DNA of 64,000 bases. Origin: Bacteroidia bacterium. Lineage in GTDB: Bacteria > Bacteroidota > Bacteroidia > B-17B0 > Aurantibacillaceae. The stretch spans positions 294,601-358,600 of the forward strand of contig JBGAGD010000003.1 in assembly GCA_044226875.1 (NCBI GenBank). Reading direction: 5' to 3'. The notes under the pieces were generated by a model. It ran no database searches, was not told the DNA's origin, and saw nothing but the letters and a program-made list of their open reading frames with translations. Of the stretch, positions 1 through 64,000 are shown one piece after another. Numbering within the stretch: position 1 is the first letter of the stretch; every line of letters starts with the position of its first letter. Both the position numbers and the translations under genes were made by a program.

Positions 1-40
1 TTTAAATGAACTATTGTTGAAATGTAATATCACAATTTAA

Positions 41-1144
41 ATGAGCAAGGATATACACAAGGAAAGCTTTGATGAGAGTACATTTGATAAGCTTAAAATA
101 TTTCAGGACTATACTAAAGAATGGCTTCCTGTATTTATTATGAAACAAAATTTGTTTTGGAAGCGAATTAATATTATTGATTTCTTTGCAGGACCCGGAA
201 CAGATGCTACTGGCAATCCGGGGTCACCGCAATTAATTTTAAATGAACTATCTGTTTATAATGACGTAATAAAAGAAAAAGGCTTAATTGTAAATCTCTA
301 TTTAAACGAGTTTAAAAAATCAAAATTCAATGAACTAAAGTCTTTCGTTGAAAATACCGCATCAAATTTTCCAAATATTAATATTGAAATTTCAAATTTA
401 GATTTTAAAGAGGCATTTAATAACTGGGAAAAGCATCTTAATACAAAAGATGCGGCTAATTTGGTTTTCTTTGATCAGAACGGTATAAAACACATGAGTG
501 AAGAGGTGTTTAAAAAGATTATAAATTTTAAACGAACTGATTTTTTGTTTTTTGTTTCGTCATCTCACGCTAGAAGATTTTGTGAACACGAAAGCATTAA
601 TCAGTATCTTAAATTAAATAAAGCTGAAATTGATAACACACCGTTTTATCATATTCATCGCTTAATTCAGGAATATTACAAAGGATTAATTCCTTTGAAT
701 CATGAATTCCATTTGGGCAGATTTTCCTTAAAAAAGAATTCAGGAAATATTAATGGTTTAATTTTTGGATCAGGACATGTTTTAGGAATGGAAAAATTTC
801 TAAAAACTGCATGGAAATTGGATCCTGAAAGAGGAGAAGCAAATTATGACATCGATAAAGATGGAATTATGCCGGGGCAAATTGATTTATTTTCAGGTGA
901 TGTTGCGAAGCCAAAAAAAATAGAGACTTTTGAGAATGAATTAAAAGAAAACATCACTCAAAAAAAGCTAAAAAATGACCGGGAAATCTATCTTTTTTCA
1001 CTTCAAAATGGAATTCTGCCTTCAGATGCAAGTAGAGTATTAAAAGAAATGCAAAAAGATAAATTAATTAAACCATTCAAAGCAAATTTGACAAGTAATG
1101 TTTGCAAAAAGGATGCACTAATAACTAAAATAGAATTTCACTAA
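41..1144 (+). CDS. tcmP: Three-Cys-motif partner protein TcmP-like (SAM-MTase-like motif I)
   Basis: 367-aa ORF. IIDFFAGPGT resembles methyltransferase motif I, as in the TcmP family. Its stop overlaps the start of the DUF5131 gene (TAATG at 1142-1146), which is the canonical TcmP neighbour. Confidence 0.6.
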   Translation: MSKDIHKESFDESTFDKLKIFQDYTKEWLPVFIMKQNLFWKRINIIDFFAGPGTDATGNPGSPQLILNELSVYNDVIKEKGLIVNLYLNEFKKSKFNELKSFVENTASNFPNINIEISNLDFKEAFNNWEKHLNTKDAANLVFFDQNGIKHMSEEVFKKIINFKRTDFLFFVSSSHARRFCEHESINQYLKLNKAEIDNTPFYHIHRLIQEYYKGLIPLNHEFHLGRFSLKKNSGNINGLIFGSGHVLGMEKFLKTAWKLDPERGEANYDIDKDGIMPGQIDLFSGDVAKPKKIETFENELKENITQKKLKNDREIYLFSLQNGILPSDASRVLKEMQKDKLIKPFKANLTSNVCKKDALITKIEFH

Positions 1145-1899
1145 TGGCTCAATCAAGTATAGAATGGACTGAAGAAACGTGGAATCCTACGACTGGCTGT
1201 TCGAAAATCACAGCTGGATGTAAGTTTTGTTATGCAGAAGTTATGTCTAATCGCCTTTTTCATATGGGGATTGATAAATACAAAGACAACTTCAAATTAA
1301 GAATTCATCCTGACACACTCGATACTCCTAATCATTGGAAAAAACCTAAGGTTGTTTTCGTTAATTCAATGAGTGACTTATTCCATAAGGATGTTCCTCT
1401 TACCTATATAAAAAAGGTTTTTAAGGTAATGAATGAAAACCCTCAGCATACTTTTCAAGTTTTAACAAAAAGATCAGAATTACTTCTTGAATATGATGCT
1501 CAACTGAATTGGACTCCAAACATTTGGATGGGTGTATCTGTTGAGAATGAAAAGGTTAAATATCGGATAGAAGATTTGCGAAGAACAAGTGCTAAAACTA
1601 AATTCCTATCTCTGGAACCTCTAATAGGAGAACTTGGTAGATTAAATTTGAGAGGAATTAAGTGGGCAATTGTGGGTGGGGAATCAGGTTCAGGAGCCCG
1701 TCCATTATCCGAATCATGGATTCTTGATATAAAGAAACAATGTGACAACCAAGATGTCGCTTTCTTCTTCAAGCAATGGGGCAAAAAGCAATTTAATCCA
1801 AATCCAAATGATCCAACTATTTCAGCTAAGCATCCTCAACACGCCAAAGGTGGCTGCCAACTAAAAGGCAAAGTATACCGCAACTTCCCTAAAAGATAA
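1144..1899 (+). CDS. DUF5131 / phage Gp37-Gp68 family protein
   Basis: The N-terminus SIEWTEETWNPTTGCSKITAGCKFCYA is the family signature, with a three-Cys cluster (CX6CX2C). Also has FVNSMSDLFH and GGESG motifs. Confidence 0.8.
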   Translation: MAQSSIEWTEETWNPTTGCSKITAGCKFCYAEVMSNRLFHMGIDKYKDNFKLRIHPDTLDTPNHWKKPKVVFVNSMSDLFHKDVPLTYIKKVFKVMNENPQHTFQVLTKRSELLLEYDAQLNWTPNIWMGVSVENEKVKYRIEDLRRTSAKTKFLSLEPLIGELGRLNLRGIKWAIVGGESGSGARPLSESWILDIKKQCDNQDVAFFFKQWGKKQFNPNPNDPTISAKHPQHAKGGCQLKGKVYRNFPKR

Positions 1900-1939
1900 A
1901 TACTTGTATTTCAATTTATTACGGTTGTTTATAATTAAA

Positions 1940-1983
1940 TTATGCAATTTATTTTGCATAATTGCAGAATATTTATACTTTTG
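1940..1983 (+). promoter_or_regulatory. Candidate operator plus Bacteroidota-type promoter of the XRE-ImmA gene
   Basis: Perfect inverted repeat TTATGCAA-N6-TTGCATAA (1940-1961), followed by TACTTTTG (1976-1983). The latter matches the TAnnTTTG -7 consensus and lies 30 nt upstream of the ATG at 2014. Confidence 0.4.
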
Positions 1984-2013
1984 ATATGCAGTTGAACAGA
2001 AAGTATAAGAAAG

Positions 2014-3048
2014 ATGAATTCTCCGAAATTGAATCCCAAAATGTTAACGGTTGCTCGTGAAAGCAGAGGTTTAAACCAAGCAGAACTTGCAGAAAAAGTG
2101 AACCTATCTGCATCAAACATAAGCAGGATGGAACAAGATTTTATTGAGATAACACCTTCAAATTTTAATTCAATTATTGGGGTGTTAAATTACCCAGAGG
2201 AGTTCTTTTATCAAGAAGGAGAAACATTGCCTTCTGCTCTTGCGTTGCGCAAACGCAATATTGTAGCGCAGAAAATTATGGTTCCAATCGAAGCGCAAGT
2301 AAACATCTATCGTTTAAACGTAGAAAAGCTTATTACAGCAATTAATTATCCTGAGATTAGTTTACCTGTGCTAGATATTGAAAAGTTAGGCTCGCCTGCG
2401 GAGGCTGCAAGAAAGTTGCGTAAACTTTGGAAAATTGAAAAGGGAGTGATTAATAATCTCACTCAGGTCTTAGAGGACAATGGTCTATTTATAATCAACT
2501 TTGATTTTAATACTGACCGTGTAGATGGAATGAGCATTTTAGCAAATGGAAAATTCCCGATTATATTTTCCAACAAACGAAGCTTAGGTGATCGTCAGCG
2601 ATTCACCTTGGCTTATGAATTGGGGCATTTAGTAATGCACCTACAAACCAATCCTTCTTTTACAAGAGACATCAGCCATGAAGCGAATGAGTTTGCTGCG
2701 GAGTTTCTGATGCCGGAAAAGGATATTAAAGAAGACTTTAATGATGGTGTTAATTTAAATGTATTAGCTGATTTAAAACGCAAATGGAAACTCTCTATGC
2801 AAGCTCTGCTTTATAGAGCAAATGATATTGGTGTAATTACCGACAATCAAAAAAGGTATTTGATTAATCTTTTTAACTCAATGAACATACGCAGAAGAGA
2901 ACCTGCGGAGTTGGATATACCAAGAGAAAATCCAATGAAATTGAGAGATATGATTACCAACTACAAAAACAAACAAAGATTAAATGTAAAACAACTCGCT
3001 TTGTTTTTTAATTCAAACGAGGAGGAGTTTTTGAGTAAATATTCGTAG
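2014..3048 (+). CDS. XRE-family HTH fused to ImmA/IrrE-type metallopeptidase-like domain
   Basis: N-terminal HTH_3 (LTVARESRGLNQAELAEKVNLSASNISRME). Central RQRFTLAYELGHLVMH plus EANEFAAEFLMP, typical of ImmA/IrrE (PF06114) but with Tyr in place of the first His of HEXXH. Confidence 0.8.
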   Translation: MNSPKLNPKMLTVARESRGLNQAELAEKVNLSASNISRMEQDFIEITPSNFNSIIGVLNYPEEFFYQEGETLPSALALRKRNIVAQKIMVPIEAQVNIYRLNVEKLITAINYPEISLPVLDIEKLGSPAEAARKLRKLWKIEKGVINNLTQVLEDNGLFIINFDFNTDRVDGMSILANGKFPIIFSNKRSLGDRQRFTLAYELGHLVMHLQTNPSFTRDISHEANEFAAEFLMPEKDIKEDFNDGVNLNVLADLKRKWKLSMQALLYRANDIGVITDNQKRYLINLFNSMNIRRREPAELDIPRENPMKLRDMITNYKNKQRLNVKQLALFFNSNEEEFLSKYS

Positions 3049-3083
3049 GTAAAGAAAGTATTAATTTTTAGAGAGACAGAAAG

Positions 3084-3287
3084 ATGAGCATCACGACAGA
3101 CAAATTTGAACTGAAGGCTTCCACAAAGAAAGAGATGGCAGCAATTTACGGTGTTTCCGTAAGAACTTTTAACAGTTGGATAAAACCATTTGAAGAAAAG
3201 GTTGGAGAAAAGAGAGGTCGCTATTATACAGTGAACCAAGTTGTAATTATAATTGAGGTATTAGGTTTACCCGGAGTAATGCATTAA
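3084..3287 (+). CDS. DUF4248-like small DNA-binding protein
   Basis: 67 aa. The pattern EMAAIYGVS..T..SWIKPF..K.G...GRYYTVNQVVIIIEVLGLP matches the DUF4248 pattern. Paralogous to ORF 4312-4521. Confidence 0.55.
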   Translation: MSITTDKFELKASTKKEMAAIYGVSVRTFNSWIKPFEEKVGEKRGRYYTVNQVVIIIEVLGLPGVMH

Positions 3288-3324
3288 CAGTTTTACCTTT
3301 ATTTCTTGAAATTTATTTGTGATT

Positions 3325-3354
3325 GGTGACCTAAATGGTCACCTTTTGTTTTTT
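3325..3354 (+). terminator. Rho-independent terminator
   Basis: GGTGACC-taaat-GGTCACC hairpin followed by TTTTGTTTTTT. Confidence 0.6.
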
Positions 3355-3377
3355 ACATAATCCCTCCGAAGTCATAC

Positions 3378-3485
3378 CGGAATAAATCCCCAATAAACCC
3401 CATAAAACCCCCGAATAAATGCAAAAGCATCTTAAACATTCCGTAATCTCCCCGGAATAATCCCCGATAAATCCCCGAATATTCT
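3378..3485. repeat. Iteron-like array A: about 7 copies of GAATAAATCCCC-like motif at ~10-11 bp spacing
   Basis: Reads ccGGAATAAATCCCC AATAAACCCC ATAAAACCCCC GAATAAAT ... CCCCGGAATAATCCCC GATAAATCCCC GAATATT. Lies in a 466-bp non-coding gap. Confidence 0.6.
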
Positions 3486-3540
3486 CAGAAAAAATCTTCT
3501 TAAAATTTCTGAAAGCATCTCAATAAGGCTTTCAAAAAAT

Positions 3541-3665
3541 TGCACTTAGAAGCACTTAGCTACACATACCTGCGCATACATGCACTTAAGTGCGCATCGC
3601 ATTAAAATTTTGCTATCATCTTCAAAAAATCGCTATCGTCTTTAATTTTTTGCGCTTAGATGCGT
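3541..3665. repeat. Iteron-like array B: TGC(A/G)CTTAG repeats, 12-bp palindrome GCACTTAAGTGC, TGCGCA palindromes, GCTATC(A/G)TCTT x2
   Basis: TGCACTTAG at 3541, AGCACTTAG at 3551, TGCACTTAAGTGC at 3581-3593, TGCGCTTAG at 3651. TGCTATCATCTT and CGCTATCGTCTT at 3611-3642, separated by an A-tract. Confidence 0.55.
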
Positions 3666-3753
3666 ATTTGGGAAAGTGCCCAAAACTGCTGCCGTTCCTT
3701 TGTATCGTCAATAACAAACGACTCAAAAAAGTAATCAATAAAAACTAAATAAA

Positions 3754-4302
3754 ATGACAGCAGTTAGAAAAATTAAAACAGTAACACCACATTTAACAGT
3801 AATAAAAGGTGGCAAATCAAATCCAAAAAACAACACAGTTGAGAACACATGGATTTTTATTCACGCAGCATTATGGTGCAATAATGAGTTTACTAATAAA
3901 GAAGAAACTCAGTTTCAAAATCTAATCGCAGAGCATTATAACACTTTTAAAAATCCAACAAAAGTATTTGAAGAGATTATTGAGCGTGTGTGTTTAGCGA
4001 AACGTTATGTAAACAGAAAACGTGGTCGTTATTTATCAAAACCTATTGATTGGTTAAACCTCAATTATCACAAGGGTTTAGCAGGTACAGAAGGATGGTA
4101 TCAAGAAGTTTGTTTGCAACGCATTAGTGTACCTGAATACAATAAAGGGATTACACTTCTCGCAAAAGCAATTACAAAATATCTGCAAGAACCTACAATT
4201 AAAACGATTGTTGCGTATCGCAAAAAGCTGATTGCACAAAAGCAATTCGATCTCTTACAAATTTTCAATAACAGCATTATCAATTTTCAAATCAATAATT
4301 AA
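3754..4302 (+). CDS. Hypothetical protein (candidate replication/regulatory protein next to the iteron region)
   Basis: 182-aa ORF immediately downstream of the repeat arrays. No motif recognised. Confidence 0.55.
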   Translation: MTAVRKIKTVTPHLTVIKGGKSNPKNNTVENTWIFIHAALWCNNEFTNKEETQFQNLIAEHYNTFKNPTKVFEEIIERVCLAKRYVNRKRGRYLSKPIDWLNLNYHKGLAGTEGWYQEVCLQRISVPEYNKGITLLAKAITKYLQEPTIKTIVAYRKKLIAQKQFDLLQIFNNSIINFQINN

Positions 4303-4311
4303 AAATAAACG

Positions 4312-4521
4312 ATGTCAAAAGTAGAAGTAAAATCAATCGAAATAAGACCATATATGCCGGGAGAATTGGCGAAGCTTTATAAAGTGAGTCACCCAACAAT
4401 CATAAGATGGATCAAAGGAATTGGAGACAAACTTGGTAAACGTGATGGTCAATACTATTCAGTGAAACAAGTAGAGATAATTTTTGAAGAATTAGGATTA
4501 CCAAAGACACTCTATTTCTAA
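4312..4521 (+). CDS. DUF4248-like small DNA-binding protein (paralog of 3084-3287)
   Basis: IEIRPYMPGELAKLYKVSHPTIIRWIKGIGDKLGKRDGQYYSVKQVEIIFEELGLP aligns with the 3084 ORF over the C-terminal 45 aa. Confidence 0.6.
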   Translation: MSKVEVKSIEIRPYMPGELAKLYKVSHPTIIRWIKGIGDKLGKRDGQYYSVKQVEIIFEELGLPKTLYF

Positions 4522-4618
4522 AAACAAATCGAAACGTCATAAAACCTCTCAAAACGATTTGATACATGCGCCAAAAAGAGGAAAGCGACTCAGACAACCG
4601 CTGCAACTTTGTACCGTG

Positions 4619-4846
4619 ATGGATGAATTACTAACTAAAAAAGAAAACGAAATGTCAGAAATTAAACACAATGCCGGAACACCGGATGGAACAGGAAACA
4701 TGCTACTTACAGCGAGCATCCTATTTGCAAACATTGACTACTCCAGTTTATTGGACTATGCGATTAAAGCAATTGTAGGTGGAGCAATTTGGATGGCATT
4801 TAAAGTAGGCGGAGAATATTTCAGCGACAAAATCAGAAAGAAGTAA
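4619..4846 (+). CDS. Small membrane protein (start chosen at internal ATG 4619; track ORF begins 4559)
   Basis: Has a C-terminal hydrophobic segment (LLDYAIKAIVGGAIWMAFKV). The stop abuts the next ATG at 4847. Confidence 0.45.
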   Translation: MDELLTKKENEMSEIKHNAGTPDGTGNMLLTASILFANIDYSSLLDYAIKAIVGGAIWMAFKVGGEYFSDKIRKK

Positions 4847-5347
4847 ATGGCAAGCATTAAAAAAATACTGTTAGGCTTAGGCATAGGAGGAGGCGTGGTA
4901 GCAGGTGGAATGTATCTGTGGAGATTGAATAAGACCTCGATTAACTTGGAGATAGTTCCAACGGTTAAGCTGCACAAGTTGGATTTGCAAGGAGTGGTGT
5001 TGAGAATAGATGTGCAGTTGAAAAATCCAACTCGCACGGGTTTAAAACTCAAGTTCCCTTTTATCAAATTACTGATTAAGGGAAGCAGCATCGGAAGTTC
5101 GCAAGCGGTCAATCAAGACATAGCGATACCTGCATTCGGTGAGGCAAAATTCGAAGCGATAATGATTCGCATTCCAATGTTCAGCCTCCTCTCTACTGCC
5201 AAAGGCTTATTACAAGCGGTACAACAAGGCGAAGCATTTAAAATTGGTGTTACTACCATGACAACAATTGATTTAGGTTGGAAGAAAATTCCTTTTGAAA
5301 AAACAGATGAAGTACAATTAATCGGAGCGCAAAATGGAGGCAACTAA
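4847..5347 (+). CDS. N-terminally anchored LEA_2/NDR1-like beta-sandwich protein
   Basis: A TM segment (ILLGLGIGGGVVAGGMYLW) is followed by LRIDVQLKNPTRTGLKLKFPFIKLLIKGSSIGSS. This resembles the LEA_2 (PF03168) pattern l.v.NPN..l......l..g..lg. Confidence 0.45.
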   Translation: MASIKKILLGLGIGGGVVAGGMYLWRLNKTSINLEIVPTVKLHKLDLQGVVLRIDVQLKNPTRTGLKLKFPFIKLLIKGSSIGSSQAVNQDIAIPAFGEAKFEAIMIRIPMFSLLSTAKGLLQAVQQGEAFKIGVTTMTTIDLGWKKIPFEKTDEVQLIGAQNGGN

Positions 5348-7094
5348 AAAAAGAAAAATAAGAAGCGGAGAAGAGTTCGACCATTTGTTTCCAAAGCCAT
5401 TGTTCCTTGATCCAACAATTAAAAAAGGTGCAACAGTAGATGACACGGTACGATTCATTCCCCAAGTAGTGAGAGAAACATTGTTTCAAACTGCAAAGTT
5501 AGCTCCACTTCTAAAAGGAAAAAACGTTTATGAAACCTGCAAGAACATTTGGGATTTTGTATACAACCACATCGCCTATAAGAAAGATGCAAATGGTAAA
5601 GAACAAATCAGAAGTCCGGCAAGAGGCTGGCACGATAGGTTTCATGGGATAGATTGCGATTGTTACACGGTGTTTATCAGCAGCATATTGAGCAACTTAA
5701 AAATAAAGCACAAACTGCGAATCACAAAATACAAACAAGATCACTTTCAGCACATCTATCCAATCGTGCCAACAACAGGAGGAAATTACATCACGGTCGA
5801 TTGTGTGGTAGACCGATTCAATTACGAAGAACCATACTCAGAAAAACAAGATACAACTATGGAATTAGAATATTTAAATGGCGTACCCAGCACAAACAAT
5901 GTAGATGTGCAAGACCTAATGGGTTGGGAAGAATTAGAAGGAGGCGACTTAGGTAAACTCTTTAAAAGAAAAGCTGCATCAGGCGGTGATGGTGGTGGTG
6001 CGAAAAAAGGAATTTTTAAAAAGCTAAGTCAACCACCGGGAAGCGATGGCGGAAAGAAAGGTGGTAAACTAAAAAACTTTATTCATAAAGCTCTTCATGT
6101 TACCAACCGAGTAAATCCTGCAACTGCTTTAATCCGATCAGGAGTATTAATCAGTATGAAACTTAATCTCTTCAAAGTAGCTCAACGATTAAAGTTCGCA
6201 TATCTAACAGATGAGCAAGCGAGACAGAAAGAAGTTGATATGAGCAAGTTCGACCGATTAAAAAAAGTAAAAGAAAAGTTAGAGAAGATTTTTTATGATG
6301 CCGGAGGTAAACCTGAAAATTTAAAGAAGGCAATCCTAACAGGCAAAGGAAATAAAAATCATGAAGTAAGCGGTTTAGGATATATCGTGGATGACATGAA
6401 TGGTCTTGATGAAACTTCTTCAATGAGCGATTTACTTGGTACTGAAGTTTTCTACGATGAAGGATTTAGCGGATTAGGAGAACTTGGTTCAGCAACTGCA
6501 ACTGCTGCTTCAATAACAGCAGCAACAGGAATCATCGGTGCAATTGCAGGGTTACTAAAAGGAATCGGAAACATCTTCCCTAAGAAAAAGAAAGAAGGAC
6601 AAGAATTTGAAAACACCGAATCGCAAGCAGGAGATGGAACAACAGCAGAAGAAGTATCGCAAGGTGCAGCAAATGTAAAAATTACTAACAGCGATACGGG
6701 AGAATCTACAACCACAACAAGCAGTTCAGGAGGCGGTGGAGAATCGGGATCAGAGTCAAGTGGTTCAGGAGGAGATGGCGGAGGAAGTGGCGATGGATCG
6801 AAAGCAATGATGCGAAGCGCAAGCACGACAGACAACGGTGGTGATTCAGGATCAGGTACAGGTGGAGATAAGCCTGCTGGATTTTGGGAGAAAAATAAAA
6901 AGTGGTTAAAGCCAACAGCGATTGGAGTAACAGGATTAGGCTTATTATTTCTCGGTTACAAAATGATGAATAAACCAAAGCCTCCTGCTCCAACACCTGT
7001 TGTATCCGGTCAACTCAAGGGATTAAAATCACGAAAGAAAAAGAAAGGAGGAAATAAAGGCACGAAGAAAAAGCAAGCAGTAGCATACATGTAA
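5334..7094 (+). CDS. Transglutaminase-like cysteine-protease-fold protein with G/S/K-rich low-complexity regions and a C-terminal TM anchor
   Basis: Candidate Cys-His-Asp triad with transglutaminase-core spacing: GIDCDCYTVF (C108/C110), FQHIYPIV (H140), ITVDCV (D156). Long GGDGGGAKKG and SSGGGGESGSESSGSGGDGGGSG tracts. TM segment AIGVTGLGLLFLGY followed by a Lys-rich tail. Confidence 0.5.
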   Translation: MEATKKRKIRSGEEFDHLFPKPLFLDPTIKKGATVDDTVRFIPQVVRETLFQTAKLAPLLKGKNVYETCKNIWDFVYNHIAYKKDANGKEQIRSPARGWHDRFHGIDCDCYTVFISSILSNLKIKHKLRITKYKQDHFQHIYPIVPTTGGNYITVDCVVDRFNYEEPYSEKQDTTMELEYLNGVPSTNNVDVQDLMGWEELEGGDLGKLFKRKAASGGDGGGAKKGIFKKLSQPPGSDGGKKGGKLKNFIHKALHVTNRVNPATALIRSGVLISMKLNLFKVAQRLKFAYLTDEQARQKEVDMSKFDRLKKVKEKLEKIFYDAGGKPENLKKAILTGKGNKNHEVSGLGYIVDDMNGLDETSSMSDLLGTEVFYDEGFSGLGELGSATATAASITAATGIIGAIAGLLKGIGNIFPKKKKEGQEFENTESQAGDGTTAEEVSQGAANVKITNSDTGESTTTTSSSGGGGESGSESSGSGGDGGGSGDGSKAMMRSASTTDNGGDSGSGTGGDKPAGFWEKNKKWLKPTAIGVTGLGLLFLGYKMMNKPKPPAPTPVVSGQLKGLKSRKKKKGGNKGTKKKQAVAYM

Positions 7095-7124
7095 AAAAAG
7101 AAAAACGATTAAAAAAAAAAGAAA

Positions 7125-7754
7125 ATGACAAAGAGAAAAAACAGTTATCAGAAAGCAGCACTCAAAAAATCACTTAGTGGTACTGGCGATGCAAGTACAG
7201 GAGCGAAAGTGAAAGACGCTGCAACTGAGTTGGGAAAAGACATCGTGATCGGAGTAATCGGAGGCGGAGTTGCAGGAGCTGTGTTAGGAAGATTGTCTTT
7301 CGTTGTTGGAGCAGCTGTTACAGGAGTTGGTCATTTTGCGAAAAACCGAATTGCATCAGCACTTGGTTTAGGAATGATGGCTTCAGGCACTTATCAAACT
7401 ATGTCCGGCATGAGTGGAAAACCCACTTCAGGATTGGATGGCGTGAAAGAGCGATTAATGGCTTTAAAGGACGACATGAAGAAGAGAATTTTTCTTGACA
7501 AAGTTTTGAAAGCAAAAGAAAAGAAAGAAGAGAAAACCGAAGAAGGAACAAACGGACTCGGACAAGTACAATACTTCGTTTACCCAAACACAGAGGACTC
7601 AATGGGCGCAGTTGAAATGAATGAGTTGGATAAAATCCAACAACAAATTCAAGCAAGCGCAATGAAGTACAACCAAGTTAATGGGATTGAAGTAGATCTC
7701 TTAAGCGGTGAAGAAGACATGGGCGAAGTAGAACCATCAGAAAAAATCTACTAA
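7125..7754 (+). CDS. Gly-zipper membrane protein, acidic C-terminus
   Basis: Two Gly/Ala-rich hydrophobic segments (IVIGVIGGGVAGAVLG, FVVGAAVTGVGHF). No known domain recognised. Confidence 0.6.
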   Translation: MTKRKNSYQKAALKKSLSGTGDASTGAKVKDAATELGKDIVIGVIGGGVAGAVLGRLSFVVGAAVTGVGHFAKNRIASALGLGMMASGTYQTMSGMSGKPTSGLDGVKERLMALKDDMKKRIFLDKVLKAKEKKEEKTEEGTNGLGQVQYFVYPNTEDSMGAVEMNELDKIQQQIQASAMKYNQVNGIEVDLLSGEEDMGEVEPSEKIY

Positions 7755-7816
7755 ACAAAAATCAAACATCCATCACACAAAATAAATCAAAAGTTAAATT
7801 TTAAAAAACAAAAATT

Positions 7817-8536
7817 ATGTTAGAACTATTAGACGGAACAGAAGAGTACAATAACGCAGGAGCGTTGTTAGGATTAGAAGGTGCAGAAAGCGAAGAACTG
7901 TTAGGTGCGCTTCGTAGAATGAACCCAATTGCTCGTCAACGCACCATTAACAAGTTGGCAAATCCTGGAGCAGGAAGTAAAGGCTCTCGTGCTGAAATGG
8001 AGAAACATTTCCGTGAGTTACCTGCGCACATCAAAAGTGCATTAGCAAAAGGAGAATTGCGTTTGGCAGATACCATTGTGTATTCCATCAAACCTGTGAA
8101 TTCAAAAACCATTAAGTTGTTTGAAACTCAGGATGTGAAAGAAGTTGGCTTGAGAAATATCAGCAACGCAAAATTACCAAAGAACCAAGCCTTATTGGTA
8201 AGCGGAATCGTGTTGTTGGCATCTATCCCTGAAAATGCGACTGCCGACAAAGTAATGGGATCGAAGTTTATTCAGTTGGAAGATTTCCCTGCAATTGCAA
8301 ACGGAGAGTTCAGCTTAAAAGCAAACAAAAAAATCATCATTCCTGAAACAAGTGTTGCTGCATTCAAAACATCAAACATGCACAGCGTTCCATTAGGATA
8401 TTACAAGTTGGCGAATCCACGCTTGATTCACGATGACATCTTGTTAGAGTTCACCGTTGAGTTAGGCTCAATGGAAGGACTTGATCCAAAAACCCAATTG
8501 TATGTTGGTTTACACGGAACTATTACAACTCCTTAA
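7817..8536 (+). CDS. Putative major structural (capsid?) protein
   Basis: 239 aa with a helical N-terminus and a beta-rich C-terminal ~150 aa. Followed by a strong intrinsic terminator, as is often seen after highly expressed capsid genes. The function is inferred. Confidence 0.35.
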   Translation: MLELLDGTEEYNNAGALLGLEGAESEELLGALRRMNPIARQRTINKLANPGAGSKGSRAEMEKHFRELPAHIKSALAKGELRLADTIVYSIKPVNSKTIKLFETQDVKEVGLRNISNAKLPKNQALLVSGIVLLASIPENATADKVMGSKFIQLEDFPAIANGEFSLKANKKIIIPETSVAAFKTSNMHSVPLGYYKLANPRLIHDDILLEFTVELGSMEGLDPKTQLYVGLHGTITTP

Positions 8537-8553
8537 TCAATAACCTAATAAGT

Positions 8554-8576
8554 CGGGAGAGCAATCTCCCGGCTTT
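8554..8576 (+). terminator. Rho-independent terminator
   Basis: CGGGAGA-gcaa-TCTCCCG hairpin followed by GCTTTT. Confidence 0.6.
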
Positions 8577-8591
8577 TAAAAAAGCAATACC

Positions 8592-8975
8592 ATGTTAAAA
8601 GCAACGAAAAAAAGATTTGATATAAAAATTCTTGTGGCGAACTCAACGGTGAGTGAAACCTTTGAATTGGAGAAGAACATTGTGAAAGTGCATGGGGTGT
8701 TGGTTACATCGGATAAGGACGATCTATTGTATTACAGAGGAACTCAGAAGATTGAAATAAACAAAGAAGAGTTCTTTCCTGATAACTACGAAAGCAAATT
8801 GTTAATGTCAGGAATCAATGTAGCACCAAAACAACGCTACTATGATTTGGGTGGTGTTGCACCCGGCAATGGCAGAGTTCAAATCTCTTACAAAGATTTG
8901 GATGATGGCAGAACGGTGTTCACGCCTTACCGAGTGAGTTTGTACTTAGACTGTGAAATGGAGGATGAGTTATGA
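8592..8975 (+). CDS. Hypothetical beta-rich protein (phage module)
   Basis: 127-aa ORF. ATGA overlap with the next ORF. Confidence 0.6.
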   Translation: MLKATKKRFDIKILVANSTVSETFELEKNIVKVHGVLVTSDKDDLLYYRGTQKIEINKEEFFPDNYESKLLMSGINVAPKQRYYDLGGVAPGNGRVQISYKDLDDGRTVFTPYRVSLYLDCEMEDEL

Positions 8976-9520
8976 TGAAAGAAGGAGTGATAATTAAAAC
9001 GATAAGTATTAAACGACAAGGCGAACGGAAACACTTTCAAATCAGGCTTCCCAAGGACACCAAGTTTATCATTGGAGTTGAATATGGAGGAAGATTGATA
9101 AGCAGAACGGAAGGTACTGTTGAAGCACCTGCACCAAAAGCTAAAACAGATGCGAAGGTCATTGAAGCTATTCATTCAACTGTTGAATCAGGCGCAGTAA
9201 GAGATGATAAACCAAAAGCACTTTTCAAAAGAAACCAATTAATCGGTGAGTTGAAACTGCAAAGTTGTGAAGAGGCGAATTGGTTTTATGCAGCAGATGT
9301 TTTTGGAAACGATGCCAACTTGAATTGGGGAGATTTTTCTCAAACAGGTTTTCCGGTAAATGATTTCACTCATGGCAATAAAAGAACAGAAGAAATTGTG
9401 AAGGTTGATGCAGAGTCGACAATCATTAACGGATGGTATTTAGATGCCTTGGGTAAGACGTTAAAGTTGGATATCAACTACGAGATTAAAGTTTATGTAT
9501 GGATTAATGTGGAGGAATAG
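8972..9520 (+). CDS. Hypothetical beta-rich protein (phage module)
   Basis: 182-aa ORF, translationally coupled to its neighbours. Confidence 0.6.
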   Translation: MMKEGVIIKTISIKRQGERKHFQIRLPKDTKFIIGVEYGGRLISRTEGTVEAPAPKAKTDAKVIEAIHSTVESGAVRDDKPKALFKRNQLIGELKLQSCEEANWFYAADVFGNDANLNWGDFSQTGFPVNDFTHGNKRTEEIVKVDAESTIINGWYLDALGKTLKLDINYEIKVYVWINVEE

Positions 9521-9523
9521 AAA

Positions 9524-9856
9524 ATGACAATAAATCTCGCCTTAGAATACATCCCACGAAGGATGCAGGAATTAGGATACAAGTCAGATTACTTTATCCG
9601 CTTCCGACACTTGGTGTTACAGCCAAATGAAGAACTAACCATTGATGCCCACACTCAATTCTATTACCTCGTTGAAGAAGCGCAGAATGTAAGAGTTGAA
9701 AGTGAAACAGGAATATTCGATTTGAGCGAAAGTGCTACCAATGAAATGCAATACGAACATCAAAGTAAAATACAGATCACTAATTATTTATCCGGAATCA
9801 ATCACTTAAGATTCATTCAAGTAATACCAAAAAACAAAACAACAATTAAAAAGTAA
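9524..9856 (+). CDS. Hypothetical small beta-rich protein (phage module)
   Basis: 110-aa ORF starting 3 nt after the previous stop. Confidence 0.6.
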   Translation: MTINLALEYIPRRMQELGYKSDYFIRFRHLVLQPNEELTIDAHTQFYYLVEEAQNVRVESETGIFDLSESATNEMQYEHQSKIQITNYLSGINHLRFIQVIPKNKTTIKK

Positions 9857-9861
9857 GAGTA

Positions 9862-10731
9862 ATGCAACATACCAATCCATATAACGATGTGAAGCTTTCC
9901 CAATTTAAAATGTGGCTTCACGACATGGTCGACAAAGGCGAAGGGAAATATATTGAAGTGTACGTTGACGATGTAAAAGTTGTGCCTCGTACCAACAGAA
10001 TTGAATCCATCGATGACCACAAAGTTTATCTTGATGATAGCACGGAAACAATAAAGATTTTCACTTACAATACTGAAAATTCAAACCGCTATCAGCAGTT
10101 TACTTTTTTCATCGAAAAAAAGAAACCAATTGAACACCCGGTTCAAAATCAAACACCACAAGTTCAACAACCACAAGGGCTATCCGGTATTGAATTAGAA
10201 AACAAAATCAATCAGTCCTTGGCACAAGAGCGTGAGCGTTGGCAAAATGATTTGATGAAACGTGACTATGAAACTTGCCAAAAGAAACTTACCGAAGCAG
10301 AAGATTACATCGAGGAGTTAGAAGAAAAACTCAATGTGTATAAAAGTAAAAAACTGCATTTAGGTGATGTTAACCTTGGTGAAGTTGCCTCTATTGTTTT
10401 AGAGGGAATGGTTAAACGAAACCCACATTGGGTTGCCAAATTACCCGGTGGAGATGCGCTTGCAGGATTGATTGCAAAGGAAGCTACAGAAAACGGAACA
10501 GCAGAAGTAATTGAAAGCGAAGTTGTGTTTAAAAAGAAAACACCTGTTGAAGATGGAATGTCCGAAGAGATGAAAGCGCAACTTGGATTCTTAAAACAAT
10601 TGGAATCACACTTTAATCAGGAGCAGCTTGATAAAATAATGCTCATCCTACAATCCTTTGTTGAAGAGCCAAAGAACATCGAAACAGTATTTGAACTATT
10701 AGAAATAAAAACAGAAAATGAAAAAGTTTAG
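9862..10731 (+). CDS. Hypothetical protein with Q/P linker and coiled-coil segment (scaffold-like?)
   Basis: 289 aa. Has a QNQTPQVQQPQ linker followed by the heptad-like LTEAEDYIEELEEKLNVYKSKK. Confidence 0.55.
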   Translation: MQHTNPYNDVKLSQFKMWLHDMVDKGEGKYIEVYVDDVKVVPRTNRIESIDDHKVYLDDSTETIKIFTYNTENSNRYQQFTFFIEKKKPIEHPVQNQTPQVQQPQGLSGIELENKINQSLAQERERWQNDLMKRDYETCQKKLTEAEDYIEELEEKLNVYKSKKLHLGDVNLGEVASIVLEGMVKRNPHWVAKLPGGDALAGLIAKEATENGTAEVIESEVVFKKKTPVEDGMSEEMKAQLGFLKQLESHFNQEQLDKIMLILQSFVEEPKNIETVFELLEIKTENEKV

Positions 10732-10900
10732 TTATGAAATAACCATTGAAGCGGCTACTGAAGCAGAAGCCGATTCTAAAATGAAAGCGTTAACCACGAT
10801 TGCAAAAAAGTTAAACACTAAGGAAATAGTGAAGCTTGCCGACATCGTACAAAACGATCCTGTAAAAACTGCATTAGCAAAAAAAGCATTAGGAGTATAA
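10718..10900 (+). CDS. Small helical hypothetical protein
   Basis: 60-aa ORF that overlaps the previous gene by 14 nt and ends 1 nt before the next ATG. Confidence 0.45.
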   Translation: MKKFSYEITIEAATEAEADSKMKALTTIAKKLNTKEIVKLADIVQNDPVKTALAKKALGV

Positions 10901-10901
10901 A

Positions 10902-11579
10902 ATGAAAAAGAATACCACCAAAGATGATTTAACCTTGAAAGAGAAACTTCTCTATTCCCTTATCGGAATTGGGATTGTGGGCGGTGGTATTTTCTTTGGG
11001 AAAAAGCTTGTTTTAAAAGGAGTCGCTAATCGTGAAGAGAAGAAATCTTTTGAAGATGGTACACCTGCAACCTTCGCCAAACAAATTAAAATGGCATTTG
11101 ACAATGATGGTTGGTGGGGAACAGATACCGAGAAGTTAAGAAGCACGTTAAGGGAGATCCCAAGTAAACAAGTTTTTCTCAAAGTACAGGAGTCCTATAA
11201 AAAACTCTACAACTCAAATATGATAACCGACATGAGTGATGAGTTGCAAACAACCGAGTACAATGAGATGCTTCAAATAATTGCACAGAAGCCGGATAAA
11301 ACGGGCGGTAAGCCTTCAAGTCCAACTTTAGTGTATGATGGGTGGGCAAAGCGTTTAAAAGCAGCCTTTGATAAAGAATACGGTTTTATACCGGGAACAG
11401 ATGAAGAAGCAATCAAAGCAGTTTTTAATGAAATGCCTACTCAAAAAGCATTTATCATGACCGGAGTAGTTTACAAGAAACTATATGCAACCGACATGAT
11501 GACCGATTTGAAAAGTGAGTTAGAGATGTGGGAATACAACGATTACTTAAAAATAATACTATCAAAACCAAAGGGATAA
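10902..11579 (+). CDS. Membrane-anchored protein with two annexin-like repeats
   Basis: N-terminal TM segment (LLYSLIGIGIVGGGIFFG). Two ~72-aa repeats: ...GWWGTDTEKLRSTLREIPSKQ..VQESYKKLYNSNMITDMSDELQTTEYNEMLQII and ...GFIPGTDEEAIKAVFNEMPTQK....VYKKLYATDMMTDLKSELEMWEYNDYLKIIL. Both follow the annexin repeat consensus G.GTDE..li.il..rs..q...i...Ykk.yg.dL..dlksE.sg.....l..l. Confidence 0.7.
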   Translation: MKKNTTKDDLTLKEKLLYSLIGIGIVGGGIFFGKKLVLKGVANREEKKSFEDGTPATFAKQIKMAFDNDGWWGTDTEKLRSTLREIPSKQVFLKVQESYKKLYNSNMITDMSDELQTTEYNEMLQIIAQKPDKTGGKPSSPTLVYDGWAKRLKAAFDKEYGFIPGTDEEAIKAVFNEMPTQKAFIMTGVVYKKLYATDMMTDLKSELEMWEYNDYLKIILSKPKG

Positions 11580-12193
11580 TGGAAAGCAAAACACAAAATA
11601 AAAGAAAAATAATCCTGATCGGACTGAGTGTATTAGGAACTGGTGTCGCTGGCTTCTTAGGATGGAACTACTGGAAAAAGAAGAAAGCGAATCAGGAAGA
11701 AGATACAACCTCCTTTACAGAAACTGCAAGCGTAAATACTGCGCCTGTAAAAAACGACAGCTTCCCTTTAAAAAGAGGCAGTAAAGGAAACAGAGTAACA
11801 CAACTTCAAAATGCCTTAGTTAAAAAATTCGGAGCAAGCATACTTCCAAAATACGGAGTAGATGGAATGTTCGGGAAAGAGGTTGAAGCAGCATTAGTGA
11901 GGGCTAAGTTGCCGACATCAATTAACGAATCGACCTATAATTCTTTTGTTGGTGCAAGCGGATTTGCCGGAATCATAAAACATGGAGATGAGATCGTTTC
12001 GATTGTTGAAACTGAAATCTATAAATCCAAAGGCAACTTTAAAATGAAAGTGCCTAAGCACATTGTGCTTGGCGAGAAGGAGTTTACTCATCAAGGTTGG
12101 ATTTACTTTATTCCTAAGAATAGCACAGAGCTTTTCAGGGTTAAAAAAGAACAAGTAAAATCCTTTAAAGAATTTAAAAATGAAAAATCTTAG
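11579..12193 (+). CDS. Membrane-anchored peptidoglycan-binding (PG_binding_1) protein
   Basis: Start taken at ATG 11579 (TAATG overlap with the previous stop). TM segment IILIGLSVLGTGVAGFLGW. LKRGSKGNRVTQLQNALVKKFG...VDGMFGKEVEAALVRAKL matches PG_binding_1. Confidence 0.7.
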   Translation: MESKTQNKRKIILIGLSVLGTGVAGFLGWNYWKKKKANQEEDTTSFTETASVNTAPVKNDSFPLKRGSKGNRVTQLQNALVKKFGASILPKYGVDGMFGKEVEAALVRAKLPTSINESTYNSFVGASGFAGIIKHGDEIVSIVETEIYKSKGNFKMKVPKHIVLGEKEFTHQGWIYFIPKNSTELFRVKKEQVKSFKEFKNEKS

Positions 12194-12626
12194 AAACATT
12201 AAATATATCGTGGTGCATTGTACCGCAACTCCACCAACAACAACTGTTGAATCCATTAAACGCTATTGGAAAGAACAACGTGGTTGGGGTGATACACCGG
12301 GCTACCATTACTTGATCCAACGACAAGGGAATTTAATTCAGTTGTTAGATGAAAGCAAAAACAGCTATGGCGTTTATGCTCACAATTCAAATTGCATTAG
12401 CCTTGCTTACATCGGTGGAATTGATAAAGATGGCAAACCACAAGACAACAGAACAGATGCACAAAAGCATTCCATGTTTGATTTGATTGTTTCTCTAACT
12501 GAGAAATATCCAAATGCACAGGTGTTGGGACATCGTGATTTTGCAGGAGTGAAAAAAGCCTGTCCTTGTTTCGATGTGAAGAAGTGGTTAAGTGAGTATG
12601 AACCCGATTTAGGAAACGCTGCATAA
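12180..12626 (+). CDS. N-acetylmuramoyl-L-alanine amidase (Amidase_2/PGRP, T7-lysozyme-like endolysin)
   Basis: Motifs IKYIVVHCTATPP, GYHYLI, ISLAYIGG, GHRDF..KACPCFDV provide the Zn ligands (H, H, C). Confidence 0.85.
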   Translation: MKNLRNIKYIVVHCTATPPTTTVESIKRYWKEQRGWGDTPGYHYLIQRQGNLIQLLDESKNSYGVYAHNSNCISLAYIGGIDKDGKPQDNRTDAQKHSMFDLIVSLTEKYPNAQVLGHRDFAGVKKACPCFDVKKWLSEYEPDLGNAA

Positions 12627-13309
12627 TGTTGCTATCGAAGATCAAAGGAATTCTACGAAGCAAAGGATATGAACTCTACACAAAGCCGAATCAATTAAAC
12701 ATAGTTGGGATTAGATCACCAAATACAATCCCTAATCGTTTTGATGATGAGATTCATGTCTTTTACAAAGTAGCCCCATTAAAATGGCATTACCATGTTT
12801 ACAAGGTAACAACCGATCCGGGTACATTTTGGTTGCGTAATCCAATGCAACCTCAAGGTACAGCCATCTTAGCTCAAGGGCAATACAAAGGTGCGTATAG
12901 AATCGGAATGCATCAAGGGAAGTACAAAGCATTGGTGCAATCAAAACCGATAACTGTAATAAGAGATTACGACAGAGATGCAAAACTTGATTTTAAAAAT
13001 GGCACAAAGAGCAAAGGGATGTATGGGATTAATATCCACCGTGCAAGTTTGAATGGGATCACAAAGCAAGTAGATAAATATTCTGCCGGATGTCAAGTGT
13101 TTTCAAATATCAATGAGTTCAAGGAATTCTTGAGTTTGTGCGAGAAGCACTTGAGTTTATACGGTAACAGTTTTACATACACGCTGATTGATTTTAGAGC
13201 GGTAAAGCGACAATCCTTTAAGCGTTGGGCTATCGGAACGGTGACTGTAGCATTAGGTTTAACAGCCTTGTGGGGAATTCTAAAAAGGAAAAAGAAAAAA
13301 CAAAAATGA
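12626..13309 (+). CDS. Putative cell-wall-active protein with YkuD-like H...SxGC signature and C-terminal TM anchor
   Basis: GINIHRAS...VDKYSAGCQVF resembles the L,D-transpeptidase-fold catalytic His/Cys motif. C-terminal TM segment WAIGTVTVALGLTALWGIL plus a KRKKKKQK tail. TAATG coupling to the amidase gene. Confidence 0.35.
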   Translation: MLLSKIKGILRSKGYELYTKPNQLNIVGIRSPNTIPNRFDDEIHVFYKVAPLKWHYHVYKVTTDPGTFWLRNPMQPQGTAILAQGQYKGAYRIGMHQGKYKALVQSKPITVIRDYDRDAKLDFKNGTKSKGMYGINIHRASLNGITKQVDKYSAGCQVFSNINEFKEFLSLCEKHLSLYGNSFTYTLIDFRAVKRQSFKRWAIGTVTVALGLTALWGILKRKKKKQK

Positions 13310-13530
13310 AAAATCGATTCATAACAGCTTTAGCGCAATTGCTAAAAGACAAAAATGGTAATACCAGTCTGCGTGAAGTAGTCACAGTCTTGTTTGTGAT
13401 TGTGTTGCTCGTGAGTTGGATTGCAGATCAGTTCTTTGAATTACAAATGCCCGAACACATGTTTTATGGTTTTATAACCCTTGTGGGAGCAGGTTGCTTC
13501 GGGTACTCGATTGAAAAAAAACAAGTGTAA
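13306..13530 (+). CDS. Holin-like small two-TM protein
   Basis: 74 aa from the internal ATG at 13306 (ATGA overlap with the previous stop). Two hydrophobic segments (VVTVLFVIVLLVSWI, FYGFITLVGAGCFGY). Sits in the lysis cassette. Confidence 0.45.
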   Translation: MKNRFITALAQLLKDKNGNTSLREVVTVLFVIVLLVSWIADQFFELQMPEHMFYGFITLVGAGCFGYSIEKKQV

Positions 13531-13549
13531 AATTTAAAAACTAATAAAT

Positions 13550-14155
13550 ATGAAACAGTTATTTTCTGCCTTTATCATAGGCATCATTGTTTGTTTCATC
13601 GCTGTAAAAAGCTGCGATGACAAACCAAAACAGGTAAATGTAAAAGAAATCAAAAAGGAGATTAAGACCTCCGGCAACTTAGTAGAAACGGTTAATCACG
13701 AATACCAAAAGGCGAAACACGAGTTCTCCAAAGTTGCCGATTCTTTGAAAACTGAAAACCAAAAGCTAAATGTAAAACTGCAAGTAACAAGAGCGTTATT
13801 GAAGAAGCAGCAAACAGTAGTTGTAAGCAATATTCCTTGTGACACATTGCGAAAGGAAGTTATAGTGCTGAACGATTTATGTAATGCTCAAGACAGTATA
13901 TGCAGCGTTTCCATTAGTTCGCTCAATCAAGCGGTTGCAGTAAGGGATTCACAAATTGTAATGTGTAACAGGAGTTATCAATCCTTGTTCGACATACAAA
14001 AAGAAAATCAGCAAAGACAAATGCAATTAGCTGAAGAGTTGAATACAGCTTACAAGGCAAACAGAAAGAAACGTTTTGAAAACAAAATGCTCACCTATGG
14101 GCTAATGATAATGTCGGGAATAACAACAACACTATTTATTAAATCACAGCAATAA
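13550..14155 (+). CDS. Spanin-like protein: N-terminal signal/anchor with Cys22, coiled-coil middle, C-terminal TM
   Basis: N-terminus MKQLFSAFIIGIIVCFIAVKSCDD, a heptad-rich middle, and C-terminal LTYGLMIMSGITTTLFI. Located right after the holin-like gene. Confidence 0.35.
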   Translation: MKQLFSAFIIGIIVCFIAVKSCDDKPKQVNVKEIKKEIKTSGNLVETVNHEYQKAKHEFSKVADSLKTENQKLNVKLQVTRALLKKQQTVVVSNIPCDTLRKEVIVLNDLCNAQDSICSVSISSLNQAVAVRDSQIVMCNRSYQSLFDIQKENQQRQMQLAEELNTAYKANRKKRFENKMLTYGLMIMSGITTTLFIKSQQ

Positions 14156-14330
14156 TGATAAAAGAGAAAACTATCGTTTCAACCACCACACTTGCAGCCT
14201 CTCTACTTATGTACTTCTATGCGAGAACCGCACAGAAAGACGCAGTTCCCTATGTGATGATTGGTGGTTTTATGGGAGCGGTTATCGGAGAGAGCATTGT
14301 TGAATATATAAACAAAAATAAAAAAGACTA
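14154..14330 (+). CDS. Unlisted 58-aa two-TM small protein (below ORF-track cutoff)
   Basis: Hand translation: MIKEKTIVSTTTLAASLLMYFYARTAQKDAVPYVMIGGFMGAVIGESIVEYINKNKKD. TAATG overlap with the previous stop. It exactly fills the gap before the ATG at 14334. Confidence 0.4.
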
Positions 14331-14333
14331 AGT

Positions 14334-14891
14334 ATGGCAACTATTATTGAAAACAACGGAGGTAGCATTAAGATTACCGAGAATGGTTCATCACGTTTTG
14401 TTCTGAAGTATCAGGTTCGTGAAGTGGAAATCGTAAGAGATACCATTATCAAAATTGACATCGGACAAGGTGCGCTAAACAACATCTATGTTGATCAGGC
14501 AGATGTTACTGCTCCAGTAACTGCTACAGTTGAGGAGTTGAGAGATCAAATCATTGGAATGTTACAAACCAATGTAACAGGGACTGCAACCGAAGCCAAA
14601 CAAACTGAAGAGATTAACGAGATTAAAAATCTTCAGGCAGTTGTTGGGAACTTGCAAGCGAAAGTAAATTCATTGGACGACAAAACATTCTTTCAACCTA
14701 AGTTGGTTGATGAGAGTAATGCAAATGTTGTGTACAATGGATTCGCTGTACCGGGAACAGCAGTTGATGCGCCTGTTTGGGCAATTCAGAAAGTAACCAA
14801 AACGAATGGTGTTTATTCCTACCAATGGGCAGGAGGTAACAGAAACTTCGACAAAATTTGGAACAACAGAAAAGCATTAATCTATAGCTAA
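14334..14891 (+). CDS. Hypothetical protein with central coiled coil (possible virion/receptor-binding protein)
   Basis: 185 aa. Coiled-coil stretch EINEIKNLQAVVGNLQAKVNSLD and a beta-rich C-terminus. Followed by a strong terminator. Confidence 0.55.
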   Translation: MATIIENNGGSIKITENGSSRFVLKYQVREVEIVRDTIIKIDIGQGALNNIYVDQADVTAPVTATVEELRDQIIGMLQTNVTGTATEAKQTEEINEIKNLQAVVGNLQAKVNSLDDKTFFQPKLVDESNANVVYNGFAVPGTAVDAPVWAIQKVTKTNGVYSYQWAGGNRNFDKIWNNRKALIYS

Positions 14892-14897
14892 AATCAA

Positions 14898-14930
14898 AGA
14901 GCCTCTTTCGGGAGGCTCTTTATTCTTTTT
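14898..14930 (+). terminator. Rho-independent terminator
   Basis: AGAGCCTC-tttcgg-GAGGCTCT hairpin followed by TTATTCTTTTT. Confidence 0.65.
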
Positions 14931-14933
14931 AAA

Positions 14934-15806
14934 ATGAAAACACCAATAACATACTACGGAGGGAAACAAACCCTATTAAAATACCTACTCCCTTTGATTC
15001 CGCAGCACAGATTGTACTGCGAACCGTTCTTTGGTGGTGGTGCAGTATTTTTTGCTAAACCGAAATCGGAAGTAGAAGTAATTAATGATATCAATAATGA
15101 AGTCATTAATTTTTTCAAAGTAATTAAAACGAAGTTCCCTGAACTTCAAAAAGAAATTCAATCAACCTTACACAGTCGTGAACTTTATAAAAGAGCGATG
15201 GAGATTTATAATAACCCCACAAAGTATTCAGATGTGAAACGTGCATGGGCATTATGGACAGCAACCAATCAAGGTTTCGCTGGCATGATAGGCTCTTGGG
15301 GTTTTGGTAAGGATGATTCAAAAGAAGCAGCACTCGCCAATAAAAGAGATGCTTTTACAAAGGAGTATGAACAACGACTCACAAAAGTGCAAGTCGAAAA
15401 TAATAGTGCAATCAAAGTAATAAACAGATGCGATGACAAAGAAACATTTATCTATGCAGACCCTCCGTACATTGGTTCGGATCAAGGTCATTATAAAGGT
15501 TATTCGGAAGACGATTACCGAGAACTTCTCAATGCGCTTTCCAAGGTAAAAGGAAAGTTCTTGTTAAGTTCTTATCCTTCAAAAATTCTAACCACTTACA
15601 TCAATAAATACAAGTGGAAAGTTCAAAAGGTTACTAAAAGCGTTGCAGTAACAAAACACACCGATAAAGTAAAAACGGAAATGATCGTTATGAATTACGA
15701 TCCTGCAAAAGCAAAATCTTTTATACACACATTGAGTCTGAAGGAGAAGAAGGACTTGCAAAGTTTAACGAGACAATTAACGCAATTAAAATTTAAAGCA
15801 AAATGA
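14934..15806 (+). CDS. dam: DNA adenine methyltransferase (D12 class, Dam-like), orphan
   Basis: Motifs YYGGKQTLLKYLLPLIP, EPFFGGGAVFF (SAM binding) and YADPPYIGS (DPPY catalytic motif). No adjacent restriction endonuclease recognised. Confidence 0.85.
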   Translation: MKTPITYYGGKQTLLKYLLPLIPQHRLYCEPFFGGGAVFFAKPKSEVEVINDINNEVINFFKVIKTKFPELQKEIQSTLHSRELYKRAMEIYNNPTKYSDVKRAWALWTATNQGFAGMIGSWGFGKDDSKEAALANKRDAFTKEYEQRLTKVQVENNSAIKVINRCDDKETFIYADPPYIGSDQGHYKGYSEDDYRELLNALSKVKGKFLLSSYPSKILTTYINKYKWKVQKVTKSVAVTKHTDKVKTEMIVMNYDPAKAKSFIHTLSLKEKKDLQSLTRQLTQLKFKAK

Positions 15807-17959
15807 GAATAACAACCAAGAATTATTTTAAAGCCATTAGTGAAGTTGGTTTTGAGAATCTGCCGGAGGTGCTTAAAAAATCTCACTTGGTGATTGAAGA
15901 GAAAACTAACAAAGGCAACGATTGGGGCATTTATGAAAATGATGCCGAGGCAAAAAAGGTGTTTGATTTAGCGTTTGATAAACTTGAGGAATTTATCGAC
16001 CGCAAAGAAGATCTTTCAGGCTTAGATGGCAACCCAATCATTGACAGAGCAAAGAAGGATGCCGCAGGATATAAGGACTTGCCACTCGATAAATTAAAAA
16101 TGATTTATCGTTTGGAACTTGATGCTGAATTGGAAGATGGATTAACTCCCGAAATTAAAATTAGAAAGGCTGCTTTGGAAAAAGCTATTGCTGCTAAAGA
16201 GGGAAAAAGCAATGGTGTATCCGTTAGTTCAAAAAACAAATTTGCAGGTATTAGCAATGAAATAAAATTCATTCACATGTATCTAAATTTCCATGACAAG
16301 GTTCTTTATAAAAATACCATCGGTTTATTTATAGATGATCTTCAAAAAGCAATCACAGAAAAGAAGATTACAAAAAAGTCGCCTGTTGCAAAGGAAATCA
16401 TGGAGATGCAGGAGTCTGCGTTAAAAGCTTTTAATTCCATGCGGAACGCCAAACATATTATGTTGCGTCCTGAAGTAATTAAAAAGCTAAAAGGCATCAT
16501 TGAGAAGTATGAGAATGCTTACGATGATATTGATGAGTCTTATGCAAAAGAAAAAAAGCAAAAGAAGAACTTAAATGGTTTGGGTAATGTTCCGGTAAAC
16601 ATTATGCCGAGTAAGGAATTCACAAACCTTCATTTTAATACAATAGGGTTCACAGGAAAATGGCTTGACTTTATTGGCGATCCTGCTCCGGGTTTTACTG
16701 CGATGGTATTTGGAATGCCTAAGATGGGTAAGAGTTATTTGTGCATTGATTTTGCCGGCTATTTAGCGAGAAATCATGGCAAGGTGTTATACGTTGCCAA
16801 AGAAGAGAAGCTTGATGCTACGTTGCAGAAAAAGTTAAAGGATAAAGATGTTGCTCATGAAAATTTATTTGTATCGGATGCACTTCCTACAGAACTATCT
16901 TCTTATGATTTTATTTTTCTTGATTCTGTAAACAAACTTGGTCTTACTGCGAAAGACCTGGAAAAATTAAAAATGCAAAACAAAGGAAAGTCTTTTGTCT
17001 TTATTTTTCAGGCAACCAAAGGCGGTCAGTTCAAAGGCAACAATGAGTTTCAACATGATGTTGATGTTGTAATTGAAATACCGGAAAAAGGTATTGCAAC
17101 TCAATACGGTCGTTTTAATCAGGGTGGAAAGATGGGAGTATTCGATGATGCGCCCATTGGAGATGTGGAAGAGTTAAATGGTGTCAGAAAAAGCGGAAAG
17201 AACTTGGAAGTTCCAAAGAAAGTATCGAACGTAGACACTATGAAAAAGAAAGCAACAAAAACCGAAGACTGGACTGAGCCGGAACACTTAAATAAAAGTG
17301 ACCATGCAGTTCTTAAAGAAATTAATCGCCTTTATAAAGCAAAGAAATATAAAGAAGCGATGAACCGTGCAATGGAAACGGATACGATTGTTAGGGAGGA
17401 AATCCCCGGAGACATTTGGAAAAAGATGGGTGGTCAGTTAACTAAAACAGGAGAAGAAAGATTAAAAGCAAAACACAGCAAAGCTTCTCCTGAAATAGTT
17501 AAAGCAGAAAAGCCTAAACAAACAATTGTTTTTAATTCTACAATCCGTGCTTTAAAAGGAGTTATTGAGCGTGAGTGGGATCTTGAATTAACGGATGGCG
17601 AGTACATTGAAATTTTAGACATCGCTCAAGAACAAAGCGTAAATTTTTACGATGTTGTAACTGAAATGCATCCGAACCTTACAGCGTTTATGACGCAGAT
17701 GGGGATGGCGTTAAAAGTGTGGGATAAAACTGCCGAGAAATCAAAAGGAAAGTTTGATCCTCGCTACTATGCAAATAGAAAGGATGACGACAACCCTTCT
17801 TTTATCTTTAGTTTAACAAGTAGTAAACTGCTTGCTGAAGCTATCGAAGGAGACTTTGATTTGATTTATTTAGTGCGCAGGGAATTGGCTAACAGGGGGC
17901 AAGATAGCAAGGGAAAATGGGTTGGGTTTGATGAAGCTAAAAGAATCCACAGAATTTAA
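15803..17959 (+). CDS. Multidomain protein with central RecA-superfamily P-loop ATPase (DnaB/RepA/RadA-like core)
   Basis: Walker A GMPKMGKS (nt 16712-16735) and Walker B YDFIFLDSV. FVFIFQATKGGQFKGNNEFQHDVDVVIEI resembles the RadA/DnaB C-terminal core. Flanking ~270-aa N-terminal and C-terminal regions have no recognised motif. Confidence 0.6.
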   Translation: MRITTKNYFKAISEVGFENLPEVLKKSHLVIEEKTNKGNDWGIYENDAEAKKVFDLAFDKLEEFIDRKEDLSGLDGNPIIDRAKKDAAGYKDLPLDKLKMIYRLELDAELEDGLTPEIKIRKAALEKAIAAKEGKSNGVSVSSKNKFAGISNEIKFIHMYLNFHDKVLYKNTIGLFIDDLQKAITEKKITKKSPVAKEIMEMQESALKAFNSMRNAKHIMLRPEVIKKLKGIIEKYENAYDDIDESYAKEKKQKKNLNGLGNVPVNIMPSKEFTNLHFNTIGFTGKWLDFIGDPAPGFTAMVFGMPKMGKSYLCIDFAGYLARNHGKVLYVAKEEKLDATLQKKLKDKDVAHENLFVSDALPTELSSYDFIFLDSVNKLGLTAKDLEKLKMQNKGKSFVFIFQATKGGQFKGNNEFQHDVDVVIEIPEKGIATQYGRFNQGGKMGVFDDAPIGDVEELNGVRKSGKNLEVPKKVSNVDTMKKKATKTEDWTEPEHLNKSDHAVLKEINRLYKAKKYKEAMNRAMETDTIVREEIPGDIWKKMGGQLTKTGEERLKAKHSKASPEIVKAEKPKQTIVFNSTIRALKGVIEREWDLELTDGEYIEILDIAQEQSVNFYDVVTEMHPNLTAFMTQMGMALKVWDKTAEKSKGKFDPRYYANRKDDDNPSFIFSLTSSKLLAEAIEGDFDLIYLVRRELANRGQDSKGKWVGFDEAKRIHRI

Positions 17960-18013
17960 AGTAACTATGAAAAAGTGGAAATGAATTGGGCTACCCCTCT
18001 TCATTTTCATTTT

Positions 18014-18056
18014 GTATTTAAGTATTTGCTTAAATACAATAATAAGCATACATTTG
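18014..18056 (+). promoter_or_regulatory. Candidate ArsR/SmtB operator plus -7 promoter box
   Basis: Perfect inverted repeat GTATTTAAG-N6-CTTAAATAC (18014-18037). TACATTTG (18049-18056) matches TAnnTTTG and lies 20 nt upstream of the ATG at 18076. Confidence 0.45.
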
Positions 18057-18075
18057 TACGTAATTTAAACTCATA

Positions 18076-18453
18076 ATGGAAAAAAGCGCCTGCATAAGAG
18101 TATATGCCGACCGGAGGCAAATTGATCAATGCCGAAAGACTTTGAATGAAAATGCTTCTACATTCCAATCTCTTGGAAAGGTCTTAGAATTAGCGGGCAA
18201 TGAAATTCGTTTAAAAATTCTCTTCCTATTAGAGGAGCAGAATGAACTCTGCCCTTGCGATTTAAGTGATATTTTAGGAATCAGCATTCCGGCAGTTTCG
18301 CAGCATCTTCGAAAAATGAAGGATGGAAACATTGTACAAACGAGGCGTTCTGCTCAAACAATATTTTATTCATTAAAGGAGGAGCATCATAAAATACTCA
18401 AGCCATTTTTCAAACATATCAATAAGGGAAACTTAAAATCTGAAAAAGTATAA
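18076..18453 (+). CDS. ArsR/SmtB-family metalloregulator
   Basis: LKILFLLEEQNELCPCDLSDILGISIPAVSQHLRKMKDGNIV is a winged HTH with an ELCxCDL metal-sensing motif. Confidence 0.8.
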   Translation: MEKSACIRVYADRRQIDQCRKTLNENASTFQSLGKVLELAGNEIRLKILFLLEEQNELCPCDLSDILGISIPAVSQHLRKMKDGNIVQTRRSAQTIFYSLKEEHHKILKPFFKHINKGNLKSEKV

Positions 18454-19061
18454 TGAAACTAACAAACAATATAGACAAGTTCGGAACAATTGGATTGTTC
18501 GTTACTGCAATTTTTTCACCGTGTTGCTTTCCACTTTTTGCTTTCGCTGCTTCTGCACTTGGGCTTGGTAGTTTTGAATTATTTGGAGGATGGACAATGT
18601 GGATTTTTCAAGCGATGGTTTTAGTTTCAATTGGTGGTTTTATTATTTCTTATCGCAAACACCGTTGCACTTATCCTTTATTAATTGCAATTCCAAGCGG
18701 CTTATTAATTTTTTATGGTTATCACTTTAACAATAGTGATTATTGGACTTATTTCCTTTATGCAGGAATGTTGGGGTTACTGATTGCAACCGGAGTAAAT
18801 TATTACAGGAATAGGCTACATGGATCTTGTGAAACTTGCGCTGTTTATAATGGTAAAAAAGTGGAGTTAAAGTCAACTCTTACTTGCCCAAATTGTGGGC
18901 ATAAAAAGGAAGAAATTATGCCAACTGACGCTTGTGCTTATTTCTACGAATGTGAGAGCTGTAAGGCGAGATTAAAGCCCTTAGAGGGTGACTGTTGCGT
19001 TTATTGCAGTTACGGAACAGTTAAATGCCCTCCGATCCAAGCAGGGGATAATTGTTGTTAA
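18453..19061 (+). CDS. MerC-like membrane protein fused to Cys-rich GDCCVxC metal-binding domain
   Basis: Four TM segments with SPCCFP in TM1. The C-terminus carries CETC, CPNC, CAYFYECESC, GDCCVYCSYG and a terminal DNCC. ATGA/TAATG-type coupling to the arsR-like gene. Confidence 0.65.
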   Translation: MKLTNNIDKFGTIGLFVTAIFSPCCFPLFAFAASALGLGSFELFGGWTMWIFQAMVLVSIGGFIISYRKHRCTYPLLIAIPSGLLIFYGYHFNNSDYWTYFLYAGMLGLLIATGVNYYRNRLHGSCETCAVYNGKKVELKSTLTCPNCGHKKEEIMPTDACAYFYECESCKARLKPLEGDCCVYCSYGTVKCPPIQAGDNCC

Positions 19062-19084
19062 TTTTACTTTTGTATTTTTGAGTC

Positions 19085-19876
19085 ATGAAAAAATCAACTA
19101 TTCATATTTCTAAAATGGATTGCCCTTCTGAAGAAAGCATGATCCGTATGAAATTGGATGGTGAGCAATTCGCAAAACTTGATTTTGACATTCCTAATAG
19201 GAATCTATATGTCTATCATGAAGGAGAAATTGGTTCTATGTATCAAGCAGTCAATGACCTTAACCTTGGAGCATCGTTGGTTAGTACTGAGGAAAGCGAG
19301 TTGACTTTTATAAATGAAGATCATTCAAAGGAAAAAAAATTACTTTGGACTGTTTTGTTAATCAATTTTTCGCTCTTCGTTTTAGAGATTATAACTGGAT
19401 TTTTTTCAGGGTCGATGGGATTGGTTGCTGATAGTTTGGACATGCTTGCTGATGCCATCGTATATAGTTTGAGTATATATGCAGTTGGTCATATAGCCTC
19501 TAAAAAGAAAAGAGTTGCGAAAATTAGCGGATACTTTCAGATGGCTTTAGCCTTATTTGGAATAATTGAAGTGATAAGGAGATTTTTAGGATTCGAGGAA
19601 GTTCCGGTATTTCAAACAATGATAGTTATATCGCTTTTTGCTTTAATTGGAAACGCTGTTTCACTATACCTCCTACAGAAGTCAAAAAGTAAGGAAGCCC
19701 ATATGCAGGCGAGCATGATTTTTACTAGCAATGACGTTATAGTAAATATTGGGGTTATTATTGCAGGTATTCTTGTTTACTTCACCAATTCAAAATTCCC
19801 TGACTTAATAATTGGATCAGTCGTTTTCTTTTTGGTTGCAAAAGGAGCTGTTAGAATTCTGAAGTTGGCTAAATAA
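19085..19876 (+). CDS. Cation diffusion facilitator (CzcD-like) with N-terminal MDCPxEE HMA-like domain; no C-terminal cytoplasmic domain
   Basis: ISKMDCPSEESMIRMKL (HMA variant). LEIITGFFSGSMGLVADSLDMLADAIVY is the CDF TM2 signature. The ORF ends right after the last TM segment. Confidence 0.8.
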   Translation: MKKSTIHISKMDCPSEESMIRMKLDGEQFAKLDFDIPNRNLYVYHEGEIGSMYQAVNDLNLGASLVSTEESELTFINEDHSKEKKLLWTVLLINFSLFVLEIITGFFSGSMGLVADSLDMLADAIVYSLSIYAVGHIASKKKRVAKISGYFQMALALFGIIEVIRRFLGFEEVPVFQTMIVISLFALIGNAVSLYLLQKSKSKEAHMQASMIFTSNDVIVNIGVIIAGILVYFTNSKFPDLIIGSVVFFLVAKGAVRILKLAK

Positions 19877-20015
19877 TCCGCTTTATTGAAGGGCAGTTAT
19901 TCATCAGAATCCTAAGTGCTTGAAAATCATCAATAAAGTTCGATAAATCCAACCCGTAGGGTACTTTTAATTTTTTAATCTATATTCATCTTTTTGAAAT
20001 AGATTGATAGAAACG

Positions 20016-20045
20016 ACGGCCATTAAATTTAATGGCCGTTTTTCA
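20016..20045 (+). terminator. Rho-independent terminator
   Basis: ACGGCCATT-aaattt-AATGGCCGT hairpin followed by TTTTTC. Confidence 0.6.
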
Positions 20046-20135
20046 TTTTTGCTTTTTTTCAATATGCTCACAATACGCTTTATTTGGCCTGAAATCTTTA
20101 CCCTTTGAAGAAGTCCAGGTTTGTCATAAAGAATT

Positions 20136-20167
20136 CAAAAAAGCCGTTGACAATTAAGTCAACGGCT
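20136..20167 (-). terminator. Rho-independent terminator (minus strand)
   Basis: AGCCGTTGAC-aattaa-GTCAACGGCT hairpin with an A-run on the plus strand (T-run on the minus strand). Lies just downstream of the minus-strand ORF ending at 20170. Confidence 0.6.
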
Positions 20168-20169
20168 TG

Positions 20170-20676
20170 CTAATGTTCATTTTTTTTGAAGTATTGCATT
20201 AAGCAAAAAGTAATAATAAAAGCCCCTGCTAATCCCTCAAACAACGTTGCGGCTGCAACATTTATAGGATTTGAGTCAATACCAAAAAGATGTCCATTCG
20301 TGGTTAATACATCAGGAAAATAGTAAGTGTAGATCAGCAAAAACAGAGCATGTAGACCAACTGAAACTAAAGAAGCATACATGCCAACTTTGAATCCTTC
20401 GAAATATTCGACATTACCACCTTTACCGTTGGGGCTGATATTTTGAATTGCAAAATATGCTCCAAATCCCAAGAAGAACATATTTAGTACGCTCAATTGA
20501 TGAATCTCAAACTGATGTGTGAAACCACAAAAAGCAAGAAAACTCATTATTAAAAGTACCGAGGTCAAAAAGCCATTCTTTAAACATATTCTATGAATGG
20601 TTTCCTCCGAGTTATTTTTGTGAAACTGCTCATTTTCCGACAAGCTCTTGTTTCTAAATAAATCAAACGTTGCCAT
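20170..20676 (-). CDS. Multi-pass membrane protein, function unknown
   Basis: 168 aa with four hydrophobic segments. Confidence 0.6.
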   Translation of the reverse strand: MATFDLFRNKSLSENEQFHKNNSEETIHRICLKNGFLTSVLLIMSFLAFCGFTHQFEIHQLSVLNMFFLGFGAYFAIQNISPNGKGGNVEYFEGFKVGMYASLVSVGLHALFLLIYTYYFPDVLTTNGHLFGIDSNPINVAAATLFEGLAGAFIITFCLMQYFKKNEH

Positions 20677-20705
20677 AATAATTTATTTTAAGTTTTTAGT
20701 TTAAA

Positions 20706-20730
20706 GGGGGCAGGCAAAGCTCCTGCCCCT
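20706..20730 (-). terminator. Hairpin downstream of the hsp20-like gene
   Basis: GGGGCAGG-caaagct-CCTGCCCC. The T-tract on the minus strand is weak. Confidence 0.4.
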
Positions 20731-20747
20731 ATGTTCTCTTTCTTTTT

Positions 20748-21215
20748 TTAAGTGATTGAGATCTGCTTTGTAATCTTTGCTTTGGAAGGTTCTTTTTTTG
20801 GAACCATGATGTGCAGGATACCATCCTTATAATTGGCGTTAATTTCTTCCGACTTCACCAAGTCTTCCGGCAAATTAAATGAGCGCTTGAAAGACTGGTA
20901 ACTGAACTCCCTGCGGGAATACTTACCATCCTCGCTCTTTTCCTCGGTTTTATTTTCCTTTTCAGCAGAAATGACCAGTGTATTTTGATCGAGTTCAACC
21001 TTAAAATCTTTCTTTTCCATACCCGGAGCTGCCATCTCCAATTCAAAAGCGGATTCTGTTTCTTTAACATTAACTGCTGGAATGGAGTTTCCTTTTGAAG
21101 TAGCCTGGAATGGCAACTGAAAAAGATCTCTGGTTAGAAAATCATCGAATAATGCGGGCAATTCTGGGAACAAATGGTTATTTCCATTACCGTTCCATTT
21201 CATTATTGATTTCAT
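20748..21215 (-). CDS. Hsp20/alpha-crystallin small heat-shock protein
   Basis: PAVNVKETESAFELEMAAPGMEKKDFKVELDQNTLVISAEKE...FSYQSFKRSFNLPE...INANYKDGILHIMVPK. Start chosen at ATG 21215, which is preceded by GGAGG. The track ORF extends to 21251. Confidence 0.85.
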   Translation of the reverse strand: MKSIMKWNGNGNNHLFPELPALFDDFLTRDLFQLPFQATSKGNSIPAVNVKETESAFELEMAAPGMEKKDFKVELDQNTLVISAEKENKTEEKSEDGKYSRREFSYQSFKRSFNLPEDLVKSEEINANYKDGILHIMVPKKEPSKAKITKQISIT

Positions 21216-21271
21216 GTTGTCCTCCTTTTTATTTATGTCGCGACTTAGCACGACGGGTTATTAATTTAGTT

Positions 21272-21778
21272 TTATACTGTTTTTTTCTTTTGATATCCGT
21301 TAGGATATTTTTCTTTTAAAAAGCCTTTTTTAATTGAGTCCATTTGCTGATACATGTTCTCAAATATTTTGTTGTTCAGCTCAAACCTCTTTTGAAAATA
21401 GTCATCGTTGAAAAAATCATACTTGAATAATGAATCGTTAAAGAAAATATTTCGGTTATTCCGATCCATTATATTTGGATAACTTTTTTCAAAGAATGAA
21501 CGAAAGCTGCTAAACACACTATCATTACCAAGGTGCATTGATCCTTTGGGGCTTGAATAGAAGTAAGAGTAAGTAGAGTCAAATTTTACTAAGTTCCCTT
21601 TATCATCGTATTGCCTATTGACTTTTACATCTATTTTTGGCTTAACCGAAGAATCTCCCTTTAACATATTTACTTTTCCTACTTCCGCCAACTGAGAATT
21701 TTCTTTTTTGGTTTGGCCCTCACAACCGGAAAAAACCAAAAAAAGAAGGCTTACAAGCACTATTTTTATTGTTTTCAT
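21272..21778 (-). CDS. Lipoprotein, function unknown
   Basis: Signal peptide plus lipobox LVFSGC. Confidence 0.6.
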   Translation of the reverse strand: MKTIKIVLVSLLFLVFSGCEGQTKKENSQLAEVGKVNMLKGDSSVKPKIDVKVNRQYDDKGNLVKFDSTYSYFYSSPKGSMHLGNDSVFSSFRSFFEKSYPNIMDRNNRNIFFNDSLFKYDFFNDDYFQKRFELNNKIFENMYQQMDSIKKGFLKEKYPNGYQKKKTV

Positions 21779-21836
21779 TTTTTCCTGTTTTAATTACTTA
21801 AATGAATGTATATGTCAATCGAATTTTGAACAAGAA

Positions 21837-22211
21837 TTAAGGTGGTACTTTGATGTCTGCATTGATGCGGTTAAGTAATAGGGCTTTTTGTTTATTGGTC
21901 TTTCTTCTGCTGTGAGAAAGTGATCGAGAAGAAAGTTTGATAGTTTGTGCCTCTGTAAGCAAGATCGCCGAAGTGTTTATGGGAGCAATCGGTAACTTTT
22001 GACGCTCGCTTTGCAGAGGACTTAATATGTAATAGTCTTTGGGACTAAACCTATCGACACAAGATGGTTTAATATTTGAAGCTCTTTCCGGGTTTACACT
22101 TAGTGCATCGCAGGGGGTGATGCTTGTAAGATATGTTGATCTTGGTGTAAGGCCACCTTGAGATGTAAGACCCAAAATGGACAAAACTGATATTAATACC
22201 GACCTTTTCAT
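21837..22211 (-). CDS. Small secreted hypothetical protein
   Basis: 124-aa ORF with an N-terminal signal-like segment. Weak coding evidence. Confidence 0.4.
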   Translation of the reverse strand: MKRSVLISVLSILGLTSQGGLTPRSTYLTSITPCDALSVNPERASNIKPSCVDRFSPKDYYILSPLQSERQKLPIAPINTSAILLTEAQTIKLSSRSLSHSRRKTNKQKALLLNRINADIKVPP

Positions 22212-22654
22212 TTTTCATTTGCTTTAGGTGTTCAACAAAATCTGAAATCGAAGATTTGATATTTATTCTTTCTGTCTTTTCTTATTTAGTTTTTGATTAG
22301 TCATAATCAATAGCTGTACCAAAAGCAAAAACTGAAATTTTGACTTAAAATTTTGTTAATAACCGTTAAAGGCGTACGAAAAAATTTCAGCAGAAAATGA
22401 CAAATTTTCATTTTTAATATTGGGATAAATCAACTCTCACCAATTATAATTGACAGATAATTTACCCGTCTCCAAGCATATAAGGCAATAGAAATCAAAA
22501 AATTAAACAAGTTGGCCCTTTGATAATTTTAATTTTACTCCTCCTTTTTTAAGATATATTGAATAATTTTGAGCCAGGGTTCAGATTCATTCCCCTTGGA
22601 GGTACGAATAAGAGGTATTGGCAAAATTTGAAGATATTGCCAGTTATTATGAGA

Positions 22655-22685
22655 AGGCTACTAACAAAAGTTAGTGGCCTTTTTA
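22655..22685 (+). terminator. Orphan terminator-like hairpin in a 490-bp intergenic region
   Basis: AGGCTACTAA-caaaag-TTAGTGGCCT (10-bp stem, one G-U pair) followed by TTTT. No plus-strand ORF upstream. Confidence 0.35.
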
Positions 22686-22700
22686 ATTAAAATCATATTA

Positions 22701-23723
22701 CTAATATCTTCTTCCACAAATTCTTTCCCACAGATCAATAAAACCTTCTTTAAACTTGGCATTTTTTTCGTTGGGCTGTTCCATACCCATCATTTCTACA
22801 CCATTTTTTTGATACAGTTTGTAATGAAAAATAAATGTTTTTTGCATATCGCTTTCCTCCATATTCGTACGGCCAAATTTTACAGCATACACATTAAGCG
22901 TATCGCCATTGGCTTGTGCAATAGTATATGGGTTGCTAAACCATTTAAGTATTTCTACATCTTTTTTGCTTTTGCTTTGCTGCATTAAATGCATATTACG
23001 CGGATAGCTGTGCCAGGTAATAGGATTTTGCTTGTGTAGCAGGCTAAACTCCCCTACAAAAACAGTACTGTCGTTACTACCAACCGAATACCATAAAATA
23101 TTGTTTAGCATCGTTGGATTAGTTATGTGTGCAGTTGCAGGAATATTATTTTTAGCGATCGATTCCTGAACAAGGTTCTCTGCCTGAACTTTATTTAAAA
23201 AAGTAAAACCCAGGTAAACACCACAATATATTAAGGCAGCAGCAGCGAGTTTGTGCCTGCGTGTTAAATTTTTCCGTTGAAAAAGCGCTATCAAAACCAG
23301 TACCAACATAGGTATCGTAAACAACAGATCAACTATGGCGAGTGTATTTAAAGAATAATTTTCGTTGCTAAAAGGCAATAACAGTTGCGTTCCAAAATTA
23401 GTACACCAATCTAAAAGCGAATGGCCCCATAAACAGGTAAGCATACATAACATCATTTGCTTAAACGAAACTTTTTGCTTAAAAAGTTTAACCAACAACC
23501 ATGCTATTGGTATGGCGTACAGTGTTTCAAAAAATAAAGAATGCGTATGCGCCCTGTGATCACACATATAAGCGCGCGGATCGCTTAACCCGGTGTAAAA
23601 GAGATCAAAATCAGGTAAACTTTTTGCTAATGCACCTACCAGCATTCCCCATCGCCCTATTTTTTTTCCAAGAAACGTTTCGCCTATTGCGGCGCCAATA
23701 ACGATGTGTGATAGCGAATCCAT
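22701..23723 (-). CDS. YdjM-like membrane-bound metal-dependent hydrolase
   Basis: N-terminus MDSLSHIVIGAAIGE, HRAHTHS, multiple TM segments, and a C-terminal soluble extension. Confidence 0.7.
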   Translation of the reverse strand: MDSLSHIVIGAAIGETFLGKKIGRWGMLVGALAKSLPDFDLFYTGLSDPRAYMCDHRAHTHSLFFETLYAIPIAWLLVKLFKQKVSFKQMMLCMLTCLWGHSLLDWCTNFGTQLLLPFSNENYSLNTLAIVDLLFTIPMLVLVLIALFQRKNLTRRHKLAAAALIYCGVYLGFTFLNKVQAENLVQESIAKNNIPATAHITNPTMLNNILWYSVGSNDSTVFVGEFSLLHKQNPITWHSYPRNMHLMQQSKSKKDVEILKWFSNPYTIAQANGDTLNVYAVKFGRTNMEESDMQKTFIFHYKLYQKNGVEMMGMEQPNEKNAKFKEGFIDLWERICGRRY

Positions 23724-23760
23724 TTAACGGGTCTTATCTGGTAAAATTTCGCATCCGGTA

Positions 23761-24006
23761 TTATTTTCCATTTAATAAATGGTGATGATATATAGCAATA
23801 TCTTTAAGCGGGCAAATACCAACATGCATACCAATAATATGACCCGAAATAAGAACTGTAACGCCTGCTATCACCAGGGTTTTGGTCCTCGTTGTTTTTA
23901 AAATAAATATTTGTAGCGCAATAAGCATAGATAAGCCAAGCCTGCTTTTTATAAACGCTTCTATTTTATTTACAAGTCTTTTTATTATGCTAAACATTGA
24001 AACCAT
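23761..24006 (-). CDS. Possible small membrane protein
   Basis: 81-aa ORF with two hydrophobic segments. Weak evidence. Confidence 0.3.
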   Translation of the reverse strand: MVSMFSIIKRLVNKIEAFIKSRLGLSMLIALQIFILKTTRTKTLVIAGVTVLISGHIIGMHVGICPLKDIAIYHHHLLNGK

Positions 24007-24094
24007 AAAAAATCAGAATAACGATGAAACAAAAGTAAGAAAAGATTCGTTTCTTTTAACCATAGTTTAAGATACAGATCACCACTATTTTCTA

Positions 24095-25003
24095 TCAATT
24101 CATGTTGCGGTATTCAAGAGGCGTCATTCCAGTTTTGGATTTAAACAATCTTGAAAAATATTGCGGATATTCAAAACCCAGCGTATAAGCCAGTTCGCTT
24201 ACTGTTTTATCAGAGCTTAATAAGAGGTTCTTTGCCTCTTCAATTAAATAATAATGAATTCTATCCTGGGCATTCATTCCTGTTTCTCTCTTTAAAAGAT
24301 CACTTAAATAGTTTGCCGAGAGGTGAACCTGGTCTGCTAAATACTTAACGCTTGGTAAACCGTCTTCTTTTAAATTGGCAGATTGAAAATACTGAGCCAG
24401 CACATTTTCTATTTTTGAAAGCAGGTCGGTATTGGCAGTTTTCCTTGTAATGAATTGCCTGTCGTAATACCTTCTGCAATAATTAAGCAGCAATTCAATA
24501 TTTGAAACGATCAGGGTTTGACTATGTTTATCAATATTCTCTGATATTTCGATATCTATTTTGTGTATGATCTCATTAAGCGTTTCCTTCTCTTTATCCG
24601 ATAAATGCAGGGCTTCATTTGTTTCGTAAGAAAAAAAAGTATAATCTTTAATTGAGAGCGCTAAAGAAGTACCACGAATAAGATCGGGATGAAAGAAAAG
24701 TCCCCAGCCATTGATCTCTGACTTATCTTTTGAAGGTTCGTCAAGGGCGATGACTTGCCTTGGACCAATACAAACTAAACTTCCATCCTGGAAATCGATG
24801 GATTTTTGACCATATTTTAGCTTGTTCACACAATGATTCTTGAACATGATAGTGTAACAACCGGAGGTCATTTTCACCCCCGAATTAATTTGTTCCCTGT
24901 ATTTTGAGAAATCGATCACTGCCACCAGCGGATGTTTGATCTTTGCCTCCGGCAGTAACTGGAACATTTCTGTTATGGTTTCTAAATGAACGAAAGTGCT
25001 CAT
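24095..25003 (-). CDS. AraC-family transcriptional regulator
   Basis: C-terminal HTH_18 (VKYLADQVHLSANYLSDLLKRETGMNAQDRIHYYLIEEAKNLL...GFEYPQYFSRLFKSKTGMTPLEYR). Confidence 0.85.
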   Translation of the reverse strand: MSTFVHLETITEMFQLLPEAKIKHPLVAVIDFSKYREQINSGVKMTSGCYTIMFKNHCVNKLKYGQKSIDFQDGSLVCIGPRQVIALDEPSKDKSEINGWGLFFHPDLIRGTSLALSIKDYTFFSYETNEALHLSDKEKETLNEIIHKIDIEISENIDKHSQTLIVSNIELLLNYCRRYYDRQFITRKTANTDLLSKIENVLAQYFQSANLKEDGLPSVKYLADQVHLSANYLSDLLKRETGMNAQDRIHYYLIEEAKNLLLSSDKTVSELAYTLGFEYPQYFSRLFKSKTGMTPLEYRNMN

Positions 25004-25037
25004 AATGTTTGGTTGATCTAATTTAATAATTGTTTTA

Positions 25038-25856
25038 CTATTTTGATGCGCTTAAAATTAGTTTGTCAAAAATTCTGTCGCCAAACCATTTGCGTATAAA
25101 GATCATGGGTTTTGCCATAAAGCCTTTTACATATCTTATTTTTGGTTTTGATGCGGTAGCCGCTTTGGCAATTTCTTTTGCCAGCACTTGCTGATCGGTA
25201 AGATTTTTGCCGGCATACATCTTTGCCATGATCTCCAGCGCCTTGTTTGCTCCTTCGGCGTATGCGCCATGGCCCGAAGTTTTCTTGAGGTTTTCTGCGG
25301 CAATTAAGCCCCAGGGCGTTTTAATGCCGCCTGGTTCTACAATAACCACATCAATACCAAAAGGTTTTACTTCCAATCTTAAACAATCCGACCAACCCTC
25401 TAATGCATGTTTTGTAGCATGGTACCAGGCACCGTACGGAGTATATATTTTTCCTCCCATTGAAGAAATATTAACTATTCGCCCCGATCTGTTTTTACGC
25501 ATGCCTGGCAAAACCAATTGCGTTATGCGTGCCAAACCAAAAATGTTTACTTCAAATTGTCTGCGGGCCTCGTCGATGGATACATCTTCAACTGCACCAT
25601 ACGAACCATATCCTGCGTTATTTATCAGTATGTCAATTCTACCTTCTTTTTCCATAATAGTATTTACGCATTTTACTATCGATTCATCCTGTGTGAGATC
25701 TAAAGAAATAACAGAAATGCCTTTACTTTCCAATATTTTCATTTCATTGGTTCGCCTTGCAGCGCCATATACTTTATAACCTTGTTGGCTCAATAATACC
25801 GCTGTTGACTCCCCCATACCTGAGGAAGCGCCTGTTACTAATGCTACTTTTTTCAT
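25038..25856 (-). CDS. SDR-family oxidoreductase
   Basis: TGASSGMG (TGxxxGxG), NNAG and YHATKHA (YxxxK). Confidence 0.9.
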   Translation of the reverse strand: MKKVALVTGASSGMGESTAVLLSQQGYKVYGAARRTNEMKILESKGISVISLDLTQDESIVKCVNTIMEKEGRIDILINNAGYGSYGAVEDVSIDEARRQFEVNIFGLARITQLVLPGMRKNRSGRIVNISSMGGKIYTPYGAWYHATKHALEGWSDCLRLEVKPFGIDVVIVEPGGIKTPWGLIAAENLKKTSGHGAYAEGANKALEIMAKMYAGKNLTDQQVLAKEIAKAATASKPKIRYVKGFMAKPMIFIRKWFGDRIFDKLILSASK

Positions 25857-26013
25857 TTTTTATTGTTTTAAAATTTACAGTACAAAGTTCGGATAAGTAC
25901 AAATGATCAATTAATACTAAAGCGGGTAAGTTGTATACAAATCCTCTTTTTTGAAGTGCCCGGTTACAAATTAAAAGAATAATTCTTTGAATTATTGCCT
26001 ATCTTAGTCCATC

Positions 26014-27513
26014 GTGAAAAAATTAGTTTTGATCCTTTGCTTTTTCTTGGGCCTTGATGTTGAGGCACAGGACGGGTTAATGGATTCGTTAAAGCTTGCG
26101 CTAAAAAATGCAAAACACGATACTATACGTTGTTTGCTTTTAAGCGAAATAGTAGAAACCGAAGAAGATGATGCTATTTGGCCAAAATATAATGATGAAC
26201 TTAAAACCCTTACAGAAAAAAATCTTGCCTTACCTACTCTGACTGCTCCTTTAAAAAAATTTTACTTACAGCAGCTCGTTAATTCGCTTAATAACAGTGG
26301 TTTTTATTACAATACCAAAGGCGAACTAAAAAAAGCGCTTGACAATTGCAACCGGGCCCTAAAAATAGCTGAAGATACCGGTAATAAAGATGGCATTGCC
26401 ACTTCACTTAACACACTGGCCACTATTTTTGAAAAGCAGGGACTGGTAAAAAAAGCGCTCGACTATTTTATGCAAAGCCTTAAAGTAGCAGAAGAAGTTA
26501 ATGACAAAGAAGAGGAAGCAGCTACACTCACCAACATAGGACTTATAAACCAAAATCTTGGGCAATTGACAGAAGCCCTGGATAATTTTACCCATAGTTT
26601 AAAGATCCAGGAAGAGATTGGCGATAACGAAGGAATGGCTACTACCCTTAACAACATTGGAGGCATTTATCACAAAAGCAATAACGAAAAAATGGCACTT
26701 GATTTTTATTTAAGAGGTATGAAGATCAACCGGGAAATTGGAAACGATGATGGAATAGCCAATGCTTTAAATAATATTGGGGGACTTTATGTGAGAATGG
26801 GCCAATTGGATAAAGCCCTCGATAATATGCTGCAAAGCCTGGAGATATACAAAAAACTTGCTGATAAGAACGGAGAAGTAAATGCCACCAGAAATATTGG
26901 CGCGGTATATCTTAAACAAAACAATATTAACGAAGCCTACAAATATGCGAATAAAGGATTTGAGTTGGCAAAAGAACTTGGTTACCCTGGCAATATTGAA
27001 TCATCTGCCCATTTGTTAAGCATGGTTTACGAAAAGCAAGGCAAAGGCATGCCGGCCTTTGAAATGTATAAATTATACATACAGATGAGGGATAGTGTAA
27101 AAAATAAAGAGAATCAAAGAACCGCGTTTAAAAAAGAAGCGCAATATAATTATGAAAAGCAACGAGCCGAAGATAGCGTGACAACTTCAAAAAATATTGA
27201 AGTAAAAAACCTGGAAATAGATAAACAAAAAACCGAGATAAGCGCAAAAAGAACACAACAGTATTTTTTATATGGCGGGCTGACATTTATGTTAGTATTC
27301 GCAGGGTTTATGTATAATCGTTTTAAAGTAGCGCAAAAACAAAAAGCGATCATTGAAGAACAAAAACTAATTGTAGAAGAGCAAAAAAATATTGTAGAAG
27401 AAAAACAAAAAGAGATAGTTGACTCTATACGCTATGCCAAAAGGATACAAACAGCCTTATTACCCAATGAAAGATACATTCAGCGTAATTTGAAGGAGGT
27501 ATCCGGATTATGA
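26014..27513 (+). CDS. TPR-repeat protein with C-terminal TM, coiled coil and YAKRIQTALLP tail (GTG start)
   Basis: Signal peptide and about 7 TPR units (ALDxxxxSLKIxEEIGDKxGIAxxLNNIG). TM segment YFLYGGLTFMLVFAGFMY. The ORF ends 17 aa after LLP. Confidence 0.75.
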   Translation: MKKLVLILCFFLGLDVEAQDGLMDSLKLALKNAKHDTIRCLLLSEIVETEEDDAIWPKYNDELKTLTEKNLALPTLTAPLKKFYLQQLVNSLNNSGFYYNTKGELKKALDNCNRALKIAEDTGNKDGIATSLNTLATIFEKQGLVKKALDYFMQSLKVAEEVNDKEEEAATLTNIGLINQNLGQLTEALDNFTHSLKIQEEIGDNEGMATTLNNIGGIYHKSNNEKMALDFYLRGMKINREIGNDDGIANALNNIGGLYVRMGQLDKALDNMLQSLEIYKKLADKNGEVNATRNIGAVYLKQNNINEAYKYANKGFELAKELGYPGNIESSAHLLSMVYEKQGKGMPAFEMYKLYIQMRDSVKNKENQRTAFKKEAQYNYEKQRAEDSVTTSKNIEVKNLEIDKQKTEISAKRTQQYFLYGGLTFMLVFAGFMYNRFKVAQKQKAIIEEQKLIVEEQKNIVEEKQKEIVDSIRYAKRIQTALLPNERYIQRNLKEVSGL

Positions 27514-29129
27514 AGATAACCTTAAAATATTTTTTTGTGTTTGTGCTTTGCCTGGCATTTACAAAAACTATTTTTGGTCAGCATGATCAGTTAGATTCGT
27601 TAAAACTTGCTCTTAAAAATACTAACAACGATTCTGTAAAATGTATTATCCTGAATACCCTTGCCGAAACCGCTCCGGATAATGAATGGCCTGCGTTCAA
27701 TGAGCAATTAAAAGATCTGGCAGAGAAACGTTCGGTAGCTTCGTTATCGGCTTCACAAAAGAAATTTTATTTAAAATACCTGGCAAGTGCGTTAAACAAT
27801 TGTGGTGTTATTTCCGAAACCCGGGGATTGCCTGATAAGGCTTTAGAGTATTATAAAAAGAGTTTGTCTATAAAAGAAGAACTGGGCATTTCTACAGCAG
27901 AAACGCTTAACAACATGGCCGTTATTTATGAAAGAAAAGGGCTGACAAACGAAGCGCTGGATATCTATAAACAAAGTTTAAAAATTTATAAGAATAATGG
28001 TGATAAAGAAGGTGTTGGCTATTTACTAAACAACATTGCTGTTTTATATTATACCCAGGGCAAGGTAAAAGAAGCGCTTGATTATTATGGCCAAAGCCTA
28101 AAACTACACGAACAAATTGGCAATAAAAGAGGCATAGCCTCGGCATTAAATAATATTGGCGAGATCTATGATAAGCAATCACAGATCAAAGAAGCGCTGG
28201 AATTTTATGAACGTAGTTTAAAATTACGCACCCAACTTGGTGATAAGAATGGCATTGCGCATTCGCTCCATAGCATTGGCTACGCAAATACCAGGTTGGG
28301 CAAAAACAAAGAAGCTTTAGAGTTTTACAACCAAAGTTTAAAACTGTATGAAGAAACAGGCAATAAAAGAGAAATAGCTCATTGCCTTTACAATATTGGC
28401 GCGGTTCATATATGGCTTAATGATCTTACCAATGCCCTAAAGTATAATGAGCAAAGTTTAAAGATCCAGGAAGAGATCAAAAATAAACAAGGTATCTCCA
28501 CTTCTCTTTATATGATCGGTTTTATTTACAACAAACAAGGCAAAACAAATAACGCCGAAAATTATGCGCTTCGCAGCCTTAAGTTATCTAAAGAATTGGG
28601 GTATCCCGATAATATTCAAAAAGCCGCTGGTTTACTGGCTAAGATCTACGAAAAACAAAATAATGGAATAAAAGCATTAGAAATGTACAAATTGTTCATT
28701 CAAATGAAGGACAGTATTGAAAACAAGGCAAATCTACAGGCTGCGTTAAAAAAAGACGCGCAGTTCAAATATGAAAAACAAAGAATTGAAGATAGCATTG
28801 TAACCGCAAAGAATTTTGAAGTTAAAAACCTCGTTATTGAAAAACAAAAATCAGAGATAACAGCAAAAAGAACACAACAATATTATTTATTTGGCGGCCT
28901 GGCGCTTGTAATGATCTTTGCAGCTTTGATGTTTAACCGTTTTAAAATAACCCAAAAACAAAAGAACGTTATTGAAGAACAGAAAATTGTTGTTGAAGAA
29001 CAAAAACATATTGCAGAAGAAAAACAAAAGGAGATCCTGGATTCCATTAAATATGCAAAACGCATACAAACCGCCATGTTGCCTACCGAAAAATATATTG
29101 CCAGGCATTTAACCCGCAATACTAAATAA
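27510..29129 (+). CDS. TPR-repeat protein, tandem paralog of 26014-27513
   Basis: Same architecture as its neighbour. ATGA overlap with the upstream paralog. Ends DSIKYAKRIQTAMLPTEKYIARHLTRNTK. Confidence 0.75.
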   Translation: MKITLKYFFVFVLCLAFTKTIFGQHDQLDSLKLALKNTNNDSVKCIILNTLAETAPDNEWPAFNEQLKDLAEKRSVASLSASQKKFYLKYLASALNNCGVISETRGLPDKALEYYKKSLSIKEELGISTAETLNNMAVIYERKGLTNEALDIYKQSLKIYKNNGDKEGVGYLLNNIAVLYYTQGKVKEALDYYGQSLKLHEQIGNKRGIASALNNIGEIYDKQSQIKEALEFYERSLKLRTQLGDKNGIAHSLHSIGYANTRLGKNKEALEFYNQSLKLYEETGNKREIAHCLYNIGAVHIWLNDLTNALKYNEQSLKIQEEIKNKQGISTSLYMIGFIYNKQGKTNNAENYALRSLKLSKELGYPDNIQKAAGLLAKIYEKQNNGIKALEMYKLFIQMKDSIENKANLQAALKKDAQFKYEKQRIEDSIVTAKNFEVKNLVIEKQKSEITAKRTQQYYLFGGLALVMIFAALMFNRFKITQKQKNVIEEQKIVVEEQKHIAEEKQKEILDSIKYAKRIQTAMLPTEKYIARHLTRNTK

Positions 29130-29314
29130 ACTGTAAGTCAAGTACAAATACCCGTAGCCTTTCATAAATTTCCGGAAACATGATACCTATATATTTCCGT
29201 TTAGATGCTTTTTTTTGCAGTCATACCAATCAATTTATTATTCTTGTATCTTTTCTTAATTTTAATCGTTACACAAAAAATCACCTTTTATCTTTAACAT
29301 TAAATAATCCTATT

Positions 29315-30679
29315 ATGCAATTAAGATCATTACTTTTTATTTTTATCCTATCATTTTCGTTTTACACAAATGCGCAGGATAGTGGCGCTAAAATGAAACC
29401 AAAAGAAGTTAAGTTACTGGTTGATAGCATTAGTGCGGCTCTTAAACGCTGGTATATCTATCCCGATAAAGCCGAGCTGATTAGCCAAACCATCAAAGAA
29501 AAATACAAAACAGGTGCCTACGATAAATTAACCAACCGCCGGGAGTTGGCCGATATGCTCCATTCCGATATTCAAAAAATACATCACGATGGGCATATGC
29601 GGGTAATGTATGCGCCTGACTTTGCAGAAGACCTCATAACTGTATTGCCCGACTCTTTGCAAAAAAAAGGAATGGAAGAAGATTTGAATAACGACCGGTT
29701 GCATAATTTTCATTTTACGAAAACAGAGGTTATGCCCGGTAATATTGGCTATGTAAGATGGGACGGTTTTGTAGGATGGACAAAGGAAGCGCAACCCACC
29801 TACGATGCGGCTTTTAAATTTGTAAGCAATGCTAAGGCGCTGATCCTTGATATGCGTTATAACGGCGGCGGTTCGCCTGAAACTGTAAATGCCCTGCTCG
29901 ATTATTTTTTTACTAAAAGATTGCCAATGAACCATATTATCGATCATAGGCATGATACAACAAAACACTACACCGACCCGTCGGTAACAAGTTTTAAGCT
30001 GGGTATGCCAGTGTACGTACTTACCAGTAAACGCACATTTTCGGGAGCCGAGGATTTTACCTACGCCATGAAGGTAGCTAAACGTGCTACCATTGTTGGC
30101 GATACAACAGGTGGAGGAGCGCATCCAACAGGTCCGGTACCGCTTGGGCAAGGCTTTGTATTAAATATTCCCAATGCGCGCTCCTACCACGAGCTTACCG
30201 GTACTAACTGGGAGGGCACAGGTGTTTACCCCGATGTATATGTAAAAGGCGACCAGGCACTTGAAAAAGCACAACTCATGATCTTTAAAGATCTTTTGGC
30301 TAAAGCTGCCAACGGCGAGCAAAAACAACAACTACAAGGTCAAATAACAGCTTTTGAAAATAAAATGACCCTGCTACAAAATGGCGCACTGAATTTTACA
30401 AACCAGCAACTTCAAAAATTTTGTGGTGAATACAAACCAATTCCGGGGCCGGGCGCTTCGCCAAATAGTATAATGATCCTTTTAAAAGGAAACAACCTGT
30501 ATAGAAACATCCCTTTTCCGCCCGATTGGAAATTAATTCCTATCAGCAACACACGTTTTCTTTACGATAACGACGATGCAAATCGTTATATGGAATTTAC
30601 TATTGACAAAGACGGAAATCCTTCAGGTTTGACTATTTATTATACTGACAGAAATTTTTCTTACGAGAAGGTAAAATAG
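29315..30679 (+). CDS. S41-family peptidase (tail-specific/IRBP-like)
   Basis: LILDMRYNGGGSPETV and TSKRTFSGAEDFTYAMK...GDTTGGGAHP. Start placed at Met46 (MQLRSLLFIFILSFSFYTNAQ signal peptide) rather than the track start at 29180. Confidence 0.85.
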   Translation: MQLRSLLFIFILSFSFYTNAQDSGAKMKPKEVKLLVDSISAALKRWYIYPDKAELISQTIKEKYKTGAYDKLTNRRELADMLHSDIQKIHHDGHMRVMYAPDFAEDLITVLPDSLQKKGMEEDLNNDRLHNFHFTKTEVMPGNIGYVRWDGFVGWTKEAQPTYDAAFKFVSNAKALILDMRYNGGGSPETVNALLDYFFTKRLPMNHIIDHRHDTTKHYTDPSVTSFKLGMPVYVLTSKRTFSGAEDFTYAMKVAKRATIVGDTTGGGAHPTGPVPLGQGFVLNIPNARSYHELTGTNWEGTGVYPDVYVKGDQALEKAQLMIFKDLLAKAANGEQKQQLQGQITAFENKMTLLQNGALNFTNQQLQKFCGEYKPIPGPGASPNSIMILLKGNNLYRNIPFPPDWKLIPISNTRFLYDNDDANRYMEFTIDKDGNPSGLTIYYTDRNFSYEKVK

Positions 30680-30693
30680 TTTACCCGGCTTTT

Positions 30694-31686
30694 TTAATTT
30701 ATACGGTCGAGGTTGTATTTCGATCTGTAATCAACAGGCGACATACCCGTTACGCGATTGAACACTTCTCTAAAGGCTTTGGTATCGTTATATCCAACGT
30801 CATACATTACTTCGTTAACTGTTTTACGCGTGCTCTCTAACGAGTGTTTTGCAACTTCGATCTTTACCCTTTGCATGTAATCAAGTGGCGTAATACCCGT
30901 GGCTTTAATAAACCTTCTGTCAAAATTCCTTCTGCCAATGCTAAATTTATTTGATAAAAATTCTATAGAGATCTTTTCCTGGTAATTTTTTTCAATGTAA
31001 GATTGCGCTTTTAAAATTTCGTTATCGCTGTGTTTTTTTTGTCCTGAAAAAATAGCAAAAGAAGATTGGGCATTTCTTTCAATATCTATCTGGAACATTT
31101 TAGAGCAATAAATAGCAGTTTGTTTATCGTAATATTTCTCGATCAAAAATATTACCATGTTTAAAAACGAATAAGCGCCGCCATTTGTATATATTCCCGA
31201 TTCCATGGTTATCAGTTTTTCTTCTTTTAAATTTATTGCCGGAAAAGCACTTCTGAATGTTTCTGCATGCGCCCAATGCGTAGAGCAGGTTTTTCCATTT
31301 AGTATTCCCGAACAGGCAAGCATAAATATGCCCGAGCACATACTTGCTATTTCAGCGCCAAGTTTATAATGTTTTTCTATCCATTGTATAATGGCCTTAT
31401 TACCTTTTTCAACATTAAGCTCGTTTCTTATGCCTGATGGTGGAACAATGATAAGATCGGTTCTTTTTATCGCAGAAATATTTACGTCGGGTTCCAGCAT
31501 GATCATGCCTTTGCTAAAACCTACTTTTTTTGAAACGCCGGCCGTTTGTATCTTATATTTAATTTCTTTGCCGTTTCTTTTCCTGTACGAATTGGCTTCG
31601 GTAAATATTTCCAGCACACCAACTATCGTTGCCATGGTTCCCATGTTTACCTGCCCGTCGGGCACCAGTATGGTTATGTGTTTCAT
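30694..31686 (-). CDS. GlxA-family regulator (DJ-1/PfpI domain + AraC HTH)
   Basis: N-terminal DJ-1-like domain with ASMCSGIFMLA. C-terminal HTH_18. Confidence 0.85.
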   Translation of the reverse strand: MKHITILVPDGQVNMGTMATIVGVLEIFTEANSYRKRNGKEIKYKIQTAGVSKKVGFSKGMIMLEPDVNISAIKRTDLIIVPPSGIRNELNVEKGNKAIIQWIEKHYKLGAEIASMCSGIFMLACSGILNGKTCSTHWAHAETFRSAFPAINLKEEKLITMESGIYTNGGAYSFLNMVIFLIEKYYDKQTAIYCSKMFQIDIERNAQSSFAIFSGQKKHSDNEILKAQSYIEKNYQEKISIEFLSNKFSIGRRNFDRRFIKATGITPLDYMQRVKIEVAKHSLESTRKTVNEVMYDVGYNDTKAFREVFNRVTGMSPVDYRSKYNLDRIN

Positions 31687-31819
31687 AGGTTCAATTTTGC
31701 AACAAAATTAAACTTTTTAGTTGTCCAAATCAACCCCTTAAATTGTCTGATTTACACACCGCAAAAAGGCATTAAAGACAGTAATTTTGTTATCGAAACA
31801 CTATTATAAATTAAAAAAG

Positions 31820-32314
31820 ATGGAAAAGAAAGATTTTACGACAACGATCGCTGTAGACCGGTCTGCTAAAGAAGTATTTACCGCCATTAACGAGGTTACC
31901 GGCTGGTGGAGCGAAAACATTAATGGCAAGACAAATGCTCTTAACAGCGAATTTATATATAATTATAAAGATGTACATATTTGCAAAATCAAGATCACCG
32001 AAATGGTCCCCGATAAAAAAGTAGTATGGCATGTATTAGAGAACCATTTTAATTTTACAAAAAACAAAAGCGAATGGAAAGGAACCAATATTGTTTTTGA
32101 GATCTCCGAAAACAATGGCAAAACGCAACTTACATTTACACATATTGGGTTAGTGCCCGAATACGAATGTTACCAGGTTTGTGAAGATGCCTGGACCAGT
32201 TACATACAAGGCAGTTTAAAGAATTTAATTACACAAGGTAAAGGAAAACCAAACACAAAAGAGAACGATCTTAATAAAGAATTAGTTGAAAAATGGGGCT
32301 TACCAAATAAATAA
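31820..32314 (+). CDS. SRPBCC (AHSA1/START-like) domain protein
   Basis: FTTTIAVDRSAKEVFTAINEVTGWW...LTFTHIGLVPEYECY. Start at the internal ATG 31820. Confidence 0.65.
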   Translation: MEKKDFTTTIAVDRSAKEVFTAINEVTGWWSENINGKTNALNSEFIYNYKDVHICKIKITEMVPDKKVVWHVLENHFNFTKNKSEWKGTNIVFEISENNGKTQLTFTHIGLVPEYECYQVCEDAWTSYIQGSLKNLITQGKGKPNTKENDLNKELVEKWGLPNK

Positions 32315-32320
32315 GAACAT

Positions 32321-32749
32321 ATGAAAAAAGAGAATTTTAGCTTCAGTTTTAAAACATCAAAGTCTGCCACCGAAGTATTTGAAATGTTGTTGGATATTAA
32401 ACAATGGTGGTTTGGCTTATACAACGAAACCATAACCGGAAAAAGTAAAAAGATAAACGATACGTTTACATTTAAGGCCGGCGATGGGGTACATGATACG
32501 ACTCAAAAATTAATTGAATTAGAGCCTGGCAAAAAAATTGTATGGCAAATAACAAATAGTAATCTCAGTTTTTTAAAAGAGGTGAACGAATGGACCGATA
32601 CAAAAATTCGTTTTGACCTTTTAAAAGATGGAGACAAAACAAAAGTTACATTTACACACGAAGGCCTGGTGCCCGAAATTGAATGTTATGATGCCTGCTC
32701 ATCGGCCTGGAATGGCTATTTGGAAAATTTTAAGAAAAAGTTGCAATAA
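32321..32749 (+). CDS. SRPBCC domain protein (paralog)
   Basis: FSFKTSKSATEVFEMLLDIKQWW...VTFTHEGLVPEIECYDAC parallels the preceding ORF. Confidence 0.65.
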   Translation: MKKENFSFSFKTSKSATEVFEMLLDIKQWWFGLYNETITGKSKKINDTFTFKAGDGVHDTTQKLIELEPGKKIVWQITNSNLSFLKEVNEWTDTKIRFDLLKDGDKTKVTFTHEGLVPEIECYDACSSAWNGYLENFKKKLQ

Positions 32750-32829
32750 ATAGCTTCACCCGGGTTTAACTTTTTTGTTTTTAGTTCACCTTTCTAAAAT
32801 AAAAATGTGTATAATAGCATTATCTAACT

Positions 32830-33999
32830 ATGCGCATTTTTATTTTATTTATTTCTCTGTTTTTGGTTTCATGGGTAAATGCTCAAAACCTGGTTGCAGA
32901 TTCAAGTTTTGAATACAACAAATTCATTCCTGTAGATTATTCTTCCATCGGTGCTTCAACATCGTGGAGCTCGCCCAGCCGCGGCACAACAGATCTGTTT
33001 TGCAAATGCGGTAAAAAACAAAAAAAACTCTCGCATGTAGATGTTCCCAATAATGCCATGGGCGTGCAGGAAGCAAATTCGGGAAAATGTTACGCCGGTG
33101 TTTTTGCCGTTTCGCACGGTTATTACAGGGAGTATTTGCAAACCTCGCTAAATGCGCCGCTTAAACGTGGTAAAGAATACGTGCTTACCATGTATGTAAG
33201 CCTGTCAGATTATTCGCCACTCGCGGTAGATAAGATAGGTGTTTGTTTTTTGAATGGTAATGTAAAATACGAACATTCGGAAGAGATTACAGATCTTCGT
33301 CCGCTATATATTCCACTTGAAGAAGAAGTGGGAATGGAAACCAATGAATGGCATGAATTAACGCTTCATTATAAAGCCAGGGGCGGCGAAAACACTTTGC
33401 TTATTGGCAGTTTTAACATTAAACGCTTATGGAAAACAGGAAATACTGTTCCTCCCGAAATAAGTTCGCCCATCTACAAAAAATTTCAGCGCGATGCGTA
33501 CTATTATTTTGATGATGTAAGCATTCACGAATATATTCCAGAAAAGATAGATACCTCCGAAGCGCCGGAAAATCCATATTTTACAAATATGAAACCCGAC
33601 TCTGTTGAAACTGAAATCGTTTTACCCGATACTATAAATACCATAACGCCAAACGAAGTATTGGTCTTTAATAAAGTTCTTTTTCAAAGCGGGGCCTCCA
33701 TCCTCGCCCCCACTTCTTATCCTGAATTAAATATTGTTTCTGCTTATTTAAAAGCCGATCAAAAATTACGGATAGAAATTTATGGCCATACCGATAACAT
33801 TGGCGATGAACAAAAAAATAAAGAACTATCCTACAACCGGGCCAAAGCAGTTGCAGATTACCTTATTTTAAAAGGTGTTAAAAGTACTAATGTAAGGTAT
33901 GAAGGCTTTGGAAGTTTAAAACCTATTGAGAGTAATGACACCGAAGAAGGTCGTAAGGCTAACCGGCGGGTGGAATTTATATTGAAGAAAAAAGAGTAG
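32830..33999 (+). CDS. OmpA-family protein (unknown N-terminal domain + C-terminal OmpA/MotB domain)
   Basis: VLFQSGASIL...IEIYGHTDNIGDEQKNKELSYNRAKAVADYL...GRKANRRVEF. Confidence 0.85.
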   Translation: MRIFILFISLFLVSWVNAQNLVADSSFEYNKFIPVDYSSIGASTSWSSPSRGTTDLFCKCGKKQKKLSHVDVPNNAMGVQEANSGKCYAGVFAVSHGYYREYLQTSLNAPLKRGKEYVLTMYVSLSDYSPLAVDKIGVCFLNGNVKYEHSEEITDLRPLYIPLEEEVGMETNEWHELTLHYKARGGENTLLIGSFNIKRLWKTGNTVPPEISSPIYKKFQRDAYYYFDDVSIHEYIPEKIDTSEAPENPYFTNMKPDSVETEIVLPDTINTITPNEVLVFNKVLFQSGASILAPTSYPELNIVSAYLKADQKLRIEIYGHTDNIGDEQKNKELSYNRAKAVADYLILKGVKSTNVRYEGFGSLKPIESNDTEEGRKANRRVEFILKKKE

Positions 34000-34106
34000 C
34001 TAATTCAATATGGTTATGTAACCTGTGTATTACTCCCTTAAAATATCAGAGCGCATTATTTCGTTTACTTAACTGATATTTAAAAAGAATTGCTATTTTT
34101 ATAAAT

Positions 34107-34712
34107 ATGGATAAGGAAGAACTTAGGAAAAATTATCAGCAACTAACCAATAAAAAGGTTGTAGAAATTGCAATGTATAATGCAGTACATTTAAGCGAAG
34201 ATGCAAAACTTGTTCTTAAAGAAGAAATTGAAAGAAGAGGTTTATCAGATAGGCTAATAAATTCTGTTAATATTACTGAAGGCGGAATTTCAGACGAGAT
34301 ATTGCAAAAATACCTTAGTATAATCAGAAACTTACCGGATCCAACTACCGGCGAAACAGGAAAATTATTAAATGCAACAATATTAACACTTACAACAGGA
34401 ATTCCTTTTTTAGGCAGCAAAAAAAAGCAGAGTGTTTTTTTTGGTACAAATGATCAAATTATTCAAAAATTAGAGAGAATTAGTAAAATAACTTCCTCAT
34501 CAGGCTGGCTTGGCCTGCCTTTTGGTTTATTTACCTATATGGATTCGGTTGCACACAATGAAAAAATGCAGGAAATAGATTATAGCATTGAACCTAGTGA
34601 AATTTTAGTTGATTTTGTGAAAGAAAATATCGGGCTTATTGATATGAATATCGAAAGTCCTGATAAGTTATTGTCACTTCTTAAAAACTGTAACATGCAA
34701 ATTGACCAATAG
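34107..34712 (+). CDS. Hypothetical protein, coupled to the downstream M48-like protease
   Basis: 201-aa ORF ending 3 nt before the next ATG. No motif recognised. Confidence 0.55.
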   Translation: MDKEELRKNYQQLTNKKVVEIAMYNAVHLSEDAKLVLKEEIERRGLSDRLINSVNITEGGISDEILQKYLSIIRNLPDPTTGETGKLLNATILTLTTGIPFLGSKKKQSVFFGTNDQIIQKLERISKITSSSGWLGLPFGLFTYMDSVAHNEKMQEIDYSIEPSEILVDFVKENIGLIDMNIESPDKLLSLLKNCNMQIDQ

Positions 34713-34715
34713 ACA

Positions 34716-36815
34716 ATGCCAAATTTTCAGCAACAAAAAACACAACCCATTATATCTTCATTAACAGAAGTTAGCAAGCAATACAAATCAAGTGTAATTA
34801 AAGTTCTTGCCAGCATTATTTTATTTATTTTGGGTTATTTATCGATTTTAGCTTTTGCTGTATTGCTATTTTACCTTGCAGGGCTCCTATCCTTGCAAAT
34901 ATTGAAGCTAAAAGCCCATTGGATCACTCTTTTGATTTCAGCAGGAATTATGATGACTGCAATAATGTTTATATTTTTTGTGATCAAATTTTTATTTAAG
35001 ATCAAAAAAGATATTGACCCTAACAGGATAGAGATACTAGAAAGAGATCAACCTGATTTGTTTGCATTTATTAAAATTATTTGCGAAGAAACAAAAGCAC
35101 CAGTTCCAAAAAGCGTTTTTATCTCTCCTGGGGTTAATGCATGCGTATTTTATAATTCAAGCTTTTTGAGCATGTTTTTTCCCGTGAAAAAAAATTTAGA
35201 AATAGGTCTTGGATTAGTCAATTCGCTAAATGTTTCAGAATTTAAAGCCGTTTTGGCTCACGAATTTGGACATTTTTCACAAAGTAGTACAAAACTAGGC
35301 TCATATGTTTACCGGTTCAATAAAATGTTGTATAATTTGTTGTATGATAATAGCGGCTGGTCAAAGGCACTTCAATCTATTGCTTCAGTACACGGTGTGC
35401 TTTCTTTTTTTGCTAACTTAACAACAAGTCTTGTTACATTTATTCTTAAAATACTTATTAAACTCTACGATTTGGTCAATTTAAATTTCATGGCTTTGTC
35501 CCGGGAAATGGAGTTTCATGCCGATCTTGTTGCAGTAAGTGTTACCGGAAGTGAAAATATTATTAATGCATTATACAAAATTGAGTTTGCAGTAACAGCC
35601 TATAATTATTCCCTCTCCACAGCAAAAGAATTTTATGAAGGAAATGAAAAATTACCTGCTAATATCTATCAGGTACATTCTCAAAGTATGCTTTATCTTG
35701 CAAAAGAAAACAAACTGGAAATTGAAAATGGGCTGCCTTTGATAGACACAAAAAAATATTCCGAAATTATAATCCAAAATAGGGTAATAATTAAAGATAT
35801 TTGGGCCTCTCACCCCTCAATTACCGAGAGAATGAAAAATGTGAGTAAAACGGATATTAAAACGGAAGAAATTAAAATTTCCGCCTGGACATTATTTAAA
35901 AGCAAAGAGTTATTACAAGAAAAAGCTACATTAAAAATTTATGAAAACGATTTTAATATTGGAACTGCTAAAATAGTTGACTACAATCTTTTTGAAACTT
36001 TTTTAAAAAAGAAAGAAGATCATATAAGATTTAATCCCGCGTTTGAAGATTTTTATCACAATGCAGGACAAACCTTTGTAGTTCCGGAAATTGAAGATGT
36101 AAGTTTTATTTCCAATGTATTATCACTAAAAATCACCGACCTGTTTAACAAATCGATCACACAAAGACTTAAGAAATATCACAAAAGCGCTGAAGATATT
36201 ATTATTATAAAGCAGATTGTTGATGGTAGTTTGAATGTTAAAAAATTCGATTTTGACGATACAACTTATTCCCGAACCGAAGCATTAACAATATATAAGC
36301 AATTACAAAAAGAAAATGAAATTGAAACGGCATGGATAGCAGACCATAAATTAAAAATATCAACATGGTTTTATCACACGCTAAAAAGTATCAGCCCGCA
36401 AAAAAGTGAAGATTATAGACTATTAATGGAGTTCCGTTTAAGATTATTTAAAGATCTGGAACCCTTTCTTGAAATATTTAATAATGTTGTTCAATTCTAT
36501 CATAAACTACAAAATAATGAAGAAGACATATACACAGCCGAAACTAAATTAAAAACTTTTTGTAAAGATTTTTTGGCAAAAAAAGATCAAATAATAGATA
36601 TTACGGTTCCGGATGTAATTCTTAAAAACAATATAATGGAAAAAGGGTACAAAAAAGCTCTTTTTGAAATAGATGTTCGAACAAATATAAAAGACCTTGA
36701 TAGCTTGATACCATTTATTGAAGATATGCAAAAATTGATCGAATCTTTTCAATTATTAGATGATCCAATATTTAAATTAGTACACGATATTCAGGAAGAT
36801 GCTTTAATCTCTTGA
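34716..36815 (+). CDS. M48-like membrane zinc metalloprotease with ~400-aa C-terminal extension
   Basis: Three to four N-terminal TM segments. LAHEFGHFSQ (HEXXH, H182/E183/H186) and SREMEFHADLVA (third-ligand region typical of M48/M56). Confidence 0.75.
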   Translation: MPNFQQQKTQPIISSLTEVSKQYKSSVIKVLASIILFILGYLSILAFAVLLFYLAGLLSLQILKLKAHWITLLISAGIMMTAIMFIFFVIKFLFKIKKDIDPNRIEILERDQPDLFAFIKIICEETKAPVPKSVFISPGVNACVFYNSSFLSMFFPVKKNLEIGLGLVNSLNVSEFKAVLAHEFGHFSQSSTKLGSYVYRFNKMLYNLLYDNSGWSKALQSIASVHGVLSFFANLTTSLVTFILKILIKLYDLVNLNFMALSREMEFHADLVAVSVTGSENIINALYKIEFAVTAYNYSLSTAKEFYEGNEKLPANIYQVHSQSMLYLAKENKLEIENGLPLIDTKKYSEIIIQNRVIIKDIWASHPSITERMKNVSKTDIKTEEIKISAWTLFKSKELLQEKATLKIYENDFNIGTAKIVDYNLFETFLKKKEDHIRFNPAFEDFYHNAGQTFVVPEIEDVSFISNVLSLKITDLFNKSITQRLKKYHKSAEDIIIIKQIVDGSLNVKKFDFDDTTYSRTEALTIYKQLQKENEIETAWIADHKLKISTWFYHTLKSISPQKSEDYRLLMEFRLRLFKDLEPFLEIFNNVVQFYHKLQNNEEDIYTAETKLKTFCKDFLAKKDQIIDITVPDVILKNNIMEKGYKKALFEIDVRTNIKDLDSLIPFIEDMQKLIESFQLLDDPIFKLVHDIQEDALIS

Positions 36816-36845
36816 TCTAAAATTACAAATAACTGTTTTTTAAAG

Positions 36846-37361
36846 ATGAAAAAATATACGATCATTAACAGTAACCTTACTGATCTTGACCTGATCTTTT
36901 CTTTTTTTGACAGTGCCATTACTTACCAAAAACAAAAAGGTTATGATCTTTGGCCGCAGTTTGACCGGCAAATGATAGAAACGGAGATACAGGAAGGTAG
37001 AAATTGGAAAATACTGAAAGACAATACAATTGCTTGTGTATTTTCTGTTCTATATAACGACCCTGTTATCTGGAAAGAAAAAGATATAGAACCAGCCGTA
37101 TATCTTCACCGCGTCGCTGTTAATCCTTTATTTAAGGGAAATGGGATGATGGCTGTTATAAGAGAATGGTCTGTTGCCCACGCAAAAGAAAAAGAAAAAA
37201 AATACGTGCGTATGGATACCTGGGGCAATAACGAAAACCTGAGAAACTATTATATCAGCTGTGGATTTAACTATATCTGCCAGCAATATTTACAAAATAC
37301 AGACGGTTTGCCGGCACATTACGGCGGTTCTGTTTTAAGTTTGTTTGAAATTGAAGTATGA
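36846..37361 (+). CDS. GNAT-family N-acetyltransferase
   Basis: HRVAVNPLFKGNGMMAVI is an acetyl-CoA binding motif A-like segment. Confidence 0.8.
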   Translation: MKKYTIINSNLTDLDLIFSFFDSAITYQKQKGYDLWPQFDRQMIETEIQEGRNWKILKDNTIACVFSVLYNDPVIWKEKDIEPAVYLHRVAVNPLFKGNGMMAVIREWSVAHAKEKEKKYVRMDTWGNNENLRNYYISCGFNYICQQYLQNTDGLPAHYGGSVLSLFEIEV

Positions 37362-37665
37362 GAACGAGCTTAAATTAGCCTTGGTATCAAAAAAAGATTT
37401 TTATAACGGTTCCGGAACTTACAGAAATTGTACAATATTCTCTCCAAAAAACCTCTTACTCATCATTTTGAGAAAGAAAATACACAGTCGCCAGTATTTT
37501 TTTTAAAATATTTTCAATTTCGTACAACAAATTCAAACAAATTCTGTTATTACAATTATAATAACGCCAACGGGTTTATAATAAACATTAGCTTGATACG
37601 TTTTTATACTTACGGAGAAAATCGAAAAGCCTTAAAGTGAGTAGATAAAATAAAAAGAAAAAAAT

Positions 37666-38289
37666 ATGAAAATTTTAGGAGCAATGCTAATTAGCGCAAC
37701 TGTTTTAGTTACAGGATGTAAAAAAGCAAAAGATGGAAAAGATGGAGCACAGGGTCCTCAAGGACCGGCAGGTGTAGTGGCCGCAACAACAGATGGTTTT
37801 ATCAAAGGAACACTGACAGGTACGCGCCAGGATAATACTGTTTTTACAGAAACCTACAATTACACCAATTACTGGGGCGGGCAGCCTGCAACGTTAGACA
37901 GTACTTCGTCTGGCTGGACATTTTATATCAACAGAGGAACTTCTGATGTTTTAAGTTCAGATGGCGCCAGCATTTCTTTCTCGATACCAACATTAACTGC
38001 TACAAGCGCTGTTATTACTAACTTCAACTTCCGCTATAGCAAATCACTTGGCACTAACAAAGAGTTTGATTATTCTCTGTACAGTATTCCAACGTCAAGT
38101 ATTACCTCGTTATCTTATAACCAGTCAACCGGCCAGTTAACAGGTAACTACTCTATCAACCTTACTGCTTTTACCAATTCAACCAATCATGCAGGAAGTA
38201 TTACAGGTAACATTCAAACTACTGTAACACGAATATATAACCGTGTGGTGAAGCCAACAGAGGTTGTTACAGGTAGCAAACAGGAATAA
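37666..38289 (+). CDS. Lipoprotein with short collagen-like G-X-Y stretch
   Basis: Lipobox LVTGC followed by GKDGKDGAQGPQGPAG, then a Thr/Ser-rich beta region. Confidence 0.6.
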   Translation: MKILGAMLISATVLVTGCKKAKDGKDGAQGPQGPAGVVAATTDGFIKGTLTGTRQDNTVFTETYNYTNYWGGQPATLDSTSSGWTFYINRGTSDVLSSDGASISFSIPTLTATSAVITNFNFRYSKSLGTNKEFDYSLYSIPTSSITSLSYNQSTGQLTGNYSINLTAFTNSTNHAGSITGNIQTTVTRIYNRVVKPTEVVTGSKQE

Positions 38290-38315
38290 TTTTTAAATAG
38301 CATAAATAAAAAAAC

Positions 38316-38342
38316 AAGCAGGGAAATTTCCCTGCTTTTTTA
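38316..38342 (+). terminator. Rho-independent terminator
   Basis: AAGCAGGGAAA/TTTCCCTGCTT hairpin followed by TTTTT. Confidence 0.65.
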
Positions 38343-38473
38343 TTTTTATATAACAAATTATTTCTTACCGAATTGTAACCGGCTTTTGCCGAATTGTAAT
38401 CCTTTGTTTTTTTATTCCTATATCTTTCTATTTTTAATTATTAAGTCATTACTAATAATTAAAAAAATAACCC

Positions 38474-40159
38474 ATGAAAACAAAATTACTACGCACATCA
38501 AAGCTCGCTGCCTCATTGTTTTTATCACTATCCTTTGCGCCATTACAGCAGGCTAATGCACAGGTAGCAAGTTTAATACAGGATATAAATGCTGCTGCAG
38601 CGAATTCATCACCATCTTTATTTACTTCTTGCGGATTAATAAATACTATTTTTTTTGTGGCAGATAATGGTACCACGGGTGCAGAATTATGGAAATATGA
38701 TATTGCTTCAAATACTGCCTCGCTGGTAAAAGATATTAATCCCGGTGCAACCGGGTCTGGCATTACCGTTATAACAGCAAATTTAAATGGTAATGGCATT
38801 TTATTTAATGCAAACGATGGCACTAACGGTAACGAGTTATGGAAAAGTGACGGCACTGCAGCAGGAACAGCAATGGTTATGGATATAAACCCCGGGTCAG
38901 GCAGTTCGGGCCCAAATAATTTTTGTGCTTTTGGCGGATCTTTTATTTTTAGCGCAGATAACGGAACCAATGGCAAAGAACCTTGGCTAACCAATGGCAA
39001 TATGGCAGGAACCGCTCTTTTAAAAGACATTAACCCTGGTATAGGCGCCTCAGATCCTAATAACTTTACAGTATTGGGTACTGCCGTTCTATTCAGGGCA
39101 AATGATGGCACTAACGGTAGCGAGCTTTGGTCAACCGATATGACGGCAGCAAATACTATTTTAGTAAAAGATATAAATGCCGGAAGCGCGACTTCTGTAC
39201 CATCTAATTTTGCAGTAGTTGGTACAACCCTGTTCTTTTCTGCCATTACCATTGCCAACGGCGCAGAGTTATGGAAAAGCGATGGCACATTGGCCGGAAC
39301 GGTTTTAATAAAAGATATAAATAGTGGCGCAGGAAATTCTATAAACATATCGCCGGGTGCAAAAGGATTTTTTACTGCTTTTAATAATAATCTCTATTTT
39401 CAGGCAACAGATGGCGCAAATGGTTACGAGTTTTGGAAAAGTGACGGATCGAACGCAGGAACCACTTTGGTAAAAGACATTCAAACCGGCGCAAGTTCTT
39501 CAAACCCTTCGGGTATCTTTACTTCATCATCCGGTTTATTTTTTGTGGCCAACGATGGTGTTAATGGTTATGAATTATGGATGAGCGACGGAACAACCGG
39601 CGGCACAGCGTTATTAAAAGACATTAATCCTGGTGCTGCATCAAGCACAACTATCACTACAACATTTATCCAAACCGGGAATGGCGTAATTTATTTTGCG
39701 GCAAATGATGGTACTAATGGAAATGAATTATACAAAACACTGGGAAGCGCTTTAACCACTACAATTATGGCGGATATCAACATGGGTGCCGGGAGCTCAA
39801 ATCCTTCAGCAATGGCACAATACAACAACCTGCTTTATTTTTCTGCTACAAATGGTATAACCGGCATTGAGCCCTGGAAGTTTGACATCAATGCACCAAC
39901 AGGCATTCAACAAATAAACTCAGCCAGCATTTCTTTCGAAGTATATCCTAATCCATGTAAAGACCAGTTAACCATAAGATCAAGTGAATCTATAAGAGAA
40001 ATCCTGGTCTATACTTTAACAGGGCAATTCATACTTTCACAAAAAATAAATTCAGATACGGATAAAAACTTAGATCTAAGCGAACTAAAGACCGGCGTGT
40101 ATTTTATCAAAGTTTCATCTGAAAAAGGCGAGTGTATCAAAAAATTAGTTGTGAATTGA
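38474..40159 (+). CDS. ELWxxDGT-repeat protein with T9SS C-terminal sorting domain
   Basis: At least 8 repeats of G.ELWKSDGTxAGT..vKDINpG. C-terminus FEVYPNPCKDQLTI...GVYFIKVSSEKGECIKKLVV (Por secretion tail). Confidence 0.85.
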   Translation: MKTKLLRTSKLAASLFLSLSFAPLQQANAQVASLIQDINAAAANSSPSLFTSCGLINTIFFVADNGTTGAELWKYDIASNTASLVKDINPGATGSGITVITANLNGNGILFNANDGTNGNELWKSDGTAAGTAMVMDINPGSGSSGPNNFCAFGGSFIFSADNGTNGKEPWLTNGNMAGTALLKDINPGIGASDPNNFTVLGTAVLFRANDGTNGSELWSTDMTAANTILVKDINAGSATSVPSNFAVVGTTLFFSAITIANGAELWKSDGTLAGTVLIKDINSGAGNSINISPGAKGFFTAFNNNLYFQATDGANGYEFWKSDGSNAGTTLVKDIQTGASSSNPSGIFTSSSGLFFVANDGVNGYELWMSDGTTGGTALLKDINPGAASSTTITTTFIQTGNGVIYFAANDGTNGNELYKTLGSALTTTIMADINMGAGSSNPSAMAQYNNLLYFSATNGITGIEPWKFDINAPTGIQQINSASISFEVYPNPCKDQLTIRSSESIREILVYTLTGQFILSQKINSDTDKNLDLSELKTGVYFIKVSSEKGECIKKLVVN

Positions 40160-40180
40160 TACAGATCGTTAAAAAATTAA

Positions 40181-40211
40181 AAAGCCTTTCAGTTTTTGAA
40201 AGGCTTTTTTT
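40181..40211. terminator. Bidirectional terminator between convergent genes
   Basis: AAAGCCTTTC-agttttt-GAAAGGCTTT hairpin flanked by A- and T-runs. Confidence 0.65.
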
Positions 40212-40232
40212 GTTTCTGTTTATAACAAAAGA

Positions 40233-41207
40233 TCAATATACTTCTTTATTGTATTTATTGCGGTATTCGTTTGGTGTCATACCTGTAATACGTTTAAATA
40301 CTTCTCTAAAGGCCTGCACGTCCATATATCCAACATCATACATAATTTCGGTAATAGATTTTCTGCCAACCTCCAACTGTTTTTTTGTGGCTTCTACTTT
40401 TATGCGCTGCACATATTCTGCCACCGTGTTACGCGTCGCTTTTTTAAAACGCCTTTCAAAGGTTCTTCTTGTTAAATGAAATTTATCAGCGATCTTATCT
40501 ACAGTAATTTTTTTTAAATAATTTTGTTCTAAAAATTTCTGGGCTTTTAAAATAATTTCATCGTCATGATCTTTTTGCCCCTGGAAAACCACAAAAGGCG
40601 ACTGATCATTTTTATCAAGATCTATCACAAAATATTTAGCGGTTCGAATGGCAATAGAGCGATTGGTGTATTTTTCAACCAAATGCATTAGTAAATTCCA
40701 GTAAGCATTACTACCGCCACTGGAATATAAACCATCCTGATCGGTGATCATTTTTTCATCCACCAAAGTTACCGATGGATAATAATACCTGAATTCATTT
40801 GCATAAGCCCAATGCGTAGTACACTGCTTATTCTTTAAAATGCCTGTGTAAGCCAGTAAAAAAGCGCCGGTGCAAAGGCTTGCCACTTCTGCACCTTTTT
40901 TATATAGATCAGAGATCCACATGCAGCAGTCTTTATTTAAATAGGTCATAGTAGTGATATGGCCTGTAAAAGAAGGGATGATAATAAGGTCTGTTTTAGT
41001 AACTTTCTCAAAAACAGTGTCGGGATGAATCGTATACAAGCCTTTTTCGTACTTCACTTCATCAGAAAAGCCCACCACTTGTATCTTAAATAAAGGCTGC
41101 TTGCCTTCTTCTTTTAAAAATTCGTTTACCTTGGTAAATACATATACCGAATCGCTGATGGAAGCCATTACCACATTGCGCAAAGCCAAAACTGAAATTG
41201 TTATCAT
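40233..41207 (-). CDS. GlxA-family regulator (DJ-1/PfpI + AraC HTH)
   Basis: ASLCTGAFLLA plus a C-terminal HTH_18. Start placed at Met19 (MITISVLAL). Paralog of 30694-31686. Confidence 0.85.
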   Translation of the reverse strand: MITISVLALRNVVMASISDSVYVFTKVNEFLKEEGKQPLFKIQVVGFSDEVKYEKGLYTIHPDTVFEKVTKTDLIIIPSFTGHITTMTYLNKDCCMWISDLYKKGAEVASLCTGAFLLAYTGILKNKQCTTHWAYANEFRYYYPSVTLVDEKMITDQDGLYSSGGSNAYWNLLMHLVEKYTNRSIAIRTAKYFVIDLDKNDQSPFVVFQGQKDHDDEIILKAQKFLEQNYLKKITVDKIADKFHLTRRTFERRFKKATRNTVAEYVQRIKVEATKKQLEVGRKSITEIMYDVGYMDVQAFREVFKRITGMTPNEYRNKYNKEVY

Positions 41208-41323
41208 GTTACAAATGTAAAAAAAGTATTTGTCGCAATCACCCACCTCATAATGTCGCATTTACACATTACAGGGGTTTATTATTGTCAATACCTTTGT
41301 GTTATAATCTTAAAACAAATGTT

Positions 41324-41764
41324 ATGATAAAAACCAATCCTTACTTTAACTTTAATGGAAACACCGGCGAAGCCATGAATTTTTACAAATCTGTTTTTGG
41401 CGGCGAGTTCACCATTTACTCGCGTTTTAAAGAAATGCCCGGTGGCGAAAAAATGTTGCCTGAAGACCAGGAAAAATTCATGCATATTTCTTTATTAACG
41501 CCTGGTGGTATAGTATTTATGGCTACCGATGCCCTTGAGACCATGGAACAAAAAGTAATATTCGGCAATAATAATTATGTATGCCTTCACACCGAAAGCG
41601 AGGCCGAGACTGATAAATTATTTAATGCTTTGGCACTTGGCGGCAAAGTAGAAATGCCCGCAAACAAAACTTTTTGGGGTGCATATTGCGGTATGTTGCG
41701 CGATAAATTTGGCGTGCAGTGGATGTTAAATTATTCATACGACGATAAATCACTCATTAAATAA
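41324..41764 (+). CDS. VOC-family (PhnB/YjdN-like glyoxalase-fold) protein
   Basis: MIKTNPYFNFNGNTGEAMNFYKSVFGGEF...MHISL...FMATD...FWGAYCGMLRDKFGVQWML. Start at the internal ATG 41324. Confidence 0.75.
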   Translation: MIKTNPYFNFNGNTGEAMNFYKSVFGGEFTIYSRFKEMPGGEKMLPEDQEKFMHISLLTPGGIVFMATDALETMEQKVIFGNNNYVCLHTESEAETDKLFNALALGGKVEMPANKTFWGAYCGMLRDKFGVQWMLNYSYDDKSLIK

Positions 41765-41765
41765 T

Positions 41766-42146
41766 ATGAAACCAAAAACCGTTAAGATCATTTATTGGGT
41801 AACAACCATCTTTATTTTTTTATTCGAAGGTGTAATTCCCGCGCTAACCTCGCAAACCGAAATGGCAAAAAATGCTATTAAACATTTAGGTTATCCCGAG
41901 TACTTTGATGTGATGCTGGTTGTTTTTAGGGTATTTGGCGTTATTGTCATTATCATTCCTAAAATACCAGGGCGTATTAAAGAATGGGCTTATGCCGGCT
42001 TTGGTTTCGATTTTACCTGTGCTTTTATCAGTCTTTGGGTAGTAGATGGTTTCGGGATTACTTTATTATTTCCGGTAATAGCATTTTCTATATTAACTGC
42101 ATCATACGCTACCTATCATAAAATGCAAAGCATAAAACAAAATTAG
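41766..42146 (+). CDS. DoxX-like membrane protein
   Basis: Four TM segments. HLGYPEYF...IKEWAYAGFGFDF pattern. Confidence 0.6.
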   Translation: MKPKTVKIIYWVTTIFIFLFEGVIPALTSQTEMAKNAIKHLGYPEYFDVMLVVFRVFGVIVIIIPKIPGRIKEWAYAGFGFDFTCAFISLWVVDGFGITLLFPVIAFSILTASYATYHKMQSIKQN

Positions 42147-42149
42147 ATT

Positions 42150-42386
42150 ATGTCTTTTCAGGCTTATTTAGATAATATAAAAACCAAAACGGGTAACAGT
42201 GCTGACGATTTTAAAAAACTCGGCGAAAAAAAAGGTTTTCTTGTAAAAGGAAAACTAAAATCTGGGATAAAAGCAGGTGAAATTGTAGCCTGGCTGAAAA
42301 AAGATTTTGATCTTGGACATGGCCACGCAATGGCTATTTACGCGGTTTTTAAAAATATAAAACAAGCTGCCGCGAGCAAAAAATAA
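42150..42386 (+). CDS. DUF4287-like small protein
   Basis: MSFQAYLDNIKTKTG...GHGHAMAIY pattern. Confidence 0.6.
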   Translation: MSFQAYLDNIKTKTGNSADDFKKLGEKKGFLVKGKLKSGIKAGEIVAWLKKDFDLGHGHAMAIYAVFKNIKQAAASKK

Positions 42387-42396
42387 ATGCAAAAAA

Positions 42397-42425
42397 AATA
42401 ATAGCCTATTGGCTATTATTTTTTT
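42397..42425. terminator. Bidirectional terminator hairpin
   Basis: AATAATAGCC-tatt-GGCTATTATT flanked by A8 and T5 runs. Overlaps the stop of the minus-strand ORF. Confidence 0.55.
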
Positions 42426-43198
42426 CCTACGTTATAAATATCAATTGTTTTATCGTAAAGCTTGGTGGTTTTCTTTTTAAGGATCTTAGAAGTAATTGGT
42501 AAACTGATAGTTCCTAAAAAAGTAGAACCCGCGGCTGCCCATGCACCAAACGATACTCCTTCGGGTGTACGCGACTGATCAATTACCTTTCCAAACGTTG
42601 GAAAACAGCCAATGATACCGGCAATAGTTGAAGGGAAAGAGGTGATCTTAATGATCTTTTGAACCGTTTTGGTTGTTTTGGCAGTTTTAAACGGGATCTT
42701 CACTGCCGGATTATTCGATCTGCTTAATAAACGATCTACATTTTTTCTTGAGATCTCCTGGCCGTTCACAAAATAGCCATTACCATCATAAATTATTTTA
42801 TGTTCGTCGCTTATTGGTCCTTTACCATTTGTTACAGGCGTTGTGTTGGCCTGTGTATTTGTGGCAGTATTCATTTCGGTAGAGGCATTGTTTGAAACAA
42901 CATTTTCTCCTGCTTTAGTGATCTCTTCTTTTTGTCCGCCTTTAAACTTAATAAAAGCTATATCAGGCTTATTTTCAATAAACATCGGCCCATCGATATT
43001 ATCGGCGCGTTTAAACGAAATGGCTTTAGTACCTACTTCAACTATCTTGCAGGCAATTTTTTCGCCGTTAATTTTAAAGATAGTGTCTTGCTGCGCATTA
43101 AGTGGGTTATTGAATGCTACACATAAAAATGCAAAAAAAGTGCCTAATAAATAAGCTTTGTTTAAGTTCATAGAATTTTGTTGTTTGAGTTGTGGCAA
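42416..43198 (-). CDS. Hypothetical secreted/membrane protein
   Basis: 260-aa ORF with a signal-like segment (LLGTFFAFLCVAFNNPLNAQ) and hydrophobic C-terminal segments. Confidence 0.55.
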   Translation of the reverse strand: MPQLKQQNSMNLNKAYLLGTFFAFLCVAFNNPLNAQQDTIFKINGEKIACKIVEVGTKAISFKRADNIDGPMFIENKPDIAFIKFKGGQKEEITKAGENVVSNNASTEMNTATNTQANTTPVTNGKGPISDEHKIIYDGNGYFVNGQEISRKNVDRLLSRSNNPAVKIPFKTAKTTKTVQKIIKITSFPSTIAGIIGCFPTFGKVIDQSRTPEGVSFGAWAAAGSTFLGTISLPITSKILKKKTTKLYDKTIDIYNVGKK

Positions 43199-43449
43199 GG
43201 TAATTAAAAACTTAAACGAAAAGCTGTTCTTTTATTAAGGGTTCGTAAAATACCTGTTTACAGGGATGTCAAGCAAAAAGCTTTGTTAAAAACAGTAAAC
43301 TATATAAATAAAAAAATTGCAAATAGCTTTGTTTTTAATTATTCATACCCTGGTATTTATTGGCGTTGCTATTTTACTTTTCAGTATTTATGGGCTTTAG
43401 CAGCATTATTAATTTTATTAACTTTAGATTTCCCTAAAGATCCTCATTT

Positions 43450-44268
43450 ATGAAAAAAATAATTGTTGCCTGTTCCATCCTTCAATCACTAAGCTTTCTT
43501 TCGCAGGAATCAACAGCAAAATGGCGCGCTAAGCCTATTTTAATAGATGGCATTGCAAACGACTGGAGTTTGCCTCTTAGATTTTACGGTAACGAAACCA
43601 ACCTGTTTTTTGCCATTGCTAACGATAGCTCAAATCTGTTTTTATGCTTCCAGGCAAAAGACGAGCAAACACAATTAAAGATCAACGAGGCGGGAATGAA
43701 AATAGAGCTAAAGGCAAAAGGTAAATTAAAATGCGATGCCACAATTGATTTTCCGTTAACGGTAAAAAAAGAAAATACAGATCCGAGTGCTGAACATAAA
43801 AAGCAAAAACCAGATATTGAACATTTAAAAACCGGTTATATTTTACAAAATGTAAATTTATCGGTAAAAGGTTTTGCTACTCAAAAAGGCCTGGTGCCTA
43901 TTAAAGACAGCGCAGGAATAAATGCCGCAATTTTATGGGATAATAAAAATGTGATGACCTATGAACTTAGAATTCCGTTAACAGAATTATTCGGAACCGC
44001 TTTTTCTCTAAAAGAAGTTACAAAAGCAATTACTATGAAAGTAATTGTAAATGGTTTTGAACGCCCGCCGGTTACTGATAATGGTAACGCAAGTTCTTCT
44101 ATGGCGGGCAATACAATGGGTGGTGGCACAGGTGCTGCCAGTGGCGGCATGGGCGGTAGCATGGGTGGTGGTAATAGCGGCGGGGGCCAGCGCAAAGAAA
44201 GCGATCCCATGTTCGAATCAACCAGTATGAAACAAAATTTTTTACTGGCAACCGGCCCTACTCCATAG
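43450..44268 (+). CDS. Hypothetical secreted protein with Gly-rich C-terminal tract
   Basis: Signal peptide. C-terminal GNTMGGGTGAASGGMGGSMGGGNSGGG. Confidence 0.6.
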   Translation: MKKIIVACSILQSLSFLSQESTAKWRAKPILIDGIANDWSLPLRFYGNETNLFFAIANDSSNLFLCFQAKDEQTQLKINEAGMKIELKAKGKLKCDATIDFPLTVKKENTDPSAEHKKQKPDIEHLKTGYILQNVNLSVKGFATQKGLVPIKDSAGINAAILWDNKNVMTYELRIPLTELFGTAFSLKEVTKAITMKVIVNGFERPPVTDNGNASSSMAGNTMGGGTGAASGGMGGSMGGGNSGGGQRKESDPMFESTSMKQNFLLATGPTP

Positions 44269-44301
44269 CTATTTAAAAATTACGAATTACCCTTGGTATA
44301 A

Positions 44302-44505
44302 TTAGCAGCCTTCTTCTTTTAATCCTAAATAATTTACATAATCAACGCCGGCTTTTTTACTGTTAAGGCATTTGATATCTTTAGGGCTTACGCTCATAAC
44401 CGGCGTAGTAATAACCGTAGCGGGCATTCGTAAGTTTACTCCGGACTTTTCTTTACAGCTTAGTAATAAGTTTAATACTGAAAATAATATTGCTTTTGTT
44501 TTCAT
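44302..44505 (-). CDS. Possible small lipoprotein
   Basis: 67 aa with lipobox LLLSC. Weak evidence. Confidence 0.4.
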   Translation of the reverse strand: MKTKAILFSVLNLLLSCKEKSGVNLRMPATVITTPVMSVSPKDIKCLNSKKAGVDYVNYLGLKEEGC

Positions 44506-44635
44506 AATAGGTAATTTAAATACAAAGATAGGCCAAGCGAAAAAACTATTTTGTTATTGACTGGTTATTGGGTTGTTAACGACTTGTTAACGTCCGTTAT
44601 TTACTTTATAAATTGGTTAATTTTGAATTATTCAA

Positions 44636-45877
44636 ATGAACCTTAACAGAACTTATCTTTTTATTGCCATCTCTTCTTTTGCTTTGGTAATTGTACTCAT
44701 CATCCAGGTAAACTGGATCTTTGAAACAGCAAAGATCAAAGAAGAAATATTTAACGAAAAAGCAAGTATGGTACTCTCCAGAACGGCGCAGGCTATTTCT
44801 GCCGATACGGCTACGATCAAAAAAATGGAAATATCCGTTGGTAAAAAGGAGATCCGTAAGATCGATTCGCTGTTCAACCATTTTATGAAACTCTACAACG
44901 TTCACATAGGCTATTATTTTGACGTAAAGTCAACACTTTTTTCAGGTTCAGAAAAACCTTTTTTTACAAATAACATAAACGCCAATATGGAAGGTTGTTA
45001 TAACACCTGTATAAAGGATGGAGATATGAAAAGTAACAAAGGGGTTGATCTGAAACTGGTATTCCCGGATAAAGATCAATATATTATTGAAGAAATGGGT
45101 GTGCCATTTATCTCTTCTGTAATTTTAATAGTGGTTGTACTTGTTCTGTCGTGGCGTACAATTTTTTCGCTTATGAAGGAAAAACAAATATCAGAACACA
45201 CTACCGACTTTTTAAATAACATGACCCACGAATTTAAAACACCTTTAACCAATATTGCACTTGCGGGTAAGCTCATGATAAAGGAATCGAATATTAAACA
45301 GGAAGATAAAATAAAACACTACTCAGGTATCATACTTGAAGAAAATGATAAATTGAGATTGCAGGTAGAACAGGTTTTAAGCATGACAGCGTTAGAAAGA
45401 GGTGAAATTCCTTTGCAAAAAACAGAACTGGATCTTCACCATCTTATTGCCGATGCTTTAAAATGTATCAGCGTACAAGTAGAAAGCAAACAAGGACAAA
45501 TAAGATCGGATCTTAAAGCAAACAATATTGTTGTTATGGGTGATAAAGCCCATATTACCAATGCTATCTGTAACCTGGTTGATAATGCTATCAAATATTC
45601 CAAAGAAAAACCAATAATATCAGTTCACACATTCAATGCTGCTCAAAATATAATTGTTACTATTTCAGACACCGGTATTGGCATTGACAGTGAATATCAT
45701 TATAAAGTATTTGATAAATTTTTCAGGATACCAACAGGCGGCGTGCATGATGTAAAAGGTTTTGGGCTTGGCCTGGCCTATGTAAAAAAAATAATTGAAT
45801 TACACCAGGGAAAGATCGAGCTAAAAAGCGAAAAAGGGAAAGGAACAACGTTTACCATTACACTGCCCAATGCATAA
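44636..45877 (+). CDS. Sensor histidine kinase
   Basis: Two TM segments, H-box FLNNMTHEFKTPLTNI, N-box NLVDNAIKYS, and G-boxes DTGIGI and GFGLGLAYVKK. Confidence 0.9.
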   Translation: MNLNRTYLFIAISSFALVIVLIIQVNWIFETAKIKEEIFNEKASMVLSRTAQAISADTATIKKMEISVGKKEIRKIDSLFNHFMKLYNVHIGYYFDVKSTLFSGSEKPFFTNNINANMEGCYNTCIKDGDMKSNKGVDLKLVFPDKDQYIIEEMGVPFISSVILIVVVLVLSWRTIFSLMKEKQISEHTTDFLNNMTHEFKTPLTNIALAGKLMIKESNIKQEDKIKHYSGIILEENDKLRLQVEQVLSMTALERGEIPLQKTELDLHHLIADALKCISVQVESKQGQIRSDLKANNIVVMGDKAHITNAICNLVDNAIKYSKEKPIISVHTFNAAQNIIVTISDTGIGIDSEYHYKVFDKFFRIPTGGVHDVKGFGLGLAYVKKIIELHQGKIELKSEKGKGTTFTITLPNA

Positions 45878-46565
45878 AGATAAATTAAAAATACTATTGG
45901 CCGAAGACGATCTTAACTTAGGGGTTCTTTTAGTCGATCATCTCGAGGCGGAAGGCTTTGATGTAAAACTTTGCAAAGACGGTGAGTTTGCGCTAAAAGT
46001 ATTTACGACTAATAGTTTTGATCTTTGTTTGTTAGATATAATGCTGCCAAAAGTAAATGGGTTTACATTAGCAAAAGAGATAAGGGCTAAAGATGAAAGA
46101 ATACCCATTATATTTATTACGGCAAGGTCTTTAAAAGAAGATAAATTAAAAGGCTACGACCTTGGTGCCGACGACTATATTACAAAACCTTTTGATGAAG
46201 AAGAATTGCTGTGGAAGATCAAAGCAATTATCCGACGTACACCCGTAGCAAAGAACGGAAATGAACCCATCTCTATTGGTAAATATATTTTCGATCCCAA
46301 TAACCAATCTTTAACTATTAACGGCAAAACAAAACGCATCACCGAAAAAGAAAGCGAGATATTGCATTACCTTTGCGTTAGGCGCAACCAGGTTATAAAG
46401 CGCCAAGATCTGCTAAAAGAACTTTGGGGAGAGAACGATTATTTTTTAGGCCGCAGCCTGGATGTTTTTATCACCAAGATCCGTAAATACCTTAAAGAAG
46501 ACCAGGAACTGGTCATAGAGAATGTTTTTGGTGTTGGATTTATTTTTAACGTACCCGCAATATGA
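45870..46565 (+). CDS. OmpR-family response regulator
   Basis: REC domain (LLAEDD...DLCLLDIMLPKVNG...K) plus a winged-helix Trans_reg_C domain. 8-nt overlap with the kinase gene. Confidence 0.9.
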   Translation: MHKDKLKILLAEDDLNLGVLLVDHLEAEGFDVKLCKDGEFALKVFTTNSFDLCLLDIMLPKVNGFTLAKEIRAKDERIPIIFITARSLKEDKLKGYDLGADDYITKPFDEEELLWKIKAIIRRTPVAKNGNEPISIGKYIFDPNNQSLTINGKTKRITEKESEILHYLCVRRNQVIKRQDLLKELWGENDYFLGRSLDVFITKIRKYLKEDQELVIENVFGVGFIFNVPAI

Positions 46566-47101
46566 AAACTGTAAAACTACTTATTAGCATAATTATTATT
46601 TTATTGGCTTCGGCATTTACAGCGTTACAGGCAATTAGCTGGAAAATAAAAGAAAGTTATTCTGTAAAATGGGACGGCGGTTCTTTCAGAGGTTTAAAGG
46701 CAACCATATTGTTTGACGAACTGCATCCTGAAAAATCAGAAATATTTGCCATTATTGATCCCAGAACTGTAAAAACGGGTAACGATCAAAGCACGGCCCA
46801 CGCCAAAGAAGCCCTGGAGGCAGATAAATATCCAGTTATTTCTTTTGTATCATCGTCGGTTAAAAAAATAGCGGATGCAAAATATGAGGCCACAGGCAAT
46901 TTAACTTTAAAGGGAGTTATCAAAGAAATAAAGCTGCCTTTTACTTTTGACAGTAAGAAAGACCATGCAGAAAAATTTCCATTCATTTTAAAAGAAACAT
47001 TCCATGGCTCGTTTACAATAGTACCAAAAGATTTTAATGTTACTATGCCCGGAACGCCTCCAAAAATAACCATTGAACTGGATATACCGGTAATAAAATA
47101 A
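46562..47101 (+). CDS. YceI-family protein
   Basis: Signal peptide, KYPVISFVSS and ATGNLTLKGVIKEIKLPF. ATGA overlap with the response regulator gene. Confidence 0.85.
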   Translation: MKTVKLLISIIIILLASAFTALQAISWKIKESYSVKWDGGSFRGLKATILFDELHPEKSEIFAIIDPRTVKTGNDQSTAHAKEALEADKYPVISFVSSSVKKIADAKYEATGNLTLKGVIKEIKLPFTFDSKKDHAEKFPFILKETFHGSFTIVPKDFNVTMPGTPPKITIELDIPVIK

Positions 47102-47172
47102 ATGTGAAAAAATTATAAACGCCCGGCATTATTGCTTATTTATTTTACCTTTATAAAAACTAAAACAAAAAA

Positions 47173-47688
47173 ATGAAAAATATAAAATTACTACTAGGTG
47201 CCACAACTATTTTAGTTGCGTCGGCGTTTACAGTTATCGAATCGGTTAACTGGAAAATAAAAGATGATTATTCTGTAAAATTTGATGGCGGTAAAGTGCA
47301 CGGTATTATGAAAGGTTTAACGGCAACCATCTCTTTTGACCAGGCCAGTCCTGAAAAATCAAAGATCACTGCTTCTATAGACGCAAAAACTATCAATACC
47401 GGTAACGGTATGATGAATAAACATGCCGAAGAATCGGAAGCACTTGATACGGGTAAATATCCGGTAATTACTTTTGTTTCTACAGCAATTGCAAAAAAAG
47501 GCGATGCTTACGAAGCCACCGGTAACCTTACGTTAAAAGGGGTTACCAAGGAGGTTAAATTTCCTTTTACTTTTTCTAAAGATGTTTTTAATGGTAAATT
47601 TACAATAGCTCCAAAAGAATTTAATATCACAAGAGGCGGAACACCCGAAAGTCTTGATATTGAATTAAACATACCGGTTACAAAATAA
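47173..47688 (+). CDS. YceI-family protein (tandem paralog)
   Basis: KYPVITFVST, ATGNLTLKGVTKEVKFPF. Confidence 0.85.
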   Translation: MKNIKLLLGATTILVASAFTVIESVNWKIKDDYSVKFDGGKVHGIMKGLTATISFDQASPEKSKITASIDAKTINTGNGMMNKHAEESEALDTGKYPVITFVSTAIAKKGDAYEATGNLTLKGVTKEVKFPFTFSKDVFNGKFTIAPKEFNITRGGTPESLDIELNIPVTK

Positions 47689-47689
47689 T

Positions 47690-48082
47690 ATGTGGAAAAA
47701 ATTTTTGCTACAGGCATTAACAGGGGCCGCACTTTCGGGTGTGGCCTCTGTTATTTACAATATCATTTATAAAGAATCTTTTTATGTTGATTTTAGTCGG
47801 GTAGTCAATACGGCTTCTATTTTTGGCGCCTGCACCTTTGCCTGTATGCTTATTGCCCTTGGTCATTTTATTATCTTTAAATGGAAAGGCAATAAATTAA
47901 CCGGCGCTTACAATTTACTGGTTCTTATTTTAAGTTTTGCCAGTATTATTGGCGTATTATCCTTTCAACTTCCGCTTGATATAGAATTTCCCGAAATGTT
48001 CATTGGCCTGGCCATTCCAATGCATTTTTTTCCGGCCCTTGCCTACTTTACCATAGATCCTTTTTTTAAGCGAAGGGCTTAA
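47690..48082 (+). CDS. Four-TM membrane protein, unknown function
   Basis: 130-aa ORF starting 2 nt after the yceI-like stop. Confidence 0.55.
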   Translation: MWKKFLLQALTGAALSGVASVIYNIIYKESFYVDFSRVVNTASIFGACTFACMLIALGHFIIFKWKGNKLTGAYNLLVLILSFASIIGVLSFQLPLDIEFPEMFIGLAIPMHFFPALAYFTIDPFFKRRA

Positions 48083-48254
48083 TTTCTCAAAAACGTACGG
48101 CTTTACACCCCATTCCTTCCAATTTAGATATTCCAAAATTTACCTATGTAAGATTTTCCAGATTTTTGTAAATTATTACAGATCACAAGCTTATACCTTT
48201 ATTCCAGAAACAGGAATTTTCCATATTAAAGAAAAATTCCAAAAAAAGATAAAT

Positions 48255-49610
48255 ATGAGCAGTTTTAAAATTTTTGTAGTTGAAGATGATCCATGGTTCG
48301 GAGAGATCCTTAAACAACATTTATCTCTTAACCCGGATTACATAGTTAATGTATTTACCACCGGTAAAGAATGCCTTAATAACCTGCATTTAAAACCAGA
48401 TGTTATTAGTATTGATTTTGGATTACCCGATATGACCGGCGATATCCTCTTCGGAAAAATACAGGAAATAAATAAAACAATTCCCATTATTGTTATCAGC
48501 GGCCAGGAAGACGTTTCCATTGCCGTAAAATTCTTAAAGGAAGGTGCAAGAGATTATATCATAAAAGATGATAATACAAAAGAAATGCTTTGGAATTCTA
48601 TTTTAAAGATAAGGGAAAATCAAAGCCTTAAACAAGAAGTAGAAGAACTAAAAGAACAACTCGGGCAAAAATTTAGTTTTGAAAAAACTATTATTGGCCA
48701 AAGTGATGCTTTGAAAAAAACATTTGTCTTAATTGAAAAAGCCATCAGGTCAAACATTAATATTTCTATCACCGGCGAAACCGGCACCGGTAAAGAGGTA
48801 ATTGCAAAAGCCATACATTTTAATTGCGAGAGAAAGAAAAAACCATTTGTAGCCGTTAATATGGCTGCTATCCCTTCGGAGTTAATAGAAAGTGAATTGT
48901 TTGGATATGAAAAAGGGGCTTTTACCGGCGCGCAAAGCCGCAAGATCGGAAAATTTGAAGAAGCTAATGGTGGCACCATTTTTTTAGATGAGATTGCAGA
49001 ACTCGACCTGAATTTACAAAGCAAAATTTTGCGCGTGTTACAGGAAAGGGAAATTGTAAGGGTTGGCGGTAACGAAAAAATAAAAATTGATGCGCGTTTA
49101 ATTACGGCATCACATAAAAATTTACTGGAAGAAGTAAAAAAAGGAAATTTTCGTGAAGACCTTTTTTACAGGATAATTGGTTTGCCCATTGAGTTACCCC
49201 CATTAAGAAACAGGGGAAATGATGTGTTGATCCTGGCGCGACACTTTTCTGATGAATTTGCAAAGGAAAACAAAACAAAACCTTTGCGCTTTTCAAATTC
49301 GGCAAAAGATCATCTTCTAAAATACAATTACCCGGGCAACGTACGCGAACTAAAATCCGTTATCGACCTTGCTTGTGTTATGTGCGACAGTAACGAAATA
49401 ACCGAAACAGATATTGTATTTAATACCATCAAATCTGACCAGCTATTTACCGCGGAAGAAAAAACACTTAAAGATTATACTGCAGATATCATCACCTTTT
49501 TTCTTAAAAAATACGATCAAAACGTGGTAGAAGTTGCGAAAAGGCTGGATGTAGGTAAATCAACGATATATAACATGTTGCAAAAAAAAGAAATAAGATT
49601 GGACCAATAA
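48255..49610 (+). CDS. Sigma-54-dependent response regulator (NtrC family)
   Basis: REC domain. AAA+ domain with GETGTGKEV and ESELFGYEKGAFTGA. C-terminal Fis-type HTH. Confidence 0.9.
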   Translation: MSSFKIFVVEDDPWFGEILKQHLSLNPDYIVNVFTTGKECLNNLHLKPDVISIDFGLPDMTGDILFGKIQEINKTIPIIVISGQEDVSIAVKFLKEGARDYIIKDDNTKEMLWNSILKIRENQSLKQEVEELKEQLGQKFSFEKTIIGQSDALKKTFVLIEKAIRSNINISITGETGTGKEVIAKAIHFNCERKKKPFVAVNMAAIPSELIESELFGYEKGAFTGAQSRKIGKFEEANGGTIFLDEIAELDLNLQSKILRVLQEREIVRVGGNEKIKIDARLITASHKNLLEEVKKGNFREDLFYRIIGLPIELPPLRNRGNDVLILARHFSDEFAKENKTKPLRFSNSAKDHLLKYNYPGNVRELKSVIDLACVMCDSNEITETDIVFNTIKSDQLFTAEEKTLKDYTADIITFFLKKYDQNVVEVAKRLDVGKSTIYNMLQKKEIRLDQ

Positions 49611-49637
49611 GTATAAACCTATTTAAAAACGGGAGCT

Positions 49638-52600
49638 ATGAGCCATCATAAACTACTTCAAAAACAAATAACAAAATATTTTCCGCAGGGTTTTATTCAA
49701 GACCCCGCGTTTGAAGATTTTCTTATTGCAGTTAGCGATTCGTATAGCTCTTACGACAGAGACCACGAGCTCTTAAACCATGCCTTTGCTTTAACAGAGA
49801 ACGAATACAGAACATTGTATACTGACCTTGAAGCAGAATATAAGCTTAAAAAACTATCTATCGAAAAATTAAAAAACTCCGTTAAAAATATTACTAAAGA
49901 AAGTGACTTTACACTTGAATTCGAAAACAATGATCTGCTGGTGATAGTAGATTATTTAAATGCAGAGATCAATAAAAGAAAAGAAACAACCAATATACAA
50001 AATGCAATTTTAAATGGCACAGATTACGCGATCATCTATACTGATTTAAAAGGCATTATAAAATCTTTTAATAAGGGTGCCGAAAAAATGCTGGGCTATG
50101 CTGCCGAAGAGGTTATTGACCATTTTACCGGTTCTCTTTTTCACGACAAGGATGAAATAATAAATAAAGCAGAAGAATTATCCAAAGAATTTGGCTACGA
50201 AGTAGTACCCAACGACGATGTTTTTCTATTTAAAGCCAAAAAAAATATTACTGATACAACAGAATGCACCTTTATAAGAAAGGACGAAGAGCGCTTACCA
50301 GTTCAGCTTTCTGTATCACCTATTAAAAACTCGGATAATGAAATTATAGGTTTTTTAAAAGTTGCTCATAATACTTCCGAACAGAAAAAAGCCCAGCAGG
50401 CACTTATGGATAGCGAAGAAAGGTATCGCAGCATTGTTGAAAAATCAACCGATATAATTTACAGGACAAATGAAGAAGGTTTTTTTATTTTTGCCAACGC
50501 TGTAGCAGAAAGAATTACAGGATATACAAAAGAAGAGTTAAAGAACATACGCTACATAGAACTGATTCGGGAAGACAAGAGAAAAGACGCCATACTTTTT
50601 TATGTAAAACAATTACAGCAACGAAAAAGCACTACATATTACGAATTTCCAATCATTAACAAAGCAGGTGAAGAAAGGTGGCTTGGCCAAAGTGTGCAGC
50701 TAACAGAAGTAAACAGCGATGAGTTTGAATTTACCGCTTTGGCAATTGATGTTACAGAAAGAATTGGTTTTGAAAAGAACATACACCTGCAAAAAGAAAA
50801 ATACCTGAACATAATTACCAACATGAATTTGGGATTACTGGAAGTAGACCTTGATCAAAATATCCAATTCTCCAACCCCGGTTTTACTGTGCTATCCGGT
50901 TACAAGCCTGAAGAGCTTATCGGAAAAAAAGCTTCTGAATTATTTGCAACCGATTCTCATATGGATCTTTTGGCTGAAAAAACCAAACAGAGGCAGCAAG
51001 GTATTGCTGATATGTACGAAGTTCATACAAAAAACAAACAGGGCGAATTACGTTGGTGGATGATAAGCGGTGCGCCAAATTACGACGATAAAGGCAATGT
51101 TATAGGATCTATTGGCATTCACCTTGATATTACAGAAAAAAAGAAACTAGAGGAAGCTCTTGAAATAGAAAAAGAAAAAGCCGAAGCTTCATCGCGCGCT
51201 AAAGCAGCCTTTTTGGCTACCATGAGCCACGAGATCAGAACACCTTTAAATGGTATTATTGGTATGATCCGTGAACTGTCATACGAGCCATTAATGGATA
51301 AGCAAAAAAAATATGTTCATAATGCCTCTGTTGCTTCGCAACATTTACTTTCGGTATTGAATAACGTATTGGATATCTCTAAGATAGAGGCAGGTGAGTT
51401 AAGCCTTGAAAAGCATCATTTCAGCCTAAAAGACACCGTTAAGAATGTAAAACTAATTATGGCTACCAAAGCAAAAGAAAAAAACATCTTCTTTGGCGTT
51501 GATACCAACGAGATAAAAAACAATGCCTATATAGGCGACTCTGCACGTATACGCCAGGTTTTGCTTAATTTAATTGGTAATGCTTTAAAGTTTACAAGTA
51601 ACGGCGGTGTTTATGTAGAATGCAAGATAAAAGAAATCAAGGCTGGGTCACATACTATATCGATCTCTGTAGAAGATACAGGCATAGGCATGGATGAATC
51701 TTACCAGAATAATTTATTCAAAAAATTCTCGCAGGAAGATTCATCAACCTCCAGGAAATATGGTGGCACTGGCTTAGGAATGGCTATTACCAATGAGATC
51801 GTTCAGTTAATGAATGGTACAATTAATGTAAAAAGTAAAAAGAATGAAGGAACGATCATAGAAGTTGTTTTTGATCTGCCAATTGGCGAAACAGATAAAA
51901 TTGAATCGTATAATGAAATAGATATTTTAAAAGATATAAGCGGTACAAAAATTCTATTGGTTGAAGACAACGAATTTAACAGGGCATCGGCAATAAATAC
52001 CTTAAACAGGTTTCAATGCCAGGTTACCGAAGCTTTTAACGGTAAAGAGGCGATCGATATCTTAAATGAAAATAAATTTGATATTATTTTAATGGACCTG
52101 CAAATGCCTGTTATGGATGGCTTTGAAGCAACTGAGTTCATTAGGCATTCGCTTAAACTTACAACACCTGTAATTGCATTAACTGCTAACGCTTTTAAGA
52201 GCGAGCTTGAAAAATGTTTTGCAATTGGCATGAACGATTGCGTAACTAAACCATTTGAAGAAGATGATCTGCTTAATACGATCTCTAAATACGTTAAAAC
52301 ATCTGTCAACGAAATTACGGAACCAAAAGAAAAAATAATACCGATTATAAACGAAAAAAAATCTGAAACAATGCAGGGAACACAATTATACGATCTTCAA
52401 AAATTATCAGCAATAGTAAGACACGAAAAAGATCAATTGCAAAAAATGATCCGCATCTTTATTGACCAGGCTACGCCATCAGTAACGCAGATCAACGAGG
52501 CTTATAACAAAAAAGATCTTAATTCCGTTTACCAGATCGCACACCGAATTAAACCAAGTATTGATGGTATGGGAATAATTTCTTTAAAAGATGTTGTAAG

Positions 52601-52718
52601 AACTATTGAAAAAGACGCAAAAGAAAATAATGATTCAAACTTAATGAAGGAGAATATTACGTTGTTGACCGATACACTTAACACAGTTGTTCTTCAATTA
52701 AATCAAAACGAAATGTAA
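49638..52718 (+). CDS. Hybrid sensor histidine kinase/response regulator (PAS x3, HisKA, HATPase_c, REC, Hpt)
   Basis: FLATMSHEIRTPLNGIIGM, NLIGNALKFT, DTGIGM, GGTGLGMAI, ILLVEDNEFN...DIILMDLQMPVMDG, and Hpt HRIKPS. Confidence 0.9.
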   Translation: MSHHKLLQKQITKYFPQGFIQDPAFEDFLIAVSDSYSSYDRDHELLNHAFALTENEYRTLYTDLEAEYKLKKLSIEKLKNSVKNITKESDFTLEFENNDLLVIVDYLNAEINKRKETTNIQNAILNGTDYAIIYTDLKGIIKSFNKGAEKMLGYAAEEVIDHFTGSLFHDKDEIINKAEELSKEFGYEVVPNDDVFLFKAKKNITDTTECTFIRKDEERLPVQLSVSPIKNSDNEIIGFLKVAHNTSEQKKAQQALMDSEERYRSIVEKSTDIIYRTNEEGFFIFANAVAERITGYTKEELKNIRYIELIREDKRKDAILFYVKQLQQRKSTTYYEFPIINKAGEERWLGQSVQLTEVNSDEFEFTALAIDVTERIGFEKNIHLQKEKYLNIITNMNLGLLEVDLDQNIQFSNPGFTVLSGYKPEELIGKKASELFATDSHMDLLAEKTKQRQQGIADMYEVHTKNKQGELRWWMISGAPNYDDKGNVIGSIGIHLDITEKKKLEEALEIEKEKAEASSRAKAAFLATMSHEIRTPLNGIIGMIRELSYEPLMDKQKKYVHNASVASQHLLSVLNNVLDISKIEAGELSLEKHHFSLKDTVKNVKLIMATKAKEKNIFFGVDTNEIKNNAYIGDSARIRQVLLNLIGNALKFTSNGGVYVECKIKEIKAGSHTISISVEDTGIGMDESYQNNLFKKFSQEDSSTSRKYGGTGLGMAITNEIVQLMNGTINVKSKKNEGTIIEVVFDLPIGETDKIESYNEIDILKDISGTKILLVEDNEFNRASAINTLNRFQCQVTEAFNGKEAIDILNENKFDIILMDLQMPVMDGFEATEFIRHSLKLTTPVIALTANAFKSELEKCFAIGMNDCVTKPFEEDDLLNTISKYVKTSVNEITEPKEKIIPIINEKKSETMQGTQLYDLQKLSAIVRHEKDQLQKMIRIFIDQATPSVTQINEAYNKKDLNSVYQIAHRIKPSIDGMGIISLKDVVRTIEKDAKENNDSNLMKENITLLTDTLNTVVLQLNQNEM

Positions 52719-52740
52719 AACTAATCTACTTTGTAAAAAA

Positions 52741-52775
52741 AGCCCTGCGGTATTAAACCGCAGGGCTTTTTTTAT
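52741..52775 (+). terminator. Rho-independent terminator
   Basis: AGCCCTGCGG-tattaaa-CCGCAGGGCT hairpin followed by TTTTTTT. Confidence 0.7.
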
Positions 52776-52905
52776 TTCCTCTTTTTGGAAAATCCTTCCA
52801 GCCAGCGGAATTATAAAGGTTCAATTGTTCGCAAAAGATACTGATAATCAACATATTGCAAATACGGCACAGCGTTGGTAAAGCATTATGCAAATACAAT
52901 AAACC

Positions 52906-53298
52906 ATGAAAACACAAATACTAAAATCGTTGATCCTCTTGCTGTTGAGTTTAAAGATTACAGGCCAAACTCATGTTACAAGTGCTAAACATTTTTATTT
53001 AGCAATGGGCACTTCGATGTCGGTGAGTGAACTGCTGTACAAAAAAACAAATTTAGATGGTTTAAGTCCTTTAGTTGGCATGTTTGCAGGTGTTGCTATA
53101 ACCATTGGCAAAGATGTATTAAATAACCGAAATTCAGACAAACTGGTACCTGATCTGAACAAAGGGATCTTAGGATGTTTTGGCTCAATTACAGGCAGCA
53201 TGATACACAGGGTAACTATAGATATACGCGATAAAAGAACAATAAACAATAACAACCAAATAGAGAAAGTAAAAGAATTTGAAAACAATTTTAATTAA
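52906..53298 (+). CDS. Hypothetical secreted/membrane protein
   Basis: Signal peptide MKTQILKSLILLLLSLKITGQ. TAATG overlap with the next ORF. Confidence 0.5.
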   Translation: MKTQILKSLILLLLSLKITGQTHVTSAKHFYLAMGTSMSVSELLYKKTNLDGLSPLVGMFAGVAITIGKDVLNNRNSDKLVPDLNKGILGCFGSITGSMIHRVTIDIRDKRTINNNNQIEKVKEFENNFN

Positions 53299-53708
53299 TG
53301 GAAAACATGAAACAAATATTCGATCAACTGGGCTACAACGTAACAAAAGTTAAATTTTCAATGTTAAGCGAAGAAAAACAATTCTATTACATAGCTAATA
53401 ACGACGGAACCATTCGTTGTATGTGGCCGGTAAAAGCAAAACACCCGCTGTTGTTAGATTTCAATAACGACGCTAAAATCTTATCAGATCATTACACTTT
53501 TTTTATAAAACTTATTTTCAAGTTAAAACTCCAATCACAGGTATTTGGAAAAACGACCTTATATGTAGTGAAAAACGAAAATAAGAAAATTGATTTTGAC
53601 ATTGATGGCAACTGGACTATTTTTAATGAGCTTAAAGAAGAATGCAATACCGTTGTGTTTACCCAAAGCGGCAGCAAATTAAACTCAATAAAACTAAACC
53701 TGAATTGA
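53298..53708 (+). CDS. Hypothetical protein
   Basis: 136-aa ORF coupled to the preceding ORF. Confidence 0.5.
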   Translation: MENMKQIFDQLGYNVTKVKFSMLSEEKQFYYIANNDGTIRCMWPVKAKHPLLLDFNNDAKILSDHYTFFIKLIFKLKLQSQVFGKTTLYVVKNENKKIDFDIDGNWTIFNELKEECNTVVFTQSGSKLNSIKLNLN

Positions 53709-53711
53709 TGT

Positions 53712-54674
53712 TTATTTTTTTTCCTCTTTCGCTTTCTTCTTAAAATAACGGCGAAGTAAAAAACTATGTTGTAACCCTTCAAGATCTTCGTTAAGGCGTT
53801 TAGAACCTCCTTCAAGATTTTTGATCGTTCCTTTCAGGTTACTCCCGGCTTCTTCGTCTTTAAGTAATACTCCCAAAGGCGTTTTTGGATTTGCTGCCGA
53901 TTGTTTTAATTCTGCAATAAATACTTCAGCCGTATCCGAAATTCTGTTAAGTTGTTCAACTGTTGCTTTTATTGACCTGAAAGTTGTTGTATCAGTAACC
54001 AGGTCGTTAGCCAGGGTACCTTTTTTATTTAATTTGGCACTGTAAGCCGATACCGAGGCTAATAGTGATTCTGCCAAACGCGAGGCGTTCTTTAATGAGT
54101 TGGTCATCTTATCAATATTATCGTAAACGGTTTCATCGTTTACCAGTTTTCCTAAAGTACCATTGCCTTCTGCCAGTTTTTTACTCACAATTTTAAAATC
54201 ATTGGTAATATCCAGCACATTCTTATTATTCTGTTGCAACGTGTTCATAATATCATCACTTGAAATTGTTTTTTCTACCCCCAACGTATCACCGCTCACA
54301 ATTTGCCCGGCAGAGGCCGTGCCACCATATATTACCAAAATTTTGTTTCCTATTAATCCATCGGTGCTTACTTTTACTTTTGCATCTTTACGGATGAATT
54401 CCTGCGAGGCCTCTTCAACATTCATCGTTACTTTTACCTGCGAGGTATTATAAAATTCTACTTTCTTTACCGTTCCGATCTTTACTCCTGAAAACCAGAT
54501 ATTATTGCCTTTTTGCAGGCCATTAACATCATTAAAAAAAGTAGTTATTTTTATTTTTTTTGAAAACGTAGAATGGATATTGCCAATAACCAAAATACCT
54601 GCCGCCAAAAAAGCGATGCCTATAAAAATAAAAAGGCCAACTTTAACCGATCGTTTATTTGATGTTTCGTTCAT
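53712..54674 (-). CDS. MlaD/MCE-family substrate-binding protein
   Basis: N-terminal TM segment, then an MCE domain (FNDVNGLQKGNNIWFSGVKIGTVKKV) and a long helical C-terminus. Confidence 0.8.
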   Translation of the reverse strand: MNETSNKRSVKVGLFIFIGIAFLAAGILVIGNIHSTFSKKIKITTFFNDVNGLQKGNNIWFSGVKIGTVKKVEFYNTSQVKVTMNVEEASQEFIRKDAKVKVSTDGLIGNKILVIYGGTASAGQIVSGDTLGVEKTISSDDIMNTLQQNNKNVLDITNDFKIVSKKLAEGNGTLGKLVNDETVYDNIDKMTNSLKNASRLAESLLASVSAYSAKLNKKGTLANDLVTDTTTFRSIKATVEQLNRISDTAEVFIAELKQSAANPKTPLGVLLKDEEAGSNLKGTIKNLEGGSKRLNEDLEGLQHSFLLRRYFKKKAKEEKK

Positions 54675-54678
54675 AACA

Positions 54679-55452
54679 TTATTTTATAAAATTGTAATTG
54701 TAAAAACTTTTCACGCGTTCGTCATCCGACTCAAACACTTCTTCAAATGTGCCTACCTTAATGAATTTACCATCAAGTAACATAGCAACCCTGTTGCCGG
54801 TTTCTTTAGCGCAGGTTAGGTCGTGCGTAATTATAATTGAGCTTGTATTGTATTTTTTTTGCACGTTATTTATAAGTTCATTTATCTCAATACTGGTGAT
54901 CGGGTCAAGGCCCGAAGTTGGCTCGTCATATAACATAATTTCGGGTTTTAATATAAGTGTGCGTGCAATACCGATACGTTTTTTTTGTCCGCCCGAGAGA
55001 TCGGAAGGCAAAGCCTTTATTTTGTCTTTTAAACCAACCGCATCCAGCACGTCTTCAACGGCTTTATCTACTTCTGCCCTGCTCATTTTTTTAAAATTCA
55101 TGGTTAAGGGAAAAGCAAGATTTTGATATACATTCATACTATCATACAAAGCGCTGTTCTGAAAGGAGAATCCAATTTTTAAACGGAGCTCATCCAGCTC
55201 TTTTGGCGACAATTTATCTACCTCTTTACCCAAAACTTTTACCTCTCCCTTATCGGGTCTTAATAAGCCTACTAAAATTTTTATTAAAACAGATTTACCT
55301 GAGCCCGAACGCCCGAGTACTACAACATTCTCACCTTTAAACACCTCCAGGTTAATATCCTTTAATACGTTCAATTCTCCAAAAGATTTATGTAACCCTT
55401 TAATAGAAATAACGGCTTCCTGCTTGTTGTTTTTATTTGTTTCGCTCTCCAT
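54679..55452 (-). CDS. ABC transporter ATP-binding protein (MlaF-like)
   Basis: Walker A GRSGSGKS, signature LSGGQKKR, Walker B IMLYDEPTSGLD. Confidence 0.9.
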   Translation of the reverse strand: MESETNKNNKQEAVISIKGLHKSFGELNVLKDINLEVFKGENVVVLGRSGSGKSVLIKILVGLLRPDKGEVKVLGKEVDKLSPKELDELRLKIGFSFQNSALYDSMNVYQNLAFPLTMNFKKMSRAEVDKAVEDVLDAVGLKDKIKALPSDLSGGQKKRIGIARTLILKPEIMLYDEPTSGLDPITSIEINELINNVQKKYNTSSIIITHDLTCAKETGNRVAMLLDGKFIKVGTFEEVFESDDERVKSFYNYNFIK

Positions 55453-55453
55453 A

Positions 55454-56248
55454 TTAAAAATAACGGATCCAGTTGCTCATTTGTACAATAACCACCTCTT
55501 CAATAAATACAAGAAACATAGATAACACAACCGCCTGGTTTGCGGCTTTGCCAACCCCCTGGGTACCCTGCGTGGCATTATACCCTTTATAACAACCCAC
55601 CACACCAATAGTAAAACCAAAAGCAATTGATTTTACAACCGAAGTAAATACATCTAAAAAAAGAATGGTTTCGAAACCATGCTCAAAAAAACTGATAAAG
55701 CTGGTAGACTCATGAGCGTTTACATTAATATAAGAACCAAGTAAACCAACAAAACTGCAGTATAAAGAAAGTATGGGTACCGTGATGGTAGTAGCTAAAA
55801 CCCTTGTAACCACCAGGTATTTAAAAGGGTTAATGGCCGAAACTTCCATGGCATCAATTTGTTCGGTAACTCGCATAGAGCCTAACTCTGCACCAATACT
55901 TGAGCCTACCTTACCAGAACATATCAACGCTGTTACCAGCGAACCCAATGCCCTTACAATAGCAATAGAAATCAATGAAGGCAGCCACGAGGTAGCCCCA
56001 AATGATTCTAAAGAAGGACGGGATTGTTTTGTAAATACCAAACCGGTAATAAAACCGGTAAGAGTAATAAGAGGCAATGCTTTTAACCCTATCTCATAAC
56101 ATTGATTAATAACTTCTTTAATATGATAAGGTGGTTTTACAACTTGCCTGAAAAATTTACCCATAAATTTGAACGCATCTGCAACCCCCGAAAAATAATC
56201 GTCCATATTTTTTGAGATCACATACTGTTTTGTTTTTTGAGACTCCAT
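55454..56248 (-). CDS. MlaE-family ABC permease
   Basis: Typical MlaE TM pattern (RVTEQIDAMEVSAINP). Start placed at Met47 (ATG 56248). The longer track ORF runs through a terminator-like hairpin. Confidence 0.85.
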   Translation of the reverse strand: MESQKTKQYVISKNMDDYFSGVADAFKFMGKFFRQVVKPPYHIKEVINQCYEIGLKALPLITLTGFITGLVFTKQSRPSLESFGATSWLPSLISIAIVRALGSLVTALICSGKVGSSIGAELGSMRVTEQIDAMEVSAINPFKYLVVTRVLATTITVPILSLYCSFVGLLGSYINVNAHESTSFISFFEHGFETILFLDVFTSVVKSIAFGFTIGVVGCYKGYNATQGTQGVGKAANQAVVLSMFLVFIEEVVIVQMSNWIRYF

Positions 56249-56355
56249 ATTTTGCAATGAGTTAAACTCATTTGTTAAAAGAAAATATAATGCCACAAGT
56301 TTAACATAAGATCTACCGTTGGTATTGGTCATACATATTATACGGCATAAAAAAC

Positions 56356-56380
56356 AAAACCCCAGAAAGGGGTTTTTTTT
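56356..56380. other. Terminator-like hairpin inside a divergent intergenic region
   Basis: AAAACCCC-agaaa-GGGGTTTT with a T-run on the plus strand and a T-rich tract on the minus strand. Lies between the mlaE start (56248) and the plus-strand gene at 56630. Confidence 0.4.
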
Positions 56381-56629
56381 ACACAATTTTAAATTTTATT
56401 GCCCTGTGAAAAGCAATTTAAAGTTAAGAATTTTACTTTTTAAGAAAATACGTACGGTATACCGAACCTTTTATTTTAACTAATCAAATTTAAACATAGT
56501 TGTAGATGCTTTTGTATTGGGATAGTTATATATTTAATACTGTGTTTTGTTTGCGCTTTTTGATTTTGATTATCAAAAGTCCGCAGATTTAAAGAATTGG
56601 TAAAAAAATTCAAGTCGAAAAATTAAAGA

Positions 56630-57781
56630 ATGAAAAAGCGCGTCTTTTCAATTTTACTTTCCATTATTGTAATACAGTTGTTTTCACAAAGCGATTCTGA
56701 CAAGAAAATTGCTGTTAACGCGAACAATATGTTTTATAGTAACTCAGCAAATAAACCACATCTTGGCGGCCAGATATCTATCTATTCTATTATTAGAGGT
56801 GGATACGGGTTGTCATTGGCATCTGGGTTTGCCTATAATACTTCATGGTGGCAAGCTTCATTGAACGCCTCTTTAAATTTTATGCTGGGAAAAAATAATA
56901 TTGGCAGCTACAAAAGGTGGTCTGATAGGAAGAATATAAAACTAAAAGATAATCCAAATTGGTGGTTGGCTACCATAGCATTTTCACCCATGTTAACTGT
57001 AGGCAGTAAAAAACGCTATCTATATTATGAAGAATTAAATCCAATGTATTTTGGATACTCATCGGTAATTGGCAATAATTTTTTGCATGCATTTACTTTG
57101 GGAACAACTTTTATTACAATGCCAAAAGGCAGAAACTCTAATATTGTTACACCCCGTAACAGGTCTCAACATTTATTATATATGCAAATAAAAAGTGCAG
57201 ATTTTTTATTAAACGTGGTTGAAGACTACCTTGTTTTTACAGAATGGGGTGCATTTCAATTTTTAGCAGATAACCGCGACAGGTATTATACAGGCGGAGG
57301 AAATATTCAGTTTAGAGTAAACCATTTTTACAAAATAAAATTTTATACTGAAACTTATACAGGCACTAGTTATCCCGATTACCTGGATTACCCCGACGTA
57401 GGCTCGCCAGGAAAAAGGCCGTATTTTAGACTTAGGTCTAAAACACTAAGGGAGAAATACGCCTACCAGGACCCGGGACAAAAATCTTTGAATAATTCGC
57501 GAAATTTTTTTGTATTCGAACATCCTTTCAACAATACAAATTCTCTTACAAATAATATAAGCGGGTTTACCAATTTGCAATTCTATTTTGGATGGGCAGG
57601 CGGCCTTGTTAATGGGTTACAACAGCACCTTATCCATAATTCAATGTCGATATCCAGGAATGTTTCATTACGCGATACTAAAGGAAGAAAAGACCAATTG
57701 CATCATTTTGATTACAAAGTTCCTCCTCATGATGCAGGAAGGATGATAATAGGAGCCGGTACAGTAATAAATTCATATTAA
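56630..57781 (+). CDS. Secreted hypothetical protein, outer-membrane beta-barrel-like
   Basis: Signal peptide. Aromatic/Asn-rich with alternating strand patterns. C-terminal ...GAGTVINSY has a terminal aromatic residue. Confidence 0.55.
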   Translation: MKKRVFSILLSIIVIQLFSQSDSDKKIAVNANNMFYSNSANKPHLGGQISIYSIIRGGYGLSLASGFAYNTSWWQASLNASLNFMLGKNNIGSYKRWSDRKNIKLKDNPNWWLATIAFSPMLTVGSKKRYLYYEELNPMYFGYSSVIGNNFLHAFTLGTTFITMPKGRNSNIVTPRNRSQHLLYMQIKSADFLLNVVEDYLVFTEWGAFQFLADNRDRYYTGGGNIQFRVNHFYKIKFYTETYTGTSYPDYLDYPDVGSPGKRPYFRLRSKTLREKYAYQDPGQKSLNNSRNFFVFEHPFNNTNSLTNNISGFTNLQFYFGWAGGLVNGLQQHLIHNSMSISRNVSLRDTKGRKDQLHHFDYKVPPHDAGRMIIGAGTVINSY

Positions 57782-57783
57782 AA

Positions 57784-58944
57784 ATGAAAAATCTTATTAC
57801 ATTTTTTTTATCTGCGTGGTTTGTGTGTTCGCTTTTTATTTGCTTCAGCCAGCAAAAAGAAGGAGATACGTATTATTTAAGATCAAAAAAATTTATTAAA
57901 GAAACTCCACGCTATAAGAAAGATAAAATAAGGTCATGTTTTGGATATTGGGGCATTCGCCAAATCACAGAAAAAGGCTTTGAATACAACACTTCTTTTT
58001 CGTTTGAACACGCGTATGTACTTTATTATTTTGACACACTTAACCCTAATACCAACCTGGGAACATATTACCAATCTGATGCTTTTTATCTGAAAGATCT
58101 TATACCTTTAGCCGAAAAAAACAACTTTTCAAACCCGGCGTTAAATATAGATGGCTGGGGAATTCCGTTTTATTGCAGTATTTATTACTACTCAACTTCA
58201 TCTGTAGGGGCCGACACTATAAGTTTATGTGCACCTAAAATGTGGAAAAAAGGCGACAAAATTGAAGAAAGAAAAATATTTCAATTAAATGACAGCTGTA
58301 CTCTATTAACAAAATTATTTGAATACAAAAAATACAACCCAGATCCGATCCTGATGGGTAGCTACAATCTTGAAATCTATAAACAAAAAGGATTTGAAGA
58401 CTGGTTTAATAAAAGAAAAAAAGAAATTCTGGCAGAGGAATCTTTAAGACGATACAGCAGCCCTTTTAATATTTATTTAGATTCAACAATGTTTTCAAAT
58501 CAAAGTACCGGTTGGGTATATTTTGCAACTAAAGAGAACATTAATAAACTTGAAAGTTATACATTTTATTTCAAGGGCGGCTTATACAACAGTTATTTTA
58601 AAGCGAGAAAGAGATTTGCTTTAGATACGAATCTAAATCTTAAATATCCCATTCTACACCCCTCCAGATGGTTTCATAAAAACCACAAAATTGTACCCAT
58701 TTACGATATAGCAGTATATGATAGTATTTCGAAAAAGAACGGCAAAGGCACAATTATAAACGTGGCGTCAAATGATTTTTTTTACGACCTCTTAGAAAAA
58801 AAGACCATTAAGGACTATGAAAATAATAAAGAATATATATGGGTTAAAATCAACCTGGAACACCAGATAAAAAAACAATTGAACAAAAGACAGGAATATC
58901 TTGAACAGATTGAAAAAAGAAAGAAAAAAAAAGATAAAAAATAA
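57784..58944 (+). CDS. Secreted hypothetical protein with Lys-rich tail
   Basis: Signal/anchor MKNLITFFLSAWFVCSLFICFSQ. C-terminus EKRKKKKDKK. Starts 2 nt after the previous stop. Confidence 0.6.
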   Translation: MKNLITFFLSAWFVCSLFICFSQQKEGDTYYLRSKKFIKETPRYKKDKIRSCFGYWGIRQITEKGFEYNTSFSFEHAYVLYYFDTLNPNTNLGTYYQSDAFYLKDLIPLAEKNNFSNPALNIDGWGIPFYCSIYYYSTSSVGADTISLCAPKMWKKGDKIEERKIFQLNDSCTLLTKLFEYKKYNPDPILMGSYNLEIYKQKGFEDWFNKRKKEILAEESLRRYSSPFNIYLDSTMFSNQSTGWVYFATKENINKLESYTFYFKGGLYNSYFKARKRFALDTNLNLKYPILHPSRWFHKNHKIVPIYDIAVYDSISKKNGKGTIINVASNDFFYDLLEKKTIKDYENNKEYIWVKINLEHQIKKQLNKRQEYLEQIEKRKKKKDKK

Positions 58945-58977
58945 GACTTAATTAAACCATATTGATATAAGTGTGCC

Positions 58978-61719
58978 ATGAAAAAACTATTTTACCTGTT
59001 AACTTTTATGTTTATTATTGCGCAAAGTCGCGGTCAAAATGCTTTACAATCTGCAGAAATAATCCAAAACTTAAAACATCAACCTGCCAGCTTAGACCCT
59101 CTTCTAAAAGAAGTACTAAAGTATGTGGAAACTGTTAAAGGGGCAAAAAAAATCGATCTTTTTAATCCTTTTAATTTTAAATCCGATTTTTTAAAAGGTT
59201 ATATGGATAGTGTATTATCAAAGAGCACTATTATAACAGCAGCATTAAGTAATACCGTTAATATAAATAATTTAAACAATGGAAACATTCTTAAGGACTC
59301 TCTGAGATCAAATGGAATTGATTTAACAGGTACCTTTAATAGTATTATTAAGCAATTAAAAGATACTAATGTCTATCGCCCCAGTAGCCACAAAACCTTT
59401 AAACTACTAATCGATTCGTTATATTCGATGTCGCGTACAAATTTCTCAATTAGAACTTCCTCAACCTCTCCTACTACTATTAAATTTAATTCTTATTTTA
59501 AATCACTTATTGCCGATACTAAAGTAAACCTAAACACCAATAACGTATTTGAAATACAAAGTATAAGCGCTTTAAAAGGCCCAGTCAAATTGCCATCAGA
59601 AAGTGATATTGTAGATGCATTGGCCATATTTTTAGTTAGCAGAGTAAAAGAAGAATCGGTAATTGCTTTTGTTGAACATGTAAATAAAAACATTGATAAG
59701 TTGCAACCACTACCTTGCTTATTTAAAAATACCGTTAAAGAATTAGCCGGATACACTCCCGGCCAGGCCGCCCAATTTGGCTCTATTACCCAAAAAGCAA
59801 TTGCCTTAGACCTCGCGCAAATGCCCGACAATATAGTTGACTGCGGTTTTTGCAATGAGAACAGTACAATTAAAAAGCATAAAGATTTTACAGATTTTTT
59901 TGATGATATAAGTGTTGGCGTTGATTTTATAACCAATATAGGTTATTATGCGGATAAAGAGCCTTCTGATAAAAATTTTAATTATGTATTAAAGCTTCTC
60001 AATTTTGTAAATAAATATTATTCTAATATTCAGCAAAAAGACAGTGCGCAAAATACCTGGATTGGACCCGACTTTATTAATATAGATGAACAGAATGACA
60101 CTATTTTAAAGCTATCGTTAGCATTGATTTATGAAAAAGACAAGCCACTTATTGATACATTATTAAAAACACGGTTTAAGATAAATAATTTAAACGATTT
60201 TTTCTTAAACAAAGTAGCGTTTAAAGATTTTAAAGGCAACTTCAAAGAATTATTTTATAGTTTGCACAGACTGGATAGTTACTGGCAAAGCCATAGGTCA
60301 AATAACAAAGCAATTGTAGATATGACAGTTTATAAACGCAATATCGCGCGGGTATTTGAAGATGTTCATAACCTTATGCATTACCCTAAAGATTCTTTTG
60401 CGCTTAACAATACATTTTATACTACTTACCTGAAAGCCAAAGCAGCGGTGAGTGACCAAAATATACAGGATATAATATTTCATTCGCAGCAACTACTCGA
60501 TCTTTTAAATTGCTATGAGATTAAATTACCTGGATTTAAGTTGCCAAATTTTGATCTAAAAATAAATGGCATTTGTACCGATGGACATTATGCGACAGAA
60601 AAAGAAATTTCTCAATATAAAGGGGATAGCAGTATTAAAATAACCGATTTTAAAAAAGTACATGATTTTTTCACAAACCCACTTTATATGAGTAAGTTAA
60701 GCCAGGACCTAATATGTACAAATACCTTAAACGGCTGCAGATTTTTTAATTGGCATTCCAAAGCTTTTAACTGGGCTTTTAATTCTCATAAAAACAATAT
60801 CCTATCATATAATTATATAGACCCTAGTCAAAACGCAATGATCTATAAATTTCATCCATGGAAGCACCCTTTCATGTTTTCTTTCCATCACCAAGACTGG
60901 AAGTTTGCCGTTAAACTTAACGGGATAAGAAAATTACACCTCCGGCAGCTGGCATTGGATAAAAATCCGAATTTTATGTGTTTTGTCGCAACTGAGAAAA
61001 AATTACAGAATAAAAACTCATATAGCGGTTCGAGAAGAGAGGTTTCAAAATTATTTAATTTTTTTACAGATGTAGCCAAAGCAAAAGATGGCCAGTTAAG
61101 CCAGATAATTGAAAAATATGCAGAACCTGCCCAATCGTACAGAATTAAACGTTATAATCATTTTAGCTGGGACATCAACGCTTATCCGGGTATTTATACA
61201 GGGGTTGAAACCCGCGTGGGTAAAGGCAATCAACCTTATTCCAAAGATAGTATAAGTAATATTGTTTCGGGTATAACAGCTCCTGTTGGCATTAGCTTTT
61301 CGTGGGCCGGCCGTACAAAATACACATGTAACTGGGCCGGTAAATTCCCGGCTTACATCAATAAAAAAGGAAACATAAAATCTTTTAAAGGAAGCAGTTT
61401 TAGTACTTCATTAATTATCCTGGATATTGGCGCTGTAGTATCTTATCGCTTTTCTCACGATACATCAAAAGCATTGCCTAAAACAGTAAATTTTTCGCAG
61501 GTAATTGCACCGGGCTTTTTTTTCGGTTATGGCATCCCGCGTTTGCCTTTAATTATTAATGCAGGTATACAATATACGCCACAATTACGAACATTTAATA
61601 ACGAAGGTGGTAAACTATTTGACACCTATCGAATAGCCATAAGCTTGTGTTACGATATTCCTATTTTAAACATTGCTAATACAACCAAAAAATCACAACG
61701 TGCCATTATTAAAAATTAA
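58978..61719 (+). CDS. Large secreted hypothetical protein (913 aa), beta-rich C-terminus
   Basis: Signal peptide MKKLFYLLTFMFIIAQSRGQ. No recognised domain. The last ~200 aa have amphipathic strand patterns (GISFSWAG, VVSYRF, YRIAISLCYDIPILNI). Confidence 0.6.
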   Translation: MKKLFYLLTFMFIIAQSRGQNALQSAEIIQNLKHQPASLDPLLKEVLKYVETVKGAKKIDLFNPFNFKSDFLKGYMDSVLSKSTIITAALSNTVNINNLNNGNILKDSLRSNGIDLTGTFNSIIKQLKDTNVYRPSSHKTFKLLIDSLYSMSRTNFSIRTSSTSPTTIKFNSYFKSLIADTKVNLNTNNVFEIQSISALKGPVKLPSESDIVDALAIFLVSRVKEESVIAFVEHVNKNIDKLQPLPCLFKNTVKELAGYTPGQAAQFGSITQKAIALDLAQMPDNIVDCGFCNENSTIKKHKDFTDFFDDISVGVDFITNIGYYADKEPSDKNFNYVLKLLNFVNKYYSNIQQKDSAQNTWIGPDFINIDEQNDTILKLSLALIYEKDKPLIDTLLKTRFKINNLNDFFLNKVAFKDFKGNFKELFYSLHRLDSYWQSHRSNNKAIVDMTVYKRNIARVFEDVHNLMHYPKDSFALNNTFYTTYLKAKAAVSDQNIQDIIFHSQQLLDLLNCYEIKLPGFKLPNFDLKINGICTDGHYATEKEISQYKGDSSIKITDFKKVHDFFTNPLYMSKLSQDLICTNTLNGCRFFNWHSKAFNWAFNSHKNNILSYNYIDPSQNAMIYKFHPWKHPFMFSFHHQDWKFAVKLNGIRKLHLRQLALDKNPNFMCFVATEKKLQNKNSYSGSRREVSKLFNFFTDVAKAKDGQLSQIIEKYAEPAQSYRIKRYNHFSWDINAYPGIYTGVETRVGKGNQPYSKDSISNIVSGITAPVGISFSWAGRTKYTCNWAGKFPAYINKKGNIKSFKGSSFSTSLIILDIGAVVSYRFSHDTSKALPKTVNFSQVIAPGFFFGYGIPRLPLIINAGIQYTPQLRTFNNEGGKLFDTYRIAISLCYDIPILNIANTTKKSQRAIIKN

Positions 61720-61723
61720 ACAC

Positions 61724-63145
61724 ATGAAACCAAGAACAATTACCTTATTTTTATTTGTGAGCATTTTTTATAATTATTATGCCCAGAAAAAACCAAAAAC
61801 TGAAATAAAACAATATTTCGTTTATAGCAAACCTGTACTAAAGGTAATGACAGATAACTGGGGAATGTATTTTAAAGAGGATGTTGCCTCAATTCTTGAC
61901 CCCAATTCGAAAAAATATATGTTCGAAATTAAATTAGATAGTTATGGTTGTGTATATCCCGAAAATGAGATCCTGGAGGTAATACCAAAAGAAAGTTTCG
62001 AAGGAAAAAAGAAAAATTATAAGTACCTAACTTCTCATTCTTTCTCCCGGCAATTTTATAATTATAAAAATGCCCTGTTAAAACAAGTGGAGGAAAAAAA
62101 ATTAAATAAAGTTTATTCAGGTTTATTGAATTCGGCATCAGATGATGGTAAAAAAAATACTTTTTTTGATGAATGGGACAAGTATCATACCGGCAAGCTA
62201 ATAACAGATCTGAATAGAAGGATCGAAAATGAAAAGTTCAATAAAGTGGTATTTTTTGTTCATGGCTATAATGTGCCCTATTCCTTAGCTGTTTTACAAG
62301 CAATTACATTATATAAACTTTTAAAAGACACTTTAAAAGCGGATATGGCCCATACATTGCTAATTCCGGTTTACTGGCCAAGCAACAATGCAAAACATAA
62401 GGACCTGGAACAAAAAGATTTTTCAACCAAAAATATTGACTCTTATACAAAAAATGGTAAATTATTTTTAAGTTATAGCAATAGATGTTATTATGCTGCA
62501 ATTACCCTTCGCAAAATCATATCTGCTTTAGATTCTTTAAATAAAGGTATTGACATTAATATAGTTGCCCATAGTCTTGGCGCCACAATAGCTACATCCG
62601 CACTGATAAACACTTATTCTAAATTAGATTATGCTGATAATTCTTCCTTACTTCCTATAGCAGGAAGTGCTGAAAAAATATTGAAAAATGATCTGAAAAA
62701 TATTCCTGAAAATGATGAAATAAATTATGACATACTAAAATATTTTTACAAAACAGCATTGCCAAAAAATAAAGTAAAGGTATTTTTAAGTGCCGCTGCT
62801 ATCCCTGGAGAATTTACTTTTAAAGATGCTGATCCCGAAATAATAAAAAATAAATGCTTTTATGTGACCTTAAACCCAAACGATGAAATGGTTACCAAAA
62901 AACATATTAGGCAAAAAACATTAGGTTTCGAAAATGCTCAGCCATATAACCTAAGTGTTACTTCACTCGGTTGCAACTATAATTGCGACGCAGATATAAC
63001 AAAAGAAAAATATGAGAGCTTAACGGGTAATACAAATTGTTTTAAAATAAAGGTGGCAAGCAGAGAAACAGATCATGATATTTTTACCTATATGCAACAG
63101 CCCGCTTATACATCTTTTTTATTACAATTCTTTAACCACCAATAA
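61724..63145 (+). CDS. Secreted alpha/beta hydrolase (DUF900-like, GxSxG lipase/esterase motif)
   Basis: Signal peptide from the internal ATG 61724. VVFFVHGYNVPY and NIVAHSLGATIATSAL (nucleophile elbow). Later candidate Asp (LNPNDEMV) and His (ETDHDIF). Confidence 0.65.
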   Translation: MKPRTITLFLFVSIFYNYYAQKKPKTEIKQYFVYSKPVLKVMTDNWGMYFKEDVASILDPNSKKYMFEIKLDSYGCVYPENEILEVIPKESFEGKKKNYKYLTSHSFSRQFYNYKNALLKQVEEKKLNKVYSGLLNSASDDGKKNTFFDEWDKYHTGKLITDLNRRIENEKFNKVVFFVHGYNVPYSLAVLQAITLYKLLKDTLKADMAHTLLIPVYWPSNNAKHKDLEQKDFSTKNIDSYTKNGKLFLSYSNRCYYAAITLRKIISALDSLNKGIDINIVAHSLGATIATSALINTYSKLDYADNSSLLPIAGSAEKILKNDLKNIPENDEINYDILKYFYKTALPKNKVKVFLSAAAIPGEFTFKDADPEIIKNKCFYVTLNPNDEMVTKKHIRQKTLGFENAQPYNLSVTSLGCNYNCDADITKEKYESLTGNTNCFKIKVASRETDHDIFTYMQQPAYTSFLLQFFNHQ

Positions 63146-63169
63146 AAAGTAATCTCAAAATTCGCTTTC

Positions 63170-64000
63170 CTACTTCTTCCAACTTTTCCCTTTAGCCACT
63201 GCTGGCGCGGTCCATGGGTCATCCGGCCATGAATGTTTGGGATAACGGCGTTGTAATTCTTTCTTTACTTCAAAATAAAGATTGTTCCAAAAACTTTTAA
63301 GATCGGATGTTACCTGTACTGGTTTATATCCCGGAGAAAGCAAATGCATTACTACCGGATTTTTGCCGTTATTTAAAACAGGTGTATCGCCTAAGCCAAA
63401 TACTTCCTGCAAGCGTACCGATAGAACCGGTATGGCTCCGTTTGAAAAATACTGAATTTTAATTTCTGAACCGCTTGGTACTTCCAATTTTTGTGGCGCC
63501 AGTTTATTTAAGGCCTGTTGTTTGTCCCAGTCCAAAGAATGGAATAAGGCTTCGTGCAGATCTATCTTCTTCAGATCATCGGGCTTTTTTATATTTTTTA
63601 AATATGGACCAAGCCAGGTTTTGTTCGTTCTTAATAATTCTGCTGTACTCACATCCGGCCATTTTTCATCAGGGTTCCATATTCTCAAACTCAGGATACG
63701 GTTTTGCAGCTGTGTTATACTCTCATTAAAATCCAGCAAATTTTCGCCTTCTGTTTTAAGAGCATTAGAAATAGCTTCCGTCAAATGTTCCTCAGAAGGC
63801 GCCGCCAGTGGTTTTGACTGTAGAACAATACTTCCGATCTTCAATTCCTTACTGGCAATCAATCCGCCTTTACGTGTATCCCAGGCAATTACTTCCTGCT
63901 CTTTTACCATAGGCAAAAGATCTTTAGGATTTAAAGGCGCTGCTAAAAATATTTTTCCCAAACCATCGCGAAGATCCATATGCGCTACGGCCAGCCAGGC
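63170..64000 (-). CDS. hrpB: ATP-dependent helicase HrpB, C-terminal part (5' end beyond window)
   Basis: LLSPGYKPVQVTSDLKSFWNNLYFEVKKELQRRYPKHSWPDDPW is the HrpB_C signature. The reading frame stays open to position 64000. Confidence 0.8.
   Translation of the reverse strand, partial: AWLAVAHMDLRDGLGKIFLAAPLNPKDLLPMVKEQEVIAWDTRKGGLIASKELKIGSIVLQSKPLAAPSEEHLTEAISNALKTEGENLLDFNESITQLQNRILSLRIWNPDEKWPDVSTAELLRTNKTWLGPYLKNIKKPDDLKKIDLHEALFHSLDWDKQQALNKLAPQKLEVPSGSEIKIQYFSNGAIPVLSVRLQEVFGLGDTPVLNNGKNPVVMHLLSPGYKPVQVTSDLKSFWNNLYFEVKKELQRRYPKHSWPDDPWTAPAVAKGKSWKK

Follow-up and report, generated by a model that had tools for sequence, protein, structure and literature searches.

A conserved gene array of uncultured Bacteroidia that may form the core of an integrated tailless, single-jelly-roll virus

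Organization and extent of the element

Inspection of the open reading frames in the window (the whole stretch of 64,000 nt analysed) showed 24 plus-strand ORFs packed into one array at 2014–17959 (Table 1). Nine of the 23 ORF junctions overlapped by 1–14 nt and seven more had gaps of 0–9 nt, and the sole large intergenic gap was one of 466 nt. The compact one-direction module proposed in a sequence-only reading of this DNA was thereby borne out; the limits given to it there (3754–17959) proved too narrow, as the conserved unit starts at ~1941 and the element runs via ArsR, MerC and CDF genes to a right-end motif.

Table 1. Features of the element and its left flank in the window
Position	Strand	Feature	Basis
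41–1144	+	GMT-wHTH protein, right end of variable defence/cargo island (1–1899)	Pfam
1144–1899	+	DUF5131 protein, same island	Pfam
1941–2013	+	Left edge of conserved core, candidate promoter/operator region	30-locus homology boundary
2014–3048	+	Fused XRE-HTH and M78 (ImmA/IrrE) zinc peptidase	Pfam HTH_3, Peptidase_M78; PADLOC RmrA 1e-57
3084–3287	+	67-aa helix-turn-helix protein	Weak HTH_29/DUF4248 matches
3288–3753	.	Non-coding region, 466 nt	Repeat counts
3754–4302	+	182-aa basic protein	K+R 27 vs D+E 14
4312–4521	+	69-aa helix-turn-helix protein, weakly excisionase/HTH_17-like	
4619–5347 (start 4559 or 4619)	+	75-aa protein, hydrophobic C-terminus, first in this interval	
4619–5347 (start 4847)	+	166-aa protein, N-terminal TM and weak LEA_2-like beta domain	
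5334–7094	+	586-aa protein	SSIP-1 gp34 match
7125–7754	+	209-aa membrane protein, Gly-rich TM pair (36–65), acidic C-terminus	
7817–8536	+	239-aa candidate major capsid protein	AlphaFold model, Foldseek, conservation
8592–9856 (starts 8592, 8972, 9524)	+	Three small soluble proteins (127, 182, 110 aa)	Position by capsid candidate
9862–10900	+	289-aa acidic coiled-coil protein and 60-aa protein	
10902–11579	+	225-aa protein, N-terminal TM and two internal ~90-aa repeats	Direct repeat 11225/11489
11528/11579–12193	+	TM-anchored protein, peptidoglycan-binding-like domain	Endolysin PHROGs
12180–12626	+	Amidase_2, soluble	Pfam 5.5e-18
12626–13309	+	phrog_3000/endolysin-like protein, C-terminal TM	phrog_3000 1e-36 and endolysin PHROG
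13306–14331 (start 13306)	+	74-aa TM protein	
13306–14331 (start 13550)	+	201-aa protein, hydrophobic N- and C-terminal ends, coiled coil	
13306–14331 (start 14155)	+	58-aa hydrophobic protein	
14334–14891	+	185-aa protein: beta N-domain, coiled coil, Trp/Tyr-rich C-domain	Alignment
14934–15806	+	D12-class N6-adenine (Dam-type) DNA methyltransferase	Pfam 2.3e-29
15803–17959	+	718-aa protein, central RecA/KaiC/RepA-type ATPase (~271–508)	phrog_6891 1.6e-21
18076–19876	+	ArsR regulator, MerC-like protein with Cys-rich tail, cation-diffusion facilitator	Pfam
19899–19964	+	Conserved right-end motif	Comparison of related loci

The order of the array was kept, with shared sharp edges at ~1941 and ~17960, in more than 90 fetched loci; uncultured Bacteroidota were the source of all of them. 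The left edge was constant across these loci regardless of the upstream sequence, and among 30 loci homology was found to begin at the same exact point, with unrelated flanks upstream. This edge carries a palindrome, TTATGCAA-N6-TTGCATAA (1940–1961), and a TAnnTTTG-type -7 box; judged by the known Bacteroidota consensus, it may contain the promoter of the HTH-peptidase gene. The right-end motif has an invariant 45-nt core (19920–19964), past which chromosomal genes unrelated to the element lie, and ordinary chromosomal genes fill 20170 to 64000. The element, previously unannotated and widespread in environmental Bacteroidota, spans ~1941–19964 of the window and probably another ~18 kb on the left, which would place its left end outside the window. 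With cargo it would total ~36–38 kb, of highly variable content.

The island upstream of the core probably belongs to this integrated element as cargo. In the relatives L001 and L109, an SMC-like protein, a MmeI-like methyltransferase, a SNF2-PLD helicase, more cargo and a serine recombinase were found upstream of the island end, and other loci carry restriction-modification, BREX or GmrSD genes at the island position. The large serine recombinase adjoins host rplS in a near-identical relative, beyond the defence/cargo genes, and three contigs that bear the module share this recombinase lineage (84% and 41% identity).

Candidate virion and lysis proteins

An AlphaFold2 model of the 239-aa protein, built on a 103-sequence alignment (pLDDT 90.5, pTM 0.81), showed a helical N-terminal part of 77 residues and one eight-stranded jelly roll (82–239). 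The first of four consecutive proteins earlier described as beta-rich thus models as a beta-sandwich, and the model shows a high-confidence single jelly roll and not an HK97 fold. The best PDB neighbours in Foldseek were jelly-roll capsid proteins of PBCV-1, EhV-201, SPV1 (probability 1.0, TM 0.47), SGIV and SH1, with the FLiP penton also among the top matches, and the BFVD matches were capsid proteins of NCLDV and CRESS viruses. These structural matches were weak (E 4e-4 to 2e-2, TM ≤0.47), and furin P-domain, TNF/C1q-like and spore-appendage jelly rolls stand in the same list; non-viral proteins too can have jelly rolls. The gene is the most conserved of the module (66–100% identity across loci), and clustering of its family gave 1685 clusters at a 90% identity threshold and 430 clusters at 50%, without any annotated one among them. 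No match was found among 50,697 phage records, and only two IMG/VR contigs carry the family, both loci being independently called viral there. A profile comparison with the capsid candidates gp45/gp46 of SSIP-1 was collinear and not significant (E 0.05, probability 1%). From its modelled fold, we consider the 239-aa protein a candidate major capsid protein. The three small proteins that follow, without match in sequence searches, vary more or less strongly across loci (127 aa, 37–100% identity; 182 aa, 23–97%, with a hypervariable insert; 110 aa, 41–100%), and by position they are candidates for minor capsid, penton or second capsid proteins.

Kyte-Doolittle hydropathy (19-residue window, threshold 1.6) predicted TM-like segments in eight ORFs (starts 4847, 5334, 7125, 10902, 11579, 12626, 13306 and 13550), in agreement with the earlier count of at least eight TM-anchored proteins; two ORFs listed there, at 4619 and 14155, showed weaker hydrophobic stretches. 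The 75-aa and 166-aa proteins, syntenic in 80–83 loci, are candidate virion-membrane proteins. In the 586-aa protein the N-terminal domain is a transglutaminase-like Cys/His domain, accompanied by TM segment(s) (390–408 by hydropathy), linkers rich in Gly and Ser, and a poly-Lys tail. It gave no match in Pfam and PHROGs, and matched gp34 of SSIP-1 with 36.8 bits (profile of 79 orthologues) and 38.5 bits (blastp), the alignment pairing DCDCYT with DCDGMS and FQHIYP with YDHVYV. The 289-aa protein (D+E 53 vs K+R 37) is poorly conserved (25–98% identity) and its PDB matches were coiled coils only; it appears scaffold-like. The 185-aa protein, without match in a PDB sequence search, varies between co-resident copies (46–82% identity) and may be a spike or receptor-binding protein.

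The lysis cassette noticed earlier was confirmed by three cell-wall-lysis proteins (Pfam, PHROGs) and the small TM proteins starting at 13306, 13550 and 14155, whose size, topology and location behind the lysins suggest holin- and spanin-like roles. The lysin family of the phrog_3000 protein otherwise has its members in phages of the crAss-like, Bacteroides, Pseudoalteromonas and Bdellovibrio groups.

Regulation, replication and modular variation

The HTH-peptidase gene, a candidate lysogeny or induction switch, is mosaic: in L018, where regulators are swapped beside near-identical structural genes, it showed 85% identity compared to 97–100% for the structural genes. The 67-aa and 69-aa helix-turn-helix proteins are paralogous (hhalign aligned the former to the 4312 family at 100% probability), and the 69-aa gene is the most divergent between co-resident copies (32–80% identity within one MAG). 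The non-coding region contains degenerate CCCC(G)AATAAA-type repeats at 3370–3480 (~7 by eye, 3 by strict pattern), four GCRCTTAG and two TGCGCAT repeats, and L100 carries a CTD10/MC6/DUF2326 conflict system at this position. It is a candidate origin or regulatory region, and also a candidate second cargo-insertion hotspot. The 182-aa basic protein next to it, syntenic in 67 loci and without match in Pfam, PHROGs, NCBIfam and PADLOC, could from its position be an origin-binding or replication-initiation protein.

The orphan Dam and RecA-superfamily ATPase of the sequence-only reading were both recovered, by Pfam D12 and phrog_6891, respectively. The methyltransferase has no partner endonuclease, and the observed/expected ratio of GATC was 0.67 in the module compared to 1.39 in the chromosome. 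The ATPase showed weak AAA_25 and RadA matches.

The ArsR/MerC/CDF genes represent metal-resistance cargo. ArsR and MerC genes also come after the ATPase gene in L105/L106, where the ATPase is only 68% identical; in L011 the metal cassette is missing and the end motif directly follows the ATPase gene. Other modules can take the right-hand position, consisting either of RadC-methylase, AAA_24 and LexA/S24 or of a giant RadC-methylase-SNF2 protein. Where copies co-reside in a MAG, they number two or three and are diverged, never identical. The regulators, candidate spike and ATPase were the most variable genes and the 239-aa protein the most conserved; phages usually show a conserved capsid protein and variable regulators, spike and ATPase.

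Interpretation as a probable integrated tailless virus

With moderate confidence, we regard the region (~1941–17960, with cargo up to 19964) as the conserved core of a temperate virus that has integrated into genomes of uncultured Bacteroidia, and we lean to a similar degree towards a new lineage, at family level, of tailless temperate viruses of the single-jelly-roll type, here with defence and metal-resistance cargo. The alternative that the array is the right arm of an ordinary tailed prophage was rejected. No ORF of the array matched terminase, portal, HK97 capsid, tape measure or tail families in Pfam, PHROGs and NCBIfam, as expected from the earlier reading, and terminase, portal and tail genes were absent from the 27 kb that precede the 3754 gene in near-identical relatives, which together with the common sharp edges in more than 90 loci argues against such an arm. 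The suggestion that missing genes may lie left of position 1 did not hold either, since the ~19 kb to the left in near-identical relatives comprise defence/cargo genes, the serine recombinase and rplS; the upstream inspection proposed earlier thus found a recombinase and no caudoviral structural genes.

The proposal of a tailless, internal-membrane jelly-roll virus was partly supported: the jelly-roll model, the links to SSIP-1 and the lack of tailed-phage genes speak for it, and the support is partial because the structural matches are weak (E ~4e-4 at best) and jelly rolls are also non-viral, because no FtsK/HerA-type ATPase, second capsid protein, excised form or particle form was found, and because the element is larger than earlier stated and the ATPase may be a replication helicase. 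Also in favour are the coherent array with its constant edges, the phage-like conservation pattern, the lysis genes, the modular mosaicism, the diverged co-resident copies, the shared recombinase lineage and the two viral calls in IMG/VR. The one 17.5-kb contig tested for circularity was not circular. Further points count against this reading: the family of the capsid candidate is rare in IMG/VR and unmatched in the phage records, its comparison with gp45/gp46 was not significant, an identity of at least 66% across orders is unusually high for a capsid protein, a ~36–38 kb element of highly variable content would fit awkwardly into a capsid of fixed size, the gp34 link depends on the transglutaminase-like core, a widespread domain, and the recombinase and the left end, tied to the core only by adjacency, lie outside the window. 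The ATPase can be read either as a replicative helicase, in which case it may not be a virion component, or as a virion/packaging ATPase. A 69%-identical homologue is named 'helicase RepA family protein' at NCBI, and the ATPase also matches gp40 of SSIP-1 ('ATPase, structural protein'; tblastn 8e-5 in the whole phage collection, profile 30–31 bits), a virion protein; no FtsK/HerA- or A32-type packaging ATPase was found among the array genes.

If the region is indeed a provirus, the particle would be tailless and icosahedral with an internal membrane. To judge from relatives, integration would probably be carried out by the large serine recombinase ~18 kb left of the core, past the variable defence island. 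Family knowledge and mosaicism suggest lysogeny control by the HTH-ImmA/IrrE-type peptidase and the two small HTH proteins, and replication may start in the repeat-rich non-coding region with the 182-aa basic protein and the RepA/KaiC-type ATPase. The capsid would be built from the predicted jelly-roll protein, probably with its three small neighbours, and the virion membrane would hold at least eight anchored proteins, among them the 586-aa protein as well as the peptidoglycan hydrolases with TM anchors, for which a role in entry is proposed. The 185-aa coiled-coil protein could bind the receptor as a spike, and the amidase, holin-like and spanin-like proteins could mediate release. Packaging would proceed without a canonical FtsK/HerA ATPase, either by the RecA-type ATPase, a candidate given the place of its homologue gp40 among virion proteins, or by shell assembly around the genome. 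The lysogen may benefit from the cargo, i.e., defence systems and ArsR/MerC/CDF genes.

Among cultured viruses, the only relatives of the 586-aa protein and the ATPase were gp34 and gp40 of SSIP-1, both annotated as structural proteins in its record. SSIP-1, a Salisaeta phage, is a tailless, membrane-containing phage.

Gene content and distribution of the core array

All 24 ORFs found at window positions 2014–17959 lie on the plus strand (see table) and were shown to be tightly packed: 9 of the 23 junctions overlap by 1–14 nt, 7 have gaps of 0–9 nt, and the sole large gap in this array (the core) comprises 466 nt (3288–3753). Hydropathy showed TM-like segments in eight proteins (starts at 4847, 5334, 7125, 10902, 11579, 12626, 13306, and 13550) and weaker hydrophobic stretches in those starting at 4619 and 14155; the membrane-anchored proteins, at least eight, are interspersed among the capsid-candidate genes. 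The sequence-only reading, which had described a packed plus-strand array with at least eight TM-anchored proteins, lysis genes, a Dam gene, and a RecA-type ATPase, was thus borne out in gene content by Amidase_2, endolysin PHROGs, a D12 methyltransferase, and a RecA/KaiC/RepA-type match. Its observation that the module lacks tailed-phage genes was also confirmed, since Pfam, PHROGs, and NCBIfam revealed no ORF like a terminase, portal, HK97 capsid, or tail protein among the 24. The limits it had set (3754–17959) were too narrow, as homology to the window begins at approximately 1926–1947 and stops at approximately 17955–17964 (blastn, 97 loci).

Features of the core and its flanks; the upstream walk refers to a near-identical relative and is ordered from the core leftwards
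Feature	Position	Strand	Basis
HTH and Peptidase_M78 fusion (HTH-M78 gene)	2014–3048	+	Pfam
Two small HTH proteins	core	+	Pfam (weak)
239-aa protein (capsid candidate)	7817–8536	+
Membrane-anchored protein, endolysin families	11528/11579–12193	+	PHROGs
Amidase_2	12180–12626	+	Pfam
phrog_3000 and endolysin family	12626–13309	+	PHROGs
D12 Dam-type methyltransferase	14934–15806	+	Pfam
718-aa protein: AAA_25-type signals; 'ATPase' family	15803–17959	+	Pfam (weak); PHROGs
ArsR/MerC/CDF cassette, between ATPase gene and chromosome	18076–19876
Conserved end motif (45-nt invariant core at 19920–19964)	19899–19964
Ordinary chromosomal genes: AraC regulators, dehydrogenase, TPR proteins, S41 peptidase, OmpA, two-component systems, MlaD, HrpB	20170–64000
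DUF5131, GMT-wHTH protein	upstream walk, 1st
SMC-like protein, MmeI-like methyltransferase, SNF2-PLD helicase	upstream walk, 2nd
HTH protein, sigma-54-activator-like ATPase	upstream walk, 3rd
Glycosyltransferase/radical-SAM protein, histidine phosphatase, two small ORFs	upstream walk, 4th
613-aa large serine recombinase (Resolvase and Recombinase), directly adjoining host rplS	upstream walk, 5th

For 15 core proteins no match was found in Pfam, PHROGs, or NCBIfam, and the core is covered by none of Pfam, PHROGs, NCBIfam, INPHARED, and PLSDB. The only ATPase (P-loop NTPase) family match in the core was that of the RecA/KaiC/RepA-type 718-aa protein, a 69% identical homologue of which is named 'helicase RepA family protein' at NCBI. 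The largest non-enzymatic core ORF encodes 586 aa. An all-against-all profile comparison of the 24 core families showed the two small HTH proteins to be the sole paralogues, and the small beta-rich proteins were ruled out as paralogues by the same comparison. Profile searches against the PDB with the 239-, 182-, 185-, 127-, and 289-aa families gave either no match or coiled-coil noise only. Two internal repeats of approximately 90 aa (DGWWGTD...Y..LY...M..D...EL...EY) were seen in the 225-aa membrane-anchored protein (10902–11579); by eye they resemble annexin-type repeats, with no family match. Furthermore, GATC was scarcer than expected at 1930–17960 (35 observed vs. 52 expected) and commoner than expected in the chromosome at 20000–64000 (197 vs. 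142), a depletion in the element that occurs despite its own Dam-type methyltransferase gene.

The exact 239-aa sequence was found indexed in 260 blocks of a public contig collection, and a scan of one genome per species revealed 262 loci with the module. The best 80 of these 262 were all from metagenome-assembled genomes of Bacteroidota (Bacteroidia, Chitinophagaceae, Ferruginibacter, Sphingobacteriaceae, and Flavobacteriaceae), and several genomes among these 80 contained two or three module copies. Gene order was identical across ten fetched loci, and alignment of the left junction of 30 loci showed that homology breaks off abruptly at the promoter/operator of the HTH-M78 gene, the sequences further upstream being unrelated. 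Among the core gene products, conservation is highest in the 239-aa protein (66–100% identity across loci); the most variable are the regulators, the 182-, 289-, and 185-aa proteins, and the ATPase. One locus (L018) showed 97–100% identity to the window in the structural genes and just 85, 69, and 57% in the three regulators, which is immunity-region mosaicism of the kind typical of temperate phages. The copies within one genome were never identical (72–94% for the capsid candidate, 32–80% for a small HTH protein, and 53–58% for the ATPase); they are co-resident lineages and not duplications. Two alternative right ends were found in place of the Dam and ATPase genes: a RadC-methylase with AAA_24 and a LexA/S24 repressor, and, in 23 loci, a giant RadC-methylase-SNF2 ('strawberry notch') protein.

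Neither the region (megablast) nor the capsid candidate (tblastn) showed any match in 50,697 phage records, and the capsid candidate was without match in the plasmid collection PLSDB. In IMG/VR only two contigs carry the module. A 17.5-kb module contig showed no terminal overlap and is therefore not circular. No description of the core lineage was found in the literature searched.

Fold of the 239-aa protein and matches to phage SSIP-1

A first alignment of 25 sequences with at least 71% identity gave an unusable model of the 239-aa protein (pLDDT 47.7), and modeling was redone with distant representatives. Its profile matched 430 clusters at E ≤ 1e-3 among 1.84 billion cluster representatives, and AlphaFold2 on 103 diverse sequences gave a model with pLDDT 90.5 and pTM 0.81, consisting of helices (residues 1–77) followed by one eight-stranded beta-sandwich (82–239). 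The top ranks of a Foldseek search against the PDB contained the capsid proteins of PBCV-1, EhV-201 (probability 1.0), SPV1, and SGIV and the penton protein of FLiP; SPV1 chain 6oj0_A (E 6e-4, probability 1.0) showed the highest target-normalized TM score among these top-ranked matches (0.47). At lower ranks, SH1 chain 6qt9_g (probability 0.80, TM 0.41) and a Helicobacter pylori phage cement protein were found. Matches in BFVD included capsid proteins of NCLDV and CRESS viruses among uncharacterized proteins; the reading of one of the BFVD matches, I1ZBH9 (211 aa), as gp46 of the Salisaeta phage SSIP-1 was dropped.

The model settles the fold as one jelly roll, as opposed to HK97, the fold for which the sequence-only reading had wished its best capsid candidate checked. 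The E-values of the Foldseek matches were modest (4e-4 to 2e-2), and non-viral jelly rolls (furin P-domain, TNF/C1q-like proteins, and spore appendages) stood in the same list; for these reasons a capsid role is proposed for the 239-aa protein, not assigned to it. The family showed no sequence-profile link to any PDB chain, and a PHROG scan of the 103 diverse members gave no meaningful family. No profile similarity to the 239-aa protein was found for its 127-, 182-, and 110-aa neighbors, and no capsid-family match for the other core ORFs (those below 230 aa, the acidic coiled-coil 289-aa protein, the transglutaminase-like 586-aa protein, Dam, and the ATPase).

A tblastn search of the 718-aa ATPase against all phage records revealed similarity to gp40 of SSIP-1, a tailless membrane-containing phage (E 8e-5); gp40 is annotated as 'ATPase; structural protein'. 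When profiles of orthologues from the fetched loci were searched against the 57 SSIP-1 proteins, two clear matches were obtained, both with moderate scores and on widespread domain types: the ATPase family matched gp40 (30–31 bits), with the Walker A, Walker B, and K-D-G-K...H-[DE]-V-D motifs aligned, and the 586-aa family matched the structural protein gp34 (36.8 bits), with the Cys and His of the transglutaminase-like core aligned. By these two genes, and as far as sequence comparison reaches, SSIP-1 is the closest known relative. SSIP-1 also encodes gp45 and gp46, paralogues of 210–211 aa that are 26% identical and annotated as structural. The alignment of the 239-aa profile with these (hhalign) was collinear over 134 columns, with shared local patterns visible, and not significant (E 0.05, probability 1%); the best blastp match of the 239-aa protein in SSIP-1 was gp45 (E 0.31).

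Flanking cargo, recombinase, and end motif

The slot left of the core was occupied by different defence systems in different loci (type I/II restriction-modification, MmeI-like, BREX, and GmrSD). One locus, L100, contained a CTD10/MC6/DUF2326 conflict system inside the element, at the position of the 466-nt gap, and the genes abutting its HTH-M78 gene encode a secretion sorting-tail-domain protein, a DUF8199 protein, and an unannotated 178-aa ORF, none of them phage genes. From the core, an upstream walk in a near-identical relative (L001 to P0391 to L109; 98.4% identity to window 1–17960, via the same contig, L011) ended at a serine recombinase next to host rplS (see table). The defence island crossed by this walk (window 1–1899; L109 8797–20762) has the appearance of a composite defence locus, with a helicase of 1118 aa, a methyltransferase of 1189 aa, and an SMC-like protein of 657 aa, and the glycosyltransferase left of it is fused to a radical-SAM-SPASM domain and accompanied by the histidine phosphatase.

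Homologues of the L109 recombinase were found in two other module-bearing loci, L070 (84% identity) and the IMG/VR contig L016 (41%). The link of the L109 recombinase to the core, from outside the window, we infer from these relatives by adjacency and recurrence. Because the walk reached the recombinase beside rplS, the integrated form of this lineage probably spans some 36–38 kb from recombinase to end motif; about half of this is cargo, and there are no caudoviral genes in it. The sequence-only reading had pointed upstream for an integrase, att repeats, and caudoviral structural genes; a recombinase was indeed present in the near-identical relative, and its 19 kb left of the window contained no caudoviral structural genes. 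No convincing att direct repeats were detected, either inside the window or on comparing the recombinase side with the right end, no copy of the end motif was present on the recombinase side, and a search for an empty site via the right-flank gene returned the same context only.

Two further arrangements were observed on this side. L070 is rearranged at 13842–19770, where the module breaks off behind its homologue of the 10902 gene and is followed by the serine recombinase on the minus strand, four unrelated ORFs, and the end motif, which suggests that a small element of recombinase and end motif can exist without the viral core, or insert into it. In L109, a direct repeat of approximately 90 bp (2130–2215 and 2577–2646) flanks a 97-aa GIY-YIG ORF between host rplS and the recombinase, the called ORF of which overlaps the repeat; a small homing-endonuclease element is one possible reading, part of the attachment region another.

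The HTH-M78 protein matched the RmrA model of PADLOC at 1.4e-57 over residues 6–329. RosmerTA is described as a Zn-peptidase antitoxin with a toxin of unknown function (bioRxiv 10.1101/2022.05.11.491447), RmrA models cover the HTH-M78 protein almost over its full length, and its gene lies at the boundary of the defence island. It is nevertheless very improbable that the gene is the RosmerTA part of that island and not a lysogeny switch. Its conserved downstream neighbor encodes a 67-aa HTH protein paralogous to a core gene product, the gene and its promoter lie within the conserved block in 62 loci, and the defence cargo of L100 sits downstream of it, inside the element. No conserved adjacent RmrT-type toxin gene was found, the upstream neighbor being different in every locus, and the gene is therefore read as the element's regulator.

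On the right side, ArsR and MerC genes were also found 3′ of the ATPase gene in a lineage with an ATPase just 68% identical, and the ArsR/MerC/CDF cassette was missing from L011; from this pattern, the cassette is regarded as cargo. Attached to the C-terminus of the MerC-like protein (18453–19061) is a Cys-rich extension (approximately 80 residues, with CxxC pairs and CC at its end) that suggests fusion to a metal-binding domain; this 202-aa architecture was seen again in loci L105 and L106.

In four loci (L008, L011, L012, and L020), the end motif lies approximately 130 bp past the ATPase stop codon, and the DNA beyond it is unrelated; it marks the right end of the element. Its 45-nt core, ATCATCAATAAAGTTCGATAAATCCAACCCGYAGGGTAC, was invariant across 24 contexts, most copies have a looser 5′ extension of approximately 50 nt, and nearly every copy is followed by a different terminator hairpin. 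The motif was also present in L070 and in metagenome loci L114–L132. In all, 19 metagenome contigs contained it without the module: upstream of CDF genes, beside homologues of the 76-aa neighbor gene of the serine recombinase, and twice, 5.1 kb apart, in L115. That the 66-nt motif is an RNA was considered and dropped, as it showed no tRNA/tmRNA match, no Rfam match, and no covarying structure. Possible readings of the motif are a recombination site and a cassette boundary.

Proposed nature of the element and comparison with known systems

Domain identities (of the peptidase-HTH fusion, the amidase, the Dam methylase, and the RecA-type ATPase), membrane anchors, the jelly-roll fold, synteny, boundaries, and mosaicism form the demonstrated basis for its interpretation. 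On balance we consider it fairly probable that the element is a virus of the tailless, membrane-containing, single jelly-roll type. More tentatively, we propose that temperate tailless membrane viruses form here a previously unrecognized lineage, of family rank or higher, that would be widespread in freshwater, soil, and wastewater Bacteroidota, build its capsid from the 239-aa protein, use a RecA/KaiC-type ATPase or a shell formed around the genome instead of an FtsK/HerA ATPase, and serve as vehicle for defence islands and metal resistance. The kind of virus would be one already known; new in the lineage would be the architecture of the capsid protein, the lack of a canonical ATPase, the mesophilic Bacteroidota hosts, the serine-recombinase lifestyle, and the carrier role for defence islands.

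In such a virus, the HTH-M78 protein would control lysogeny together with the paralogous pair of small HTH proteins, while the basic 182-aa protein and the RepA/KaiC-type ATPase might act at an origin in the repeat-rich gap. The jelly-roll protein and three small neighbors would form the shell around an internal membrane, to which the membrane-anchored proteins point indirectly; it would be studded with these, including the gp34-like protein, and the 185-aa coiled-coil protein would be the spike. Entry could proceed via two anchored wall-binding or wall-degrading proteins together with the gp34-like protein, and host lysis via the amidase together with a holin-like and a spanin-like protein. 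The scheme is weakest at packaging, as no FtsK/HerA ATPase was found; this step might be performed by the gp40-like ATPase, as gp40 is virion-associated in SSIP-1, or be replaced by assembly of the particle around the DNA.

It is unlikely that the core belongs to a non-viral integrative island or an ICE/IME and that the products of its 'structural' genes serve in the envelope, in vesicles, or at the surface. In that case the jelly-roll protein would be lectin- or TNF-like, in line with the non-viral jelly rolls in the Foldseek list, and the lysins would remodel the wall; however, the top structural matches are capsid proteins, two genes match SSIP-1 virion proteins, and the lysins are of phage type and accompany a holin/endolysin/spanin-like cassette in a syntenic, capsid-like order from membrane proteins through the capsid candidate to lysis. 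RteC, a regulator of Bacteroides conjugative transposons, was found just upstream of the module in four loci, and the strawberry-notch protein that follows the module in 23 loci is of a class (RadC-methylase-SNF2) typical of conjugative elements. These accessory genes, present in some loci, were all that a comparison with CTnDOT-type ICEs revealed: no type IV secretion (tra) gene, relaxase, or coupling protein was detected in the window or the flanks examined, and approximately 15 core proteins match none of the Pfam families that cover CTnDOT-type elements well. The conjugative reading ranks low because tra and mob genes were not found, even if the flanking cargo of defence and metal-resistance genes, the missing packaging ATPase, and the near absence from IMG/VR would fit an island. 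As to the core being the right arm of a tailed prophage with terminase, portal, capsid, and tail genes further left, the window alone is no test, since it begins just 2 kb left of the core, and genes for an endolysin, a Dam methylase, and an HTH-M78 regulator are frequent in tailed prophages. The relatives effectively exclude it: in the near-identical relative, the 19 kb beyond the left limit of the window hold just defence and other cargo, the serine recombinase, and then host rplS, the same left homology edge is found in 30 loci with unrelated upstream genes, and in L100 non-phage genes abut the core. No large terminase or portal was detected in the 24 core ORFs, in the 19 kb to the left (L001/L109), or in the flanks of L006–L015, the core gave no PHROG match to head, packaging, or tail families, including tape measure, tube, baseplate, and fibre genes, and the capsid candidate has no HK97 fold.

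Distinctly improbable, too, is a defective or domesticated provirus, or a GTA- or satellite-like particle-former, kept by the host for its cargo or for lysis-mediated release and not an autonomous virus any more. The strong conservation of the capsid candidate, with an identical sequence in 260 blocks, the several copies per genome, the defence islands that are always adjacent, the non-circular 17.5-kb contig, and the truncated and rearranged copy in L070 could be explained in this way, but the window has the 24 genes intact and in tight coupling, as do most loci. Immunity-type mosaicism and heterogeneous replication modules further argue for ongoing horizontal exchange, insertion contexts vary between genomes, and co-resident copies are diverged lineages, not duplications.

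Tailless membrane-containing phages are thought to be abundant, and only a handful have been isolated; their single jelly-roll branch is known almost solely from extremophiles (Thermus, haloarchaea, and Salisaeta). The family described here, counted at 262 places in the one-genome-per-species set and spread over 430 protein clusters (50% identity), escapes Pfam and PHROGs altogether and is all but missing from IMG/VR; if the viral reading is true, this would point to a sizeable blind spot of virus detection in common environmental Bacteroidota. It would then also provide the first relatives of SSIP-1 and extend the single jelly-roll lineage to mesophilic bacteria, and the lineage would play a major part in transporting defence islands and metal resistance. 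Ecologically, the element spreads restriction-modification, BREX, conflict-system, and metal-resistance genes between bacteria of wastewater and fresh water, and its two cargo hotspots are natural search sites for new defence systems. Besides, it offers a test case for DNA packaging without a canonical ATPase, and the capsid-candidate profile is a ready marker for metagenome mining.

Among known systems, serine-recombinase prophages and islands with defence hotspots (by analogy to the P2/P4-type hotspots of enterobacteria) share the variable anti-phage systems at two fixed positions and a serine recombinase at one end, beside a housekeeping gene. The core differs in being neither a tailed phage nor a known satellite, and its hotspot boundaries and recombinase link are deduced from relatives. 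A double jelly-roll capsid protein of the Bamfordvirae type (Tectiviridae, Corticoviridae, Autolykiviridae, and FLiP-like viruses) was not found, as the model contains one sandwich after the helical N-domain, and Foldseek matches to double jelly-roll capsid proteins covered one barrel (target-normalized TM 0.12–0.21).

Sphaerolipoviridae and Matsushitaviridae (P23-77, IN93, SH1, and HHIV-2; kingdom Helvetiavirae, the vertical single jelly-roll viruses) form icosahedral, tailless particles that enclose a membrane and are built from small capsid proteins with one jelly roll; they include temperate members and have genomes of 17–31 kb. Their defining trio of an A32/FtsK-type packaging ATPase and small and large capsid proteins in a row is absent here, no FtsK/HerA (A32-like) packaging ATPase being detected in the core by family searches, and there is no sequence similarity to the core. 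The single jelly-roll fold is confidently predicted, and its resemblance to the capsid proteins of SPV1 and SH1 is slight (TM 0.41–0.47). Portogloboviridae are similar in fold only, via 6oj0_A. Their member Sulfolobus polyhedral virus 1 (SPV1) has a membrane-containing particle and a genome of approximately 20 kb and, to our knowledge, no recognizable packaging ATPase; it differs by its archaeal hyperthermophile host, with no shared genes and no lysis cassette of the core's type.

Finnlakeviridae use rolling-circle Rep proteins, and we know of no FtsK/HerA-type packaging ATPase in FLiP. These Flavobacterium phages (FLiP and phiCjT23) share Bacteroidota hosts, an internal membrane, and the tailless particle with the proposed virus, and Foldseek matched the capsid candidate weakly to the penton protein of FLiP (8a06). 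phiCjT23 is temperate (PMC9719478). However, Finnlakeviridae have ssDNA, with a FLiP genome of approximately 9 kb and a double jelly-roll capsid protein (PMC6356626, PMC6260650), whereas the core comprises 16 kb with a single jelly-roll candidate and RepA-helicase-type replication genes, and shows no sequence similarity to them.

SSIP-1 differs from the element in its size (43.8 kb, 57 genes), with matches to just 2 of the 24 core genes, in its two paralogous capsid candidates compared to the one jelly-roll protein recognized here, and in its hypersaline habitat compared to freshwater, wastewater, and soil metagenome-assembled genomes. The 239-aa protein contains an extra helical N-domain of 77 residues, and the ATPase (718 aa) has, compared to gp40, added N- and C-terminal domains and lies at the far end of the element beside the Dam gene. 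On the other hand, the SSIP-1 record lists an integrase, an endolysin, and, as a structural protein, a giant methyltransferase, which may be compared to the giant methylase-helicase protein after the module in 23 loci. Its capsid candidates, at approximately 210 aa, come close in size to the jelly-roll portion of the 239-aa protein, and its host is from a related phylum. Among cultured viruses, SSIP-1 alone has relatives of two core genes that sequence comparison can detect.

Follow-up and report, generated by a model that had tools for sequence, protein, structure and literature searches.

The open reading frame described here encodes, as judged from its sequence and from a structural model, a genuine but divergent annexin with two repeats that is tethered to the membrane by one helix. 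Its gene is a core late-operon gene of a 16–18 kb mobile, phage-like element that is confined to Bacteroidota. One whole copy of this element is present in the window, the 64,000-nucleotide stretch of Bacteroidia bacterium DNA that was analysed (Table 1). Clustered at 90% identity, the annexin family falls into at least 1163 clusters, and at 50% into at least 491, all inside this one type of mobile element, and every member that is named by a source is labelled 'hypothetical protein'.

Table 1. Positions in the window of the annexin gene, its predicted functional parts and its surroundings in the mobile element.
Feature	Position	Strand	Remarks
Whole mobile element	1928..19964	+	HTH-Peptidase_M78 regulator (ImmA-type), late operon, Dam methylase, 718-aa RecA/DnaB-like ATPase protein, cargo, right terminus
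Late operon	3754..14891	+	~11 kb; ~20 tightly packed genes including the annexin gene
60-aa ORF immediately upstream of annexin gene	10718..10900	+	1-nt gap; adjoins the annexin gene in every variant examined
Annexin ORF	10902..11579	+	ATG start, 225 aa; a short N-tail precedes one TM helix, a juxtamembrane helix rich in K/R and two annexin repeats
Membrane anchor, aa 16-33 (LLYSLIGIGIVGGGIFFG)	10947..11000	+	N-flank approximately neutral, C-flank K/R-rich
Annexin repeat 1, aa 53-131	11058..11294	+	Helices 53-70, 76-85, 89-103, 107-114, 117-128
Repeat 1 AB loop DGWWGTD, aa 69-75	11106..11126	+	GxGTD-type, one residue longer, Trp-Trp tip
Glu114, repeat 1 distal acidic residue	11241..11243	+	T+40 (annexin Ca2+-ligand position); acidic in 82%; invariant in A1
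Annexin repeat 2, aa 142-222	11325..11567	+	Helices 142-156, 168-177, 181-195, 199-206, 209-220
Repeat 2 AB loop YGFIPGTD, aa 160-167	11379..11402	+	Hydrophobic tip, then GTD; T166 80%, D167 96%
Glu206, repeat 2 distal acidic residue (KSEL)	11517..11519	+	Acidic in 85%; aligns with annexin A4 KSEL
204-aa single-pass membrane protein	11579..12193	+	Start overlaps annexin stop; aa 34-131 match non-catalytic C-terminal part of endolysin PHROGs (cell-wall-binding-like)
N-acetylmuramoyl-L-alanine amidase	12180..12626	+	Amidase_2, phrog_822
227-aa protein	12626..13309	+	phrog_3000 / endolysin phrog_33083; C-terminal TM, poly-Lys tail
Three small membrane proteins	13303..14331	+	75 aa, 201 aa (TM, coiled coil, TM), 58 aa
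Strong bidirectional terminator-like hairpin	14896..14921	+	Closes the operon
ArsR-MerC-CDF cargo of element	18076-19876		
Conserved right terminus of element	19899-19964		65 bp

A sequence-only reading had assigned to positions 10902-11579 an N-terminal TM helix followed by two annexin-like repeats, and the translation agrees on both points. Kyte-Doolittle 19-mer windows exceed 1.2 for aa 14 to 41, around the hydrophobic segment aa 16-33, and a linker of ∼18 residues leads from the anchor to the first repeat. The product has no signal peptide or lipobox. The peptide quoted in that reading, together with the motifs GTD(T/E)E, YKKLY and SDEL/KSEL, is found in the protein. When the two repeats, each of ∼75 aa (aa ∼57-131 and ∼147-222, nt ∼11070-11294 and ∼11340-11567), are aligned with each other, 31 of 76 positions are identical and the local BLOSUM62 alignment scores 159, compared with 24.9 ± 4.9 in 1000 shuffles (z = 27, maximum shuffle 51).

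At the level of the single sequence, the annexin assignment falls short of standard thresholds. The hmmscan against PF00191 that had been suggested as a check gives 15.6 bits (E 0.017) for this protein, below the gathering cut-off of 25, although 23 of 30 homologs do match (best 4.3e-8); scans of the protein against PHROG and NCBIfam give no match. The low single-sequence score is overturned by family-level evidence from both sequence and fold. With the family profile, the top 32 matches in PDB are exclusively annexins (best E = 2e-7). A profile of repeat 1 only reaches E = 5.6e-33, with per-domain i-E values down to 1e-5, and all 60 of the matches listed are annexins or annexin fusion constructs. 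The family profile also retrieves a 1208-aa protein with eight matched stretches and canonical KGLGTDE motifs (E = 3.5e-27). The AF2 model has the two five-helix repeats that the sequence-only reading had expected (aa 53-128 and 142-220, pLDDT 80-93), and the top 50 Foldseek matches of this model in PDB are all annexins or annexin fusions (E ∼2e-6, probability 1.00). The Foldseek TM-scores are modest (0.36, rmsd 6.7 Å over 166 columns) because all 225 residues, including 52 without structure, enter the normalisation and because the two repeats pack differently. These modest scores and the sub-threshold Pfam result are what might favour an unrelated helical repeat that resembles the annexin consensus by chance. 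The profile and fold searches nevertheless converge on annexins with no competing family, and for practical purposes the repeat 1 profile refutes a chance resemblance, which is left with a negligible probability.

The type II Ca2+ site of annexins has the consensus G-x-G-T-(38 residues)-D/E. Both repeats display G-T-D with a Glu at T+40 (E114 and E206), residues that are 80-96% conserved in relatives. Within the repeat 1 loop, 100 divergent relatives retain G73 in 94%, T74 in 84% and D/N75 in 88%. The sites deviate from the consensus in that the first Gly is displaced (G-W-W-G-T and G-F-I-P-G-T) and one residue is added to the spacing. The AB loops exceed the canonical GxGT by one to two residues and the acidic ligand is at T+40 instead of T+39, and therefore the Ca2+ geometry may differ. 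Distant family members carry the canonical GxGTD in the forms GMGTDE, GVGTDE or GWGTD. The Ca2+/phospholipid-binding role proposed in the sequence-only reading is plausible.

The orientation of the anchor was predicted by the positive-inside rule only. Across the annexin family, the TM segment is flanked by 4.4 K/R on the C-terminal side and 2.3 on the N-terminal side (183 proteins vs 15); the C-flank is the richer in K/R for 54 of 61 annexin proteins, and the N-flank is net neutral. A control protein from the same loci, with a TM segment and a wall-binding-like domain and presumably periplasmic, displays the opposite charge bias, as expected. The anchor is thus predicted to be N-out/C-in with the repeats facing the cytoplasm, which argues against a periplasmic role.

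The element is mobile, as seen from its different chromosomal contexts, sharp borders and diverged copies within genomes. Chromosomal flanks differ among loci L001-L004. In many loci, homology breaks off at positions 1926-1947 of the window on one side and at 17955-17964 or 19964 on the other. There are two to three diverged copies per genome. All hits but one come from MAGs, the exception being Chitinophagaceae bacterium IBVUCB1 (NFUW01000002.1, ∼215-236 kb; locus L062). Gene order and strand are identical in 59 of 59 full loci. The annexin gene is present in every variant examined, whereas methylases, ArsR/MerC and the HTH-M78 regulator come and go. One variant of 10.5 kb has no replication module. 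TM segments are found in 9-10 of the 24 element proteins (∼40%). The 718-aa ATPase (p718) has a weak likeness to SSIP-1 gp40, which adjoins a primase, and is read as a RecA/DnaB-like replication protein rather than a packaging ATPase.

The operon that contains the annexin gene is bounded by terminators, and the gene itself is in mid-operon, with no terminator of its own and away from the end of the element. The sequence-only reading had stressed a TAATG coupling to the first lysis gene. The stop/start overlap is real (ATG at 11579), but the upstream junction, with a 1-nt gap, is equally tight. Intergenic gaps across 8972-14891 range from -14 to +19 nt, and since the whole 11-kb operon is just as tightly packed, the coupling is not specific evidence for a role in lysis. 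A scan for sigma-70 promoters gave 40 sites against 49.6 in shuffles, below expectation, with a model that is unsuited to Bacteroidota, and was disregarded.

Phage-type muralytic genes adjoin the annexin gene. The similarity of the 204-aa protein to endolysin PHROGs has no Pfam or PDB support. The soluble domain of the 227-aa protein (p227) is common to crAss-like and other phages, at 42-48% identity. By size and TM pattern alone, the three small membrane proteins are candidate holin-like or spanin-like components. The annexin gene is two genes upstream of the amidase, and small two-TM proteins encoded at 13303-13530 and 14155-14331 fit a holin or antiholin better. A conventional lysis set, with two hydrolases, two small two-TM proteins and one TM-coiled-coil-TM protein, seems complete without the annexin. 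The annexin slot is kept in variants whose hydrolase is Amidase_2, SLT, GH108 or Amidase_3; in one variant (L093) the recognised hydrolase is not next to the annexin gene.

The description 'prophage-encoded' in the sequence-only reading is partly sustained. Phage-type genes are present, namely Amidase_2/phrog_822, phrog_3000, the endolysin-CBD-like protein and the HTH-Peptidase_M78 regulator, and the whole element, annexin included, is on two IMG/VR contigs that were found by a scan with p239, another protein of the element. A scan of IMG/VR with annexin peptide patterns had found nothing, which was a miss of the patterns, as the two contigs carry annexins. Pfam, PHROG, NCBIfam and PDB-sequence searches recognised no capsid, terminase, portal or tail genes in the element, and neither an FtsK/HerA-type packaging ATPase nor a rolling-circle Rep was identified. 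Within the borders no integrase or recombinase domain was found. The ends have neither an att site nor direct or inverted terminal repeats of at least 9 nt, and there is no tRNA or Rfam RNA at the borders. No excised or circular form was seen, element-sized contigs being fragments of integrated copies. No GenBank phage carries p586, p239 or p185. The best capsid candidate, p239, has no match in a profile search of PDB sequences, and its AF2 model has a pLDDT of 45 from an alignment that is too shallow (at least 71% identity); Foldseek finds nothing for the model, although at this pLDDT a fold search is meaningless. Phmmer searches of PDB with p586, p718, p227 and p204 yielded nothing significant, and a weak match of p586 to an AAV capsid (E = 0.079) was dismissed because it lies in low-complexity sequence.

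An egress role is proposed because of the constant operon partners of the annexin gene: the cell-wall-binding-like protein, the interchangeable hydrolases and the holin-like proteins. The best overall explanation, which is put forward tentatively, is a divergent, anchored annexin that faces the cytoplasm, binds the inner leaflet and is an accessory in the step at which the element breaches the cell envelope. The repeats would be held ∼18 residues off the bilayer, at the cytoplasmic side of the inner membrane, and would bind the inner leaflet in cis. Contact would be made by the GTD loop and distal Glu of each repeat, the Ca2+-bridging site of annexins, together with the aromatic or hydrophobic loop tips (WW and YGFIP). 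Binding of the inner leaflet by Ca2+ and aromatic loops, during egress or particle assembly, is the likely activity. By analogy with other annexins, the repeats may cluster lipid and self-associate, and thereby order or curve a membrane patch. Bacteria have little Ca2+ in the resting cytoplasm, and therefore a Ca2+-dependent annexin on this side would be idle unless Ca2+ rises. The annexin would determine the place or the time of inner-membrane breach, plausibly in response to Ca2+ that enters through the first lesions. A counterpoint to egress is that the gene is coupled just as tightly to non-lysis genes upstream. In phage T4, holin T and the antiholins RI and RIII each cross the inner membrane once, have a globular domain and are encoded among lysis genes; the soluble domain of T is periplasmic. 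They provide a functional analogy for lysis timing by gene position alone, as there is no sequence or fold relationship.

A different role, which is possible but somewhat doubtful, is in the morphogenesis of a particle membrane. The element would then be a lipid-containing virus without a tail, or an element that forms vesicles. From the cytoplasmic side, the annexin would bend or organise the patch of inner membrane that is to become the particle membrane, or link it to a protein shell. PRD1 and PM2 are compact tail-less phages with many small membrane proteins, and their membrane-associated assembly and structural proteins link the virion membrane to the protein shell; PRD1 P10 and PM2 P3/P6 work on the cytoplasmic side of the host inner membrane, from which the virion membrane is formed. 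The number of element proteins with TM segments is far beyond the needs of a lysis cassette, tail, portal and terminase genes are not recognised, the predicted cytoplasmic orientation suits inward budding, and the annexin gene belongs strictly to the core of a compact element. In addition, the gene has those of beta-rich soluble proteins (p239, p127, p182b and p110) on one side and the membrane and hydrolase genes on the other, with a possibly trimeric, spike-like protein (p185, with a weak Trimer_CC hint) encoded after the hydrolases; by this placement, all of these may be structural genes. No homology to P10, P3 or P6 was found, however, and neither a double or single jelly-roll capsid protein nor any other capsid fold, packaging ATPase or rolling-circle Rep is recognised. 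The failed p239 model, the lack of any sighting of a free or circular genome and the variant devoid of a replication module also weigh against morphogenesis. The broader proposal, which is on balance unlikely, sees in the element a new lineage of Bacteroidota viruses that contain lipid and have no tail, or of mobile elements that form vesicles; the anchored annexin would be the protein that shapes the host inner membrane into the particle membrane.

Were the repeats periplasmic, they could act in the manner of a spanin, binding the inner leaflet of the outer membrane after wall degradation and bridging or fusing both membranes. Ca2+ is plentiful in the periplasm, annexins aggregate and fuse membranes in a Ca2+-dependent manner, and the gene adjoins wall-directed genes, among them that of the 204-aa protein of similar build, which is presumably periplasmic. 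The charge-bias control down-weights this model, which becomes improbable: the annexins display the opposite bias to the periplasmic control in the same loci and in 54 of 61 cases have the K/R-richer C-flank. Furthermore, a signal peptide or lipobox is lacking, an 18-residue linker is too short to span the periplasm, and the 201-aa TM-coiled-coil-TM protein would make the better spanin. An accessory function directed at the host, by which the annexin protects or repairs the carrier membrane or excludes superinfecting elements and has no part in assembly or egress, has an equally low probability. The element does bear cargo such as ArsR-MerC-CDF, and a review gives membrane repair as the best-established annexin activity in eukaryotes. 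Yet the annexin gene is translationally coupled on both sides in mid-operon, not terminal, and is retained in every variant examined, in contrast with the real cargo.

The predicted location on the cytosolic membrane face is shared with eukaryotic annexins (A4, A5, A6 and those of plants), as are the repeat fold of five helices, the loop with GTD and, ∼40 positions on, a distal acidic residue; plant annexins also have an aromatic loop tip (GWGTD). Unlike the eukaryotic proteins, which are soluble and recruited to membranes, the protein has a permanent TM tether and no N-terminal regulatory 'head', and its AB loops are longer by one to two residues. The curved disc of four or eight repeats that forms the eukaryotic core is absent, there being two repeats only, and annexins with a single repeat are found in related elements. 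The protein is accordingly grouped with the bacterial annexins of one to five repeats.

A survey of bacterial annexins listed 34 proteins from 17 species, obtained no clue from gene neighbourhoods, does not contain the word 'phage' and found no annexins in viruses (Kodavali et al., 2014; PMC3894181). These numbers differ greatly from the at least 1163 clusters in one element type found here. The Bacteroidetes annexins in the survey, from Cytophaga hutchinsonii (single-domain), Kordia algicida, Aquimarina agarilytica and Flavobacteriaceae HQM9 (short annexins), are similarly small proteins of the same phylum, with 50-90 N-terminal residues before the annexin domain, a hydrophobic or Trp residue in the GxGTD loop and several copies per genome (PMC3894181). 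Some have predicted TM segments, and 'metalloproteases' are reported near the Kordia annexins (PMC3894181); the present element starts with an HTH-Peptidase_M78 gene. These Bacteroidetes proteins are single-domain and often form adjacent pairs (PMC3894181), in contrast to the two repeats in one chain here. The cultured-strain annexins of Kodavali et al. were looked for among homologs of the single-repeat form, and no named strains appeared. The novelty suggested for a phage annexin with a TM anchor is partly weakened: no viral annexin is found in GenBank phages (tblastn), in the BFVD viral structure library or in the 2014 survey, but bacterial annexins with TM segments, Bacteroidetes ones included, had already been described (PMC3894181). 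Apparently, bacterial annexins, which are supposed to be rare, are here connected with something virus-like for the first time.

Annexins are textbook eukaryotic proteins of membrane repair and membrane shaping. Those of bacteria have so far been regarded as rare curiosities of unknown function and patchy distribution; the present family is very large and obligatory in a widespread mobile element of environmental Bacteroidota. The element provides a concrete vehicle for horizontal spread and thereby bears on the long-running question of annexin origin. It is also an entry point to a type of element that standard phage annotation has missed, and its defined genetic context of wall hydrolases and holin-like proteins makes prokaryotic annexin function testable. 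If the element does represent a new lineage of lipid-containing viruses, its annexin would be the first viral one and a prokaryotic precedent for annexin-driven membrane remodelling, and carriage on a mobile element would explain the patchy distribution of annexins among bacteria.

The annexin gene is on the plus strand, starts with ATG and encodes 225 amino acids, as the sequence-only reading had described (see the table for coordinates). The protein is anchored by its sole TM-like segment, the hydrophobic stretch of aa 16–33 (LLYSLIGIGIVGGGIFFG). The two repeats previously claimed represent an internal duplication: aa ∼57–131 and ∼147–222 have 31 of 76 residues identical, and the local score of repeat 1 against repeat 2 is 159 vs 24.9 ± 4.9 for 1000 shuffles (z = 27). 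The peptide and motifs quoted in that reading were all found in the translation.

When scanned alone against PF00191, the check that had been proposed, the window protein scores 15.6 bits (E 0.017), below the cut-off of 25, but all evidence beyond this single-sequence scan sides with the annexin assignment. At least 1163 relatives are present at E ≤ 1e-3 in a set of 5.8 billion proteins; a precomputed PF00191 match is found in five of 120 relatives listed, and 23 of 30 aligned relatives match PF00191 individually (best 4.3e-8). With a 30-sequence profile compared with all PDB sequences, the best 32 matches are annexins (top E = 2e-7), and GTDEEAI...YKKLYG..L..DLKSEL pairs with the first repeat of annexin A4. 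A profile of repeat 1 only, built from 38 divergent relatives, has 60 listed PDB matches, each of them an annexin or an annexin fusion construct. Its top match is annexin VI (E = 5.6e-33), single-repeat i-E values reach down to 1e-5 and the alignments span positions 4–65 of 80. An exhaustive search of 1.84 billion representatives gave 491 clusters at E ≤ 1e-3, including a 1208-aa protein with eight matched stretches and canonical KGLGTDE motifs (E = 3.5e-27).

At the structural level, AlphaFold2 yields two units of five helices each (pLDDT 80–93), the architecture that had been expected, and has no confident model for the N-terminal 52 residues. Foldseek finds 96 PDB matches at E ≤ 1e-3, and among the best 50 every one is an annexin or an annexin fusion construct (E about 2e-6, probability 1.00). 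The TM-score of 0.36 is normalised over all 225 residues and stems from the two repeats being packed differently. Sequence profiles, AlphaFold2 and Foldseek agree, and homology of the window protein to annexins is therefore secure.

Conservation was assessed in 100 relatives of 200–300 aa, drawn from 50%-identity representatives. G73 (94%), T74 (84%) and D/N75 (88%) are conserved in repeat 1, and T166 (80%) and D167 (96%) in repeat 2; the positions of E114 and E206 are acidic in 82% and 85% respectively. The pair that precedes the Gly is aromatic or hydrophobic (W/Y/F then W/F/P/L; F/I/W/L). The AB loops of the window protein, DGWWGTD and YGFIPGTD, are one to two residues longer than the canonical GxGT of annexins, and the distal Glu is at T+40 instead of T+39; canonical GMGTDE, GVGTDE and GWGTD are found in more distant relatives. 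A Trp or hydrophobic residue in the GxGTD loop is known from both plant and bacterial annexins, where it has been linked to membrane binding (Kodavali et al., 2014; PMC3894181). Ca2+-bridged lipid binding by the repeats is plausible.

The flanks of the TM helix differ in charge. In 211 family proteins, the 15 residues past the helix have on average 4.4 K/R vs 2.3 before it, and the C-flank is richer in K/R in 183 and poorer in 15. At the genome loci, the N-flank of the annexin carries no net charge (2.2 K/R, 2.3 D/E), and C > N holds in 54 of 61. Identical scoring was applied as a control to the wall-binding-like protein downstream, which is oppositely biased (N-flank net +3.1 vs +1.5), as expected for N-in/C-out. 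The positive-inside rule therefore predicts that the annexin is N-out/C-in, with the repeats cytoplasmic and about 18 residues from the bilayer.

Relatives of the annexin gene are always found in one block of same-strand genes. There are 113 matching loci in species-representative genomes, and the 80 fetched are nearly all from Bacteroidota MAGs (Chitinophagaceae, Sphingobacteriaceae, Cytophagaceae and others). Each of the 59 loci whose 10-kb flanks are complete has every gene between the small HTH proteins and the 718-aa ATPase protein, these two included, in identical order and strand, and the flanking genes are unrelated from locus to locus. The annexin is thus a core gene of a mobile element. 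A 65-bp block beyond the end of general homology is also common to other loci, and locus L007 is collinear at 94% up to and including it; the element therefore has about this extent. Elsewhere this block directly adjoins the 718-aa gene end, and therefore the ArsR-MerC-CDF metal-resistance genes that lie between the two here look like cargo inserted just inside the conserved right terminus.

Genomes often carry two or three diverged copies, even on one contig and sometimes just 37–46 kb apart; in the locus pairs L009/L019, L016/L055, L032/L069, L025/L039 and L007/L026 the annexins are 49–90% identical. Such copies point to several separate acquisitions or to a region favoured for integration. 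Locus L096 (GCA_041742535.1) has a minimal ∼10.5-kb element with a single-repeat 132-aa annexin and without the methylase and ATPase (replication) module, and may be a defective or satellite form.

TM segments are present in nine or ten of the 24 element proteins. Searches of Pfam, PHROGs, NCBIfam and PDB sequences recognised no capsid, terminase, portal, tail or integrase gene in the element, nor does it contain a recognisable transposase. The best capsid candidate, a 239-aa protein, gave an unusable structure model. Att repeats, a border tRNA and circular contigs were searched for and none was found. Two IMG/VR contigs hold the whole element including the annexin; none of the GenBank phages searched does. 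Of the earlier term "prophage-encoded", the mobile, phage-like part therefore stands, and "prophage" is a reasonable but unproven label. Its homology borders are sharp and recur across many genomes, and it constitutes an unclassified kind of mobile element in Bacteroidota, one missed by standard phage annotation.

Features of the element and its left flank (window coordinates; aa where stated)
Feature	Position	Remarks
GMT-like wHTH (367 aa) and DUF5131 genes	41–1899	DUF5131, E = 1e-92; directly adjoin element
Start of homology to independent loci	1926–1947	
Region collinear with L007; extent of element (about)	1928–19964	
Inverted repeat	1940–1965	ATGCAA-N6-TTGCAT then AATTGCA
HTH-Peptidase_M78 regulator		ImmA/IrrE-type
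Dam methylase (3′ of the tightly spaced genes)		
Small HTH protein, 67 aa	3084–3287	
Terminator-like hairpin	3325–3343	plus strand
Small HTH protein, 69 aa	4312–4521	
586-aa protein	5334–7094	
Tightly spaced genes	8972–14891	spacing −14 to +19 nt throughout
60-aa ORF	10718–10900	
Annexin ORF	10902–11579	plus strand
Annexin unit 1, AlphaFold2 helices	aa 53–70, 76–85, 89–103, 107–114, 117–128	
Annexin unit 2, AlphaFold2 helices	aa 142–156, 168–177, 181–195, 199–206, 209–220	
Wall-binding-like single-pass protein, 204 aa; matches non-catalytic part of endolysin PHROGs	11579–12193	
Amidase_2	12180–12626	phrog_822
phrog_3000 protein, 227 aa	12626–13309	soluble domain 42–48% identical to crAss-like, Bacteroides, Pseudoalteromonas and Bdellovibrio phage proteins
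Terminator-like hairpin	14896–14921	plus strand; directly 3′ of 185-aa ORF
718-aa protein, RecA/DnaB-like ATPase		weakly like ATPase adjoining primase in Salisaeta phage SSIP-1
End of homology to independent loci	17955–17964	
ArsR-MerC-CDF cassette	18076–19876	
65-bp block	19899–19964	

The two hairpins are the only strong ones on the plus strand. The paralogous small HTH proteins have the common motif ...YY(T/S)V(N/K)QV... and are possibly excisionase-like or regulatory; each gene heads a transcription unit, with the first hairpin after the first. The inverted repeat, just inside the left border and 5′ of the HTH-Peptidase_M78 gene, resembles an operator for the regulator of the element. The wHTH and DUF5131 genes possibly form a mobile or defence pair of their own; a DUF5131 gene is also beside the element in one other locus (L019). 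The 586-aa protein, kept in all element copies and without a homolog in GenBank phages, begins with a weakly matching transglutaminase-like domain (DUF553, E = 0.0023) in which Cys/His/Asp motifs are visible. Long low-complexity linkers rich in Gly and Ser follow, and the C-terminal part consists of a TM helix and a Lys-rich tail of 40 residues. The phrog_3000 protein has a C-terminal TM, a poly-Lys tail and an SxGC motif, which we take to be reminiscent of YkuD-type enzymes.

The TAATG coupling proposed earlier is real, with a 1-nt overlap between the annexin gene and the ORF downstream; the upstream gap to the 60-aa ORF is also just 1 nt, and thus such coupling does not single out the lysis genes. 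The annexin slot is constant in diverged variants, with 265–310-aa and 60–63-aa genes on the 5′ side and a 218–347-aa gene on the 3′ side, and the annexin has one repeat (132–168 aa) or two (up to 321 aa). The hydrolase close by varies: Amidase_2, SLT, GH108 with PG_binding_3, or, further downstream, Amidase_3. Loci L088, L093, L094 and L096 show such non-orthologous swaps relative to window 12180–13309, and a DUF5675 gene takes the same position among the variants. Of the contextual clues to a shared envelope-directed task, this exchange of hydrolases while the annexin stays in place is the strongest.

We tentatively favour an accessory role for the annexin in envelope breaching, that is, in egress and the timing or placement of lysis, because its only functionally recognisable partners are wall hydrolases, the wall-binding-like protein and small holin-like proteins, and because Ca2+ entering via the first lesions would be a natural trigger for a cytoplasmic annexin. 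Through their GTD/Glu Ca2+ sites and the aromatic tips of the loops, the repeats would bind the inner leaflet in cis. Binding would, as in other annexins, cluster acidic lipid and promote self-association, by which a membrane patch might be organised or bent, and this action would fall in the element's late programme. The main rival, in which the annexin serves morphogenesis of a lipid-containing particle, is somewhat less likely; it is favoured by the many membrane proteins and the lack of tail genes, but no capsid or packaging gene is recognised. A periplasmic, spanin-like annexin clashes with the flank-charge control and is improbable. Equally hard to credit is an accessory that benefits the host, as the gene is mid-operon and always present.

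The first bacterial annexins to be reported came from Cytophaga hutchinsonii, and a survey described 34 annexin proteins from 17 bacterial species, many of them Bacteroidetes and some with TM segments; Kordia, Aquimarina and HQM9 have short annexins in adjacent pairs, and the survey saw no annexin in viruses (Kodavali et al., 2014; PMC3894181). In polymorphic toxins, annexin domains are known as accessory modules. The window protein is therefore a member of a known superfamily in which TM-anchored bacterial forms had been described. Literature searches found no published report of an annexin borne by a phage or mobile element. What is new is the size of the family, whose members, where named in a source, are all termed "hypothetical protein", and its obligate location on a mobile, phage-like element; new as well are the modified, aromatic AB loops and the predicted cytoplasmic tethering beside wall-lysis genes. 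The annexin identity is solid; its biological role is unproven, and so is a viral nature for the element. Related elements may also be the seat of the small annexins that the 2014 survey described in several copies in Bacteroidetes, and the element context makes the function and spread of bacterial annexins testable.
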